NCBI GenBank assembly: GCA_965208615.1 | Contig: CBDBPB010000004.1 | Span: 352,001-416,000 of the forward strand | From: Spirochaetota bacterium | GTDB lineage: Bacteria; Spirochaetota; UBA6919; CBDBPB01 | Direction: 5' to 3' | Length of the DNA: 64,000 nucleotides | The notes under the pieces: generated by a model | Seen by the model: only the letters and a program-made list of their open reading frames with translations | The model's database searches: none | Told to the model about the DNA's origin: nothing | Shown here: positions 1 through 64,000 of the stretch, piece by piece | Layout: each line of letters opens with the position of its first letter | Position numbering within the stretch: the stretch's first letter is position 1 | Program-made: the position numbers and the translations under genes

Positions 1-431
1 CTTATATCATTATGAACTATTTTTGCATCCAACATATTTATAATTTGTCCTTTTTTGCACTTTAGAGCAAAGTCGCGAGTTAAGAAAAAAGGGGCTTTAA
101 AATTTATATTAAGATTTTGATTAAATACATCGATATTGGTATTTAAGATACTCGTTTTTTGGAAAACTGAGGCATTATTAATTAATAAATTAAGATCGGG
201 AAACTTCTTTTTTACTAATGAGATAAGAGAAAGTAATTCATCTTCTTTAGATAGATCATTACTAAAAATGGTACAAGTACTAATTTTACTAATTTTATTA
301 GCCAAAACTTCGGCCTCATTCATAGATTTATTGCAGTGCAAAGCAATTTTATACCCTATAGAAGCCAATTTAAGAGCTATTTCTTGTCCTATTCGTTTTG
401 CACTACCGGTAATCAGTGCCGTACCTATCAT
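1..431 (-). CDS. Short-chain dehydrogenase/reductase (pteridine reductase-like), 3' end outside window
   Basis: Manual translation MIGTALITGSAKRIGQEIALKLASIG...LINNAS has the TGxxxxIG Rossmann motif and NNAS; AGGGG RBS upstream; not in ORF track. Confidence 0.85.
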   Translation of the reverse strand, partial: MIGTALITGSAKRIGQEIALKLASIGYKIALHCNKSMNEAEVLANKISKISTCTIFSNDLSKEDELLSLISLVKKKFPDLNLLINNASVFQKTSILNTNIDVFNQNLNINFKAPFFLTRDFALKCKKGQIINMLDAKIVHNDI

Positions 432-640
432 TAGTTCCCCTACAGCTAATAGTGTTAGTATAATTCAAATACATTTATAGTTAGTATAAAATATATGCAA
501 AAATTATATAATTTTTTTGTATAATGTTAAAAACTTGTTAGCTGTGTGTTAAATATATAAAATTATTATTACAAAGTTAAAGCCAAGTATGTTAAACTTT
601 AGAAAACATTAAAAGAGTATATATTTAAGGATAGCCTAAT

Positions 641-1650
641 ATGTATGACTACAATGGAAAACATACAATACTCATGGGTGATCCTTTTTTCTTTGGCATA
701 GAAGGATCAAATAGCTATAACAGAATTGGCACTAAGATAAATAGAAAATTAGCAATAAGACAATGGCATAATTTAGCAAATACTCTTATTGACCATGGTA
801 TTCAAATATTTATTATTCCTCCAGAGTCTGACTATCCTGGTTTAGTTTATCCTTCAAATGCGGGATTTATGGTTAATGCTCATCAATATGCACCTCTTTC
901 AGAAAAGGAATTTTACTTTTCAAATTTACTACCTAATCGTGCAGGTGAAAAGCTTATTTATAAGCCATTACTTGAGAGCTTAGGATTACGTACCTCATAC
1001 TTGAATTTGGACAAACGTTTTGAAGGAGAAAGTGATTTTTTCCCTATAGGTAAGAGTTATATATTTACACATGGGAAAAGTTATAAAAAGTAAGTATCGT
1101 TTTCGTTTTGGTTTTCCCACCTTACGAGAAGGTTCACAGCCAGTTTTCAGATTACAGCTTACTTAAAAACCTTTATCTAATTGTAGGCAAAGTCCCCATT
1201 GCTCCTTTTACACTGGATAACCAAAGGTTTTGTTATGGTGATACAGTATTCTGTCCTTTTGGATCAACGAGGGAACACTTACTTATTAATCTGGATGGTC
1301 TTTCTAAGGAGTCTCAAACTTTTTGTCTTAAGGATATGGGAGATCAGATTATTTTATCTTATGAAGATTCAAAGATATTTGCGGCTAATTCTTTTCAAAC
1401 CGTTGTTAACGATGAAGTAATTTTATTTATGCCAATGGGAATAACTAATAGGCTTATTGATATGGTGAAAGAACGAGGAGTTTATCCTGTCTTGATAGAT
1501 GTTTCAGAATTTATAAAAAAAGGCAGAGGCTCTATAAAGTGCATGATTGGTGACTTAGGAACTTTTTTAGATTCTGCTAATGATCTTTCAGAAAAAATAA
1601 AAGAATGCAGAGAAAAATATCGATATAATAACTACTATAAGAAAATTTAA
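641..1650 (+). CDS. Amidinotransferase/DDAH-family (pentein) protein, split into 641-1093 and 1108-1650
   Basis: A..QW..L, PGLVYPSNAG, FEGESD and EFIKKGRGSIKCM motifs of the guanidino-modifying superfamily lie across two adjacent ORFs; probable frameshift near 1075-1100. Confidence 0.7.
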
Positions 1651-1667
1651 AATAAGAGGCATATATT

Positions 1668-2176
1668 GTGAACAAAAAAAAAGTTATTATAGTAGGTGCA
1701 GTTATATTGGTTATTTTATGTATTGGCATATACCTTATTTATTTTTATGGATATAATAATATTAGCTCGTCTATAAAAGAAATTAATTTGCGTAAAATCG
1801 GTGATAACTATTTTAAAAGATCAAATATAAATGAAGCCCCCTCCCCCTTGAGTCCACCTACAGTCTTGATCCTATGAAGTTTATGGCTAAGCCGGAAGGT
1901 AAAAATGAAACGTTTATATCGATTACAGTTGTAGTCAGTTATACTCATATGGACAGCAAAACTGAACAAGAGATTATCTTAAAGCGATACCATATTAATA
2001 GGCTTGTTAAAGACTATATTTCTCAAAGGTCATATACAGAGCTTAACTCCGCCGATAAAAGAAAAAAACTGAGAAGAAAGCTATATTTTAAGATTAAAAA
2101 AATTATGAAAAATCCTATTCTAAATGTATACTTTAAAAACTATATGCACAGTGTTATAGAAGGACAAGAAGAATAG
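1668..2176 (+). CDS. FliL-like flagellar basal body-associated protein, split by a frameshift near 1870
   Basis: N-terminal TM helix in 1668-1877; C-terminal half (INRLVKDYISQRSYTEL...RKKLRRKL...ILNVYF) has the FliL pattern. Confidence 0.55.
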
Positions 2177-2180
2177 CTAA

Positions 2181-3414
2181 CTAGTCTAGACTTTTTCTTA
2201 GTTTTCTTAAACGGATTTCAGCTCTTTTTCTTTGTTCCTGAGCTCTTTTTCTTTGTTTTAGTGCCTTTATTCTTTGTTCTTCAGCTCTTATTCTTTGTTC
2301 TTCAGCCCTTATTCTTTGTTCTTCAGCCCTTATTCTTTGTTCTTCAGCTCTTATTCTTTGTTCTTCAGCTCTTGTTTTTTCTTCTTCAGCTCTTTTTTTC
2401 TGTTCCTCAGCTTTTGTTTTTAAGGCTGTTATATCTTCCTCAGAATAAACATTTAATTTATTATAAGCTTGCTGAATACCTTTTGATACAGCAAGAGAGG
2501 TGATAGTTGCTCCTGAGATAGAGTCTATACCAATAAGAGGTTTAAAGTCCTTTTTATTTTTTGGCATTCTATTTGGATCTTTACCTTTAAAAGCATTTAT
2601 GAAATCATTATCATTAGCTTTAGTTCCTAGTCCTGGAGTTTCTTCGTGTTCCACCATTAAAAAACCGACTATTTTTCTGTTTATATCATAGCCTACAAGC
2701 ATAGCAATATTACCACTATATCCATCAGTGACATAATGTTTTATTATCCATCCTGTTAGGACATTTTTATTATTAGGATCATAAGCCTCGTGGTAGCTGG
2801 CAATTTTAATATTTTCCTGATTAAGCTTATTGATTAATTTATTATATTGCTTTTGATTAATTATGATAGGTGTAAATTTAAGATTACCTCTGTCAGTAAG
2901 TTGCAGTTTTTCATTCTTTTTTAGGACTATAAATTCAATAGTTTTTCTTTCGGATAAAAGAGCAAAGTTATTAGGCTTAATGATCTCGTTAAAGATTTCA
3001 TAGCCCCTTCCTTTTTTACTATGTTTTTCTATGAGATAAATAATTTGCGGACTAAATAAGATATCGTAGGTTTTTTCATATAGAGTTTTAATAGCTTTTT
3101 GATAGTCGCTATTAGCGGATAACTTAATAAGATGACTTTTTTCTTTTTCACTCATCTTACCAGTATAGCTTAATATTTTTGTTTTATTATCGTAGTATAT
3201 TTTTGTTTGTCCTTTAAGGATTGTTTTAGTAGGAAGTTTATCTAGAGTAGTGTTGGTTATTTTTGAAAATACTTGTTTTCTAGCTCGTTTTTCAAAATCT
3301 TGTTTTGCTTTTTCAATATCTTTTTTTGCTAATAACGTAAGTTACGGATAGTAATAATACTAGTATTCCTGCTAGTCCTCCTAGTTTAAGTCCTGTTTTT
3401 AACATATCATTCAT
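2181..3414 (-). CDS. RnfG/RsxG-like FMN-binding electron transport subunit with C-terminal heptad repeat tail
   Basis: GYSGNI, HEETPGLG and DSISGATITS (FMNylated Thr motif). The true start with TM anchor (MNDMLKTGLKLGGLAGILVLLLSVTY) is at 3414 and joins the frame if one A is removed from the homopolymer at ~3321-3327. Confidence 0.8.
2262..2405 (-). repeat. 21-bp coding tandem repeat (RAEEQRI)n
   Basis: Repeated ttattctttgttcttcagcyc units on the + strand. Confidence 0.9.
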
Positions 3415-3955
3415 AACTATCTCCTAAGACTTATGTATACAGCTAAATCATACTTATAGCAAGTCAAATAAACTATCTTTATATAATTTATTTAGATTTA
3501 CCTTGTTTAACAAAATAGTATAGTGTAAAGGTTATAATAATAAAATATAAGATAATATTTTTTTTTAAGTAGAATTAAAATTATATAAAAAGATTTTCTA
3601 AGAACTTGCTATAATAAGAGTAACTATTTTTTATTAAGCCGGATAACAAGCATCTAAAAACATAGCATTTTAAATATTAGTTATAACTTACTATCTTTAA
3701 TGCAGATATAACCATTATATATTACAAGGGCATGGCTATAGTCTTGTCTTAGTAGTAAAAATCATTTATCTTTGATAAAAAAGAAGAATGGGGATAAGAA
3801 AAGTATTAAATAATTAATGATTTTAGGTATTTTTTTTTGATATATTTTTTTAATAAATAGATTTGTATTAAAAATTTGTTATAATTTTTTATTAAGTTAT
3901 TTTTTAAGATAGTATAACTTTTATCTATTATCATGTAATATTATTAGGAGGTCAT

Positions 3956-4706
3956 ATGATAAAAAAGGTTATTTTAGTAATGTTTGTTTTTTCTATAGGG
4001 TTCATAGGTTGTTTTGTTGATCATACCACCCCTAGGGTAACCAGGGTTGAATATGTTGAATATGAAGGTCCTCGTGATGGTTATTGGTACGATTATAGAG
4101 TAAAGGCTTATAAGCGTGTACCTACAAGATATAATAGAGGTTGGTATTATAGCTATGATAGGGGTAGATGGGTAAGAACTCCACCAAGATATAGAAAACA
4201 CTGGTATTATGATCATCATGATAGGCGATGGTATCGTTCTGATAGAAGAAAGGCTTTACGAAAAAAGGCTAGGAGAAGGGCTTTAGAGAGAAGAAGGGCA
4301 AGAAGAGAGGTACGTAGAGATTTTAGACGCGAAAAACGTAGAGATGAACGTAGAGATCTTAGACGTGAGAGGCGTAGAGATGAACGTAGAGATCTTAGAC
4401 GTGAGAGGCGTAGAGATGAACGTAGAGATCTTAGACGTGAGAGGCGTGAGGTACGTAAAGATCTTAGACGCGAAAAACGTAGAGATGAACGTAAAGATCT
4501 TAGACGCGAAAAACGTAGAGATGAACGTAAAGATTTTAGACGCGAAAAACGTAGAGATGAACGTAAAGATTTTAGACGCGAAAAAACGTAGAGATGAACG
4601 TAAAGATTTTAGACGCGAAAAACGTGAGAGACCTAAAGAAGATATTAGGCCTAAAAAAAGATATACACCAAAAGAGAGCAGAGATCCACGTAGGGAATGC
4701 ACGTAG
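3956..4706 (+). CDS. Arg-rich repeat lipoprotein (frameshift at the A6 run ~4582; corrected frame ends at 4706)
   Basis: Signal peptide with FIGC lipobox-like motif, AGGAGG RBS, Trp/Tyr/Arg-rich segment, then 12-aa DLRRE(K/R)RRDER(R/K) repeats. Confidence 0.7.
4312..4628 (+). repeat. 36-bp coding tandem repeat, about 8-9 units
   Basis: gatYttagacgYgaRaRRcgtagagatgaacgtaRa repeated. Confidence 0.9.
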
Positions 4707-4837
4707 AAAGGCACGTAACCAGTAAGTAGAAGGGCATAGAGTTAGTTATTATTTATTTTAGTCTAAATGGAGTTATATATAGTTTGTGCGTTTTATAAAG
4801 ATTAATTTATTTTTGTTACTCTATTTAGTATTAGCAT

Positions 4838-5371
4838 GTGATCAATGGAGAGCATAAGGAATATAGTTATTCAGAGATAGTTGAGATTTTTGCTATATCG
4901 ACATATTTAAAGGATAAGCAAGAGATTCAGGGGTTTATTGATGCTAAGTATGACTTAATAGACTATAAAAATCAAAAGAGATATAATAATGCTCTTAATG
5001 ACAAAATAAAGACTAAGGAAAAGTGGAATAGTTTTTTAAAGGATACCATTGAATATTTTATTGAGTTAAACAGAGAGTATACAATTAAATACTACACTCA
5101 AGAGGGTTATAATAAGAGGCTAAATCTTTTTAATGATAACTATACTTTTGATATTAAAAAGAAGAAACCTATCAAGTATTGGAAGGTATATTTTTTAATT
5201 AAAAAGGAATACAAGCCTATACCGCTAATCCAGGAGCAATATATAAATAATAAGCTTTTTCTTAAAGTTTATTATGATGAAAACCTTAAGAAGGTTAAAG
5301 AGGAGTATCACTTAAGATATCCCAAGTCCAATAAGGTTCTGTATTATTCTTATGGAGCAGTATTAAATTAG
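4838..5371 (+). CDS. Hypothetical protein (Tyr/Lys-rich)
   Basis: 177-aa ORF, no recognised motif. Confidence 0.5.
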   Translation: MINGEHKEYSYSEIVEIFAISTYLKDKQEIQGFIDAKYDLIDYKNQKRYNNALNDKIKTKEKWNSFLKDTIEYFIELNREYTIKYYTQEGYNKRLNLFNDNYTFDIKKKKPIKYWKVYFLIKKEYKPIPLIQEQYINNKLFLKVYYDENLKKVKEEYHLRYPKSNKVLYYSYGAVLN

Positions 5372-5467
5372 TATTTTTTAGGGAGTTATTTTCGATTATT
5401 TATAATTTTTGTATAGGTAAATATATAAAAAGACGTTTTATGATAACTTTCTTATTAAGAAGGTGTT

Positions 5468-6066
5468 GTTACTAATTTTTCTAGTAGTGTAGATCAAAAG
5501 TACTCTAAGATAATTTATCTTTTTTAAAACTTAAAAAATACAGATTATCAAGTTATAGAAAGTGTTCTGATGAGAGTAAAAAGGTTGTGAAAGAGGTTTT
5601 TGATAATGGGGATAAATATAAACATGTAGGTTTAGACTTTGGGTTAGGGGTGGTAAGCATATTTATTTTTTTGTTAATGTTAAGGGGATATTATTTAATA
5701 ATTCAGTTATCATTTTATGATAGAGTTATGCCGAGTCATACAAGGTAAAAAGTAAGACATATAACGTAAAGGCAAGTGAATTTTAGATTTCTTTGTAGAA
5801 CAAGAAAGTTAAGATCTTTATGGAAAAGTTATTTTCTTGTATCAAGCAGGTTATCCCTCTATGCTCTTTAAGTGCTGATTAAATGCCTCAGTAATGAACA
5901 CAAAATATCACTTTTTATGCAAGTAGTCATCACTACGAGAGCTATTAAGAATCCCTTACTGAGACTAAGAATTATAGACCTTTATTAAGTAATAACGGAT
6001 TTGCCCTTCCATAAAGACGTAGAGCGAATTATTCAAATATCGTATATTGACGTTATATGTAAAAGC
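5468..6066. repeat. Intergenic repeat family A, copy 1 (~600-bp unit; 304-bp core at 5757-6060)
   Basis: Aligns by eye with 36262-36860 over its full length and with ~30002-30490; core bounded by ACATATAACGT...ACGTTATATGT. Confidence 0.95.
5757..6060. ncRNA. Putative structured RNA / small-ORF locus (core of repeat A, copy 1)
   Basis: 11-bp closing inverted repeat; internal stems ACAAGAAA/TTTCTTGT, CTCAGTAA/TTACTGAG and GTAGT/ACTAC; compensatory changes between copies. Confidence 0.5.
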
Positions 6067-6427
6067 CGGTGGGAGACTCTAACGCTTTAACAGAATATCT
6101 AAGCTAACTCATATAAAAATAAGCTGTAACCCTTTACAAGGGTCCACAAAACCATTGATAAAAAAATAATTAATAAAACTAAAATGCTAATCAAACTTTA
6201 ATTTATTATTAAAATTATCGATTACTATAAAAATAGATTGCCTTGTTACAATATTTATTAATACTTATAAACTAGATTATTAATTTTATAATATAAATAC
6301 TTTAGAATTAATATTATAAAAAAAACTCTTAACAAAATAAAATCTAATTTATTAACTTTTTAATATGTATATATGAATTAAAAATATTTATATTAAACTA
6401 TTTTAACAAGTATGTACGGTTAGCCCT

Positions 6428-8653
6428 ATGACAAATAATAAAAATATCATTACTTATACAATTAATGAATTCGATATAAACAGTCTTAGAACCTCTCAAA
6501 GCCGAATACTCGAAGTGGCTGAAAACCTTGTTAAAGAAGGTAAATACGATTTGGGAGTAGTACTCTACTCTAAACTCCTGGATAAACATAATATAAAAAA
6601 AGTTAATAAAATTAAAATTGAAAAAAATATTAGTGATATTATGGTCTCTGTTAAACAAACTATTAAAACTGCAAAAAAATATATCCCCTCTAATGCAGAA
6701 ATAATAACAGATGAATCTGACGAATTTGACGAAATTGACCTATCCCTAACAAATGAAAATCAACAAAAAATAACAGATAATAATAAAAAAGAAAAATCTA
6801 AAAACTCAACATTAGCTGAACTACTTAAGTATGCTGTAGATAAAGCTAATACTCCAGAAGAACAATATGAGAAAAGTATACCCAATACAGAAAATAACCT
6901 GGATAATAAAGATATTAATGAAAAACTTCTTAATAAAATAGATAGCCTTAGTACTAGTACTAGCAAGCTAATTAATAAAACTATTAGCAAAATAAAACCC
7001 GAATATAAAAATACTACTACTGATAACGTGGATGTTGATAAACAAATTAAAAGTTTGACTAATGAACTCTCCGATAAAGAAAATCAGGGGGCTGAGTTAA
7101 GTGATTTTACCAGCAATATTGATGAAAGTAAGCTACTTTTAACTAATAATTTCTTTAATAAAATCAACGAAATAGAAAATAAAATTAATAATGACACTAT
7201 TAGTTACATAAATAATTCACTATTTCCTCCTAAGATAGCTACAGAAAAATATAGCGAGGTGCCTAAAGATAATAAATATGATGTTAAGCTGAATAAAGCG
7301 TTTTTTAGCAACATTAATAAGCTCTCTGATGATGCAAATAAAATTAAAGATAGCGTTGACCAGCTTAAAGACTCATTTATTAGTAAGATTAGTAACCATT
7401 TTTTTCCTCCACTTTCTAAAGACAGCATAAAAAAGAATATTAGCTCTAAACTAGAGGATGTCTCTATAGATAAAGACTACAAAGAAGATAAACAACTGGT
7501 AAATAAAAAAGAATATTTAGCTCCTTATGATCCTAACGAATTCGAAGAAAAAATTAATAACCTTATAAATAATCTGTCTGATAGCAATAATAAAAGTAAC
7601 ATCTCAGAAACCACTAATATATCCGAAAACTTGAATGATAAGGTTAATATAATAAAAGACCTTGTGGAAAACCTTAAAGATGAAAAAGATACTAAAGAAA
7701 TTAATGAAAAGAAAATTGATGACTTTAAAGAAACTGTTGATAAATTAAAATCCCGTTCTAAGGATGAAGATGCTCCTGAAGAACCTGTTTTAGAAGTCTT
7801 TAAAGCAAATGAAGAAATCATTATAAAAAAACATAAAGAAAAAATAAAACCTGAAACTTACTCTGATAACTATCATAAAGTACTCTACTTCCCCGATAAT
7901 GAAGCTTATAAAAAAAACGATATAGATAATTTAGGCTTCTACTCCCTAAATGATATTCTAAGTGAAGATTATAGTAATGCTGAAAAGTTAAACGATTCTG
8001 GTGAGCTTATAGAAAAAGTTAAAAAAGTAGTTAGTAAAAATATTGATTTACAACGTACTCCATATCCACACAACGTAGAAAATGACTACAAAAATAAAAA
8101 TGGCTTCTTAGAGCATATAAATAAACCACTTGATACTGAAAAAACCATCAATATTGATAATGATAATTTAAAAAATCACGAAGCACCTATCGATAACGAA
8201 TATAATACGAATAGGTATGCAGATAAAGAAAATAAAGATAGGTTAAATGAACCTGAAAAACAAACTAAACCAAAACCTGAATATTATAATAGGTCTCTAA
8301 AAAACCCTGTAATACTTTCTTATGATTTTAGATCCCTCTTTAAAACAAAGTTTTACCTGAAATACAAAGATATATTGAATGAAGCGGCTATGCTGGTAGC
8401 AAATAAAAAATTGGATGAGGCTTTGGAGTATTATTACGTTATTCTAGACCAAAATATACCCTCTGCCCTTAAATTAATGATTAAGCAAAATATTGAAGAT
8501 ATTGAACAAACTATTACAAATACTTTTCGCTATTCCGATACTATTGTAAAACTTAAAGAATCCGGTGAAGTATCCAGACTAAAAGTGGTAGACGAAATAG
8601 AATATGGTGAAGATAAAGTTAGTTCCAAAGAAATCGTTTTTACAGAAGAATAA
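6428..8653 (+). CDS. Hypothetical large N/D/K/E-rich protein with TPR-like helical motifs at both ends
   Basis: 741-aa ORF; similar helices at the N-terminus (AENLVKEGKYDLGVVLY) and C-terminus (AAMLVANKKLDEALEYY). Confidence 0.7.
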   Translation: MTNNKNIITYTINEFDINSLRTSQSRILEVAENLVKEGKYDLGVVLYSKLLDKHNIKKVNKIKIEKNISDIMVSVKQTIKTAKKYIPSNAEIITDESDEFDEIDLSLTNENQQKITDNNKKEKSKNSTLAELLKYAVDKANTPEEQYEKSIPNTENNLDNKDINEKLLNKIDSLSTSTSKLINKTISKIKPEYKNTTTDNVDVDKQIKSLTNELSDKENQGAELSDFTSNIDESKLLLTNNFFNKINEIENKINNDTISYINNSLFPPKIATEKYSEVPKDNKYDVKLNKAFFSNINKLSDDANKIKDSVDQLKDSFISKISNHFFPPLSKDSIKKNISSKLEDVSIDKDYKEDKQLVNKKEYLAPYDPNEFEEKINNLINNLSDSNNKSNISETTNISENLNDKVNIIKDLVENLKDEKDTKEINEKKIDDFKETVDKLKSRSKDEDAPEEPVLEVFKANEEIIIKKHKEKIKPETYSDNYHKVLYFPDNEAYKKNDIDNLGFYSLNDILSEDYSNAEKLNDSGELIEKVKKVVSKNIDLQRTPYPHNVENDYKNKNGFLEHINKPLDTEKTINIDNDNLKNHEAPIDNEYNTNRYADKENKDRLNEPEKQTKPKPEYYNRSLKNPVILSYDFRSLFKTKFYLKYKDILNEAAMLVANKKLDEALEYYYVILDQNIPSALKLMIKQNIEDIEQTITNTFRYSDTIVKLKESGEVSRLKVVDEIEYGEDKVSSKEIVFTEE

Positions 8654-8654
8654 A

Positions 8655-9497
8655 CTAATAATCTAACTTCCACTCTCCATCAAATACTTTTACAGCAGGA
8701 CCTCTAAGGTATACATTTTTATTGTCATCCCATTTTAGATAAAGATCTCCACCTCTAAGATGGATTAGTATAGTATTTTCAGTTTTATTATTTAAAACTC
8801 CAGCAACTTGAACAGCTGATGCACCAGTTCCACATGCCAACGTTTCACCTGAACCTCTTTCCCATGTTCTTTGGATAACCTCTTTTGAAGATATTACCTT
8901 TACAAACTCAACATTAATACGATTTGGAAAAAGTAAATGATTCTCAATTAGAGGACCATATTTTCTTAAATTAAAATTATCTATATCTTCATTTTCTAAG
9001 AAAATTACACAATGGGGATTACCCATTGAGATTCCAGTAAAAAAAAAGGTTTTATCAAGAATATTAATTTTTTGATTTATAACAGTATCAGAAAAATCAT
9101 TTATAGGGATATCTTTAGCTTTTAAGGTTGGTTTACCCATGTTAATTTCTACAGATTCAACCAAGCCATTTTTAGGAAAAACATTAACCTTTAATATACC
9201 AGCACCAGTCTCAACTGCAAACTCTTCAGCCTCGATCATCCCTCTATCATAAACATACTTAGCTACGCACCTAAGACCATTTCCACACATTTCCGACCAG
9301 GAGCCATCAGAATTATACATATCCATTTTAATAGGAGCTTTTTCACCAGGCTTAATTAGTATAAGTCCATCAGATCCTATACCAAAATTACGATTACTCA
9401 TTTTTATTGCTAAATCTTTAGGATTATCAACGGTTTCTTCAAAGCAATTTATATAAACATAGTCATTGCCAATACCATGCATTTTAGTAAATTTCAT
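8655..9497 (-). CDS. dapF: Diaminopimelate epimerase
   Basis: FTKMHGIGNDY, EMCGNG, GNPHCV, ERGSGETLACGTG. Confidence 0.97.
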   Translation of the reverse strand: MKFTKMHGIGNDYVYINCFEETVDNPKDLAIKMSNRNFGIGSDGLILIKPGEKAPIKMDMYNSDGSWSEMCGNGLRCVAKYVYDRGMIEAEEFAVETGAGILKVNVFPKNGLVESVEINMGKPTLKAKDIPINDFSDTVINQKINILDKTFFFTGISMGNPHCVIFLENEDIDNFNLRKYGPLIENHLLFPNRINVEFVKVISSKEVIQRTWERGSGETLACGTGASAVQVAGVLNNKTENTILIHLRGGDLYLKWDDNKNVYLRGPAVKVFDGEWKLDY

Positions 9498-9626
9498 TAT
9501 GGCACTCTTATGCGAAAAGTTATATATTATTTAACAGTTATACATAAGCAGGATTACAAAAGCTAATATAGTTAGTAAAAAGAGTATAAATAATCCCTTT
9601 CAATTTTTAAATTTATATACGACTTA

Positions 9627-9800
9627 TTAGGCCTCTTTGCCTTTAGCAAGCTTCTTAGCGGCTTCACTCCTAGCCCTATTCTCTTGATCCTTTTTAATAT
9701 TAAATAATTTTTTTTGTCGTTTTAGCTTTTTCCTAAGCCGTCGTTTTCGTTGAACTTCAAGCATTATTAGCTTTTCATTATATTTCTTTCTATTAGACAT
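9627..9800 (-). CDS. Small highly basic hypothetical protein (57 aa)
   Basis: Manual translation MSNRKKYNEKLIMLEVQRKRRLRKKLKRQKK...AKGKEA; GAGG RBS; below the ORF-track length cutoff. Confidence 0.6.
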   Translation of the reverse strand: MSNRKKYNEKLIMLEVQRKRRLRKKLKRQKKLFNIKKDQENRARSEAAKKLAKGKEA

Positions 9801-9881
9801 AATTAACCTCTATCTATTTTGTATTATTATAGATTTTAGTAATAAAATTAAAGGTTTTCTATTATGTAGTTAACTATTATA

Positions 9882-10145
9882 CTAAGAGTTAGCCACATTT
9901 GGACATGAAGATCCACTACCGCATACGCCATTACTACAAGTATTAGGTTCTTTATTCTTAGAGTTTTTATAGTCCGTTGTATAAAACCCAGAACCTTTAT
10001 ATATTACGCCCATACCTCCACTTATTAATTTAATTACTTCTTCCTTATTGCATTGTGGGCATTCTTTAATGGCCTCAGCAGTTATAGACTGAAAAACCTC
10101 AAATTTATATTCGCAACTATTACATTTATATTCATAAGTAGGCAT
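9882..10145 (-). CDS. FmdB-family zinc-ribbon regulatory protein
   Basis: MPTYEYKC..C...CPQC...KGSGFYTTDY. Confidence 0.92.
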   Translation of the reverse strand: MPTYEYKCNSCEYKFEVFQSITAEAIKECPQCNKEEVIKLISGGMGVIYKGSGFYTTDYKNSKNKEPNTCSNGVCGSGSSCPNVANS

Positions 10146-10391
10146 TTTTCCTCCAGTTAATCAATCAACTAGTTAATGAAATTTAATTTCTAAGATAACT
10201 AATTGTTCGAGTTAAGTCAATTGATTAATAACAACGATTTTTTAATAATTTGCTAATTAAGAAGTTATATATAATTTAATATTAAATAGTTCTTGATTAA
10301 TCTCAAAAATCGACGATCTTGTTGTTAATTAATAAAAATAGCATTATATTTTTGATAAAATAAATAGTTTTTAGAGGAGTATTAATATTAA

Positions 10392-11501
10392 ATGGCTAAA
10401 AATAGAGGTTTAACTACTTCTAAAAAGGATAGAAGAATAGAAAGCAAAGGTCTAATCAAGTCAACTTTGCCAGAAAAGATTGTTCTAAAGCCTCTGAAAG
10501 AAGATACTGCTTTAAACGGAATTCAAAAAGTCGCTGCACTTCTTATAGCTTTAGGATCCGATGTTGCAGGGTTTGTTTTACAGCACTTGGATGAGGATGA
10601 AATACATTTAATTTCTAAGGAAATTGTTAATATTAAGAAAGTTAGCCCTAAACTAAAAAAGTCAATTATTAAAGAATTCAAAGAACTTGTTGACTCCGAA
10701 CAGTTTATTGTAAAAGGGGGAATAAATACTGCTAAAAACTTTATTCTAAAAGTTTTCGATAAGGAAAAGGCTGATAAACTTATTGTTGATATTAACAATA
10801 AAATAAATAAAAAACCATTCCAATTCCTTAATAAGGTGGAACCTGAAGAAATCTTTAGACTATTATGTAATGAACATCCACAAACTATTGCTTTTACACT
10901 ATCTTATCTATCGCCAAAAGTTAGCTATAGAGTATTAGAAGAGCTACCTCATAATATTAAGGTTTCGGTAGTAAAACGAATAGCAACATTAGAAGAGCCT
11001 ATTTCTCTTGTAATTAATGAAACTGAAAAGGTATTATCTAAAAAACTGTCCACACGGTCTGCTTATATACCAAAGGTAAATGGTGTAAATACTATCGTGG
11101 AGATATTAAATAAGTTGGATAGAGGTCTTGAAAAGGATATTCTAAATGCAATAGAAGAAGAAAGTGATGACTTGGCAGAAGAAATTAAAGAAAAAATGTT
11201 TTTATTTAAAGATATTAAGTGGCTAACAAATAAAGAAATTAGAATAGCTTTTGAGCTTGTTAACAACAAAGACTTGGCTATGGCCTTAAAAGGTGAAAGC
11301 CAATATATTAAAAATCTTATATTATCTAGTATATCAGCAAATAGAAAAAAACTAATTGAACAAGAAATAGTACTCCTTGGCGGGGTAAGGTATAGAGATG
11401 TTTACTCGGCTCAAAAAAAGATTATTAATCTTCTGAAATTACTGGATAGCCAGGGTAAGATTATTTTAAGGTATTCAACTTCTTCTGATATTATAGCTTA
11501 G
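10392..11501 (+). CDS. fliG: Flagellar motor switch protein FliG (stand-alone paralogue)
   Basis: QKVAALLIALG, GG, PFQFL, EHPQTIA, MFLF.D motifs. Confidence 0.9.
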   Translation: MAKNRGLTTSKKDRRIESKGLIKSTLPEKIVLKPLKEDTALNGIQKVAALLIALGSDVAGFVLQHLDEDEIHLISKEIVNIKKVSPKLKKSIIKEFKELVDSEQFIVKGGINTAKNFILKVFDKEKADKLIVDINNKINKKPFQFLNKVEPEEIFRLLCNEHPQTIAFTLSYLSPKVSYRVLEELPHNIKVSVVKRIATLEEPISLVINETEKVLSKKLSTRSAYIPKVNGVNTIVEILNKLDRGLEKDILNAIEEESDDLAEEIKEKMFLFKDIKWLTNKEIRIAFELVNNKDLAMALKGESQYIKNLILSSISANRKKLIEQEIVLLGGVRYRDVYSAQKKIINLLKLLDSQGKIILRYSTSSDIIA

Positions 11502-11523
11502 TTATTATATAAATTGTAATTTA

Positions 11524-12351
11524 TTAATCTGATATAAGCTCATCAATTTTGACTATAGTTTCTTTAGCACCCTCAGCAAAGCTAAGATTTGGTTTATAAA
11601 TATAAGGATCCCTAATATTTACTCGTATAATAATACAATTCCCAAGTCTACCTGCAATTTGCTCTGACTGAGATCTAACAGATGGTATAGCAGTACCAGC
11701 CCCACATTCTATAATAACAACTTTTTTTTCATGTAGTCCAGAAAGCCAATCCATATAGTTATTAGACTGTATTGTCTGTCTTGAACTGTCCCATTCCCAG
11801 TCTCCAAACATTAGAATATTTGGTCTGGCAAGAGCATTACACTTAGGACAAAGGGGTAGAGGACTAATTGCTTTCATAGTATAGTGATCCACCTCTATTT
11901 TATATTTACTGCTATTAAATACTTTCTGAGAACAATTAGCACTGCACTGCATATAGTGAATAGATCCATGAATTTCAATAATCCTATTGTTAGAAAAACC
12001 AGCCTTTTGAAATTGTCCATCTACATTGGATGTAAAAACAAAATATTTGTCAGATAGCCTATTCCCCCACTTTAAAAGTATATCAAAGCCAATATGAGGT
12101 TTTGTTTGCTTATATAGATTCAACCTGTGACCATAAAACCCCCATGCAAACTCTGGATCACTATAAAACCAACTAGGATTAGCCATATCAGTAAATCCTA
12201 ATCCCTTTTCAGCATAGGCAGGATAAGCCTTCCAAAATCCTTGTTTACCTCTAAAGTCTGGCAAGCCTGAGTCAACACCCATCCCAGCTCCTGCAGTAAT
12301 TAATAATGCATCTGCTTGATTTATTAGCTTAGCGGCTTGTTTATAATGCAC
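11524..12351 (-). CDS. Sir2-family NAD-dependent deacylase
   Basis: GAGMGVDSGLPDFRG, TSNVDG, HGS, CxxxC/CxxC zinc site, RPNILMF. Confidence 0.92.
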   Translation of the reverse strand: MHYKQAAKLINQADALLITAGAGMGVDSGLPDFRGKQGFWKAYPAYAEKGLGFTDMANPSWFYSDPEFAWGFYGHRLNLYKQTKPHIGFDILLKWGNRLSDKYFVFTSNVDGQFQKAGFSNNRIIEIHGSIHYMQCSANCSQKVFNSSKYKIEVDHYTMKAISPLPLCPKCNALARPNILMFGDWEWDSSRQTIQSNNYMDWLSGLHEKKVVIIECGAGTAIPSVRSQSEQIAGRLGNCIIIRVNIRDPYIYKPNLSFAEGAKETIVKIDELISD

Positions 12352-12612
12352 TTAATACTCCATTAACTATTTGTTATCATTAAATGTGGTTTATTATATT
12401 TATTAGAACGTTTGCTAACAATAAATCTATACTACTCAAATTAATAAAAAAGTGAAGCTTAAAATCCTTTTTTTTAAAATTGTTATCCATAATAAGTTAT
12501 TATATTAAAATATTACCCTATAAAATAAAAAATATAAAAATTAGCATGTTTCTTAAAGGCATTATTATATTTGAGTATCATTTAAAAAAATAATATTTGT
12601 TATGGTACGCTT

Positions 12613-13482
12613 ATGACCAGTATGACAGGTTATAGTTATATTGAAGAACTTTATGATGACATCCGCCTATCAGTGGAGATTAAATCACTAAATAATAGAT
12701 TCTTGGATATTAACATAGAAGCACCCTACTTTTTAACTCCATACGAACTGGAAATTAAAAAAATATTATCCGCTAAACTAAAAAGAGGTAAGATTGTTCT
12801 TAAGATTTATGTTAAAGAAAAAAACCCCAATGTGGATATTGAACTCGACCTTAACCTTGCTAAAAAATACTTGGACTACTTTAATAATATTATAAACGAG
12901 CTTAAGCTTCCTAATAACATTTCCCTATCACATTTTCTTAACTTAAACGGACTAATTAAAACTAATACTATTCCAAATGCCAATGAGATCTGGAAAAAAA
13001 TAGAAAATACCTTAAATAAATCATTATTACTCCTTACTAAACAAAGAGATAAAGAAGGTGAAAACACTAAGAATAACATACTTAGTATAATAGAAAATCT
13101 TAAACAAAATATAGAACTTATTAAAACTTTTATCCCACTTACTCTAGAAGAAGTATCAAAAAAGCTAAAAAATAAGCTGGACAGTATATTAAAGGATTAT
13201 AGTTATGATGATGATAGAATATTGATTGAAGCAGGTATTATAGCTTCAAAAAGTGATATTAATGAAGAGATTCAAAGAATTGACTCCCATTTATCCCAGT
13301 TTATAGAAATATGTGAATATACTACTCCTGTTGGCAAAAAGCTTGACTTTATTACTCAGGAAATACTTAGAGAAGTTAATACAATTAGCTCAAAAAGCTA
13401 TAACTTAAAAATATCCAAACTTGTAATCAATAGTAAAAACGAAATAGAAAAAATTAAAGAACAGATCCGTAATATAGAATAG
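12613..13482 (+). CDS. yicC: YicC/YloC family endoribonuclease
   Basis: SMTGY, EIKSLNNRFLD, DINEEIQR, GKKLDFITQEILREVNTISSK, KEQIRNIE. Confidence 0.93.
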   Translation: MTSMTGYSYIEELYDDIRLSVEIKSLNNRFLDINIEAPYFLTPYELEIKKILSAKLKRGKIVLKIYVKEKNPNVDIELDLNLAKKYLDYFNNIINELKLPNNISLSHFLNLNGLIKTNTIPNANEIWKKIENTLNKSLLLLTKQRDKEGENTKNNILSIIENLKQNIELIKTFIPLTLEEVSKKLKNKLDSILKDYSYDDDRILIEAGIIASKSDINEEIQRIDSHLSQFIEICEYTTPVGKKLDFITQEILREVNTISSKSYNLKISKLVINSKNEIEKIKEQIRNIE

Positions 13483-13564
13483 CCTATAATTATAAACCAT
13501 CCACCTAGTTGTCATAAGTTTAAAAGATGATTAACTTACTTATAAAATATTAAGTAAGGTATAA

Positions 13565-14467
13565 ATGAAAACTAAAGTTATTTTACTATTTGGTCCTACC
13601 GGTATTAGTAAAAGTTCCACTGCCATAAAACTGGCGTATAAACAAGGTGAAATTATAAGTGCTGACTCTATGCAAGTCTATAGAAAAATGAATATCGGAA
13701 CCGCTAAAGTCAATAAAGATGAACAAAAAAAAGTCCGCCATCACCTTATTGATATAGTTGATCCAGATTCTTATTTCTCCGCTCATCATTTCTATAAAAA
13801 AGCATTTAAACTTATAAATAGTATATCTAAGGTCCCATTTATAGTCGGCGGAACAGGACTATATTTTAAGGTGCTTATTCAAGGTGGATTGATAGAAGGG
13901 CTAAACAGGGATAATTCTATAAGAAAAGCTTTAGAAAAAACTTATGCCAACAAAGGCTCTGAATATCTATATAATCGTTTGAAAAAGGTCGACCTTAATA
14001 CTGCTATTAAAATATCTAAAAATGATAAAAAACGTATAATAAGATCACTAGAGGTATATGAGCTTACAGGTAAGCCTATATCTGAGTTATTGAGCCTTCA
14101 AAAGAAAACTGAACCTTTTAACTTTTTGAAGATTGGACTAACTATGACTAGAGATAAACTGTATGAAAAAATTAATATCCGGTGTGAAAACATGATAAAA
14201 AATGGACTTATAAACGAAGTTAAAACCTTAAAAGATTATGGATATCCCCCTAACCTCATCTCTATGCAGGCTATTGGCTATAAGCATGCTTATAAATACC
14301 TTGATGGAGAGCTTGAATACGATGAAATGATAGGCCTTTTTAAACGCGATACAAGACGTTTTGCAAAAAGACAGTTCACCCTGTTTAGTAAATTTGAAAA
14401 TGTAAACTGGTTTCATCCTGATCAGCTGGATGATATAGACAATCTTATAAAAGTATTTTTAAAATAG
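13565..14467 (+). CDS. miaA: tRNA dimethylallyltransferase
   Basis: GPTGISKS, SADSMQVY...IGTAK, VGGTGLY, TRRFAKRQ. Confidence 0.96.
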   Translation: MKTKVILLFGPTGISKSSTAIKLAYKQGEIISADSMQVYRKMNIGTAKVNKDEQKKVRHHLIDIVDPDSYFSAHHFYKKAFKLINSISKVPFIVGGTGLYFKVLIQGGLIEGLNRDNSIRKALEKTYANKGSEYLYNRLKKVDLNTAIKISKNDKKRIIRSLEVYELTGKPISELLSLQKKTEPFNFLKIGLTMTRDKLYEKINIRCENMIKNGLINEVKTLKDYGYPPNLISMQAIGYKHAYKYLDGELEYDEMIGLFKRDTRRFAKRQFTLFSKFENVNWFHPDQLDDIDNLIKVFLK

Positions 14468-14526
14468 CTTTAAGCTTTTCATTTGTACTTTATCTTATAA
14501 AACATGGTTAAATACCAAAAAGCTCT

Positions 14527-15621
14527 ATGGAGGATAGATTAATGACTGCGGGATTGATTTTAGCTGGCGGCTATGGAGAAAAACTATGGCCCATGAGTAA
14601 ACTTGATAAACCTATGCAGTTCCATAAGATTTATAGTAATCGTTCAATGTTAAGGGAAACTTTCATAAGACTAAATTATTTTTTATCAGCCAATAATATC
14701 TTTGTTGTGACCAATGAAAGATATATTGATCAGATATACAATGAACTTCCTGAAATAAATAAAGAAAATTATATTTTTGAGCCTTCATCCAAAGGTACTG
14801 CTACAGCTATTGCATTAAGCTCTATTATCCTTGAAAAAAAATATCCAGGACTATCAATAATAGTATGTCCATCCAATAATATTATCACCAGTCTGCCTGC
14901 ATTTAAAAATGATATAGAAAATGCAATTAGAATCGCTGATCACAGCTATTGTCTAGTTACATTTGGTATCAAGCCTACTAAAACAGATACTTCCTACGAA
15001 TACATTAAAATAGGTGATAGAATATATGACGAAAACGGATATCAGGCTTATGAGGTAAAAAAGTTTGTTATAGAACCCACTTATAAAGACGTCATAAACT
15101 TTATTGACAACAAAGACTTTTTATGGAATACTAAAATCTTTATTTCTAAGGCACAAGTATTTTTAGAAGAAATCTCTAAGTTTATGCCAAATCTATATAG
15201 TGCTATGCTCGAAATTGAAAGCTATTCTGGAAAGATTAATGAATCAAAGGTTAAAAATGAAATATACTCTAAATTAAATAACATATCTATTGAGGCAGGT
15301 ATATTTCAAAAAACTAAAAATCTACTATGTATAAAACCTAACTTCCATTGGGATACTATAAATTCATGGACTTCTTTATCCAAAGCTCTTAGCAGTGATG
15401 ATCAAAATAACATACACTCAGGGCAGGTTATAAACATTGATACAAGTAATTCTATAATTTTAGGTGATAAACATACTCTAATTGGTGCTATTGGTATTAA
15501 GGATATTATAGCTATTAAGGTTGGTGATGCTCTTCTTTTATGTAACAAGGATAATGATAGTAGATTAAAGGAGCTTATTGATAAAATTAAAAAAGATAAA
15601 TCATTAGACAGCTTTTTATAA
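14527..15621 (+). CDS. Mannose-1-phosphate guanylyltransferase-like protein (degenerate motifs)
   Basis: ILAGGYGEKLWPMS, FGIKP, left-handed beta-helix tail; several catalytic positions substituted. Confidence 0.75.
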   Translation: MEDRLMTAGLILAGGYGEKLWPMSKLDKPMQFHKIYSNRSMLRETFIRLNYFLSANNIFVVTNERYIDQIYNELPEINKENYIFEPSSKGTATAIALSSIILEKKYPGLSIIVCPSNNIITSLPAFKNDIENAIRIADHSYCLVTFGIKPTKTDTSYEYIKIGDRIYDENGYQAYEVKKFVIEPTYKDVINFIDNKDFLWNTKIFISKAQVFLEEISKFMPNLYSAMLEIESYSGKINESKVKNEIYSKLNNISIEAGIFQKTKNLLCIKPNFHWDTINSWTSLSKALSSDDQNNIHSGQVINIDTSNSIILGDKHTLIGAIGIKDIIAIKVGDALLLCNKDNDSRLKELIDKIKKDKSLDSFL

Positions 15622-15821
15622 TAATTTATTTACGCTGGATCTGTTATTATATCTTATTAATTTAACTTTTTATGCTTGATACTTGATAAGTATTATTTAA
15701 TATGTTATATTAACCACTTTAAAATAAATAATCATGTTATACTTTTTTTAAAAAAAAACAATATACTAAAACTAATAAAAATATTTATTTTATATAATAC
15801 TATATAAAAAAAGGAGAATAC

Positions 15822-15917
15822 ATGCCATCTGGAAAAAAGCGTAGGCGAGCTAAAATCTCAAAACACAAAAGAAAGAAAAAGAGACGAGCAAATCGCCATA
15901 AAAAGAAGTTGAAGTAG
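15822..15917 (+). CDS. AURKAIP1/COX24 (bS22-like) small basic ribosomal protein
   Basis: Manual translation MPSGKKRRRAKISKHKRKKKRRANRHKKKLK; AAGGAG RBS; missing from ORF track. Confidence 0.88.
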   Translation: MPSGKKRRRAKISKHKRKKKRRANRHKKKLK

Positions 15918-15936
15918 TTTCTAATAGATTTAAACG

Positions 15937-16000
15937 GTTTAAAGTTCATTTATCCTTTAGGTATTCTAAAAAACCTTAAGAATAAGTGAATGCTTTAAAC
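15937..16000 (+). terminator. Long imperfect hairpin after the bS22-like gene
   Basis: GTTTAAAG-TTCATTTAT...ATAAGTGAA-CTTTAAAC arms. Confidence 0.45.
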
Positions 16001-16029
16001 ATATTCCTATAGCAGCTTTAGAGGAAGTA

Positions 16030-17184
16030 ATGATTTCTAAACAAGCTAGTAATACTAAGCCATTTACCGTTATGGATATATTAGAACATGCTCAGGAGTT
16101 AGAAAGACAAGGGCATAATGTTATACACTTGGAAATAGGAGAACCTAATTTTAAAACTCCTAAACCTATTATTGATGCTAGTATTAACGCTATTAAAGCT
16201 GGGAAAACTACATATACACATAGTCTTGGTCTAATCGAGCTAAGAGAAGCAATTACCGAACACTATTATAACAAATATAAAATTAATATTTCCCCTGATC
16301 AGGTCTTAGTTTCATCTGGTACATCACCTGCGATGCTTATCCTATTCCAGACTATCCTTGAAAAGGATGATGAGTTTATTATCTCTAATCCATATTATCC
16401 CTGTTATCCTAATTTTGTTATTGGCGTTGGCGCTAAGGCTGTACTGGTTGACGTTTTAGAAGATGAAGGCTTTCAGTTCAACATTAATAATCTAAAACAA
16501 AATATCTCCCCTAAAACAAAGGGTATCCTTATAAACTCTCCTGGTAATCCTACTGGAGCAATATATAAAAAAAAAAGATTGGAAGAAATTAGCAATATTA
16601 ACTTTCCGTATATAGTATCTGATGAGGTTTATCACGGACTCTCATATGATAATAACAAAGAACATACTATGCTTGAGTTTGCTAATAATGCTATAATAAT
16701 AAACGGCTTTTCTAAGCTATATGCAATGACTGGTTGGAGACTAGGATATGTAATTGTACCCAAAGATCTTATACGTCCATTACAAAGACTCCAACAGAAT
16801 TATTTTATATCGGCTAATAGTTTTGTCCAATGGGCTGGAATAGCGGCTCTTAAAGAAACTTCTAACAATATTAGCTCTATGAAAAAAGAATATAATGAAC
16901 GTAGAATATATATGATAAATAGGCTAAGATCAATGGGATTCATTATTAAGCATGAGCCTAAAGGTGCATTTTATGTTTTTGTTAATGCGAGGCATATTAA
17001 TCCTGATTCTAAAAGTTTAGCTTTTTCTATATTAAACAAGGTATACCTTGGAGTTGCCCCTGGTATTGACTTTGGTAAAAATGCTGAAGGCTATTTAAGA
17101 TTTTCTTATGCTGGCTCACTAGAAAATATAAAGATTGGGCTTAATAGACTAGAGAAGTTTATTAAAAAGCATACCACTAACTAA
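16030..17184 (+). CDS. PLP-dependent class I aminotransferase (aspartate aminotransferase-like)
   Basis: IGEPNF, NSPGNPTG, SDEVY, GFSKLYAMTGWRLG. Confidence 0.95.
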   Translation: MISKQASNTKPFTVMDILEHAQELERQGHNVIHLEIGEPNFKTPKPIIDASINAIKAGKTTYTHSLGLIELREAITEHYYNKYKINISPDQVLVSSGTSPAMLILFQTILEKDDEFIISNPYYPCYPNFVIGVGAKAVLVDVLEDEGFQFNINNLKQNISPKTKGILINSPGNPTGAIYKKKRLEEISNINFPYIVSDEVYHGLSYDNNKEHTMLEFANNAIIINGFSKLYAMTGWRLGYVIVPKDLIRPLQRLQQNYFISANSFVQWAGIAALKETSNNISSMKKEYNERRIYMINRLRSMGFIIKHEPKGAFYVFVNARHINPDSKSLAFSILNKVYLGVAPGIDFGKNAEGYLRFSYAGSLENIKIGLNRLEKFIKKHTTN

Positions 17185-17424
17185 TTATAATTTAAATCTT
17201 TTTATAACTATTAAAATTAAAGTAATATATTGCTAAAAGTTACTTATAAAAAAGCTAGCTTAGGGTTTATATAATAAAATATGTTAAAAAATATTAACTA
17301 ATTTTTATAGAGTTTTTTTTACATAACTACCTTTATAATTTATTATTATTTACCTTAAAGGTAATTCTAACAATATATATATTAATATTATTAACAATTA
17401 AACTATTTTACTGGTGGCAAAAAC

Positions 17425-19980
17425 ATGAAAACAATTAAAACATTTAAAGTTAGTCCTTCTATCCCTAAACGTCTTCAGCCTCTTTTAAAGATTGCATATA
17501 ATCTTTGGTGGACATGGAATCCTCAGGCAATGGACCTACTAAGACAGATAGATGTTATATTATGGACTAAATATAATCATAACCCCATTCAGCTATTACA
17601 CTCTATATCTCAAGATAAGTTTAAAGAATTAGAGGAATCTGAGAGTTTTTGTTCTAATATGGATATGGTAGAGGTTGAGCTTGATAGTTATCTACTAAGA
17701 CATTCAACTTGGTTTAGCAAAACTAATAATTCAAAAAGTGATTTTAAGATAGCCTATTTTTCTGCTGAGTTTGGTCTTCATGAGTGTCTGCCAATATATT
17801 CAGGGGGACTTGGCGTTTTAGCTGGAGATCATTTAAAATCTTCGGATGAAATTGGACTACCTCTTATTGGAGTAGGCTTATGTTATAGACAAGGATATTT
17901 TCACCAATTACTTAATGCTGATGGATGGCAACAAGAATTCTTTCCTGAAAATGATTTCCATAGTATGTCGTTAAAGCCAGTTAATGATGATAATAATAAT
18001 CCTATTCTTATTGATGTTGATTTCCCTGGTAGAAAAGTATATGCTAAAATATGGGAGGTTAATATTGGTAATATATCGCTATTTTTACTTGATAGCAATG
18101 TTGACGCTAACTCTCATGAGGATAGAGAAATAACTGCGAGGTTATACGGCGGAAACGAAGAAACCAGAATCAAACAGGAAATTATATTGGGTATTGGAGG
18201 TGCTAAATTTCTAAAGATTATGAAATTTAATATTACCGTATTCCACATGAATGAGGGACACTCTGCATTTCTTGCTGTAGAACGTATTAAACAGGTTATG
18301 AATGAATATTCTCTAACTTTTAATGAGGCAAAAGAACTTGTTTCTGCTACTAATGTTTTTACTACTCACACACCTGTTCCAGCTGGATTAGATAGATTTG
18401 CTCCTCAACTAATAGATAAGTTTTTTTCTAATTACTACGGTAGTCTTGGAATATCCCGTGATGCCTTTTTAGCATTAGGTAGGTCTAATATTCACGATCA
18501 TAATGAACCTTTTAGTATGGCGATTTTAGCCTTATCTCTTTCTTATATGGTTAACGGTGTTAGCAAGCTCCATAGAGAAGTCTCAAAAAGAATGTGGAAT
18601 AAGCTTTGGCCTGATGTACCCTTTAAAGAAATTCCCATAAGCTCTGTCACAAACGGAATACACCTTAGATCATGGTTATCTGATGAAATATCAAGGCTAT
18701 ATGATAGATATCTGGGTAGAAGATGGTATGAGAATACTCTAAACTCTGAGATGTGGAATAGAGTTATTGATATTCCAGATACTGAGTTATGGCGTAGTCA
18801 GGTTAGGTTAAAAGATCGATTAATATCATTTGCCAGATTTAAATTAAAATCCAAATTAAAGCGTGTTGGCGCCCCACAGTTTGAGATTAACAGGGCTGAT
18901 GAGGTTTTGGATCCAGAAGCTTTAACTATTTGTTTTGCAAGACGATTTGCCACTTATAAGCGTGCTATCCTTATTTTGAAAGATAAAAATCGACTAAGTA
19001 ATATATTGAATAATAAAAAGCATCCTGTTCAACTTATATTCTCTGGTAAGGCACATCCACATGATAACGAAGGAAAGGAATTTATTAGACAACTAATACA
19101 CCTAACCAGAGATGAGCGTTTTAGAACAAGGATTATGTTTATTGAAGATTATGATATGAATATTGCTAGATATATGGTTCAGGGTGCTGATATTTGGCTT
19201 AATACTCCAAGAAGGCCTTTAGAAGCCAGTGGAACAAGTGGTATGAAAGCCGCTATTAATGGTGTCCTTAATTTGAGTATCCTTGATGGATGGTGGTGCG
19301 AGGCATATAATTCTGCTAATGGATGGGCTATTGGTGGTGGGGAGGTATATGATGATAATAATTACCAAGATGACGTTGAAGGTAATGCTCTATACGATCT
19401 TCTGGAATATGAAATTATACCGACTTATTATAGACGCGGTCCTGAGGGGATATCAAGAACTTGGATAGCTAAAATGAAGGAATCTATTAAATCTATTACT
19501 CCGGTTTTTAACACTAATAGAATGGTTAGTGAATATGCCAAAGAGCTTTATTTCAACACTAATAATAATTACTTGCAATTCACCCAAGATAATATGGATA
19601 CCCTTAAGAAGTTTGCTATATGGAAGGATAACGTAATAAAATTGTGGTCTGGAATAAAAGTAGGGTCTATAGACTACAAACAACAAAAAAACTTTATTGT
19701 AGGAGAAGAAATAGAAATTACTGCAAAAGTTGAATTAGGAAAGTTATTTCCTAAGGATGTATCTGTTGAGTTATATTATGGTCCCCTTGATGGAAAAGGA
19801 AATATTGATAGTGGAAATACGCTAACAATGCATCATAAAGGAGAGGAAAATGAACTTTTCCGTTATTGCGGTAATATAAAGTGTATTCAATCTGGTCAAT
19901 ATGGTTTTAGTGTTAGAGTATTACCATACCATAAAGATCTTGTTAATAAGTTTAATCCTCACCTTATAAAATGGGGATAA
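17425..19980 (+). CDS. glgP: Alpha-glucan (glycogen) phosphorylase
   Basis: YSGGLGVLAGD, HMNEGH, ARRFATYKR, EASGTSGMKA. Confidence 0.96.
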   Translation: MKTIKTFKVSPSIPKRLQPLLKIAYNLWWTWNPQAMDLLRQIDVILWTKYNHNPIQLLHSISQDKFKELEESESFCSNMDMVEVELDSYLLRHSTWFSKTNNSKSDFKIAYFSAEFGLHECLPIYSGGLGVLAGDHLKSSDEIGLPLIGVGLCYRQGYFHQLLNADGWQQEFFPENDFHSMSLKPVNDDNNNPILIDVDFPGRKVYAKIWEVNIGNISLFLLDSNVDANSHEDREITARLYGGNEETRIKQEIILGIGGAKFLKIMKFNITVFHMNEGHSAFLAVERIKQVMNEYSLTFNEAKELVSATNVFTTHTPVPAGLDRFAPQLIDKFFSNYYGSLGISRDAFLALGRSNIHDHNEPFSMAILALSLSYMVNGVSKLHREVSKRMWNKLWPDVPFKEIPISSVTNGIHLRSWLSDEISRLYDRYLGRRWYENTLNSEMWNRVIDIPDTELWRSQVRLKDRLISFARFKLKSKLKRVGAPQFEINRADEVLDPEALTICFARRFATYKRAILILKDKNRLSNILNNKKHPVQLIFSGKAHPHDNEGKEFIRQLIHLTRDERFRTRIMFIEDYDMNIARYMVQGADIWLNTPRRPLEASGTSGMKAAINGVLNLSILDGWWCEAYNSANGWAIGGGEVYDDNNYQDDVEGNALYDLLEYEIIPTYYRRGPEGISRTWIAKMKESIKSITPVFNTNRMVSEYAKELYFNTNNNYLQFTQDNMDTLKKFAIWKDNVIKLWSGIKVGSIDYKQQKNFIVGEEIEITAKVELGKLFPKDVSVELYYGPLDGKGNIDSGNTLTMHHKGEENELFRYCGNIKCIQSGQYGFSVRVLPYHKDLVNKFNPHLIKWG

Positions 19981-19989
19981 AAAGTTATC

Positions 19990-20658
19990 TTAATAGTTTA
20001 GCAGGTCTTTTATAGTATTAATAAATGCAGGGTAGTCATTATTCTTAAAAAAAGCACTGCCCATAACTAAAATATCTGCTCCACTTTCTACAACTTTATT
20101 TATTGTAGAAAGGTTTATGCCGCCATCTACTTCTATTAGGGTATTTAGACCTTTAGACGTAATCTTTTCTTTTACTGCACTAATTTTAGGTATGGTTTCT
20201 TCGATTAGAGATTGTCCTCCAAATCCTGGTTCTACAGTCATAATCAAAACCATATCCAGATAGTCAAGATAGGGATATATTTTATTAATAGGAGTATTGG
20301 GCTTTACAGAAAGGGCAAATTGTTTATTTTTATCTTTTACCTGTTTGATTAGGCTATCAATGTCTTTTACCGCCTCTATGTGAAATGTGTATATATCTCC
20401 TCCACTATCCAAAAACTGTTTAGCCCATCTATTAGGGTTTTCTATCATTAAGTGGACATCAAATGGAATATTAGTATATTTTCTTAAGTCCTTAATGAAC
20501 TTAGAGCCAAAAGTTAGATTAGGGACAAAGTGATTATCCATTACATCAAAGTGCAAATAATCCACTTTTGCTTTTTCTAGTTTGACAATTTCTTCTTTAA
20601 TAGAAGAGAAATCGGCTGACAGCAAAGATGGAGCAATTTTTAACATATTATTTTTCAT
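19990..20658 (-). CDS. rpe: Ribulose-phosphate 3-epimerase
   Basis: IAPSLLSADF, HFDVMDNHFVPN, MTVEPGFGGQ, VDGG. Confidence 0.97.
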   Translation of the reverse strand: MKNNMLKIAPSLLSADFSSIKEEIVKLEKAKVDYLHFDVMDNHFVPNLTFGSKFIKDLRKYTNIPFDVHLMIENPNRWAKQFLDSGGDIYTFHIEAVKDIDSLIKQVKDKNKQFALSVKPNTPINKIYPYLDYLDMVLIMTVEPGFGGQSLIEETIPKISAVKEKITSKGLNTLIEVDGGINLSTINKVVESGADILVMGSAFFKNNDYPAFINTIKDLLNY

Positions 20659-21740
20659 TTTAGACTATAACTTAAATGCTTATTATTGTTAAGATAAACA
20701 GTTACCTTTGCTTTTCCTAATACTCTAATCCATTCAACTATCTTTTCTCCTATATTTTTATATCCCTCAAAAACAGTTATTTTATTGCTATTATCCTTAA
20801 CCTCTATTTTGACCATAATCTTTTTATCCAGTTTAGTTAGTTTGCTGTTATCAGAGTCATGATATGACATAGGAACAATAAACTTTATCATTTTGTAATT
20901 ATTTAGTGCATTTTTTATGTCATTGTTAACCACATGCAAGGTAATACTTTCGCCCTTAAAAAGCTTAGTACCTGGATTAATACTTTGTTTAGTAATTTTA
21001 CCAAAGTTTTTATGGTCGCCTTTAACCGTGATAATTTTTACAAATATATTTTTATTTTTTAGTATTTTAGTAACTGGCTCAATATATTTGCCTATATAAC
21101 TAGGAAGCTTAATATAGTTATTTTTTCCTAAGCTAACCTTAAAGTTAATGTATGTATATTTATTAATTAGAGTTTTTTCTTTTGGATGCTGATCAATAAT
21201 AGTTCCTTTAGGAAACTCGTTATGATTTACAAAAATAGCATTATCTAATATTAACAAGTTTATTGCTTGTGGATCAGTTTTATTATTTTGCAGAGTATTA
21301 TTTATTTTATTGAGTTTTTTTTTATTTAGTAATTTATGAGAGTCAACTATTTTTTTATTATGGAGAGACTTTTGCACTTGAACAAAGTTTTTGCCAATAA
21401 AGTTGGGAACTTTTAAACTTTTATCCCCTATTGAAACCTTGAGTACAATATCTCTATTATCTCTAATGGGAATTCCAAAAGTAGGAGTTTGGCTTATAAC
21501 TTTATATTTAATAAATTCTTCATTTAATATAGGTATAACTTTTATATTTATATTTGTATTTAAGGTTTTATTAATTTTTTCGATTTCGTAATAAACATCC
21601 AAGATATTCATTCCTACAAAGTTAGGGACTTGTGCTTTTTTATCTTCTTTTTGAATACGGCTTATAGTATACAAAGCCACCGAACTTACTATAATAACTA
21701 CTGCTACAAGGACTAGGATGTATCCTAGATATTGATTTTA
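20655..21740 (-). CDS. PASTA-domain protein; N-terminal TM anchor lies upstream of the annotated start
   Basis: VPNFVG/VPNFIG/LPSYIG...Q.P PASTA repeats; in-frame hydrophobic stretch YILVLVAVVIIVSS upstream of 21680; true start uncertain (possible frameshift). Confidence 0.8.
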
Positions 21741-21848
21741 AGATCAAGGGACTAACCTCTTTTTTTTTTATATATTCAAGCTGTATAGCCTATTAAAAGT
21801 TGTTCAAGCAGGTTTTAGTAAAAGAGTTATGAAATTGTATTTAACAAC

Positions 21849-22060
21849 TTTAGTTTGAGTTTTTTAAGACATTATGAGTATAATTAAATTTTTGATAATA
21901 ATCAATAATAGTTTCTTAATTTAGGTTAAGAAATGTTTAGTTAGCGAGGTGAGGGGTTTATGAGCAAGGCTTCCAGTAAATATAGCAAAAAGGTATTTTG
22001 TTATAATTTAGTTTTAGTTTTTTAAGGCATTATGAATATAGTTAAATTTTTGATAATAAT
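21849..22060. repeat. 54-bp imperfect direct repeat (21849-21902 and 22007-22060)
   Basis: tttagtttKagttttttaagRcattatgaRtataRttaaatttttgataataat occurs twice. Confidence 0.85.
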
Positions 22061-22061
22061 T

Positions 22062-22200
22062 GTTACTAATTATTTTAGTTTTTAGATAAAGAATTATTCT
22101 AAGACAATTGCTAAATAGATTTTATTTGTATTTTTTAAGTTTTAGAAATATAAGTTAGCTTAAAATATTTTTGATCTACACTATTAGGGCAATTAGTAAC
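22062..22200. mobile_element. MITE-like repeat family B (139 bp), TIR GTTACTAATT/AATTAGTAAC
   Basis: 10-bp perfect terminal IR; homologous to 28254-28383 and 29098-29230. Confidence 0.6.
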
Positions 22201-22315
22201 CACTAATATACAATAACAAATACTTATTTTTTTTTATTAAATAATAATGAATATTTATAAAGTTAGAGTGTTACTATAAAGTAATAAAATAGATAAAGGC
22301 TTGAAATTATGATAT

Positions 22316-22525
22316 GTGAATATTGCAATATGTATACCACGACATACTCTAAATAATGTGAAAGGTATACTACCAGAAATTAAAAAGAAGTTTATGTTAG
22401 AAAATGTAGATCTCGTTTGCAACCAATGCTTTGATAGATTAAAATCATCTGAACAATGGTATGTAAAATCTCAAGTTATTTATGGAACAAAGAATAAACT
22501 TTTAAATAATAAAAGTGTTCCCTAA
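22316..22525 (+). CDS. Small hypothetical protein (CxxC)
   Basis: 69-aa ORF followed by a hairpin. Confidence 0.35.
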   Translation: MNIAICIPRHTLNNVKGILPEIKKKFMLENVDLVCNQCFDRLKSSEQWYVKSQVIYGTKNKLLNNKSVP

Positions 22526-22534
22526 GATAACAAA

Positions 22535-22576
22535 CCTATTAATGTATTCAAAAACTTAATGCAATACATTAATAGG
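22535..22576. terminator. Bidirectional terminator-like hairpin
   Basis: 14-bp perfect IR CCTATTAATGTATT/AATACATTAATAGG between convergent ORFs. Confidence 0.65.
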
Positions 22577-22605
22577 GATAGCTAATTACCTATTAAATTA
22601 ATATA

Positions 22606-23745
22606 TTACTCTGCCGTCTTTTCTATATATTCCTTTTGTTTTTCCGAAATATATTTCTTAAATGTATTATCCAAAAATATATTATTTTTTCTAGTAGATT
22701 CTATCTTATTTTTAACCTGATTATCAGTAAATTTACTATAATACATAAATAGCAAATGGATAGCTGCAATCCTCTTCACCTTTTGATTTCTATTTTCAAG
22801 ACTATTAATCAATATAGCTAATCTGTCTTTTAATAAGAGATCCGAATTAATAGGAACTGAATAATCAGACTCATTACCTATTTTCTTAGTTAATGACCTA
22901 ATAACCCTTAGCTTTGTATGAGTAAAATCCTTTGGTTTTAAAGCTCCAGTATTTAGTTTTTCTAAAGACAGCTCCCTTACTATAAACAAGTCCAAGTCAT
23001 TAACCTTTCTATAAACATTAGCTAATACTATTCTACCATTAATAGCAATACCCAAATACTTTCTTTTATTAACAGTTTCTATACTCCATACTTTTTTGGT
23101 TTCTATAGCAACTTCGTTTATGGTCTTAATATATAAACCTTTATACTTTTTTTTCAACTTACTTATTATACTATTGCTTAAAATAAGACCTTTTTTAGTT
23201 TTCTTAGGTATTTTTATATCCTTTAGCGATCGAAGCAATCCCTTAATGGCAATAACACTAGTTAAGCCTTACCCTCGGATCTTTTATTATAAAGACCTCC
23301 TATAAAAGACTTTATAACCTTTCTTTTAAGGAAAGGGCTTATAGCAAACTCATCAGTAAGTAAAGTTTTATTTTTTCTAGCACTTTCATTAAACATCAAA
23401 ACTATGTTTTTTAAAAGAGTATAATCTATCTCTTTCAAGAAAGTACTATCACCTTTTTTAACTTGACTAAACGCCATAAATGACCTCAGGACCAAAAGTC
23501 ATCTTATCTAAAATAACTATACTTTTTTCTATATCCGGATCATTAATTAGCTTAATAGTTATAGTCTTTTTAGGCTTTATTGATTTTTTATCTTTGATAA
23601 TGTCAGTTTTTTCTGTATTCTTAACTTTACTAAGTTCCTTTTTATTATTATTTAGGGTCCTTAGCATTTAGTTGCGGCAAGCTGAATATGCTGGTTAAAG
23701 ACAATAATAAAACTATCACTAAGTAACAAATTTATATAATTCATA
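22606..23745 (-). CDS. Hypothetical protein fragmented into three or more ORFs (22606-23238, 23262-23495, 23467-23667)
   Basis: Abutting same-strand ORFs of similar composition; probable start ~23743 with AAGGAG RBS. Confidence 0.5.
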
Positions 23746-23893
23746 CTTTCTCCTTCATTTTTACTATGTAATAACTATTTAAAATCTTTAACTAAAGATA
23801 ATACAACACACTAATAAATCATAACAAAAATATGATTTAAGTTATAAAAAATTTACAATATTTGGATAATAAAATAATGGCTTAGAAAAGTTA

Positions 23894-24247
23894 TTATTTT
23901 ATTTTACCTAAGTAATTATATAATATTTCAGAATCCTTTAATACCTTATAATCAAATTTGACCCCTACTTTATACTTACCTTTGCTTATATTTTCTACAC
24001 GAACAACTTCACCTTTAAGATATAAGGGCAATTTTTCATTAGGAATATTTAACCTAATTTCGAGTAAACTTCCCTCTGGTATTTGTTCACCAGTAAGTAT
24101 AATAGAGATTCCACCTTCACTTAAGTCAATTGACTCAGTAACTCCCTCACCCTCTTTTACAGAAGAACCAAATCCTAAAGAATAAAGAATCTGATAGTTT
24201 ATCTCTAAAGATTCTTCAAGTCTACTATATTTTCTTTTTTCGGTCAT
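23894..24247 (-). CDS. PilZ-domain (c-di-GMP-binding) protein
   Basis: EKRKYSR (RxxxR) and DLSEGG (D/NxSxxG). Confidence 0.9.
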   Translation of the reverse strand: MTEKRKYSRLEESLEINYQILYSLGFGSSVKEGEGVTESIDLSEGGISIILTGEQIPEGSLLEIRLNIPNEKLPLYLKGEVVRVENISKGKYKVGVKFDYKVLKDSEILYNYLGKIK

Positions 24248-24249
24248 AG

Positions 24250-24438
24250 TTATACTTCTACATCAATAATATTACCAAGGCTATTTTTTTCATATTTATG
24301 ATTTTCTTTTTTAACCTTAAGTTTTTTCTTTTTGTTAAGATTAAATGCTCTCTTACGAGGGCCTAAATATTTACCAATTATATTTCCCTCTTGATAAAGC
24401 TGTTCAGGAGGTTCGATTATATTATTATTATTTTCCAT
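24250..24438 (-). CDS. Small hypothetical protein
   Basis: 62 aa, AGGAGG RBS, C-terminal GNIIDVEV. Confidence 0.55.
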   Translation of the reverse strand: MENNNNIIEPPEQLYQEGNIIGKYLGPRKRAFNLNKKKKLKVKKENHKYEKNSLGNIIDVEV

Positions 24439-24571
24439 AAACCTTTCCTCCTAAATAAAGATTCTCTTATATAAAAATAATATAAAATTCCAAAATGTCA
24501 TAAAAACTTTTTTTGATTACACTAAATTTTACATAAAATTAACCGATAATACATTTTCGTTATTAGCTTAG

Positions 24572-25244
24572 TTATACTTTATTTTTATTTAGGACGCTAT
24601 TACTAACATTTTTTAATAATTCTATTGTACTATTTTTTATATAGGCAAGCAAACCATTTACTTTGTTAACCAAATAATTATGGCCAATTAAGGCGGGAAT
24701 ACCAACAATTAGTCCTGCGGCTGTGGTACTAAGGGCTGTCCAGATACCTTTTAATAGACTTGCTCCTTGGGCTTCAGCTGTCCCTAAGGTTATCTCCATA
24801 GCTCTAAGGGAGTCTATCATACCAAGAACAGTTCCTAAAAGGCCTAAAAGAGGTGCTACACTAGCTATAGTACCCAGTGTAGATATTTTTGTTTCTAGTT
24901 TTAGGGAGTTCCATATCAACAATATTCTCAATGGACTCCTTAGTCTCAGTATTGCTTTTATTAGGGTGCAACAAGATCTCTTTGCTAATAGACGCACAAA
25001 CAACATTATTTATTTGTTCGCAAAAGTTAACAGCCTTATATACATTTTCTTTTTTTAATAACAGAAAGACATTATCTATAGCAAACCTGTTATCTTTTTC
25101 TACTCTTCTTAAATAAAAAAAACGTTCTAGGAAAGATAGCAATTGTAATAATCGAGGATATTCCAATAAGAAAGTATAAAATTGGCCCTGTATATTGAAG
25201 TATTTTAACCCAAAACATTTAACTACACACCAAATATATCTCAA
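24572..25244 (-). CDS. MotA/TolQ/ExbB proton channel protein, frameshift-split
   Basis: LERFFYL in one frame; TIASVAPLLGLLGTVLGMI and ALSTTAAGLIVGIPA in the other. Confidence 0.85.
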
Positions 25245-25292
25245 ATTTAAATCTTAGTTTTATTATTTGTTGATAAACTGTTAGACTATATA

Positions 25293-27768
25293 TTATATGG
25301 ATACAGCATTTTCTTGTTCTACATTATTAGGATCATCGGGCTTATCTATTTTTCTAAATTCTAGAGTATTATTATTTAATACAACCTCAAGGTTATCCCC
25401 TATTTTAAAATGTCCTTTTAAAAGCTCATTAGCAAGAGGATCTTCAATCATTTTTTGTATGGTCCCTTCGTAGAGGACGAGCTCCATATTTCTTGTCATA
25501 ACCATTCTCTACAAGATAGTCTTTTACCTCATTTGATACAGTTAAAGTCATATTTTTTTCATTGAGGAGTTCATGTACTTCTTTAAGCATAATATCCGAA
25601 ATCTTTTTAATATGCTCTTTGGTAAGAGAATGAAAAACTATTATATCATCAACCCTATTTAAAAACTCAGGATTAAATACCTTTTTTAGTGCATTTAATG
25701 CCTTATCTTTAATAGCGGCAAAATTTCTTTCATTATCATTATAAGAAGAAAACCCAAGATACGTATCCTTAAATATCTCTCTAGCGCCAACATTACTGGT
25801 CATAATAACTACAGTATTCCTAAAATCTACAGTATGTCCAAGATTATCCGACAACTGCCCCTCTTCTAAAATTTGAAGGAGAATATTAAACACATCAGGA
25901 TGAGCCTTTTCTATTTCATCAAGCAAAACTACACTATATGGACGCCTACGCACCTTTTCAGTAAGTTCTCCGCCTTCATCATATCCAATATAGCCAGGAG
26001 GAGCCCCCACTAACCTAGATACGCTATGACGCTCCATAAATTCACTCATATCAATGCGAATTAAGGCATCCTCATTACCAAATAAAAATTCTGTTAATGT
26101 TTTAGAAAGCTCAGTTTTACCAACTCCAGTAGGACCAAGAAAAATAAACGATCCTGTAGGCCTTTTATAAGACTTAAGACCAATACGACTACGTCTTATA
26201 GACCTGGATATAGAGTCAATAGCCTCATTTTGCCCAATCACTCTATCATGTAGTTCTTCTTCCATTTTGAGTAGCTTTTCTGATTCATTCTCATTAATCC
26301 TATTAACGGGTATCCCTGTAGAAAAGGATATTATATCACTTATTTCTTCAGATGTAATTTTTGACACATCAAGATTAACCTCTTTTTTCCATGACTCAGT
26401 CATCTCTTTAAGCTTTCGCTTTAACTCATGAACCTTATCTCTTTTTTCAGCGGCCTTTTCATAGTCTTGAGCTTTAACGCATTCATCTTTTTCGGCTATG
26501 AGCCTATTAATATCTTTTTCTATATCAGTAAATTCCTTAGGTCTAGTAGTATTTTTCAATCTTGCTTTTGCACCAGCCTCATCAATAAGGTCAACGGCCT
26601 TATCCGGTAAATATCTATCACTTACATACCTATGGGATAGATTAGCGGCGGCTATTAAGCTGTCCTCAGAATATATAACTCTGTGATGGGATTCATAAGC
26701 ACCTTTTAAACCTTTTAATATTTCAATAGTTTCTTTAACATTAGGCTCTTTAACAATAACTGGCTGGAATCTTCTTTCAAGAGCGGCATCCCTCTCTATA
26801 TACTTTTTAAACTCATTTAAGGTAGTAGCACCAATACACTGCAATTCTCCCCTTGCAAGAGCAGGTTTCAACATATTAGCCGCATCTATAGCACCTTCAG
26901 CTCCACCAGCACCGATTAGGGTATGAAGTTCATCTATGAAAAGGATAATATCATTAGCTTTTTTAATTTCCTTCATTATATTTTTTAGTCTTTCTTCAAA
27001 CTCACCTCTATATTTAGTTCCTGCGACTATAGATGCAAGATCTAGAGTAAGGAGTCTTTTTCTCAAAAGTAGTTCTGGTATATTACCTGAGGTAATATGT
27101 TGTGCAAGACCTTCCACAATAGCAGTTTTCCCGACACCTGGTTCACCTATTAAAACAGGATTATTTTTTTTACGACGGCTAAGTATTTGTATAACTCTTT
27201 CTATTTCAATTTCTCTTCCAACAACAGGATCCAGCTCTTTTTTTTGAGCAAGTAAAGTAAGGTCTCTTCCAAACTCATCTAGAGTAGGAGTCTTAACTTG
27301 AGCCTTACCCTTAGACTTAATTATTTCTGTATGGCCAAGTAGTCTTAATATTTCATTTCTAACTTTATCCAGACTAATATCCTTACTCTCTAGAATTAAT
27401 GCCGCAGTACCACTTTCCTCTTTGAGTATGCCAAGCAATAGGTGTTCAGTACCTATATATGTATGACCTAAATTTCGTGCCTCTAGTGAGCTAAGTTTCA
27501 ATATTTTTTCTATTCTGGGAGATGGGGGAGCCTCACCAAGTAAAAGTGTACCACCAACTTTTTTAACGGCCATTTCCACATCACTTCTAAGCTGATTAAG
27601 GTCAATGCCCAAGTTAACAAGGGCTTTAACAGCTATTCCATCGCCATCTCTTATTAGCCCTAGTAATATATGTTCTGGAGTTAACTGATCATGGTTTAGG
27701 CGTTTTGCTTCTTCCTGAGCTAGTATATGTATGATTTTATTTGCCCTTGGTGTTAGATCTTCAAACAT
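25293..27768 (-). CDS. clpC: ATP-dependent Clp protease ATP-binding subunit ClpC (C-terminus continues in 25293-25505 after a frameshift near 25465)
   Basis: Clp-N repeats, [11 protein letters not shown] coiled coil, [15 protein letters not shown]. Confidence 0.95.
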
Positions 27769-28253
27769 AATCGACCCCTCTATCTTTTAGTAATTTTCAT
27801 TAATTATATTCTTTAATTAATAAAGCATTAGTTATAACTGTTATTTTCTTAAACACTTATAACTTAGTATATTAATTTAAACTAACATATTATTTTATTA
27901 GTTTAGATTTTCAATTTGTTAAAGTTAAAAATATCAACTTATTAAGTTGATAAAAAACTTTATATAAGTTGTAAATATAACTAATTATTTTTAAGGTTAG
28001 CAAAAATAACCTATTAATTTAAAATTAGTTTTATTTAATTCACAACAAAAAATATAATAAGTAATCTTTTATCGTATACAGAAGAAGTTATTTTTTAATA
28101 AAATTGGAAAAAAACTATTTTAAGTTAGGCATTAGAGTGTCAACTCATTGTTACAGGGGCATTACAGCAGATATAAAAAAAAGCATTTTATGATAATTTA
28201 CTAATTTAGGCGTGGATGTATTATTTAACAATTCACTTATTCTGTTGTGAGGT

Positions 28254-28383
28254 GTTAGTAATTATTTTAGCTTTTAGATAAGTTATTCTAAGACGACTGC
28301 TAGCCAGGTTTTATCTATATTTTTTAAGTTTTAGAAATATAAGTTAGCTTAGTTTAATCTGCACTATTAGAACAACTAGTAAC
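28254..28383. mobile_element. MITE-like repeat family B copy
   Basis: Homologous to 22062-22200; ends GTTAGTAATT...ACTAGTAAC. Confidence 0.6.
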
Positions 28384-28528
28384 AGATATTTTTGTCATTT
28401 TGGACACTATAAATACTATTTTATGGGAGTTAGATTATTAAAGATTGTTAGGTATTATCTATTTTTTTTGAGGATTATAAGTCGTTTTTGTATTCAGCAC
28501 TACCACTGCACGTCCATTTTTACCGATA

Positions 28529-28849
28529 CTACTTCAGTATATCCTTTACTACTAGCATCAGTATTCCAATTAGTATACCTGTTACCATGGCAACCATTAT
28601 TTTTATCATACCTTTTAGTTCTGATATATCTTGCCTGACACTCGATATATCATGTTTAAGCTCTTCTTTAATGACTGATATTTTATTGTCGAGCTTGTTC
28701 TCTATTGCTTTTAACTCTACTCTTAGTCTTGATTCAACTCCAGTTATCTCATTTCTAAGCTTCTCCACTTTAATATCAGTAATCTCAACTTCATGGATCT
28801 GGCTAGTAACTTCTCTTTTGATCTCTTGCTTTAACTCTTCACTTATCAT
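28529..28849 (-). CDS. Bdr/DUF1640 (CCDC90)-like coiled-coil protein with C-terminal TM anchor, copy 1
   Basis: Short head, coiled-coil stalk, hydrophobic C-terminus MIKIMVAMVTGILIGILMLVV. Confidence 0.7.
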   Translation of the reverse strand: MISEELKQEIKREVTSQIHEVEITDIKVEKLRNEITGVESRLRVELKAIENKLDNKISVIKEELKHDISSVRQDISELKGMIKIMVAMVTGILIGILMLVVKDILK

Positions 28850-28851
28850 CT

Positions 28852-29019
28852 TTACCTCTTCTGAAGATGATTGTATATGTACTCTTCAACTGGTAATTTT
28901 ACTAAAAGCTTTTGTGATATGTTTATGCCTTCTTTTTTTAGTTTGTTTATGAAATAAATGAGGAGTTCTCGGGTCGAGGGTTCGATTGCAATATTTGCTC
29001 TATTTTCTGTTTTTTCCAT
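28852..29019 (-). CDS. Putative ribbon-helix-helix DNA-binding protein (55 aa)
   Basis: Manual translation MEKTENRANIAIEPSTRELLIYFINKLKKEGINISQKLLVKLPVEEYIYNHLQKR fits the beta-helix-G-x-S-helix RHH pattern; stop lies 2 nt before the next ATG. Confidence 0.55.
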   Translation of the reverse strand: MEKTENRANIAIEPSTRELLIYFINKLKKEGINISQKLLVKLPVEEYIYNHLQKR

Positions 29020-29097
29020 TTTTTAAACTTGAGAAACTTTATTTCTTTCATTTATTTTTAAATATACTCTTTTTCTTTATGTTTGTCAATATTTTGT

Positions 29098-29230
29098 GTT
29101 ACTAATTATTCTATCTTTTAGGTAAGGAATTACTTTAAGACAATTGCTAAATAGATTTTATCTATATTTTTTAAGTTTTAGAAATATAAGTTAGCTTAGT
29201 TTAATCTGCACTATTAGAACAACTAGTAAC
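29098..29230. mobile_element. MITE-like repeat family B copy
   Basis: GTTACTAATT...ACTAGTAAC, homologous to 22062-22200. Confidence 0.6.
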
Positions 29231-29375
29231 AGATATTTTTGTCATTTTGGACACTATAAATACTATTTTATGGGAGTTAGATTATTAAAGATTGTTAGGT
29301 ATTATCTATTTTTTTTGAGGATTATAAGTCGTTTTTGTATTCAGCACTACCACTGCACGTCCATTTTTACCGATA

Positions 29376-29663
29376 CTACTTCAGTATATCCTTTACTACT
29401 AGCATCAGTATTCCAATTAGTATACCAGTTACCATGGCAACCATTATTTTTATCATACCTTTTAATTCTGATATATCTTGCCTGACACTTGATATATCCT
29501 GCTTTAACTCAAGCTTTACGTCCTTTATCTCATTCCTTAGTTCAAGCTTTACGTCCTTTATCTCATTTCTAAGCTTCTCCACTTTAATATCAGTAATCTC
29601 AACTTCATGGATCTGGTTAGTAACTTCTCTTTTGATCTCTTGCTTTAACTCTTCACTTATCAT
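29376..29663 (-). CDS. Bdr/DUF1640-like coiled-coil TM protein, copy 2
   Basis: Near-identical head and anchor to copy 1; stalk has the 11-aa repeat LRNEIKDVKLE twice. Confidence 0.7.
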   Translation of the reverse strand: MISEELKQEIKREVTNQIHEVEITDIKVEKLRNEIKDVKLELRNEIKDVKLELKQDISSVRQDISELKGMIKIMVAMVTGILIGILMLVVKDILK

Positions 29664-29665
29664 CT

Positions 29666-29758
29666 TTACCTCTTCTGAAGATGATTGTGTATGTACTCTT
29701 CAACTGGTAATTTTACTAAAAGCTTTTGTGATATGTTTATGCCTTCTTTTTTTAGTTT
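29666..29758 (-). pseudogene. 5'-truncated copy of the RHH-like ORF
   Basis: KLKKEGINISQKLLVKLPVEEYTHNHLQKR is retained; homology ends at 29758 and an in-frame TAA lies just upstream. Confidence 0.55.
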
Positions 29759-30001
29759 AGAGTGTTAAGCTCTAATAGGCCAACGCATATAAAGCTATAT
29801 CATTTAAAAATAAATCTACTATAAGGCAATCAATCTCAGGGAAAAGTACAACTAAAAAAAGTACTTAAACCTATTTCAAAGGGGATAGCTATATTTTAAT
29901 AAGAGGTTTTAATATTCCCAGTTGGCATACCTATACATAATATGTGATAATTTAGTATAACGGACACTTCATCAAGTTTAGGTTGTTGAAAATAGACATG
30001 C

Positions 30002-30540
30002 ATATAAACTTGTACGCTCAGACCTTGATTCAGGCGAGTAAGTATATTTATTTTTTGTTAAGGCTAATGTTAGTATAGCTTTTCTTTTTTATGATAATTT
30101 AGGTTATTTAGAGTGATATTATTTAGTGATTTAGTTATCATCTTATGACAAAGTTATGACGAGGGATACAAGGCAAAAGGAAGACATATAACGTAAAGGC
30201 AGATGTATTTTAGATTTCTTTGTGGAACAGGAAAGTTAAGATATTCATGGAAAAGTTATTTTCCTGTGTCAAGCAGGTTATCCCTTTATGCTCTTTAAGT
30301 GCTGTTTAAATACTTTAGTAATTAACACAAAATATCACTTTTTATGCAAGTAGTCATCATTACGAGAGCTATTAAGAATCCCTTACTGGAACTAAGAATT
30401 ATAGACCTTTATTAAGTGTTAACGGATTTGCAGTCCCATAAAGGCGTAGAGCGGATTATTTAAATATTACATGTTGACGTTATATGTAAAACTTCAAAAA
30501 AGTATGCTTAACCCTCTATAAATAAATAACAACTATAAAA
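30002..30540. repeat. Intergenic repeat family A, copy 2 (core 30184-30487)
   Basis: Core is ungapped relative to copies 1 and 3; flanks are more diverged and carry an insertion. Confidence 0.95.
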
Positions 30541-30543
30541 AGT

Positions 30544-30926
30544 AAACTGCCAGATCCTCTTTACAATAATACACCTAAAATAAATAGTAATACCTAAATC
30601 TTAATCGAATTACACCAGTATATAGCAAAATTAACTGCCAACCTGCCAGATCCTCTTTACAATAATACACCTAAAATAAATAGTAATACCTAAACCTTAA
30701 TCGAATTACACCAGTATATAGCAAAATTAACTGCCAACCTGCCAGATCCTCTTTACAATAATACACCTAAAATAAATAGTAATACCTAAACCTTAATCGA
30801 ATTACACCAGTATATAGCAAAATTAACTGCCAAACTGCCAGATCCTCTTTACAATAATACACCTAAAATAAATAGTAATACCTAAACCTTAATCGAATTA
30901 CACCTATATATACTAAAACTAACTAC
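30544..30926. repeat. Non-coding tandem repeat, 4 x 96 bp
   Basis: CTGCCAGATCC starts at 30547, 30643, 30739 and 30835; stop codons in all six frames. Confidence 0.95.
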
Positions 30927-31321
30927 TGAAAATTATACTCCAATTATTAATGCCAAATAAACTATATCTATAACCTTAACTATAATTATATGTTAACTAC
31001 TTAATCTAATAAATAGCCTATAACATATTACTATGAACCTTTTAAAAGCCCATCCATTGACTTTAAACAATTTTTTTGTTATCCTTGTAAACAAAAGTAA
31101 ATTATAACCTAAATCATATTTTAAAAAAACTGTTATCTAAATATATGCATACTTAAAAATGGAAATGGGCTTCTTTAATATAAATCTTCTAATTAAAAAG
31201 TATACTATGAAATAAGGTTATAAACCAATATTAAAAATTATAACTAAATAACTAATAATAAATGTTCAAAGATTTAACCCTTAAACAATATATTAAAAAA
31301 AATGTATAATGTGAGACGCCT

Positions 31322-32850
31322 ATGAGTAAAGACTTGCCAAGCTCTATAGATATACAAAAAGATATAAGTAATTACTTATCCGATAAATACGGCGGACAGG
31401 TAGTAGTTAGTAATCCAGATGTAGAAGGTGGACAAGAAGGGGTTAGTTCAAAAAATACCAAAAAAAATGCAAACTTTAGCCTGAAACCCCTTGAACTAGA
31501 AAAATACCTTAAAGAATATGTAATACAACAAAATGAGGCAATCGATGTTCTGGCTACTAAAATATGTACCCACTTTAATCGTATGGTCTATGAAAAAACT
31601 CTATCTAGTAAAGAAAAAATTATAGGTAATGTAAAAAGTAATATCCTAATGGTAGGTCCAACAGGTGTTGGTAAAACTTATATCACTAAACTAATTGCCA
31701 TGAACTTAGGTGTGCCATTTGTAAAAGGTGATGCCACTAAGTTTACTGAAACTGGATACGTCGGCGGAGATGTCGAAGACCTGATTAGAGAACTAGTCCG
31801 TGAGGCAGATGGAGACATTACTTTAGCCGAATATGGTATTATATATCTCGACGAAATAGATAAAATTGCCTCCTCTAATAATCACTACGGACCTGATGTA
31901 TCCCGTACAGGAGTACAGAGAAACCTCCTGAAAGTAATGGAGGATACTGATGTTGAATTAAAAAGTCCTATGGATATGGCATCACAAATGGAAGCCGTTA
32001 TGCAGGCTCAAAAAACTGGAAAGGTAGAACGAAAGAAAATTAATACTAAAAATATATTATTCGTAATGAGCGGTGCTTTTCAGGATATATCAGATATAAT
32101 AAAAAAACGCCTTAATAGACAACCTCTAGGATTTAGCCCGACTAATAACAATAAAGAAAATACTCATAATGAAAACCTACTAAAATATGTAAATAGTAAT
32201 GATCTCATAGAATACGGTTTTGAGTCCGAATTTGTAGGAAGACTCCCTGTCATAACTATACTAGACGATCTTAACGTAGAAAGCTTATACAAAATACTAA
32301 ATAATCCCAAAAGCTCTGTTATACTAGTGAAAAAAAAAGAGACTTTGCCGCATATGGCATAAAAATAAACTTTGAATCTGATGCCCTTAAAAAAATCGCT
32401 GGGCTTGCATTTAAAGAAAAAACTGGTGCAAGGGGTTTTAGTCAGTATTTGTGAAAAAGTACTAATTAAATTTGAAAAGTATTTACCATCAACATCTATC
32501 AAAAATCTCGTTGTCAGTAAAAGGCTTAGTAGACTCTCCTAATGATGTATTAGCAGAAATACTAATAGAAGATGCCATTAATAAAATTAAAGAAGAATTT
32601 ACTACTAAACATGGTATAACTCTTAACTTTACTGAAAACGCTATTAACCTAATTTTAGATAAATCCAAAAAACAAAATATAAACTCTTTTGATTTTTGCT
32701 ACTCAATGCTAACAGACTACGAATACGGACTTAAGTTAATAGGAGAAAGTAGCTTTACTGTTACAGAAGATGTTGTTAACAATCATAGGAAGTTCCTTGG
32801 ATAACTTAATTAAAAAAAGCCTATGAAAAAAGTCAGGCTAATAAAAGTTA
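31322..32850 (+). CDS. ClpX-like AAA+ ATPase lacking the zinc finger, frameshift-split
   Basis: [43 protein letters not shown]; frameshift at the A-run ~32330; TGARGL in the shifted frame. Confidence 0.85.
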
Positions 32851-32943
32851 AAACTACCATTAGCTAACTTAGTCTATTTAAAACCTTTATTGTATAACAG
32901 TTTATAGAGTCTACTCATAGCTAAATAAAAAAACCTAACAACT

Positions 32944-33735
32944 TTATATATTATAGGATATTTTTTTTATCTCATTATAAACCAAAATAGGCGATGACTG
33001 TCTAAACTCAGCTATCTCTTTTAGTAGTTTAAATTCATTATCTGTCCAATATCTTTTTCTTACTGCCTCTGTTTCTCTTTCTCTTGTGTCTATAACATCT
33101 TTACCATTGTATTCTGAACTAATTCCTGTTAATGAAAAATAAGCAAAAGCAACTGGAATATACTTTGTAGATACCTTATATTTGACAATTGTTTTTACAA
33201 AAAAATCATAGTCCCCAGCAATCTTAAAAGACTCATCATATAAGCCGTATTTTAAAAATAACTCCCTTTTAATAAAGGAACTCGGATGAAAAATAGTTCT
33301 AATATATAAGTTAATATCATTAGTCTCTGTCCAAGCCTTAGCAAGAACTGGCTTCTTTATTACCCTATTATAAATATTACCTATACAATATAGGTCACCA
33401 TAAATAATATCTGCCGATAAACCCTTTGAAAATATTAGTTCTAATACCTTATCATCACATAAATAATCATCAGAATTTAAAAAGTACGTATACTCCCCAC
33501 TACTAAGGTTTATACCCTTATTCATAGCAGAGTAAATACCATTATCCTTCTCTGAGAGAGTAATATCAATTTTATCCCTATATTTATTAATAACATCCAT
33601 AGTTCCATCAGTGGATAAGCCATCAATAATTATATATTCATAGTCGGTAAATGTTTGATTTATTACGCTTAAAATTGACTTTTCAATCCAGTTTACAGAA
33701 TTAAGGCAAACTGTAATAATACTTAACTTTTTCAT
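32944..33735 (-). CDS. Family 2 glycosyltransferase (WcaE-like)
   Basis: SIITVCLN, DGLSTDGT, D.GIYSAMNKG, FLNSDD. Confidence 0.9.
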   Translation of the reverse strand: MKKLSIITVCLNSVNWIEKSILSVINQTFTDYEYIIIDGLSTDGTMDVINKYRDKIDITLSEKDNGIYSAMNKGINLSSGEYTYFLNSDDYLCDDKVLELIFSKGLSADIIYGDLYCIGNIYNRVIKKPVLAKAWTETNDINLYIRTIFHPSSFIKRELFLKYGLYDESFKIAGDYDFFVKTIVKYKVSTKYIPVAFAYFSLTGISSEYNGKDVIDTRERETEAVRKRYWTDNEFKLLKEIAEFRQSSPILVYNEIKKISYNI

Positions 33736-33753
33736 TATATATCTACTTAAAAT

Positions 33754-34699
33754 CTAGCACCTTTTATAATTATCTATAAACCATCTATAAGTTGACTCTA
33801 TACCCTTAATCAAGGATATTTTATATTTCCATCCAAGCTTGGAAAGCCTTGATACATCTAAAAGTTTTTGTTTAGTCCCGTCAGGCTTTGTTTTATCCCA
33901 AATTATATTACCTTTATAATCGACAATACCTTTAATTATCTCGGCCAATTCTTTAATAGACAGCTCCTTACCAGTTCCGATATTACAAAATATATTACCT
34001 TTTTCATTATCATCATCATTAGGATTAAAGCTGTCCATCAAATATAAGCAAGCATCAGCCATGTCATCAACGTGGAGGAACTCCCGCATTGGGCTACCAC
34101 TACCCCATAGCGTAATATTATCCAAATTATTGATCTTTGCATCGTGAAACTTTCTTATAAGAGCTGGAATAACGTGAGAACTTTCTAAATTAAAATTATC
34201 ATTAGGGCCATAAAGATTAGTAGCGCATACATGCAATAAAATTAGTACTATACTGCCTATTAAAGCTCTGACACATTTTAATACCCGCAATTTTAGCTAT
34301 GGCATAAGGCTCATTGCTAGGCTCTAATGGAGCAGTTAATAAATAGTTTTCTTTCATTGGCTGAGAACACTCTTTGGGATAAATACACGAAGAACCTAAA
34401 AATAATAACTTCTTAACCCCAACCCTATATGACCAATAAATAATATTATTTTGTATTTGTAGATTCTCATAAATAAAGTCAGCAGGATAAGTATTATTAG
34501 CCATTATACCACCAACCTTAGCCGCGGCTAAATATACATATTCAGGTTTATTATTTTTAAAAAAGCATTCAACGTCTTTTTGATTGGTTAAATCCAGCTC
34601 ATTATGTGTTCTATAAATAACATCAGTACATCCTAAGGCGTTTAGCCTTCTTAAAATAGCAGAGCCAACTAAACCCTTATGTCCTGCTATATAAATCAT
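33754..34699 (-). CDS. fcl: GDP-L-fucose synthase, frameshift-split near 34225
   Basis: [31 protein letters not shown]; then [22 protein letters not shown]. Confidence 0.92.
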
Positions 34700-35730
34700 T
34701 TACCCAACTTACAATAAGTATAGTCTGACTCAACCATAAGCTTAACAAGCTCTTTAAATTTCACTTTAGGCTCCCATCCCAAAAGCTTTTTAGCCTTAGT
34801 ATAATCACCTATTAGACAGTCCACCTCTGCAGGCCTAAAATAATTAGGATCAATTTTAATAATGGTTTTATTAGTTTTTCTATCCACACCTTTCTCATGA
34901 ATGCCTTTTCCATGCCATGCTATATCAAAATCAAGGTGACGGCAAACCTCTTCAACAAACTCTCTTACGCTATGAGTCTCACCAGTAGCCAAAACGAAAT
35001 CATCAGCACTATCATGTTGTAATATTTTCCACATACCATAAACATAATCCATAGCATAGCCCCAATCCCTTTTTGCATCAAGGTTTCCAAGGTGTAAGCA
35101 GTTATCAATACCTAGTTTTATACGGCTTAAGCCCATAGTAATTTTTTTAGTAACAAACGTCCTTCCACGCCTTGGGGACTCATGATTAAAAAGTATGCCA
35201 TTACTAGCAAAGATATTATAGCTTTCACGGTAATTTTTAGTAATATAAAACGAGAAAGCTTTTGCACAGGCATAAGGACTCCTTGGATTAAAAGGGGTAT
35301 TTTCTTTTTGAGGAGTCTCTAAAACTTCACCAAACAACTCCGACGACGATGCCTGATAGTATTTTGTTTTCATCCCTGTATCTTTAATGGCATCCAATAA
35401 TCTCAAAGCTCCTATTCCAACAACGTCAGAGGTATATTCAGGCAGTTTAAAGCTTACTGCAACATGGGATTGAGCCGCTAAATTATATATTTCATCAGGA
35501 TTTATACGTTCTAACAATCTGGATAGGTTTGAGCTATCCGTTAAGTCAGAATAGTGTAGAAATAGTGTTCTACCATTAATATGGGGATCTTGATAAAGGT
35601 GATCTATCCTATAAGTGTTAAAGTTAGAAGCAGGCCTAACAGTACCATGTACCTCATAGTCTTTTTTCAGCAGGAACTCTGCTAAATAAGAGCCATCTTG
35701 ACCAGTGATACCAGTAATAAGCGCTTTCAT
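34696..35730 (-). CDS. gmd: GDP-mannose 4,6-dehydratase
   Basis: [37 protein letters not shown]. Confidence 0.97.
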
Positions 35731-35743
35731 AGGTTATATAATA

Positions 35744-36067
35744 TTATAAATAAGCTTTTATTTTATCTTCAAAATGAGCTTTTGGCAAGGCACCTACTAC
35801 CTTATCCACGATTTCTCCATTTTTATAAAAGTAAAGGGTAGGTATACTATTTATGCCATAAGTTCCAGGAGTTTTAGGATTTTCATCTACATTTAGCTTA
35901 GTAATTTTAATTTTATCCCCGTACTCATTAGCCAGTTCTTCCAGAATAGGGGCAATCATCCTACACGGGGCACACCATTCAGCCCAAAAGTCAACTATAG
36001 TCAGCTTATCGGATTTTATTACTTCATTTTCGAAAGCATCATCTGAAATTTTAACAATATTTCCCAT
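35744..36067 (-). CDS. trxA: Thioredoxin
   Basis: DFWAEWCAPC, SIPT. Confidence 0.96.
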   Translation of the reverse strand: MGNIVKISDDAFENEVIKSDKLTIVDFWAEWCAPCRMIAPILEELANEYGDKIKITKLNVDENPKTPGTYGINSIPTLYFYKNGEIVDKVVGALPKAHFEDKIKAYL

Positions 36068-36261
36068 CTATACACCGCCTAATATTTAATTAAATAATTT
36101 ATCTTAGTTATTATACTACATAAAAATATACTGTAACAGTTTGAAAAAGTATTAAAAATACGTATTATAGTCAACTTTTTTAATAAAAATTGTGAACAAA
36201 ATAAAAAAAATAGTGAATACCTTTCCAAAGGAGGTATTAAGAAATGTTTTAGTAGTTTATT

Positions 36262-36905
36262 GTTACTAATTGTTTTAGTAGTGTAGCTCAAAAGTATTAT
36301 AAGGTAGTTTATCTATCTAAAGCTTAAAAAATAGAGATTATGAAGTTATAGAAAGTGTTTTGATGAAAGTTAAAAAGGCAGTGAAAGAGGTTTTTGACAA
36401 TGGGGATAGATATAAACATGTAGGTTTAGGTTTTGAGTCAGACGAGTAAGTATATTTATTTTTTTTTGTTAATGTTAAGGGGATATTATTTAATAATTCA
36501 GTTATCATTTTATGATAGATTTATGACAAAGTCTACAAGGTAAAAAGCAAGACATATAACGTAAAGGCAGATAGATTTTAGATTTCTTTATGGAACAGGA
36601 AAGTTAAGATATTTATGGAAAAGCTATTTTCTTGTCTCAAGCAGGTTATCCCGCTATGCTTTTTAAGTACTGCTTAAATACTTCAGCAATGAACACAAAA
36701 TATCACTTTTTATGCAAGTAGTCATCACTACGAGAGCTATTAAGAATCCCTTACTGAGACTAAGAATTATAGACCTTTATTAAGTGATAACGGATTTACC
36801 TTTCCACAAAGGCTTAGAGCAGATTATTTAAATATCACATATTGACTTTATATGTAAAGCCTCAAAAAGTATAGCTAATCCTATATGAGTAAATAACAAA
36901 TAAAA
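36262..36905. repeat. Intergenic repeat family A, copy 3 (core 36552-36855)
   Basis: Collinear with copy 1 from 5468; 3' flank shared with copy 2; one mismatch in the right IR (ACTTTATATGT). Confidence 0.95.
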
Positions 36906-37179
36906 AAATAATCCACTAAAACCTTCACTAACAAAATGCCTGATAAAACGTTTGTTAACGGTTTGTTATAAAGGCGTTCTATCAGTATACATTAAAATTC
37001 ATATACCAAATCAGTATTAAAAAAACTTGATGACAATATCCAATAGAATATTTGCTAACAAATTACAACAAAACCTTTTTTACCCTATCAAAGCTTATTA
37101 TTAAAAATTACTTTTAGTTTTAACTATAATTCTCCGACAAATCAAATTAATAATACAATAAGCAGTTCTAGGAGGAATA

Positions 37180-38034
37180 ATGGTAAGGGGTTTATATACC
37201 GGCGTTAGCGGAATGTTAGGTCAGTGGCATAAAATGAATGTTGTATCAAATAATCTGGCTAATATCAATACCACCGGCTTTAAACGTAATGAAACCATCT
37301 TTAAAGCATTCCCAGAAATGCTGATTAGACGCATAAACGATAACGGAGTAGTAAAAATACCAATAGGCTCATACGATGTTGCCCCTATTGTAGGTAAACT
37401 CGGTACTGGAGTTGAGTTAAACGAAATTATTACCAGACATGATCAAGGCTCAATAAGACAAACCAATAATGACTTTGACCTTGCCTTCTCTGGCAAAGGA
37501 TATTTCGTCATCAAAACCGATAACGGTGAAAAATATACAAGAAATGGAAGCTTTATAATAGATAGAAATGGCTTTTTAACCACCAAAGAAGGATTTAAAG
37601 TACAAGGCGAAAAAGGCGATATAAGAATTAAAACTAATAACTTTAAAGTTAATGAATTTGGAGAAATAATAGAAAATGCCGATTACCCATCCAAAGACCT
37701 AGGATTATTCGTTGATAAAAACGATAATGAGTGGTTATTTCCTCAAGTAGTCGATAAACTGAAAATAGTAAACTTCTACGACGAAAGACAACTAAATAAA
37801 CAGGGTAATAGCTATTATACTGCAACTCGTCATTCCGGTGAAGCAGAAATAAAAGAAATTGGCGAAGGTAGACCAAATGTATTACAAGGATTTATTGAAG
37901 GCTCTAACGTAAACCCTGTCAATGAAATGGTAAGAATGATCGAAGTGCAGAGAAGCTATGAAGCAAATCAAAAGGTCGTTACCGCTAATGATCAACTCTT
38001 AGGTAAAGCTGTAAACGAACTTCCAAGAATATAA
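37180..38034 (+). CDS. flgF: Flagellar basal-body rod protein FlgF (FlgG-like)
   Basis: SNNLANINTTGFK, YTRNGSF, EGSNVNPVNEMVRMI. Confidence 0.85.
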   Translation: MVRGLYTGVSGMLGQWHKMNVVSNNLANINTTGFKRNETIFKAFPEMLIRRINDNGVVKIPIGSYDVAPIVGKLGTGVELNEIITRHDQGSIRQTNNDFDLAFSGKGYFVIKTDNGEKYTRNGSFIIDRNGFLTTKEGFKVQGEKGDIRIKTNNFKVNEFGEIIENADYPSKDLGLFVDKNDNEWLFPQVVDKLKIVNFYDERQLNKQGNSYYTATRHSGEAEIKEIGEGRPNVLQGFIEGSNVNPVNEMVRMIEVQRSYEANQKVVTANDQLLGKAVNELPRI

Positions 38035-38055
38035 TAAAACGGAGGCTTAATAATT

Positions 38056-38859
38056 ATGATAAGATCACTATGGACTTCTGCCAGCGGTATGACAGCTCAA
38101 CAGCTTAATATCGATACTATATCAAATAACCTGTCAAACGTGAATACCACTGGATATAAAAAAGTAAGAGCCGATTTTGAAGACTTGATTTATCAAAATC
38201 TACGCCTGCCTGGTACACCCTCATCCATTAATACCGAGTATCCAACTGGTGTGCAAGTAGGCCTTGGTGTGAAACCTGCCTCTACTCAAAAATTATTCTC
38301 TCAGGGTACACCACAAAGAACCGAAAATAAACTCGATATTGCTATCTTCGGCGAGGGATTTGTTAAAGTAAGACTAAATGATGGTACTTTTGCATATACA
38401 AGAAATGGCTCCCTAAAAATAGATAGTAATGGTGATATAGTAACCTCTGATGGCTATTATATAGAGCCTCCACTAAGATTTGATTTGGACGTTTTACAGA
38501 ATAGCATTAATATATCAGAAAATGGAATGGTTAGCTATAAAACTGGTAGTATGCCTCCTGATGGACAAGCTAAAATAGCCGGAGAGCTTAAACTATATAG
38601 ATTCGTTAATCCAGCTGGACTAAAAAGTATTGGTAAAAACCTACTAAAAGAGTCTAGTGCAAGTGGACAAGAATTTGAAGGAATACCCGGTGAACAAGGC
38701 TTTGGTAAAGTACAACAGGGTTTTCTTGAGATGTCAAATGTGCAGATAGTAGAAGAAATGGTAAACATGATAGTTGCTCAAAGAGCCTATGAGTTCAATT
38801 CAAAGGCTATTCAAACGTCGGATTCTATGCTAGGTACTGCTGTTGCACTAAAGCGATAG
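38056..38859 (+). CDS. flgG: Flagellar distal rod protein FlgG
   Basis: MIRSLWTSASGM, FEDLIYQ, QVGLGV, EMSNVQIVEEMV..IVAQRAYE. Confidence 0.95.
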   Translation: MIRSLWTSASGMTAQQLNIDTISNNLSNVNTTGYKKVRADFEDLIYQNLRLPGTPSSINTEYPTGVQVGLGVKPASTQKLFSQGTPQRTENKLDIAIFGEGFVKVRLNDGTFAYTRNGSLKIDSNGDIVTSDGYYIEPPLRFDLDVLQNSINISENGMVSYKTGSMPPDGQAKIAGELKLYRFVNPAGLKSIGKNLLKESSASGQEFEGIPGEQGFGKVQQGFLEMSNVQIVEEMVNMIVAQRAYEFNSKAIQTSDSMLGTAVALKR

Positions 38860-38963
38860 AAAAGGCCTTTAACCATACATAAATATAATCTGTATAGATA
38901 AACATAAGAACGCTATTAAAAATGTAAAGCTATACCCAAATTAAAAGTTTAACGGTATGTATA

Positions 38964-39353
38964 ATGATCTCAATTAGTGATAAAATTCAATTAACTAATA
39001 ATAATATATCCACCTATAAAACTAAAGAAAAAATTAACAATATAAAAAACTTTGCTGATACGCTGAATAATGAAAAAGCTAAAATTAACAGCATTAATAA
39101 AACTAATCCTAATATCGATAAAAAGCTTATGAGTGTATGTTTAGAGTTTGAATCCATTTTAGTGAATCAAATGTTTAAGACTATGAGAAAAACTATTAAC
39201 AAGGATAAATCCCTTTTTAATGGCGGTCAAGCAGAAAAGATATTTGAGGATATGCTCTATGATAAATACTCCTTGCAAACTGTAAAAAATGCTGACTTTG
39301 GACTGGCTAAACAAATTTATAACCAATTAATAATAAAGTCCAACAATAAATAA
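38964..39353 (+). CDS. flgJ: FlgJ-like rod-binding protein (no muramidase domain)
   Basis: EFESILVNQMFKTMRKT...FEDML...GLAKQIYNQL. Confidence 0.85.
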   Translation: MISISDKIQLTNNNISTYKTKEKINNIKNFADTLNNEKAKINSINKTNPNIDKKLMSVCLEFESILVNQMFKTMRKTINKDKSLFNGGQAEKIFEDMLYDKYSLQTVKNADFGLAKQIYNQLIIKSNNK

Positions 39354-39509
39354 CTAAATATACTAATATGTCTGTCTTATAGCTTTAGGCCCTTTATGCT
39401 AAGTTATCTTTTTTCAAATAGATAAAATAGCTTAAAAAAATATGCTTATCTTTATAAAAATAACTGCCAACTTTATTATATATCTTACCTATGTTATAAG
39501 GGTTTATAA

Positions 39510-40427
39510 GTGGATAAAATATATAAATTTATCGTCTCTGATAAAAGTATCGGACAAAGAATTGATATATACCTAGATAAGCAGTTAAATATAATAACTA
39601 AAGGGAGTTCTAGGTCATTTGTACAAAAGTATTTTGATAGAGTATTAATTAATAGTAAAGTCAAAAAGAAAAACTACAAAATTAAGCCTAATGATATTAT
39701 CGAATTTAGCTTTCCTGAACCAGAACCTATTAACATAATACCTGAGAATATAGACTTTGAAACCGTATACGAAGATAATGATATTATAGTTGTTAATAAA
39801 CCTCCTGGATTAGTTGTACATCCTGCTAAAGGTAATAATACAGGTACTCTTTTGCACGGTATAATAGGTAAACTAAGGGGATTTGATCAAAATATTAGTT
39901 CTAGACCAGGAATTGTCCACAGACTCGATAAGGATACATCTGGATTAATGGTTATAGCAAAAAATATATATAGTCAAAGAGCTCTCGTTGAACTCTTTAA
40001 AAATAGAATGGTAGAAAAAAAGTACCATGCCCTTGTTAGAGGACTAACTCAACAAAATGGTAAAATTAACTCCCCTATTAAACGTCATAATATTTATAGA
40101 AAGAAGTTTACAGTATCAAACTCTGGTAAGCCCTCTTTAACATATTATAATGCAGTTAAATATTATTCTAAACATACCCTTTTAGAGGTAAAAATAGTTA
40201 CCGGCCGAACTCATCAAATTAGAGTTCATCTTACATCCATTGGATACCCAATAGTAGGGGATATAATCTATTCTAAACCAAAAAATGACTTTGAAAAAAC
40301 CTGTATGGCTCTTTGTGCAAAAGAGCTTTGTTTTAATCATCCAATAACAAATAAAAAAATGAGCTTTCAAATAGACCTTCCGCTTTTTTTTAAAAAAATG
40401 CTAAATGAACTAACAAATATTGAGTGA
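39510..40427 (+). CDS. rluD: RluA/RluD-family pseudouridine synthase
   Basis: S4 domain, NKPPGLVVHP, HRLDKDTSG, GRTHQIRVH. Confidence 0.9.
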   Translation: MDKIYKFIVSDKSIGQRIDIYLDKQLNIITKGSSRSFVQKYFDRVLINSKVKKKNYKIKPNDIIEFSFPEPEPINIIPENIDFETVYEDNDIIVVNKPPGLVVHPAKGNNTGTLLHGIIGKLRGFDQNISSRPGIVHRLDKDTSGLMVIAKNIYSQRALVELFKNRMVEKKYHALVRGLTQQNGKINSPIKRHNIYRKKFTVSNSGKPSLTYYNAVKYYSKHTLLEVKIVTGRTHQIRVHLTSIGYPIVGDIIYSKPKNDFEKTCMALCAKELCFNHPITNKKMSFQIDLPLFFKKMLNELTNIE

Positions 40428-40487
40428 TTTTTAAAAAAGTCGATTTATGATTATATTAAGCTAATAAGCATTATAAAAAGGTGTTGT

Positions 40488-42404
40488 ATGAAAAAAATAA
40501 TAGTTATTACAATTTTACTTATTTTAGCTCCTTTTAACCTTACAAACCCAAGCTTTAATAAAAATAATAAAACAGTATATAGCAGGTCTAATGCAAAAAT
40601 AGGCAGTGCTAAAAAACGATATAAAAGCTCCATAGGAATAATGAAGCTTTCCCAAATTAAAAGAGGTATGAAAGGATATGGTATAACAGTATTTAAAGGA
40701 CTTAAGCGTCAACGGTTTAATGTAAAAATTATCGGCATAATAAAAAATGAAAGTCCAAAAGGTAGCTTAATCTTAGCACGCTTTTCAGGCGGACCAATAA
40801 ATAAAGCCGGTGTAATCGCCGGGATGAGCGGTAGTCCTGTATACATTAAAAATAAGCTTATTGGTGCAGTATCCCACACATTCCCTAGTACCCTTGAGCC
40901 TATTGGTGCTATTAGACCAATTAATCAAATGTTAAAAATACTAACTTCTAAACAATATAATACGTCAAATAGGGCAATTAAATTCATCCCCCTTGAAACA
41001 ACACTAAGAAAAAAAATAGAAAGCTTAGACTCAGACTACTTTAGCAACTCTGATAAACCTAAAAACTTTAACTATACAACTAAATCTGGCAAAAAAGCTA
41101 AACTTATACCAATTAAAACTCCAATCTTTTTTAGCGGTATAGATAACCAAATCCTAGAACAAATGAGACCAGAAATGGAATCCTATGGATTAATCCCCAT
41201 AAACAGCGGTATTAGTGGTAAAGTTAAAGCAAATAAAAGAATATTAAGAACTCTAAAACCAGGGGATGCCGTTGGTATAACCTTAATTAGCGGGGATATG
41301 ATAGCTTCTCCAGTTGGTACTGTTACATATAAAAAAGGCAATAAAGTACTTATTTTCGGACATCCCTCTTTTTTTAAGGGTCCAATTAGTATGCCCATGA
41401 GTAGACAGTATATCCATACTGTTATTCCAACACGACGTATCTCTTTTAAGCTGTCTTCGTTTTTGTTTAACGTTGGACGAGTGTTTGAGGATAGAAGTGC
41501 TGGTGTAGCTGGTGAGCTTGGTATATTTGCTAAGGTTATCCCTGTTAACGTTGTATTACGGCATAGAAAACGTAAAGAGGTGTTTAACTACAAAATTGTA
41601 AAAGATAATATATTTTTCCCTAATCTCTTAGCGGCTGCAATCACACAGTCAGTATATAACTTAACTAATAAAGTGGGACATAATAGCATTAAATTTCGCT
41701 TTAACATAAAAGTTAAAAACCTTAAAACTAATACCATTAATACAATTACCACTAATGATCTCCTTACTGGTAATACTAGCAATAAAAACCTACTACAAGG
41801 ACTCCTTCAGCTAACCCTGCCACTACAAGCTATTATGTTTAATCCTTATGTTAAAACTGAAATACTAAGTGTTAAAGCCAATATAGAAGTAGTTGAAGGC
41901 TGGAAGGCATGCGAAATACTTAACATAAATATACTAAAAAATAAGATTAGGCCTGGTGATAAAATACCAGTATTAGTAACCCTAAGAAATTATAAAGGAT
42001 ATAAGTTTTATAAAAAACTGTTTATTAATGTGCCAACTAACCTTAATAATAATGTTGCTATTCTTGGAGTAGGTAGTGCAAAAAGTGAACTATCCTTGGA
42101 TAAAGCTATATCCATTGCCAAATATACTCCCAAAAACTATAAGCATTTAATTAAAATACTTAATCGTAATGATAGATTCAATGATCTGGCTATATGGCTT
42201 GACCTTCCACAAAGAGGACTAATCATAGAAGGTAAAGAACATCCTAATCTACCATCATCTATGCTATCCATTATGAAAAACGCTAAGGAACAAAAAACTC
42301 ATGGCATTTTTAATAGAATAACTAAGTATTATAGATCAAACTACTTAATTTATGGAGTCAAGGTTAAACGAATAAATATTGACCTAACTAATATAAATAA
42401 ATAA
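40488..42404 (+). CDS. Secreted SpoIVB (peptidase S55)-domain protein, permuted motif order
   Basis: Signal peptide; GVIAGMSGSPVY...LIGAVSH; GTVTY...IFGHP. Confidence 0.85.
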   Translation: MKKIIVITILLILAPFNLTNPSFNKNNKTVYSRSNAKIGSAKKRYKSSIGIMKLSQIKRGMKGYGITVFKGLKRQRFNVKIIGIIKNESPKGSLILARFSGGPINKAGVIAGMSGSPVYIKNKLIGAVSHTFPSTLEPIGAIRPINQMLKILTSKQYNTSNRAIKFIPLETTLRKKIESLDSDYFSNSDKPKNFNYTTKSGKKAKLIPIKTPIFFSGIDNQILEQMRPEMESYGLIPINSGISGKVKANKRILRTLKPGDAVGITLISGDMIASPVGTVTYKKGNKVLIFGHPSFFKGPISMPMSRQYIHTVIPTRRISFKLSSFLFNVGRVFEDRSAGVAGELGIFAKVIPVNVVLRHRKRKEVFNYKIVKDNIFFPNLLAAAITQSVYNLTNKVGHNSIKFRFNIKVKNLKTNTINTITTNDLLTGNTSNKNLLQGLLQLTLPLQAIMFNPYVKTEILSVKANIEVVEGWKACEILNINILKNKIRPGDKIPVLVTLRNYKGYKFYKKLFINVPTNLNNNVAILGVGSAKSELSLDKAISIAKYTPKNYKHLIKILNRNDRFNDLAIWLDLPQRGLIIEGKEHPNLPSSMLSIMKNAKEQKTHGIFNRITKYYRSNYLIYGVKVKRINIDLTNINK

Positions 42405-42606
42405 TATTAAAATAGCTCTAATTGTTGTGTTATAAATACCATCCCTTGATTATATAAATAAATGTTACGATATGGTATATTAAATTTGTTAACTACTATA
42501 ACGATAATTATATTTTAAAATATTATTTATATAAAGCGGGTAATTTTTAATAACACTATGTTAAAACATCTAAAACTAGATAAGATATAATGTTAAGGGT
42601 AATCTA

Positions 42607-44721
42607 ATGATAAAAAGAATACTAATTTTAATGGCTATTCTATTATTTATAGTGGTTAATCAGTTTTATGGAGCAGTAACAAAGTTTTTAGGGGATAACT
42701 CTATTAGAGATTTTGAAAAGGGTAAGTTCAAAAATACTACCCTAGATAAAGATGGCTTTATATCCCTTTCTCCAACTATAAAAGAACTCTTTTCTAAAGA
42801 AGATATAATATTCGTTTGGGATGCAGTAGAAGATAAACAAAATAACATATATTTCGGAACCGGAAATAAACCTCGTATATATAAATATTCCAACAAAAAA
42901 AAACTAAAACTATTTTATGAAGCTAATAATGGTGTATCAATTATCAGCTTGGCAGTCGATTCTAAAAATAATATATATGCGGCAGTAATACCAGGTAGTA
43001 CTATTATAAAAATATCTCCATCTGGTTCTGCAAAAGTATTAGCCAGACTAACTGAAAGCTATATCTGGAAACTAAAACTCGACTCTAAAGATCAGTTATA
43101 TGTTGCCACTGGTAATCCTGCTAAAATATATAAAATTACTAACTCTCGTAAAAGGACTATTTTATACTCTTCCAAAAAGGAATCCCACTTTCTGGCTATG
43201 GATATGGATAGTAAAGAAAATATTTATTTTGCCAGTACTGATAAAGGTATACTTTATAAATATAATAAGAAGTCCAGTAATGTTAGCGTATTACATGATA
43301 GTTACGAAAATGAGATTAAAGCTATAGTCGTTGATAAAAAGGATAATATTTACTTTGCAACTGCTACAAAAGTTAAAAAGTATCCACCGAATAACTTTGA
43401 TTATACAGATACCTTTGTTCTTTACGGCTCTCACACTAAACAAAGGATATCATCTAAAAAGCCTCCTTTAAAAAACTCTATTTATAAGATTAGTCCTAAG
43501 GGAGATATAAAAAAAGTCTTTACTAAAGATAATACTACTTTTCTCTCTTTAGCTATAGATAATAAGAATCAGCTTTATGCAGGCTCTGGCAATAGTGGTG
43601 TTATTTACTTAATAAGAGGGATTAATAACGCCTCTACTTTTATAGATACGGATGAACTACAAATAACCTCACTTTTAGTTAATAAAAATAATAATCTCAT
43701 TGTTACCACAGGGAATATTGCTAAAGTTTTTGAGTTAAATTTAAGATCGGCATTCACTGGAACTTATTATTCAAGGATATTTACTACCAGAGGTCCATCT
43801 ATTTGGGGGAATATTAGTTGGAAAACTAACTCTAATAATGGAAAAGTATATCTCTATACCAGAACTGGTAAAACTATTACTCCTGATAAAACATGGAGTA
43901 ACTGGTCTAAAAAATATATAAATCCTAATGGAGAGTTAATAAAGAATCCAAAAGGTAACTATATACAATATAAGGCTGTTATGACTTCTCTATCAGATAA
44001 AAAAGTTCCCGTTTTAAAAAAAGTATCAATGTCATATTTATTAGATAACAGGCCTCCAGAATTAGAAAATATTAGATTAAAGCAAGACATAAATAAAAGT
44101 TTACCTTCCAAACTCTTAACTAGTACAATTCCTCCATCCGTTTATACTATAAGCTGGACTGCCTTTGACCAAGATAATGATTTTATGACATATTCTATTT
44201 TCTTTCGCAGAGAAAGAAGTAATAGTTGGATTCTTATAAAAAAAGACATAATTAAAAAGAAATATTCATTTGACTCTCGAAGACTCCCTGATGGAGAGTT
44301 CTTCGTAAAAGTTACTGCCTCTGACAAATGGTCAAATGGTGAAAAGCGAGCAAAAATTAGTGAAAAAGTAAGTAAGCTATTTACCATTGATAATACTCCA
44401 CCTACTATTGCAGAGATAAAGACTAATACTATTGGGGATAACCATATTATAAGCGGAATAGCCATAGATAACTCAAGCTTTATCAAGGTGATAGAGTATT
44501 CTATAAATAGTAGTGATTGGAAGTACCTAAATCCTAAAGATATGATATATGACTCTAGTAAAGAGGGTTTTCAGCTTATTATTACATCCAAGAGCGAGCT
44601 AATTAATGGAGAGAATATAATAATATTCCGTGTTGCAGACTCATTTGGTAACTTTTCATCTAAACAGGTAACTTTTACAATAAACTCAAAAAGTTACTCT
44701 TCCCCTGAGCATAACTATTAA
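42607..44721 (+). CDS. Secreted beta-propeller + Ig/FN3-like domain protein
   Basis: Signal peptide; repeated xxDxxxxIYxxT blades; PDKTWSNWS; C-terminal DNTPP Ig-like domains. Confidence 0.75.
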   Translation: MIKRILILMAILLFIVVNQFYGAVTKFLGDNSIRDFEKGKFKNTTLDKDGFISLSPTIKELFSKEDIIFVWDAVEDKQNNIYFGTGNKPRIYKYSNKKKLKLFYEANNGVSIISLAVDSKNNIYAAVIPGSTIIKISPSGSAKVLARLTESYIWKLKLDSKDQLYVATGNPAKIYKITNSRKRTILYSSKKESHFLAMDMDSKENIYFASTDKGILYKYNKKSSNVSVLHDSYENEIKAIVVDKKDNIYFATATKVKKYPPNNFDYTDTFVLYGSHTKQRISSKKPPLKNSIYKISPKGDIKKVFTKDNTTFLSLAIDNKNQLYAGSGNSGVIYLIRGINNASTFIDTDELQITSLLVNKNNNLIVTTGNIAKVFELNLRSAFTGTYYSRIFTTRGPSIWGNISWKTNSNNGKVYLYTRTGKTITPDKTWSNWSKKYINPNGELIKNPKGNYIQYKAVMTSLSDKKVPVLKKVSMSYLLDNRPPELENIRLKQDINKSLPSKLLTSTIPPSVYTISWTAFDQDNDFMTYSIFFRRERSNSWILIKKDIIKKKYSFDSRRLPDGEFFVKVTASDKWSNGEKRAKISEKVSKLFTIDNTPPTIAEIKTNTIGDNHIISGIAIDNSSFIKVIEYSINSSDWKYLNPKDMIYDSSKEGFQLIITSKSELINGENIIIFRVADSFGNFSSKQVTFTINSKSYSSPEHNY

Positions 44722-44823
44722 TTATTCTAATAAACAAGGTTTATAGCAAATATAAAAAAAGTACTTGCTTATTAACAGTATTCTGTTTTTATTTAACAAC
44801 TAATTTATTAAGGATATAATATT

Positions 44824-47079
44824 ATGGATAATCAGAGTCACGCATTAAAATACCATTCTAGCGGAAGAAAAGGTAAAATAGAGGTTATATCTTCTAAGCC
44901 TTGCAGTTCACAAAGGGATTTATCCCTTGCATATACCCCTGGTGTGGCTGAGCCGTGTCTTCGTATTAAAAATAATCCCCATGATGCTTATAGCTTTACG
45001 GCAAAAGGTAATTTAGTTGCTGTAATAACCAATGGAACTGCTGTATTAGGTCTTGGTAATATTGGTGCCTTAGCCAGTAAGCCAGTTATGGAGGGAAAGG
45101 GAGTATTATTTAAAAAGTTTGCTGATATAGACGTATTTGATATTGAGCTTAATACAGAGGATCCTGATAAGTTTGTAGAGACTGTAAAGCTTTTAGAGCC
45201 AACCTTTGGAGCTGTTAACCTTGAGGATATTAAGGCTCCTGAGTGTTTTTATATAGAGGAAAGATTAAAAAAAGAAATGAACATACCTGTAATGCACGAT
45301 GATCAACATGGTACAGCTATTATAGCAAGTGCGGCTCTCTTAAACGGTCTTGAGTTAGTTAATAAAAAGATTGACGAGGTAAAAGTTGTATTTAGTGGTG
45401 CTGGTGCGGCTGGTATATCATGTGGAAGGCTATATATTAGTTTAGGAGTACGTCCTAATAATATTGTTTTTATTGACAGTTATGGAGTTTTGCATAAGGG
45501 TAGGACTAAGCATATTACCCCTTATAATGAGTCTCTTCTTATTGAGACAAAAAATAGAACTTTAACTGATGCACTAAAAGGAGCAGATGTTTTTGTGGGC
45601 TTATCCACTGGTAATATTGTCACTAAAGACATGGTTAAAGCTATGAATGATAAACCATTAATTTTTGCTATGGCAAACCCTACTCCTGAAATATCCTATG
45701 CTGATGCAAAAAAAGCAAGGCCGGATGCTATTGTAGCTACTGGTAGAAGTGATTTTCCTAATCAGGTAAATAATGTATCTGGTTTTCCTTTTATTTTTAG
45801 AGGTGCATTAGATGTAGAGTCAACTGCAATTAACGAAGAAATGAAAATTGCCGCAGTACATGCTTTAGTAAGGCTTGCTAAAGAGCCTGTTCCAGATAGT
45901 GTTTTAAGGGCATACTCTCTAAAGCATATAGAGTTTGGCGATGAATATATTATACCAAAACCATTTGATCCAAGGGCTCTTACTTATGTTGCCCCTGCTG
46001 TAGCTAAAGCGGCTATGGATAGTAATGTTGCTCAGTCTCCAATTAAAGATTTTGCCAAATATATTGAAGACTTAGAAAAGCGGCATAGTACAAGAGACTT
46101 TGTTGTTAGAAGGATTATAAACAGTCTAAAGGCTAAAAAACTTAAGTTTGTTTTTCCTGAGGGAGCTGAGCCTAAGGTTTTACGTGCAGCTAAGTTAATG
46201 TTAGAAGAAGAAATAGGTATTCCTGTCTTATTAGGTATGGAAGATCGAATTCGCAAAGAAGCAAAAAAGATTAAGATCGATCTATCCAATATGATATTAA
46301 TTGACCCTCTACAATCTGAACTAAGGGATAAATATGCGAATAGGCTTTTTGAGCTTAGACAAAGAAAAGGTGTTACGCCTAATCAGGCCTTACAGTTAAT
46401 AAAGAAAAATATTTATTTTGGAATGCTTATGCTTGAGCAAGGGGATGTCTCTAGTATAATATCAGGAGTTACAGTTCACTATCCAGATACAATAAAGCCT
46501 GCTCTTGAGATTATTAAAATCAGAGAAGGGACGTCAATAATATCCAGCTTTTTTTTAGTTATCCAAAAAGATAAGAAGTTTATTTTTGCTGATCCAACTA
46601 TAAACACTGATCCAACTGCAAAAGAGCTTGCAGAGATTGCTATAAACTGTGCAAAGGCATCAAGATTTTTTGAAATAGATCCCAAAATTGCAATGTTATC
46701 TTTTTCTAATTTTGGTAGTGTTAATCATCCTCAGGCAAAAAAGATGGCAGAGGCCGCAAAGTTAGTATCCCAGATTGATAAAACTCTCAAAGTAGATGGT
46801 GAAATGCAGCTTGATACTGCCATATCCGAAGAGCTAATCAATGAGTTCTATCCTTTTTCTAATATAAAGGGCGGGGCTAATATATTAATATTCCCTGACT
46901 TACAATCGGCAAATATTAGTTATAAGCTTATAGAGCAGTTAGGCAATGCAGAATTAGTTGGTCCACTACTTATGGGGCTAAAACAGCCTGTTAACGTTTT
47001 ACCAAGAGGTTGTACTGTTGAAAGTATAGTTAACATTGCCGCTATTACTGCTCTACAGCTTGAGCATGGTACATTTTAA
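44824..47079 (+). CDS. maeB: NADP-dependent malic enzyme with phosphotransacetylase-like domain
   Basis: [29 protein letters not shown]-terminal PTA domain (FPEG, DGEMQ, GPLLMG). Confidence 0.96.
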
Positions 47080-47143
47080 ACAAAAAAGCTTTCTTATGTT
47101 GTTTAGACTTTTTCTATAATTCTTTAATATGCTCTAATCTAAC

Positions 47144-47182
47144 TAGTTAACTTAACCATGCTTAACATGATTAAGTTAACTA
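47144..47182. terminator. Hairpin between convergent maeB and LRR gene
   Basis: TAGTTAACTTAA/TTAAGTTAACTA 12-bp arms plus inner CATG/CATG. Confidence 0.65.
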
Positions 47183-47205
47183 AACAAAAATATTAACTTT
47201 GTTCG

Positions 47206-47838
47206 TTATCTCTGTATGTCAACTATACTTAACCCTTTACCTGTGCGATAGGTATTTAGCTGCGTTTCATAACCTGCGGTAACTTGAGTGTTTTTAGCTT
47301 TAATGTCCTTCATGGCTGGTAAGTCTTTTAATTGTTCTAGTCCATCATTGCCAATGCTGGTATTATCAATATTAATATATTTGAGTTTCTGTAGATTTTT
47401 TAAATATTTTAATCCATCTCCAGCTACATTAGTTTGTGGAATATAAATGTCGGTTAATTCACTTAAGTTAGCCAAGTGAGATAGTCCTTCATCACTTAGA
47501 TTACTATTGCCAATGACAATCATTGTTAATTTCGTTAAATTCGATATATATTGTAATCCTTGATTAGTCATTCTAGGACTATTTTTAATTTCAAGATTTA
47601 TTAAGCTAGTAAGGCTCTGTAGATATTTTAACTCATTGTCATCAGTATCCTCAAAGTAGGCAAAAGTTAGAGTACTTGGATCGCTAGTATTAATACCTTT
47701 TTTCTTTAAAAACTCTATAACCTCAGCATTAGTAAAAGCATACCCTCCGGTTAGGCTCTCAGCAGACCCTTTGTCAGAGTCTCCACATGATAGTAAAAAT
47801 AAAAAAATAATTAGCAAGCTATAAACTCTTATTTTCAT
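47206..47838 (-). CDS. Leucine-rich repeat lipoprotein
   Basis: LLSC lipobox; GLxxLxxLxxLxxI repeats of ~24 aa. Confidence 0.85.
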   Translation of the reverse strand: MKIRVYSLLIIFLFLLSCGDSDKGSAESLTGGYAFTNAEVIEFLKKKGINTSDPSTLTFAYFEDTDDNELKYLQSLTSLINLEIKNSPRMTNQGLQYISNLTKLTMIVIGNSNLSDEGLSHLANLSELTDIYIPQTNVAGDGLKYLKNLQKLKYINIDNTSIGNDGLEQLKDLPAMKDIKAKNTQVTAGYETQLNTYRTGKGLSIVDIQR

Positions 47839-48058
47839 ACTCTTTTCCTATTAAAAAGTTAATCTAACTATATACTATAATCCACTATAAATAACAACAC
47901 CCTATAACTTAATCTATTTCATGATAACTCAAATAAAGTTAACTATACAGTTTATAGCTGTATATAAAATATGCTGACACTTTATAAGCTCAATCTATCC
48001 AAAAAAAAAAATATATATTATCTTTATCACTAGTTTAAAGCTACGGAGAAAATATTTA

Positions 48059-49855
48059 ATGATAAATCCAAAATATATTAGAAACTTCTCTATAATTGCC
48101 CATATAGATCATGGCAAATCAACTCTAGCTGACCGCCTCCTAGAAATAACTAATACTACTGATGATCGTAATAAAAAAAATCAAATACTAGATACTATGG
48201 ATATCGAAAGAGAACGCGGTATTACTATTAAATCTCAGGCGGCTACACTACTATACAATGCCAATGATAATAATACATATCACCTAAACCTCATTGATAC
48301 CCCAGGACATGTTGACTTCTCCTATGAAGTATCTAGGTCGCTGGCCGCCTGTGAAGGTGTTCTACTGGTAATTGATGCATCCCAAGGTGTAGAAGCTCAA
48401 ACTTTAGCTAATATGTACCAGGCTCTAGAACACGATTTAGAAATAATACCCGTTATTAATAAAATCGACTTGCCTTCTGCTAATGTTGATGCAGTTAAAA
48501 AACAAATTAAAGAAGACTTAGGTCTAAACCCCGATATCGCCGTACCCATAAGTGCAAAAATGGGCCAAAATATAAAAGCCGTCCTAGAAAGTATTATTAA
48601 ATATTGTCCAGCACCAAATGGCTCTATAGACAATCCAGCTAAAGCCCTCATATTTGATGCCTCTTTTGACTATTATCGTGGTGTAGTGGTTAGCCTAAGG
48701 CTCTTTGACGGCGTGATTAAGGTTAAAGACTCTATAAAACTATTCCAAAGTAATAGAGAGTATAAAGTTGATGAACTCGGTATATTTAAACCTAAATACC
48801 TTCCAAAAAGCAGTTTAAGCGTTGGTGAGGTAGGCTATCTTATAGCAAATATAAGAGAACTCTCCGATACAAAAATTGGCGATACCATTACTACCACTAA
48901 TAACCCATGTCATAAAGCTTATCCAGGCTACAAAGAAGTTAAACCAATGGTATTTGCCGGTATATACCCTATAGAAAATGATGACTACGAAAACCTTAAA
49001 ACTGCCATCGAAAAACTTAAACTAAATGATGCATCCTTAGTCTTTGAACCAGATAGCTCTCTTGCATTAGGATTTGGCTTTAGATGCGGCTTTTTAGGCC
49101 TGCTACACATGGAAATCATCCAGGAAAGACTAGAACGTGAGTTTAACCTTAGCATTATTACTACAGTCCCAAGTGTGGAGTATAAAGTCCATTTTACCAA
49201 TGGTGATACTAAAATCATCGATAATCCTACTAACTTCCCTGAACCTCAATATATCACTAAAACCGAAGAACCCTTTGTTTTAGTTAATATTATTGTTCCT
49301 GAAAAGTATGTTGGAAACGTAATACAACTGTGCCATGAAAAACGAGCTATACAAAAAAATATGCAGTTCTTGGGTGATAAAAGAATAGAAATCGACTTTG
49401 ATATACCCTTAGCAGAAATTATTTATGATTTTCATGATAAATTAAAAAGTGTATCCAGAGGATATGCCTCCTACGATTATCACTTTATCGACTACAGAGA
49501 AAGCAAACTAGTTAAAGTGGATATCTTGGTCAACAAAAAACAAGTAGATGCACTATCCCAAATCATATTTAAAGAACATGCTCAGACTAAAGGACGAGGT
49601 ATTATCGAAAAACTGAAAAACGTTATCCCAAGACATATGTTCCAGGTACCTTTACAGGCCAGCATTGGTGGTAATGTCATTGCCAGAGAGAATATTAGAG
49701 CTCTTAGAAAAGATGTTACCGCAAAGTGCTATGGAGGCGATATAAGTAGAAAACGTAAACTTATAGAAAAACAAAAAGAAGGTAAAAAACGTATGAGACA
49801 AGTGGGAGACGTCGATATACCCCAAGAGGCCTTTATGTCAATACTAAAAATTTAG
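48059..49855 (+). CDS. lepA: Elongation factor 4
   Basis: [41 protein letters not shown]. Confidence 0.98.
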
Positions 49856-49860
49856 AACAA

Positions 49861-50280
49861 TTATATAGGATTACCCGAATCAAGGTATTCTTGAAGAATA
49901 ATCTTGGCGGATAGACTATCTATAACATCTTTTCTCTTTTTAACCTTAACATTATTCGCCCTTAAAATAGACTCAGCCTCGTAAGATGACAATCTTTCAT
50001 CCCAAAATGTTATTGGAATATCAACAAAGTCTTTTAGCCTATTTACGAAGAGCCTAACTTGTCTAGAACGTTTACTCTCCTCTCCATCAATGCTTAATGG
50101 CAGTCCTACTAATATCTCCCCACAGCTATTCTCTAAAACGATAGATTTAATCTTATCAAAAACTCGTCCTTTTTTTACGCTAATATAGTCCAATCCAAAA
50201 GCAAAAACCCTGTTTGGATCACTTATAGCAACACCAATCTTATTAGTCCCATAATCTATGGATAAAACCTTAGTTTTCAT
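49861..50280 (-). CDS. ruvX: Holliday junction resolvase-like RuvX/YqgF
   Basis: IDYGTNKIGVAISD, VGLP, WDERLSS, DSLSA..ILQEYL. Confidence 0.93.
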   Translation of the reverse strand: MKTKVLSIDYGTNKIGVAISDPNRVFAFGLDYISVKKGRVFDKIKSIVLENSCGEILVGLPLSIDGEESKRSRQVRLFVNRLKDFVDIPITFWDERLSSYEAESILRANNVKVKKRKDVIDSLSAKIILQEYLDSGNPI

Positions 50281-50488
50281 TTTATTAAGTATAATAACAT
50301 TATATTAATTTTGTATATACAATATCTAATAAATGTTATATATTTTAATTTGTAAAAGTTTAATTTAATTTAAAAATTAAAAATTATAACGTATAATTAA
50401 TAAATTCCTTAACCGATACATAAAAATTATTGACTTCTTTAAATATCTTTATTTTATTATAGCTAGTAAAGTAGGAGGCCATTCTAAA

Positions 50489-51478
50489 GTGAATAATAGT
50501 AATCCAATTATGGAATACAATGATATGAAAAAACATACTATTCTTATTGTTGATGACTCTCAGGTCATACGTAAGGTAATAGACTATATGCTAAAAGCAC
50601 ATAATTATTCCATAATTCATGCTGTTAATGGATTAGAGGCTCTAAAGGTACTCGAAAACAAAAAGATAGACTTTATAATTACAGATATTAACATGCCAGA
50701 AATTGGCGGATTCGATCTTATATCAAGATTAAAAAAACTTGGCTTAGATTTACCATATATAATGATAACTGATTCAGATATTAATAAATATCTTGAACTA
50801 GCAATAAAATATAACGTTGGTAATATCCTTAGTAAGCCTATAGAAAAAACTGAACTCTTACATACCGTATATAAGCTTTTAAACCATAAGTCCCTTTTTG
50901 GATTAAGTAATTATTTAAACTGTCAAGCAGAGAATCTTAAAACTATATACATAGACAACTCTAAACAGTGTGATGAAAGCGTATCACAAATAGTAAATCA
51001 TGCTAAGTCTGCTGGCATGGAAAGTGAGTTTTTACCATCACTAAAATTGATTCTTAGCGAAATGGCAATTAATGCTTTATACCATCCTCATGGTTTTGAA
51101 AAAAAGAAAAAAGAAGGCGAATCTATCAAACTGAAAGAAGGTGATAAAATTGAGGTGCAGTTTGGTAAAGATGATAATAGGTTTGGCGTAAGTATAACAG
51201 ATTTTGAAGGTAAGTTAACTAAATTAGGAGTCCTACAAACCTTTAAGGAGTTTGTAGACAATAATAATAGGCTAATGAAGGCTCTTGAAAAAGGAGAAGA
51301 CCCATCCACCTTTATGAAGGATAGTGGTAGAGGATTACAAATGGCTAGAGAAATGTCTAACGAATATTATTTTAATATTAGGGTCAATAAGCTTACACAA
51401 ATTATTATTCTTATATGGATGAAAAAAATACCAATTCTCCAGAAAAGCCAATCTATAAAAATTAATGAGATAAATTAA
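50489..51478 (+). CDS. Response regulator with C-terminal HATPase/anti-sigma kinase-like domain
   Basis: REC (VDD, TDINMP, K-P) followed by EMAINALYH, D.EG, GRGL boxes. Confidence 0.8.
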   Translation: MNNSNPIMEYNDMKKHTILIVDDSQVIRKVIDYMLKAHNYSIIHAVNGLEALKVLENKKIDFIITDINMPEIGGFDLISRLKKLGLDLPYIMITDSDINKYLELAIKYNVGNILSKPIEKTELLHTVYKLLNHKSLFGLSNYLNCQAENLKTIYIDNSKQCDESVSQIVNHAKSAGMESEFLPSLKLILSEMAINALYHPHGFEKKKKEGESIKLKEGDKIEVQFGKDDNRFGVSITDFEGKLTKLGVLQTFKEFVDNNNRLMKALEKGEDPSTFMKDSGRGLQMAREMSNEYYFNIRVNKLTQIIILIWMKKIPILQKSQSIKINEIN

Positions 51479-51481
51479 ATA

Positions 51482-52483
51482 TCAGCCGAAGAGATGCCAT
51501 TTTATAAGTTTAATAATATCCCCAGTGTTAATATTAGTACCAATGGCAACTGTTGATTCAAATCCTGAGTGTACCATACAGTTAATACAGCGTTTATCTT
51601 TATTTGTACCAAAGTTATCCCACTTAACCGTAGCTATAAAGTCATTCCAGCTATTGTAATGCTTATCTGTAATTAGGTAGCATGGAGCCTTCCATCCTTT
51701 AACATTCCTAGTTACGTTACCCCATGGAGTACAGTTTAGCCTTTTTTCACCCTTAAGAAAGTCTCTATATATCGGGCTAGAATAGTATTTAACGTTTTTA
51801 GACTTTTTATCAAGCTCCTTAAATTTACTATATATCTCTTGTCGATTTAAAAAAATACTAGGATCTAATGACTGAAAAGCATAAGCCGGAGATATTATAA
51901 TACCGTCTACCTTTAGATCTCTAAGTTTATCAAATAATTTAACTATTTCATCAACTTTACTATCCCTATATATAGTCGTATTAGTACATACAATAAATCC
52001 CCTTTTTTTTGCAGTATAAATAGCTTCTATGGCTTTTTTATACGCTCCCTTATGATTAGTTATTCTATCGTGAATCTCTTCAGTACCATCAATATGTACG
52101 TTAAAATATAGGTATGGACTAACCTTAAACTCATTTATCATTTTTTTAAGTAATATGCCGTTAGTACATAAATAAATATGCTTTTTTCGTTTGATAATTC
52201 CATCAACAAGGTCGTTAATTTGCGGATACATAAGAGGTTCACCACCGCAAATAGATATAAGTGGTGCATTACACTGATCAACCGACTCAAAACACTTATC
52301 CAAAGATAGCATTTCTGACATACTATCTTTATATTCTATTATTCGTCCGCATCCACTGCATGACAGGTTACAAGAGTGTAAAGGTTCCAGCATCAAAACA
52401 AGGGAGTATATTTTATTGTTTTTTAATTTGTTTTTTAATATATAGGATATAAGGTTATACGTTAGTAAGAACGGAAATCTCAT
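51482..52483 (-). CDS. hpnH: Hopanoid-biosynthesis radical SAM adenosyl-hopene transferase
   Basis: LVLMLEPLHSCNLSCSGCGRI, GGEPL, YLCTN, CTPWGN, PCYL, RC.NCMVHSGFE are characteristic of HpnH. Confidence 0.85.
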   Translation of the reverse strand: MRFPFLLTYNLISYILKNKLKNNKIYSLVLMLEPLHSCNLSCSGCGRIIEYKDSMSEMLSLDKCFESVDQCNAPLISICGGEPLMYPQINDLVDGIIKRKKHIYLCTNGILLKKMINEFKVSPYLYFNVHIDGTEEIHDRITNHKGAYKKAIEAIYTAKKRGFIVCTNTTIYRDSKVDEIVKLFDKLRDLKVDGIIISPAYAFQSLDPSIFLNRQEIYSKFKELDKKSKNVKYYSSPIYRDFLKGEKRLNCTPWGNVTRNVKGWKAPCYLITDKHYNSWNDFIATVKWDNFGTNKDKRCINCMVHSGFESTVAIGTNINTGDIIKLIKWHLFG

Positions 52484-52507
52484 ATTACACTTTAAAAGAT
52501 AATTTAT

Positions 52508-53509
52508 TTAATAGTCATCTTTGCTAATTGAGTATAGTGATGATGCAGTTGCTATAATAAGGCTTTGTTTTAGACCAAAGGATAGACCTATAAAGTTACG
52601 TCCTGTTATTATGGGTGTGCTAGACTTATTTGAATTAACTTTAATTATACAACTTTCATTTCTTTTGCTTTCTACTAAGTACAGTACATCGTTAGAGTCA
52701 AAAGCAAAACCGTGGAATAAACTTAAACCATTATAATATATCTGTGGTTTTTTATCTTCTTTATCTATTTTATAAATACAGTTTTCACCCATATGAGCAG
52801 GATTAGAAACATATAAATTATCTTTAGAGTCAAAGGCTAGATGAAAAGCTATATAGCTTGATGGTATAGAGGAATAAAATGATGCAAGTCCATCTTTATT
52901 AAGTTTAAATATAGAGCCATTTCTGTCTCCCACAAATATCTCCCCTTGACTATTCATTGCCATGCCAAAAGCCGCACCTAATCCATGAGAGAATATCTCA
53001 AATGTACCTTTCTCAAACGACCTATATACCTTACCGTCAAACCTACTAACAATATATAGCGTATCATTATTATCAATCAACAAGGAGGTTGCATTAACTA
53101 ATCCTCTAATATAAACTTCTTTTTCTCCATTTTGATTTATTTTAAATACAGAAATATTAGTAGACTCTCCTCTACCACCGCTATAAGTAGTATATATATT
53201 GCCATTACTATCAATTACAGGGTTATCAACTATATGTAAACCATCAGTTATAGCCTTAGGTACCACAAAGTGATACTTATTACTTTTTACTCCGTTTATA
53301 TTTATATAAACATGACCAGATACAGAATTATCAGGTATACTTGTTAAAAGAGTTGAATCACTAACTCCATCTATCCATGCGTTTGAGTTAGGGAAATAAA
53401 GATTTTCATTAGCTATCTCCCATGGCTTAAACCTTTTTCCTTTAATGGTTATAGCACCTCCAGGTAGTCCCATTTTAGGAATTATATCTTTAATAACAAT
53501 TTTAGGCAC
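52508..53509 (-). CDS. IPT/TIG + beta-propeller (gluconolactonase/SMP-30-like) protein
   Basis: N-terminal PGGAITIKG.. TIG motif; repeated DxxGxxY blades. Confidence 0.7.
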   Translation of the reverse strand: MPKIVIKDIIPKMGLPGGAITIKGKRFKPWEIANENLYFPNSNAWIDGVSDSTLLTSIPDNSVSGHVYININGVKSNKYHFVVPKAITDGLHIVDNPVIDSNGNIYTTYSGGRGESTNISVFKINQNGEKEVYIRGLVNATSLLIDNNDTLYIVSRFDGKVYRSFEKGTFEIFSHGLGAAFGMAMNSQGEIFVGDRNGSIFKLNKDGLASFYSSIPSSYIAFHLAFDSKDNLYVSNPAHMGENCIYKIDKEDKKPQIYYNGLSLFHGFAFDSNDVLYLVESKRNESCIIKVNSNKSSTPIITGRNFIGLSFGLKQSLIIATASSLYSISKDDY

Positions 53510-53519
53510 AATTTCTTCT

Positions 53520-54371
53520 CTATAACATTTTTTGTTTTAAAAAGTCCTTATATTTATCGGACAAATCCTTTCTTGATAAGGCATAATCAGTAATTGTCTC
53601 CATAAAGCCCTGTGGAGTTCCTATATCATATCTATTACCTTCAAACTCATACGCCAATACTCTTCCAATTTTAGAAAGCTGATTAAGGGCATCGGTCATA
53701 TAGAATTCTTCTTTTTGATCTTTTTTATAATCTTCTAATGCAGTAAATATATCCGAAGTAAGAAGATACCTACCAATAGAAATCATACTACTAGGCTCAG
53801 TGCCAGGTTTAGGCTTTTCTACAATACCCTTAATAGAAAACGGATTAGATAACTTTTTATTCTTAACCCCAGGATTTACTACTCCATACGGAGAGACATC
53901 CTGACCATCAAAATTCATAACGGCTAATACATTCTTATGAGTTTCATGATAAACATCAATTAGCTGTTTAGCTAATGGATTAGCAGAAAAAACAATATCA
54001 TCGGGAAAGGCTAAAACAAAAGGCGAACTAATTATTTTACTAGCTAATAATACAGCATCCCCCGTGCCACCCATTTTTTGTTGTCTTATAAAATAAAACT
54101 TTATACCGTTTTTTATTGTATTTATTTTCTCTAACTTAGCAGGATCAGTAATTTGAGTTTCTAGTTCAATTTCTCTATCAAGATAGTCTTCAAGAGGCTT
54201 TTTACGCCTTGAAGTAATAATAACTATATCCTTAATACCAGAGTCAACAAACTCTTCTATAATAAAATGTATTGCAGGCTTATCTATTAGAGGTATCATT
54301 TCTTTAGGTATAGTTTTAGTTGCTGGTAAAAATCGAGTTCCATATCCTGCGGCTAAAATCATTCCTATCAT
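53520..54371 (-). CDS. galU: UTP-glucose-1-phosphate uridylyltransferase
   Basis: AAGYGTRFLPATKTIPKEM, VEKP, IGRY. Confidence 0.92.
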   Translation of the reverse strand: MIGMILAAGYGTRFLPATKTIPKEMIPLIDKPAIHFIIEEFVDSGIKDIVIITSRRKKPLEDYLDREIELETQITDPAKLEKINTIKNGIKFYFIRQQKMGGTGDAVLLASKIISSPFVLAFPDDIVFSANPLAKQLIDVYHETHKNVLAVMNFDGQDVSPYGVVNPGVKNKKLSNPFSIKGIVEKPKPGTEPSSMISIGRYLLTSDIFTALEDYKKDQKEEFYMTDALNQLSKIGRVLAYEFEGNRYDIGTPQGFMETITDYALSRKDLSDKYKDFLKQKML

Positions 54372-54429
54372 ATTGTGTCCTTATTATTTTTTATTTTTAG
54401 CTATACTTATCTTAAATAATATGGTACAA

Positions 54430-54726
54430 TCACTTTTGAAAGGCCTTTTTCTTTATTAGCTTGGCCAGTTCATCATGAAAGATTTTATATTTTTCTTGAT
54501 CTTTTTTAATCTCATCATGTGCCTCTATATATTTCCTACTCCCATTAGTGAGGTTATAGCCCATTCTTTCGAAAAGGCTTGATAGTTTTTTATTATCTTT
54601 TCCACTATCCACAATCTCTAGAGTTACCTTAGCAAATTCCTTTGGATTCTCAAAAGGTTTAGCTACTTCACTATTACTACACGTTATTAATAATAAAGTT
54701 ATTATGGGTATATAATACATTTTCAT
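54430..54726 (-). CDS. Small putative lipoprotein
   Basis: LLLITC lipobox-like signal. Confidence 0.6.
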   Translation of the reverse strand: MKMYYIPIITLLLITCSNSEVAKPFENPKEFAKVTLEIVDSGKDNKKLSSLFERMGYNLTNGSRKYIEAHDEIKKDQEKYKIFHDELAKLIKKKAFQK

Positions 54727-55055
54727 ATTTTTTTATAACTATTTAAAAAAAAACATTCTTATAATAGTTTTACTTAACAACTTGTTATAATTTATCGAAC
54801 TTTTATTTATATAAGTTAGGAAAATTTATATTTTATAGTTATTCAATTATTGTAGGGTACGATAACCTTATTAATCGTATTAATATAGGCAATTTCTTTT
54901 GTAATCAATGTATTGTTAACAAGATTTAATAAAATAATTGTTTTAAAGTATAATTTTATTATTTTTATCAACACAATTTTATAATAAAAGTTTTATTATT
55001 AATTAGTACTTAAATTAACACCTCTGTTATAAATTACTGCTTATAGGTATACATA

Positions 55056-55667
55056 ATGAATAAAAAGCTCTTATTTATATTAATATTAACTGCTAGCTTA
55101 CTTAGTCAAGTAAATGCATATTCCATAAATAGATGGTTAAAATTCACCCCTGGTATAAGAATAAGTGGTACTGCTGTTGATATAGACTCAAGAGTACCAG
55201 ATAATGGAACTTCTACTCGATTAGATTTTGGTGGAGGTGCAACATTAGATATTCAGTTTGAAAAACACTTTGGCATAGAAATAGGCCTACTATATGCCAG
55301 AAAAGGTTCAGAATCGGGTACTAATGGTAGACGTATTTTTTTACATTATATTTCTATACCAATGGTTTCCAAGCTATGGATAGTAAGAAATAGGTTTGCG
55401 GCTATATTGGGGATAACTCATAATATTTTACTTGGTGTTGATGGACGTCTTAGCTCTCCAAATGTAGAACTCACTTTGGATAATACAAATCGATATGATT
55501 TTGGGCTGACCCTTGGTTTAAGCTATGTAATAGTACACATGGGAAAAGGCATTCACCTTGTTGGAGATTTTCGTGTTGAAATAGGTATGATAAACGTTTA
55601 TAATAGGTTTAGGCCAGAATTATTTAATAGGGTTATTCCTTATTTATCTTTTGGTATAACTTTTTAG
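55056..55667 (+). CDS. Outer-membrane beta-barrel protein (OMP_b-brl/PorT-like)
   Basis: Signal peptide, alternating beta-strands, YARKG, YISIP, terminal Phe. Confidence 0.8.
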   Translation: MNKKLLFILILTASLLSQVNAYSINRWLKFTPGIRISGTAVDIDSRVPDNGTSTRLDFGGGATLDIQFEKHFGIEIGLLYARKGSESGTNGRRIFLHYISIPMVSKLWIVRNRFAAILGITHNILLGVDGRLSSPNVELTLDNTNRYDFGLTLGLSYVIVHMGKGIHLVGDFRVEIGMINVYNRFRPELFNRVIPYLSFGITF

Positions 55668-55682
55668 ATTAAGGCTCATTAT

Positions 55683-57107
55683 TTAAAGATATTTTTGTTT
55701 TGTTAGCTTATCCACAATATAGTTTGCTAATCCAATTACTCCTTTTCTCTTATCAGAGCGTATATGTGATAGTGCAACTAATATTTCTATATAATAGGGT
55801 TCACTCATTTCTTTAAAGTTAAGATTTTGTTTCAATTTGCTAATATCATTAAAGTCGATTAACCATATATCTTTGGCAATGTCTTTTTGTAATTCTTTAT
55901 CAATTCGCTTTATATAAACAGAAGTTTTTTTATTATCAAAGTCTATATTCTTAATGGTAATTTTAACTGTATCATTTATTGGATTAAATTTACTATAAAA
56001 GCTAATATCTTTTTTATAATCCTTTAGGATTAGTCTAGCTTCTACAATTTTCATAACTGCTTTTATTCTACTAAGGGTAGCCTTATTAGCCTGAGACTTA
56101 AAATACGGACTAATATCTATTTTAAGGTTATAATTTTTATCTTGTTTATTAATTGGCTTATTTTTAGTTTTGTTATAAGGCTTAACATAAGCTTCATCTA
56201 TAACCACTACTGGTATTAGCTTATGGGGTATATATTTCTTTTTATTAATTATATTTTGTTTTAACTTGGCATTATTTTTCTTAATAAAAGAGTTAGTTTT
56301 TACTGGTAACAGCCTGCTATCACTTATCTTCCACCTAACCTTATCATCAACTATCTGAAAAGGAATCTGAAAGCTATTTTTATTTTTTGTATTTAGGACT
56401 ATATTATTCGAGTGTATTTTAACACTATCCCTAAGTTTGTTATACCCTATTGGGACTAAAAGCTTTTTCTTTTTTAAGAAATCGTCATAGATTTTATTAT
56501 TTTTGAAAGAAGACGATATTAGCCTCATATTCGTTTCGGATAAATACTCTCCAAACACCCAACCTTGTTTATGATCCTTAGTTTTTATTAGGTACCAATA
56601 GTTTTTTTTACCTGCCAGCATTTTTGACTTATTATCATTATCTATAATTTTGACTACTGTACCATCAAACAGATAGCTTATTATATTACTCTGTCTATTA
56701 GGTTCTAGTCTAAGGCGTACAAAGTCATGGTTAATTATGGCATTATTCTTTAGAACAGTATTATACAGCTTATTTTTGGATATTAGCTTATCTTCTATTT
56801 GATAATTATCTTCGGATTTGTTTACTATATTATATTTTACCTGAACTATGCCTTCTTTATTAAGGATATTTTCTATTTTAGTTAGTTGATTTAGATAGTC
56901 AGAGCTGTCTATTTTGTTAAAATCACATTCTATTAGTATTTTAGCACTTTTACTTTGGGGATAATAATACACTAATTTAAACTTTAGGGGAATATCTATA
57001 TTATTAGCGTATTCTATTTTATTATTAAGGCTTGATTTTACTGAGTTTTCCTTATCTGTGCATGATATAATAGTTATCACAATTATTAGTATAGCTATAT
57101 ACTTCAC
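55683..57107 (-). CDS. SH3b-domain lipoprotein
   Basis: IISC lipobox; VRLRLEP...WYLIKT...GWVFGEYL. Confidence 0.75.
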   Translation of the reverse strand: MKYIAILIIVITIISCTDKENSVKSSLNNKIEYANNIDIPLKFKLVYYYPQSKSAKILIECDFNKIDSSDYLNQLTKIENILNKEGIVQVKYNIVNKSEDNYQIEDKLISKNKLYNTVLKNNAIINHDFVRLRLEPNRQSNIISYLFDGTVVKIIDNDNKSKMLAGKKNYWYLIKTKDHKQGWVFGEYLSETNMRLISSSFKNNKIYDDFLKKKKLLVPIGYNKLRDSVKIHSNNIVLNTKNKNSFQIPFQIVDDKVRWKISDSRLLPVKTNSFIKKNNAKLKQNIINKKKYIPHKLIPVVVIDEAYVKPYNKTKNKPINKQDKNYNLKIDISPYFKSQANKATLSRIKAVMKIVEARLILKDYKKDISFYSKFNPINDTVKITIKNIDFDNKKTSVYIKRIDKELQKDIAKDIWLIDFNDISKLKQNLNFKEMSEPYYIEILVALSHIRSDKRKGVIGLANYIVDKLTKQKYL

Positions 57108-57223
57108 AGTTAACCCTAATGTATTTATTTACTTTAATAGGATCGTTAAAATCCTAAAAAAGTTTACTAAAATACTATACTCAGTTAGGGATATACTGCT
57201 TAACGCTATTGGATATAATATAG

Positions 57224-58261
57224 CTATTTATCTTCAGAAGAGCTCAAATACTTTTTAACGCCCTTAAAGGTCGTATTGACTTTAGATTTGGATATTGAAA
57301 AATCAAACTTACCTAAAAAAGCTACTCCTAATCCCAGCCAAAATAACTCCCTAATTCTTTTTATTATGGCATAAAATACAGCATCTGGTCTTAGATAACC
57401 CAATATATTAAAAAATAATAATATACCCCCCTCTTGGATGCCAAGACTACCAGGTATAAAGAATATTAGCCCTGTTATTATGGAGCTAAGGGATTCTATT
57501 ATTATGGCATGGCTAAAACTTATATTTATGTCCATAAGATTAAGGACTACATATATCTCAAAACTGGATATAATCCACCCAGCTGTAAAGCATATTAGGG
57601 ATAATAAAAACTTTTTCTTTTGATGATTATAAAAATAGCGTACCTTTTCATCAAAGAGGTCTAAGGTTTCTTTATATTTGTTAATCCTATTTACGTTGAT
57701 GCCAAGTTTATTAAATATAGAGTAGATTAGGTTAAACAGGCCTTTCTTAAGGCTTATTATATAACTAATTGTTATTAGAATAATTAATACTATTACACCG
57801 GCAAGTCCTGCTACTAATAGAGTTTGATGCTCTTGTGCTAATATTAAAAAGGATATTATTATACCGGTTAATATAAAAATTATTTGTCCTTTTGCCATTA
57901 GCAGTTTACCAATGTATAATGAGGCAATACCTTCTACAAAGCTTACACCGTATGGTTTTAGTATATGTGCTTTAACAACGTCTGCGGCTAAGGCACCTGC
58001 TGGATTAATACGTTTAATAAAGTCACCTACTAATTTCATTTGTAAGAGATCTATAAAGTTATATTTTTTTTCTTTAGTTATTAATACTAGTTGCCACCCT
58101 ATGGTATCCAATATAATTACTGGTATATACGGTAATAAAAAAAGAAATATTTTATATTTTGCTTCTATTAGCTTTTCCAATATCGAATATGGATCAGAAT
58201 AGTATATTATTACCGAAAAGATTATAATCCCTAGTGTTATAAAGAATAGTTTTTTTGCCAT
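57224..58261 (-). CDS. Lysylphosphatidylglycerol synthase TM / flippase-like protein (HpnL-like)
   Basis: Multi-TM; DTIGW, NPAG..AADVVKA, FFIPGSLGIQEGG, KRIREL.W. Confidence 0.75.
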   Translation of the reverse strand: MAKKLFFITLGIIIFSVIIYYSDPYSILEKLIEAKYKIFLFLLPYIPVIILDTIGWQLVLITKEKKYNFIDLLQMKLVGDFIKRINPAGALAADVVKAHILKPYGVSFVEGIASLYIGKLLMAKGQIIFILTGIIISFLILAQEHQTLLVAGLAGVIVLIILITISYIISLKKGLFNLIYSIFNKLGINVNRINKYKETLDLFDEKVRYFYNHQKKKFLLSLICFTAGWIISSFEIYVVLNLMDINISFSHAIIIESLSSIITGLIFFIPGSLGIQEGGILLFFNILGYLRPDAVFYAIIKRIRELFWLGLGVAFLGKFDFSISKSKVNTTFKGVKKYLSSSEDK

Positions 58262-58560
58262 GATTTTATTAGATAGTTGTAGGTTATAAAGTTATAGCTA
58301 GAAGATAAATAATATTTTATTTTAAGCAAGGCTTATACAATAATATTTATCGAACTACTCAGAAATTTAAATATAAAATATCAATACTAAACCTCATAAA
58401 AAGGCGTTATATGGTTATATATTATTTAGTTAAATATAGAAAATAAAATATTGGTTGTTTATTTATAAAAAATTATTAACATTAACACGCCGTGTTATTT
58501 ATAAACTTAAATTATATAGTCATAAAAATATAAAACTGTTGTACTAAAGGAGTTTTTTTA

Positions 58561-61500
58561 ATGAAAAGTATAAAAAGAGTTTTGGTTGCTAATAGAGGTG
58601 AAATAGCTATTCGTGTTTTTAGAGCCAGCATGGAGTTAGGTATTCAAACAGTTGCACTGTTTTCTCATGAGGATAGATTCGCATTACACAGATTTAAGGC
58701 AGACGAAGCATATTTAATAGGTGAAGGAAAAAGTCCTATTGCCGCGTATTTGGATATAGAAACCATTATAAACCTCGCTTTAGATAAGAATATAGACGCT
58801 ATTCACCCAGGATATGGTTTTTTATCCGAGTCCGCTGAGTTTTCAAAAGCTTGTGATGATGCTGGATTAATATTTATAGGACCAAAACCTGAGGTTATAA
58901 AAAATATGGGTGAAAAGGTATATGCTAGAAACTTGGCTATGAGTTTAGATATACCAGTAGTACCTGGAACAGAAGGCCCTATTGAAAACGATAATGATGC
59001 CATTCATTTTGCTAAAAACTATGGCTATCCTTTACTTATTAAGGCATCTATGGGTGGTGGTGGTCGTGGTATGCGTGTTGTTAGGGCAGAGAATGAGTTA
59101 ATTAATCTGCTTGAGTCTGCCAGATCAGAGGCTAAAAAGGCTTTTGGCAGTAGTGAGATTTTTATTGAAAAATATCTTGAAAATATTAGACATATTGAAA
59201 TACAGATTCTGGGGGATAACTTAGGAAATGTTGTTCACCTTTTTGAGAGAGATTGTTCTATTCAGCGTAGACATCAAAAAGTTGTAGAGGTTGCACCTTC
59301 ATCAAATCTAACCAATTCATTAAAGGAAAAGTTATATTCTGATGCAGTAAAAATAGCTAAGTCCATTAATTATACTAACGCTGGTACAGTTGAGTTTGTA
59401 GTTGACAATAATAAAAACTATTATTTTATAGAAATGAATACCAGACTCCAAGTAGAGCATACCATAACTGAAATGATAACCAATAGTGATATTGTTCATG
59501 CTCAGATCAGAATAGCAGAAGGACATCCATTAAGCCATCCCGATATAGGCATAGATAAACAAAGTTCTGTTATAAAAAGGGGATGTGCAATTCAGTGTCG
59601 TATTACTACAGAAGATCCCATGAATAACTTTATGCCTGATACAGGACGAATATTGGCATATAGAACCGCCGCAGGACACGGAATTAGACTAGATGGTGCA
59701 TGTGCTGGAGTGGGTCATAGGGTTACTCCTGATTATGATTCACTTTTAGTAAAGGTTATATCTTATGGCTCAACGTTTAAAGAGGCTATGACAAAGATGT
59801 ACAGGTCTTTAATGGAGTTTAGAATAAGGGGAGTTAAGACTAATACAGCTTTTTTAGAGAATCTTATCCAGCATCCAAAGTTTTTAAGCGGAGAGTGTAA
59901 AACTAATTTTATTGAAAGTCATCCAGAGCTTTTTGACCTTAGACCAAGAAAAAATAGGGCTAATAAGCTACTATCGTTTATTGGAAACGTAATTATAAAT
60001 GGAACAGAGGATATAAAAAACCCTATTACTGAAAAATCTTTCTTTGAGCCACCTATGCCTAAAATAGATTATAGAATGCCTATTCCAACTGGCACTAAAC
60101 AACTACTTGATAAAATTGGACCAAAAAACCTATCCAAATGGATACTTGAACAAAATCGTATTCTTATAACTGATACAACTTTTAGAGATGCTCATCAATC
60201 ATTAATAGCCACAAGAATGAGAACTTATGATATAATGAAAATTGCTAGTGCAACTGCTAAACTTGTACCAGGACTATTCTCCCATGAAATGTGGGGTGGT
60301 GCTACTTTTGATGTTTGTTATCGTTTTTTAAAGGAATCCCCATGGGATAGGCTGTCAAAGCTTAGAACTGCTATTCCTAATGTACTTTTTCAAATGTTAT
60401 TAAGATCGTCTAATGCTGTTGGTTATACTAATTATCCCGATAATATAGTAAAAGAGTTTATTAAGTTATCCTCTGAGGCTGGTGTTGACGTATTTAGAAT
60501 ATTTGATAGTCTCAACTGGACAAAGAATATGTCTATAGCTATGGATGCCGTTTTGGAAACCGGAAAGATTTGTGAAGGAGCAATATGTTATACTGGTGAT
60601 CTTTTAGACACAAATAGAGATAAGTATAATTTAAAATACTACGTAAGCATGGGAAAAGAACTTGAAAAAATGGGAGCTCATATTTTAGGAATAAAAGATA
60701 TGGCTGGTTTATGTAAGCCTCTAAGTGCATATAAGCTTATAAAGGCATTAAAGGATGAAGTTGGTATTCCAATTCATTTTCATACCCATGATACCAGTGC
60801 AAATGGCTTATCCACCCTTATGAAGGCTACTGAAGCAGGTGTTGATATTGTAGATGCCGCTATAGGACAAATGAGTGGATTAACTTCTCAGCCTAATTTA
60901 AACAGTTTAGTATTCGCACTGGCTACTAGTGATAGAAATACTGGTCTTAATAGTGATAATCTTAGTAAGCTGTCATCCTACTGGGAGATTACCAGAGAAT
61001 ATTATTATCCATTTGAGTCTGGTCTAAAAACTGGTACCGCTGATGTTTATCGTCACGAAATACCTGGTGGACAATATTCTAATTTAAGGCGTCAGGCGGC
61101 TGAGCTGGGTCTTAGCCATCATTGGGATGACCTTAAGGATATGTATGAACGAGTTAACTATGAACTTGGGGATATTGTTAAGGTTACGCCGTCTAGTAAG
61201 ATGGTTGGAGATCTTGCTATTTTAATGGTCAAGAAGAATATTAATTTTAATGATATTTATAGCTCTAATGGTAAGGGTATAGATTTTCCAAGGTCTGTTG
61301 TTGATTATTTTAAGGGTATGCTTGGTCAGCCTTATGGTGGTTTTCCTAAGAGATTACAAAAAATAGTTTTGGGTGATGATAAACCTATTACTGATCGTCC
61401 TGGTAAGTATTTGCCTCCTGCTGATTTTGATAGCACTAAAAAAGACTTAGAAGAAAAGCTAGGTCAATATATTGATAATCGTGATGTTATTAGTTATCTT

Positions 61501-61998
61501 CTTTATCCTAGCGTAGTTATCGATTATTTTAATCATATAAAAGAATATGGTGATATCTCTGTTATCCCTAGCAAAGTATTTTTTTACGGTTTAAATGTGG
61601 GAGAGGAGACTTCTATAGAAATAGAAGAAGGCAAGGTCCTTATTGTCGAATTACAGGCTATTGGTAAGCTAGAAGAAGGTTGTAGAAAAATATACTTCGA
61701 CTTAAACGGTCAACCAAGAGAAATCCTAGTACAGGATAAAGATTCTGGAGTTGAGCAAATCGGCTTTGAGAAGGCTGATTTTGATAATCCTCATCATATA
61801 GCCGCACCTATGCTTGGTAAAATTATAAGGATTAACGTTAAAGTTGGTGATGAGGTCAAAAAAGGCGAAAACCTCTTAGTTATTGAAGCTATGAAAATGG
61901 AAAATAATGTCTTAGCTAAGATTGATGGTGTGGTAGAGCGTATATCTCATCAGGAGGGCATACAGGTAGACATAGGGGATCTTTTAATGGTTATTTAG
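58561..61998 (+). CDS. pyc: Pyruvate carboxylase
   Basis: ANRGEIA biotin carboxylase, RDAHQS carboxyltransferase, EAMKM biotin site. Confidence 0.97.
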   Translation: MKSIKRVLVANRGEIAIRVFRASMELGIQTVALFSHEDRFALHRFKADEAYLIGEGKSPIAAYLDIETIINLALDKNIDAIHPGYGFLSESAEFSKACDDAGLIFIGPKPEVIKNMGEKVYARNLAMSLDIPVVPGTEGPIENDNDAIHFAKNYGYPLLIKASMGGGGRGMRVVRAENELINLLESARSEAKKAFGSSEIFIEKYLENIRHIEIQILGDNLGNVVHLFERDCSIQRRHQKVVEVAPSSNLTNSLKEKLYSDAVKIAKSINYTNAGTVEFVVDNNKNYYFIEMNTRLQVEHTITEMITNSDIVHAQIRIAEGHPLSHPDIGIDKQSSVIKRGCAIQCRITTEDPMNNFMPDTGRILAYRTAAGHGIRLDGACAGVGHRVTPDYDSLLVKVISYGSTFKEAMTKMYRSLMEFRIRGVKTNTAFLENLIQHPKFLSGECKTNFIESHPELFDLRPRKNRANKLLSFIGNVIINGTEDIKNPITEKSFFEPPMPKIDYRMPIPTGTKQLLDKIGPKNLSKWILEQNRILITDTTFRDAHQSLIATRMRTYDIMKIASATAKLVPGLFSHEMWGGATFDVCYRFLKESPWDRLSKLRTAIPNVLFQMLLRSSNAVGYTNYPDNIVKEFIKLSSEAGVDVFRIFDSLNWTKNMSIAMDAVLETGKICEGAICYTGDLLDTNRDKYNLKYYVSMGKELEKMGAHILGIKDMAGLCKPLSAYKLIKALKDEVGIPIHFHTHDTSANGLSTLMKATEAGVDIVDAAIGQMSGLTSQPNLNSLVFALATSDRNTGLNSDNLSKLSSYWEITREYYYPFESGLKTGTADVYRHEIPGGQYSNLRRQAAELGLSHHWDDLKDMYERVNYELGDIVKVTPSSKMVGDLAILMVKKNINFNDIYSSNGKGIDFPRSVVDYFKGMLGQPYGGFPKRLQKIVLGDDKPITDRPGKYLPPADFDSTKKDLEEKLGQYIDNRDVISYLLYPSVVIDYFNHIKEYGDISVIPSKVFFYGLNVGEETSIEIEEGKVLIVELQAIGKLEEGCRKIYFDLNGQPREILVQDKDSGVEQIGFEKADFDNPHHIAAPMLGKIIRINVKVGDEVKKGENLLVIEAMKMENNVLAKIDGVVERISHQEGIQVDIGDLLMVI

Positions 61999-62037
61999 CA
62001 GGCTAATGGACTATATCTTATTAACGGAATTATAAAT

Positions 62038-62466
62038 ATGACCAGTATAGAAGAAGAAATTTTAGTTCTATGTAGAGATTCTTTATCCATAAAGAGTCGG
62101 ATTATTAAAGGTGGTGTGTGGGATTTTAGATGCTATCTTGGCGGAGGTAGAAAGTTTGACTTACACAATGATAAAGGTATATATTTGAGAACTATTTATA
62201 TGAGTCGAGATTCTAAGCGTTTTGAAAATATACCAGAGGATGTTATTGATTTAAACGAAATCTATCATATTTATAGGGTAAACAATAACTTAACATCTTG
62301 GAGCAAGGAAAAGTTTAATCCAAACTTCCTTAAGGTGATATATAACCTTAAAAATAAGGGCTTAATTCTTATTTTAAAAACTATTGATGTAATGGCTGGT
62401 TTATACCACCCTACTCCATTTACGCCAGAAGAACAAGAACCCAGATTTATTAAACTAAGTTCTTAG
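62038..62466 (+). CDS. Hypothetical protein
   Basis: 142-aa ORF directly after pyc. Confidence 0.55.
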   Translation: MTSIEEEILVLCRDSLSIKSRIIKGGVWDFRCYLGGGRKFDLHNDKGIYLRTIYMSRDSKRFENIPEDVIDLNEIYHIYRVNNNLTSWSKEKFNPNFLKVIYNLKNKGLILILKTIDVMAGLYHPTPFTPEEQEPRFIKLSS

Positions 62467-62492
62467 ATATGATTAATAAATATAAAAAGACT

Positions 62493-63845
62493 TTATTTAG
62501 ATAAAGTTGTTAGCATCTCTTTTGTATAGACATACGATTCATAAAACTTATTTAATTCATCCTCTGATAAAGTCATAGAGAACATATCTTTTACTCCATC
62601 CTTTAAGGAGACTAAAGATGGATATCCAATATAAACATCCTTAATCCTATGATCCAAGTCAAACTTATCTATATACCGTGAAATAGGCCAAATAGAAGGA
62701 TAATCTTTATATAATGACTGAATAAGACTTACTGTAACGGCTGCGATTCCTCTATAGCTTGCTCCTTGTGCCTCTATAATTTTGTATGCACTTTGTTTTA
62801 TAGATTTAAAAATATTATAATACTCATCAACGCTCATATATTTGCTAATGTGTATACCGGATACAAATGAATGACTAAAAACAGGAATTGCATTATCTCC
62901 ATGAGGTCCAATCATCTGACATGTAACATCAGAAGGGTTAATCCATAAATGTTTTGCAATTTCGCTAATCATGCGAGCATTTTCTAATATACAACCAGTA
63001 CCAAATATCCTATCTTTGTTTGTATCAGAATAATTAGCAAATGCTTGAGTCATAACATCCAAAGGATTAGTAATAACAATATACAATGCCTGGGGATTAA
63101 TACCTTTAAGGTTTTCAGCCAATGTTTTAATGATCTCGTGGTTTTTATATATAAGATCATCCCTGCTTTCGCCAACCTGTTGAGGAATACCAGTCGATAT
63201 TATAATAATATCCGTATAAAATAAATCGTGGTAGTCCACAAGCTCAATAGACACATGGGGAAAGGAAACTGCAGATTCTTTTAAATCTAATAATTTTCCT
63301 TCATCTTCATCTCTATTGCGGATAGACTTAATAAATACTCTTTCACATGTCTCAGACGCAATAATTAGTTGAGCAATCTCTAAGCCTACTCGTCCTAGTC
63401 CAATTATTCCAACGGTATTAGGGGATAATACCTTTTTATGTAGTCTAGAACGTGATATTCCATTTATAATCCATGGAATTATCTTACTATCAAAGTCTTT
63501 TAGGTCTTCTTTGTCTATGAAAGTTAAAATATTGTTAGAAAGGGATAATATTTGCTTTCTTAAATCTATTCTCGTGGATATAAATATTACAGGAAGGTCT
63601 AACTCTTTATCAATGATCTTTACCAGCTCATGACCTTGCATTTTTGGCATCTCTTCATCAAGCATAACAAGATCAATAGCCATGCCTTTAAGCCTAGCAA
63701 TATCCTTCAGCACCATTAGGGGGTCATTATAAGCTATAACATCGATATTTTCATCATTTAATCGTTTTTTATAAATCTTAGTGTATATAACACTATCATC
63801 AACTGTTAATACTCGTCCTTTAACCCTCCTTTTGTTATAGGCCAT
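62493..63845 (-). CDS. Receiver (REC) domain fused to a lactate/malate dehydrogenase domain
   Basis: VDD, MLDEEMP, IS, DK receiver residues; then GLGRVG, GIPQQVGESRDDL, ITNPLD, LENAR, GPHGD. Confidence 0.88.
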   Translation of the reverse strand: MAYNKRRVKGRVLTVDDSVIYTKIYKKRLNDENIDVIAYNDPLMVLKDIARLKGMAIDLVMLDEEMPKMQGHELVKIIDKELDLPVIFISTRIDLRKQILSLSNNILTFIDKEDLKDFDSKIIPWIINGISRSRLHKKVLSPNTVGIIGLGRVGLEIAQLIIASETCERVFIKSIRNRDEDEGKLLDLKESAVSFPHVSIELVDYHDLFYTDIIIISTGIPQQVGESRDDLIYKNHEIIKTLAENLKGINPQALYIVITNPLDVMTQAFANYSDTNKDRIFGTGCILENARMISEIAKHLWINPSDVTCQMIGPHGDNAIPVFSHSFVSGIHISKYMSVDEYYNIFKSIKQSAYKIIEAQGASYRGIAAVTVSLIQSLYKDYPSIWPISRYIDKFDLDHRIKDVYIGYPSLVSLKDGVKDMFSMTLSEDELNKFYESYVYTKEMLTTLSK

Positions 63846-63910
63846 AAAAAGTGTATTCCCTTATTTTTAGCTGATATTATAGTATATCAATAAGTAACCC
63901 TATAATTATG

Positions 63911-64000
63911 TTATTTTGCACTATCAACTTTTTTAGTAGAGTCTTTTATACTATCACTATCCCATTTTTCTTCTTTCTCAGACGAAGATACTCCAACATG
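63911..64000 (-). CDS. 3' end of a CDS starting outside the window
   Basis: Open frame HVGVSSSEKEEKWDSDSIKDSTKKVDSAK*. Confidence 0.35.
   Translation of the reverse strand, partial: HVGVSSSEKEEKWDSDSIKDSTKKVDSAK

Follow-up and report, generated by a model that had tools for sequence, protein, structure and literature searches.

Silent-site G-to-C skew switches at dispersed intergenic repeats of a Spirochaetota genome, superposed on a gene-orientation see-saw

REP/BIME, Correia and MITE-type elements are non-coding, intergenic bacterial repeats with tens of copies, terminal inverted arms and short and long forms. The family A and B elements (A/B elements) of the Spirochaetota bacterium described here resemble them in being non-coding and strictly intergenic, in numbering tens of copies, in carrying inverted arms near their ends and in having short and long forms, but differ in possessing a 385-nt conserved core and tandem module arrays that are specific to each locus. 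The flanks of the A/B elements also share features with replication-associated GC and AT skew, namely the same silent-site spectrum (G- and C-ending codon shares, fourfold-site C and third-position AT skew) and the G-to-C polarity of a terminus, but they extend over about 1.5-2 kb rather than a replichore, occur at no fewer than 52 sites rather than one and are independent of fork direction. Bidirectional 5'→3' resection in yeast is described as leaving mutated C's to the left and G's to the right on the top strand (PMC6786661), and the A/B flanks likewise show loss of C on the left and of G on the right in kb-scale tracts. The yeast clusters, as that study presents them, are single events under an added deaminase or mutagen, whereas the A/B flanks carry a fixed compositional footprint at many homologous sites of a wild bacterial genome, at which a break is one candidate cause. 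The mutation hotspots around an engineered I-SceI cut in stressed E. coli, where mutation rate was measured, are reported to be maximal within about 2 kb, on both sides and independently of replication and transcription direction, as are the A/B flanks, but the abstract of that work mentions no strand-asymmetric spectrum (PMC3607216). Our literature searches found no report of flank skew at dispersed intergenic bacterial repeats.

The window, meaning the whole stretch of DNA that generated the hypothesis, covers 64,000 nt (positions 352,001-416,000 of contig CBDBPB010000004.1, or C4, of assembly GCA_965208615.1). The assembly is a draft of nine contigs with about 31% G+C; all flank-skew statistics are drawn from this one genome, and genes were called with a simple custom caller, not a standard annotation program. 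We define D as the change in strand-corrected third-position skew from the left to the right flank of an intergenic region, so that a negative D is a G-to-C switch. In the main test the window was left out and 52 merged A/B loci were compared with control intergenic regions longer than 300 nt. A/B repeat regions have a real G-to-C third-position switch that is unexplained by gene strand: their mean D was -0.320 (bootstrap 95% CI -0.397 to -0.245; 46 of 52 negative), with the same sign in all seven element-carrying contigs, versus -0.028 in the controls (123/235 negative), and the observed value was reached in 0 of 20,000 orientation-matched draws. A model-free comparison of co-directional gene pairs gave an upstream minus downstream third-position skew of +0.360 where a repeat splits the pair (17/19 positive), against -0.034 in control pairs (28/66 positive), and in 17 of the 19 repeat-split pairs the G-ending share of Lys, Glu and Gln codons also differed, by +0.214 overall. 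There was no effect at first and second codon positions, other repeat-sharing intergenic regions gave a D of -0.035 (n = 28), and GC3 of the flanking genes was normal (0.253 vs. 0.248). A genome-wide ranking took in 856 intergenic regions 100 nt or longer, of which 61 have A/B repeats. The A/B regions supplied 10 of the top 20 G-to-C switches, 15 of the top 40 and 21 of the top 80 (1.4, 2.9 and 5.7 expected), and a single one of the 80 strongest C-to-G switches. The first-pass annotation had proposed testing whether switch points coincide with these repeats once gene strand is controlled for, and this ranking supports such a coincidence. Throughout the genome, genes vary more in third-position skew than sampling predicts (residual SD 0.111 vs. 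0.059 expected), and the SD of z over all intergenic regions is 1.8.

Silent sites are richer in G and T and poorer in C and A on the strand whose 5'→3' direction leads to an A/B element. This effect has a range of about 1.5-2 kb on each side, in place of the 6-20 kb initially claimed: in successive 500-bp bins the left flank reads +0.20, +0.12 and +0.06 and the right flank -0.20, -0.14 and -0.105, and both are then near zero. The distance profile is the same whether regional skew is above zero (n = 28) or below it (n = 37), and the flank effect is independent of gene and fork direction. It is distance that matters, not gene rank: at 400-1300 nt, genes in second or later position score 0.11-0.12, as first neighbors do, and those opposite in strand to the first neighbor still score 0.102 (p = 3e-4). 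The base spectrum is of the leading-strand G+T type, in that each of three measures (the share of codons ending in G, the share ending in C and the share of C at fourfold sites) shifts by an amount that scales with its leading-strand slope, while third-position AT skew flips in the opposite sense (left -0.074, right +0.070) with the GC:AT ratio of the replication bias. The effect is stronger downstream of the core than on the other side (-0.245 and -0.27 vs. +0.15 and +0.10).

The kb-scale see-saw of raw skew within the window is another matter, as it is mostly gene orientation, because the coding strand is G-rich in this genome (coding-strand skew +0.159 overall). Skew in 1-kb bins correlates with net coding strand at r = 0.635 in the window (n = 64; R2 0.40 for gene orientation) and 0.703 genome-wide (n = 2452), and strand plus regional skew account for 71% of gene-to-gene variance, with just two window genes exceeding |z| of 2.5. 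At a threshold of 60 on cumulative G-C, the window has 10 turning points; 7 of them have a matching gene-strand switch no more than 600 bp away, and for two others the distance is 661-961 bp. The sole turning point with no strand switch nearby is 5850, at copy 1 of family A. The raw turning point at copy 3, 36131, is a minimum and thus C-to-G, opposite to the polarity first described. The sawtooth had been read as an argument against a single-origin skew, a reading that fails, since it is mostly gene orientation and the corrected regional skew is single-signed: R is negative across the window's genes (-0.008 to -0.080), the sole non-negative value being +0.002 for the last listed gene, which runs past the window end, and other contigs keep one skew sign over hundreds of kb. 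Regional skew on C4 around the window is weak. The raw peak at 3500-5500 is largely a protein effect, because the Arg/Glu/Asp repeat protein encoded at 3956-4591 has a second-position skew of +0.64.

Genome-wide, the core occurs in 42 copies 200 nt or longer, every one intergenic; core columns are 87-98% conserved (34 copies), copies lie about 4-17% from their consensus and the module arrays differ in period from locus to locus. The copy 1 element had no Rfam and no tRNA match, and the element was found neither in the 20 relatives searched nor by two pattern scans. No target duplication was seen at the elements, and homology extends beyond the right arm. The first-pass annotation had centered skew reversals on the repeat-bearing intergenic regions; after strand correction (scored as residual third-position skew after removal of gene strand and regional skew) switches stand at some copies, whereas the raw flips were mostly gene strand. 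It had also noticed that same-strand genes differ in codon ending, and their third-position skews do range from +0.45 (gene 4838-5371) to -0.53 (flgF), with -0.32 for gene 6428-8653, -0.24 for gene 31322, -0.48 for lepA, +0.27 for maeB and +0.18 for pyc.

Family A copy 1 (5466-6180, + strand; repeat families D4, D9 and D11-13) sits in intergenic region 5372-6427 between two + genes. Its conserved core (5680-6064) has G/T-rich modules on the 5' side and is followed by a C/A-rich tail of uncertain right limit, and its left inverted-repeat arm is 5466-5487. Its switch is strong (D = -0.86, z = -5.6) and lies between genes of the same strand, with G over C at third positions in the left flank (4172-5371, residual +0.44) and C over G in the right (6428-7627, -0.42). 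Copy 3 (36260-36934, + strand; arms 36260-36281 and 36913-36934, core 36475-36858) lies between divergent genes in region 36068-37179 (D = -0.56, z = -4.2), with - strand genes in its left flank (34868-36067, residual +0.18) and flgF and flgG, which have Pfam flagellar rod domains, in its right (37180-38379, -0.38). The flip reported near 22130 also stands: the short family B element of about 143 nt (22060-22202, + strand; inverted repeat I1, family D8), made of two inverted arms at 22060-22081 and 22181-22202, falls in region 21681-22315 with D = -0.71, z = -4.0 and flanks of +0.27 and -0.44. Two B-type short elements on the - strand belong to a 0.85-kb duplication; the first (28250-28385; families D5, D7 and D8, arm 28364-28385) gave D = -0.36 and z = -1.8, and the other (29097-29232; family D8, arm 29211-29232) was left unscored, its flanks being too short. 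Copy 2 (29980-31002, + strand; families D1, D4 and D9), in which a module is followed by the core (30115-30491, matching C4:382115-382491) and a C-rich tandem array of 96-nt units (30427-31002), shows no flank effect (D = +0.09), so that the flip claimed at about 30300 is not upheld; the raw fall to -0.31 at 30501-31500 overlies the array. The want of a flank effect at copy 2 counts against damage around the elements. A flip at about 47850 is indeed a strong G-to-C switch (47839-48058, upstream of lepA; z = -5.9, flanks +0.27 and -0.57), but the region has no A/B repeat, nor did an arm motif search find one there, and hence the repeats are not the sole source of such switches. The flip near 58330 dissolves on strand correction into a divergent gene pair (D = -0.17, z = -1.1, not significant).

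What could leave such flanks? The account we favor, to which we would give about an even chance of being right, has two layers: a gene-orientation skew, superposed on weak, single-signed replication skew, and recurrent single-strand exposure around the A/B elements. In the second layer, A/B loci would recurrently expose, as single strands, those running 5'→3' towards the element, and these strands would gather cytosine deamination and other leading-strand-type changes. Exposure might come about if the element suffered a double-strand break whose two ends were resected 5'→3' and then repaired from the sister chromosome, or if the replisome paused at the element and left the lagging-strand template open in its wake and the leading-strand template open in front. 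The G-to-C polarity observed is the one predicted at the outset for resected 3' single strands, and the locus-specific tandem amplification of modules would fit loci prone to slippage or unequal repair. Against damage, more divergent copies show no larger effect (rho 0.09, n = 32), the excess over controls in long first-neighbor genes looks flat over 1.5 kb instead of falling off (n = 20 and n = 14), the shift in G-ending Lys, Glu and Gln codons exceeds the prediction of pure one-strand C→T deamination, and, as single-stranded DNA, the two element forms fold no better than shuffled sequences (z -0.99 and +1.5). There is also no obvious breaking agent, because a search for four transposase families gave no match. 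Ten of the 20 strongest G-to-C switches have no A/B repeat, which likewise counts against damage. Multiple initiation events, another early suggestion, are excluded by polarity, since an origin yields C-to-G and the A/B loci show G-to-C.

An unlikely rival to exposure of single strands is that outward sense and antisense transcription from the elements amplifies, in both flanks, a general promoter-proximal skew in which the non-template strand is relatively C-rich near starts and G-rich towards ends. Coding-strand third-position skew in control genes does rise 5'→3' (-0.055, +0.007 and +0.067 from the 5' end; +0.069, +0.032 and -0.048 from the 3' end), skew is slightly higher farther from the start of the transcription unit (rho 0.114), fungal genes have been described with the same polarity (PMC3315797), and the elements are enriched between divergent genes (16/42 vs. 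262/2140) and rare between convergent ones (2/42). The stronger effect downstream of the core and the weak same-sign switch at tRNA-bearing intergenic regions (D = -0.110, 14/22 negative) point the same way. This general rise acts at silent sites and lends all intergenic regions a slight G-to-C polarity, but it is about tenfold weaker than the A/B effect, which spans gene boundaries whatever the gene orientation. Moreover, the shift is largest in genes pointing towards the element (+0.208, t = 5.2), which would require strong antisense transcription, residuals are positive in the ribosomal-protein operon, whose transcription is presumably high, the effect at other long intergenic regions that bear promoters is about one tenth as large, and a consensus promoter scan gave 5 sites, fewer than the shuffle mean of 8.2. 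Did the elements instead insert, or survive, preferentially at pre-existing G-to-C and T-to-A switches? We consider this more doubtful than transcription. The repeat-free strong switches, the indifference of effect size to copy divergence and copies that look young for so large a silent-site shift all speak for it, but it leaves the origin of the switches themselves unexplained, element-specific 9-mers are not commoner in repeat-free switch regions (p = 0.36), and the near-uniform sign (46/52, with 1/80 among the top C-to-G) would mean that a compositional feature spread diffusely over 3 kb was targeted very strictly.

It is very improbable that gene orientation, promoter distance and gene-specific codon usage (expression level, amino-acid make-up) suffice. 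Strand does explain most of the raw pattern, genes are overdispersed everywhere and amino-acid make-up accounts for the peak at 3956-4591, but measures of codon choice that are independent of amino acids carry the effect, it persists across gene boundaries into opposite-strand neighbors, and the C-ending signature is missing from ribosomal-protein genes; as a complete explanation, skew due to orientation or promoter distance is contradicted by the 17 of 19 same-strand pairs and by the matched resampling. Less credible again are junctions, that is, inversions, transfers or misassemblies ending in repeats and juxtaposing segments of unlike skew history. Dispersed repeats are natural points of recombination and assembly error, the assembly is a nine-contig draft and C4 has a weak regional skew here, but junctions should yield equal polarities in place of the strong G-to-C excess, an inverted gene should deviate by -2R whereas the effect is equal at R>0 and R<0, the signal fades within 1.5-2 kb rather than spanning segments, and flank GC3 is normal. 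The least probable reading is that the elements are true replication landmarks, either extra origins or fork-meeting sites. The flank spectrum equals the leading/lagging spectrum and the polarity is terminus-like, but origins have the opposite polarity, a terminus (such as C6 near 155 kb) would keep one sign over tens to hundreds of kb, at least 52 loci are involved, and a change of fork direction cannot raise skew on the side where forks already head towards the element, yet it is raised there.

A last point concerns the elements themselves. The reversals were first noticed in hand counts of 60-nt lines, and all four are exact: 16 G/2 C at 5581-5640, 6 G/11 C at 6121-6180, 17 G/3 C at 36361-36420 and 5 G/12 C at 36901-36960, the two left-hand lines being homologous (both family D11), as had been said. 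All four lines fall within the repeat-bearing intergenic regions of copies 1 and 3. When 38 copies were aligned in element orientation, G exceeded C in 36-38 of them from -100 to +100 relative to the core start and in just one at +400 to +500. The counted lines are, therefore, the element's inherited sequence, not local events, because a G/T-rich 5' side and a C/A-rich stretch just 3' of the core are common to 36-38 of the 38 copies.

The draft genome comprises 2.46 Mb in nine contigs, with about 31% G+C and a completeness score of 99.4%; its GTDB family and genus hold no further members among the genomes searched, and its lepA protein has its best match, at 61% identity, among Spirochaetota and Leptospirales bins. 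The genes named by the first-pass annotation (flgF, maeB, lepA and pyc) are present in the window, as are those for FliG, flgG and a ClpA/B-type ATPase. Every gene-based figure here comes from a simple custom-built caller (longest ORFs, a codon log-odds score and greedy choice), whose 2191 genes span 86% of the genome. We described the GC skew of these genes by a gene-strand effect T, estimated at 0.112 on 374 adjacent gene pairs of opposite strand, and a regional or replication skew R, a running value over +/-15 genes, which together account for 71% of gene-to-gene variance. Residuals come from a regression in which strand-signed regional skew predicts third-position skew (baseline 0.096 + 2.04 sR) and are given in + strand reading.

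The raw sawtooth of skew reversals in the window is ordinary. As in familiar coding-strand skew, its sign tracks gene strand: in 1-kb bins GC skew correlates with the net coding strand (r=0.635 in the window, 0.703 genome-wide), and seven of the ten turning points of cumulative G-C lie no more than 600 bp from a matching strand switch. Only the turning point at 5850 has no matching strand switch nearby, and that at copy 3 of the family A repeat (in region 36068-37179) is, in raw counts, a C-to-G change. Coding strands are G-rich overall (+0.159; +0.36, -0.09 and +0.14 at codon positions 1, 2 and 3), and in long genes across the whole genome the third-position coding-strand skew climbs by about 0.12 per kb from 5' to 3'; it also climbs with distance from the start of the transcription unit, chiefly in G-ending Lys/Glu/Gln codons (rho 0.21). 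R lies between -0.008 and -0.080 over the window genes, reaching +0.002 only in the final gene listed, which extends beyond the window, and the window therefore has a single skew sign up to that gene. The surrounding 170-450 kb of its contig, C4, has unusually weak regional replication skew (|R| <=0.09). On other contigs strand-corrected skew keeps one sign across hundreds of kb. Given the turning points at strand switches, the constant sign of R and these long runs elsewhere, the earlier suggestion that the sawtooth breaches single-origin behaviour is not borne out. Just two window genes are skew outliers, a small ORF at 29376 (z=-2.6) and the gene at 3956-4591 (z=3.1), which has a second-position skew of +0.64 and so owes its status to its protein. 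The latter encodes 211 aa rich in Arg/Glu/Asp, built of 36-nt (12-aa) tandem repeats and without a Pfam match, and is alone responsible for the window's highest raw GC skew (+0.39).

Four hand counts of 60-nt lines had led the first-pass annotation to propose skew reversals centred on the repeats. The counts are exact, and all four lines lie within two repeat-bearing intergenic regions, the two G-rich lines being homologous. When 38 of the 42 core copies were aligned in element orientation (four were left out, their flanks being cut by a contig end), the 5' side proved G-rich, with a pooled skew of +0.19 to +0.49 and G exceeding C in 29-38 of the 38 copies from -400 to +100 of the core start, and the 3' side C-rich, with -0.40 at +400 to +500 and G exceeding C in 1 of 38; the consensus has 22 G and 2 C in its 5' part and 0 G and 6 C in its tail. 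Because the element itself runs from G-rich to C-rich, the 60-nt contrasts are inherited element sequence and no independent local events. The observation is thus real where it was made, and in part it is the element's own sequence.

Do the genes beside the repeats also change composition? Matches to family A (a long intergenic repeat with a core), family B (a short form with inverted arms) or modules only occur in 65 of 2182 intergenic regions. Residuals average +0.132 in the first gene to the left of these regions and -0.167 in the first to the right; the paired right-left difference is -0.305 and is negative in 39 of the 47 pairs in which both genes reach 300 nt (p=7.6e-8), compared with -0.008 and 105 of 200 for repeat-free intergenic regions >300 nt. 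In an OLS fit to 1722 genes, having the 3' end next to a repeat region is worth +0.208 (t=5.2, n=32) and having the 5' end there -0.127 (t=-4.4, n=61), with no effect seen at codon positions 1 and 2, and orientation-matched resampling equalled the observed mean in none of 20000 draws. Gene orientation by itself is contradicted, since a model-free comparison of co-directional pairs (both genes >=150 aa) yields +0.360 across A/B repeats, positive in 17 of 19 (control pairs: -0.034, 28 of 66), and since the effect spans opposite-strand neighbours as well. Such persistence between same-strand neighbours sets the switch apart from coding-strand skew.

The window was the source of the hypothesis and was left out of a further test in which neighbouring repeat regions were merged: the resulting 52 loci have a mean of -0.320 (95% CI -0.397 to -0.245), 46 of them are negative, and the mean is negative in each of the seven element-bearing contigs. 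We also took the intergenic regions of at least 100 nt whose flanks could be scored, 856 in all and 61 with A/B repeats, and ranked them by D, the right minus left strand-corrected third-position skew, negative values of which denote a G-to-C switch. A/B repeats account for 10 of the 20, 15 of the 40 and 21 of the 80 strongest G-to-C switches (expected 1.4, 2.9 and 5.7) and for 1 of the 80 strongest C-to-G switches; regions with other shared repeats show no switch (-0.035, n=28). This genome-wide ranking, proposed by the first-pass annotation itself, upholds its claim that switch points co-locate with A/B repeats after control for gene strand, and with it that of a strand-asymmetric bias of resection-type polarity centred on them. 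For the 22 tRNA-bearing intergenic regions D is -0.110, negative in 14, mostly downstream of the tRNA.

The strand running 5' to 3' toward the element is enriched in G+T, and the enrichment is strand-symmetric, distance-dependent and family-specific. Successive 500-bp bins from the intergenic edge read +0.20, +0.12 and +0.06 on the left and -0.20, -0.14 and -0.105 on the right, then about 0 on both sides, and the profile is similar at positive (28 regions) and negative (37 regions) regional skew. Distance matters and gene rank does not: second and later genes show 0.120 at 400-800 nt and 0.108 at 800-1300 nt, first neighbours 0.171 and 0.114, and the effect declines to 0.059, 0.034 and 0.002 at 1.3-2, 2-3 and 3-5 kb, respectively, while later genes on the strand opposite the first neighbour retain 0.102 (p=3e-4). 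Genes directed toward the element gain 0.130 in the share of Lys/Glu/Gln codons that end in G (controls -0.019, p=3.6e-6) and lose 0.044 in the C-ending fraction of two-fold pyrimidine codons and 0.027 in the fraction of C at fourfold sites; genes directed away show the reverse, and each of these shifts is proportional to the leading/lagging slope for that measure. Third-position AT skew flips the opposite way (-0.074 left, +0.070 right) in a replication-like ratio.

Copies without tandem arrays have the strongest effect (-0.416, 19 of 20 negative), module-only regions without the core an intermediate one (-0.334, 16 of 20) and array-bearing copies the weakest (-0.205, 16 of 21); a contrast between copies without and with arrays is what one would expect if the effect depends on distance from some point within the element. 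The stronger side is that downstream of the core in element orientation. Clear cases in the window are 5372-6427 (copy 1), 21681-22315 (a family B element) and 36068-37179; copy 2 (29980-31002) is not a clear case after strand correction. One of the genome's strongest G-to-C switches (z=-5.9), at 47839-48058 upstream of lepA, carries no A/B repeat, and 10 of the 20 strongest such switches genome-wide are likewise repeat-free. No 9-mers common to A/B elements and repeat-free switch regions occur in excess (p=0.36).

A major question arising from these observations is “What process could leave such a footprint?” The strands running 5' to 3' toward the element may be recurrently single-stranded. 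Breakage within the element followed by 5'-to-3' resection on both sides would expose those strands. So would a paused replisome, a route that rests on established replication geometry: the lagging-strand template would stay open in its wake and, if uncoupling occurs, so would the leading-strand template in front, the same strands being exposed in either fork direction. Break-resection and replisome pausing cannot be separated on these data. T is raised where C is lowered (in third-position AT skew and in the C-ending and fourfold-C shares). One study describes the same left-C/right-G polarity for bidirectional resection in yeast (PMC6786661), and the kilobase tracts here, with top-strand C lost to the left and G lost to the right, match that pattern; in another, E. 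coli break hotspots peak within 2 kb whatever the replication direction (PMC3607216). Counting against both routes are a Lys/Glu/Gln G-ending shift larger than C-to-T deamination alone predicts, the absence of an age-dose relation and the nearly flat skew excess within long first genes. We tentatively favor, at somewhat less than even confidence and from one genome, the reading that some 60 lineage-specific elements of a deep-branching spirochaete mark recurrent fragile sites, at which break and resection or replisome stalling would leave a symmetric, leading-strand-like footprint of about 1.5-2 kb per side.

The most serious rival is that the flank skew is caused by transcription phase. Coding-strand skew does rise 5' to 3' generally in this genome, resembling a pattern described for fungi (PMC3315797), and tRNA loci show a weak effect of the same sign, but the shift is largest in genes reading toward the element, and other promoter regions have one tenth of the effect. 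Alternatively, the elements may favor sites that had already switched. A replication terminus shares with the fragile-site footprint the G-to-C polarity of the top strand and the leading-strand spectrum, but it sets a sign over the length of a replichore at one site per replicon, whereas the effect here decays in 1.5-2 kb at 52 loci outside the window; an origin would switch from C to G, and 46 of the 52 loci switch from G to C, so that additional origins or termini are contradicted. Inversions or misassembly at junctions are rejected by the consistent sign, unaffected by regional sign. We also reject expression-linked codon selection, because in the ribosomal-protein operon residuals are positive and C-ending codons are little used and the effect spans genes on both strands, and foreign DNA, because flank GC3 is normal and the proteins of flanking genes that end at a repeat region are unrelated except for two small clusters.

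Bacterial skew is usually read as a chromosome-scale replication signal plus a gene-scale transcription signal, and in the literature outside subscription journals we found no report of local skew reversal at bacterial intergenic repeats. If the fragile-site reading is true, this would be the first map, natural and encoded in the genome, of sites of recurrent ssDNA exposure in a bacterium, legible from composition alone. A third, site-centered skew component at kilobase scale, linked to a single repeat family, would give dispersed repeats a local influence on codon usage and on silent-site composition in neighboring genes. It would let natural hotspots of breakage or fork stalling be found from one genome sequence, and would require local correction wherever origins, rearrangements, foreign DNA or codon adaptation are deduced from skew. 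The roughly 60 homologous sites would form a concrete set for testing how strand-asymmetric mutation arises.

As for the element itself, all 42 family A core copies of at least 200 nt are intergenic, and C4 holds 18 of them yet is 25% of the genome. The core is 385 nt and 87-98% conserved, and a 22-nt inverted motif near both ends occurs at 149 sites, of which A/B regions hold 102; the reversed genome has 26. We class the element as a non-coding composite intergenic repeat, specific to this lineage and MITE-like in some traits, and not as a demonstrated MITE, because homology extends past the right arm, the 26 listed arm pairs have no matching flank words indicative of target-site duplication, and Y1_Tnp, DDE_Tnp_1, rve and the TnpB zinc ribbon have no match in this 99.4% complete draft, from whose assembly insertion sequences may be missing. 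A structured RNA is rejected, as there is no tRNA match and no match to a curated Rfam model at gathering score or E<=1 and covariation among 34 copies is weak (2-3 compensatory pairs only). Fragility through hairpins or cruciforms is likewise rejected, since the ssDNA folds no better than shuffles (z of -0.99 for a 153-nt B element and +1.5 for the 686-nt copy 3). Substitutions inside copies include 11 C>T and 38 G>A among 539 events, figures limited by few G/C sites and unreliable flank alignment. The element was not found in the 20 relatives searched, and an exact 34-nt pattern has 0 matches in metagenome_contigs and 0 in genome_contigs, the latter of which may omit the window's own genome. 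Its upstream modules form tandem arrays whose period varies by locus. Over the different sub-modules of the element so amplified, the periods are about 74, 96, 145, 201, 263 and 318 nt, for example at C4:91-92 kb, C4:131-132 kb, C1:41.8-42.5 kb, C1:406.7-407.8 kb, C7:333.9-334.9 kb, C2:80.9-82.1 kb and window 30427-31002; such locus-specific arrays point to frequent local slippage or unequal exchange.

Elsewhere in the genome, strand-corrected skew makes a clean terminus-type change from +0.16 to -0.16 on contig C6 near 155 kb, and no contig contains a matching origin-type switch. It keeps its sign (R of about -0.07 on either side) at the sole DnaA-domain match, C3:35740-36223, which is in two overlapping pieces with one in-frame TGA, possibly a frameshift, a sequencing error or recoding. 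Within the window, at least eight tandem 21-nt units at 2196-2442, inside the - strand gene at 2181-3155, encode a 7-aa repeat protein. A 0.85-kb tandem duplication (28283-28944 and 29130-29758) carries a small-ORF family beside B-type elements; its three paralogues, of 77-106 aa, share an N-terminus, the family also occurs at C1:279495-279728, and its third positions are very G-rich (+0.47 to +0.61).
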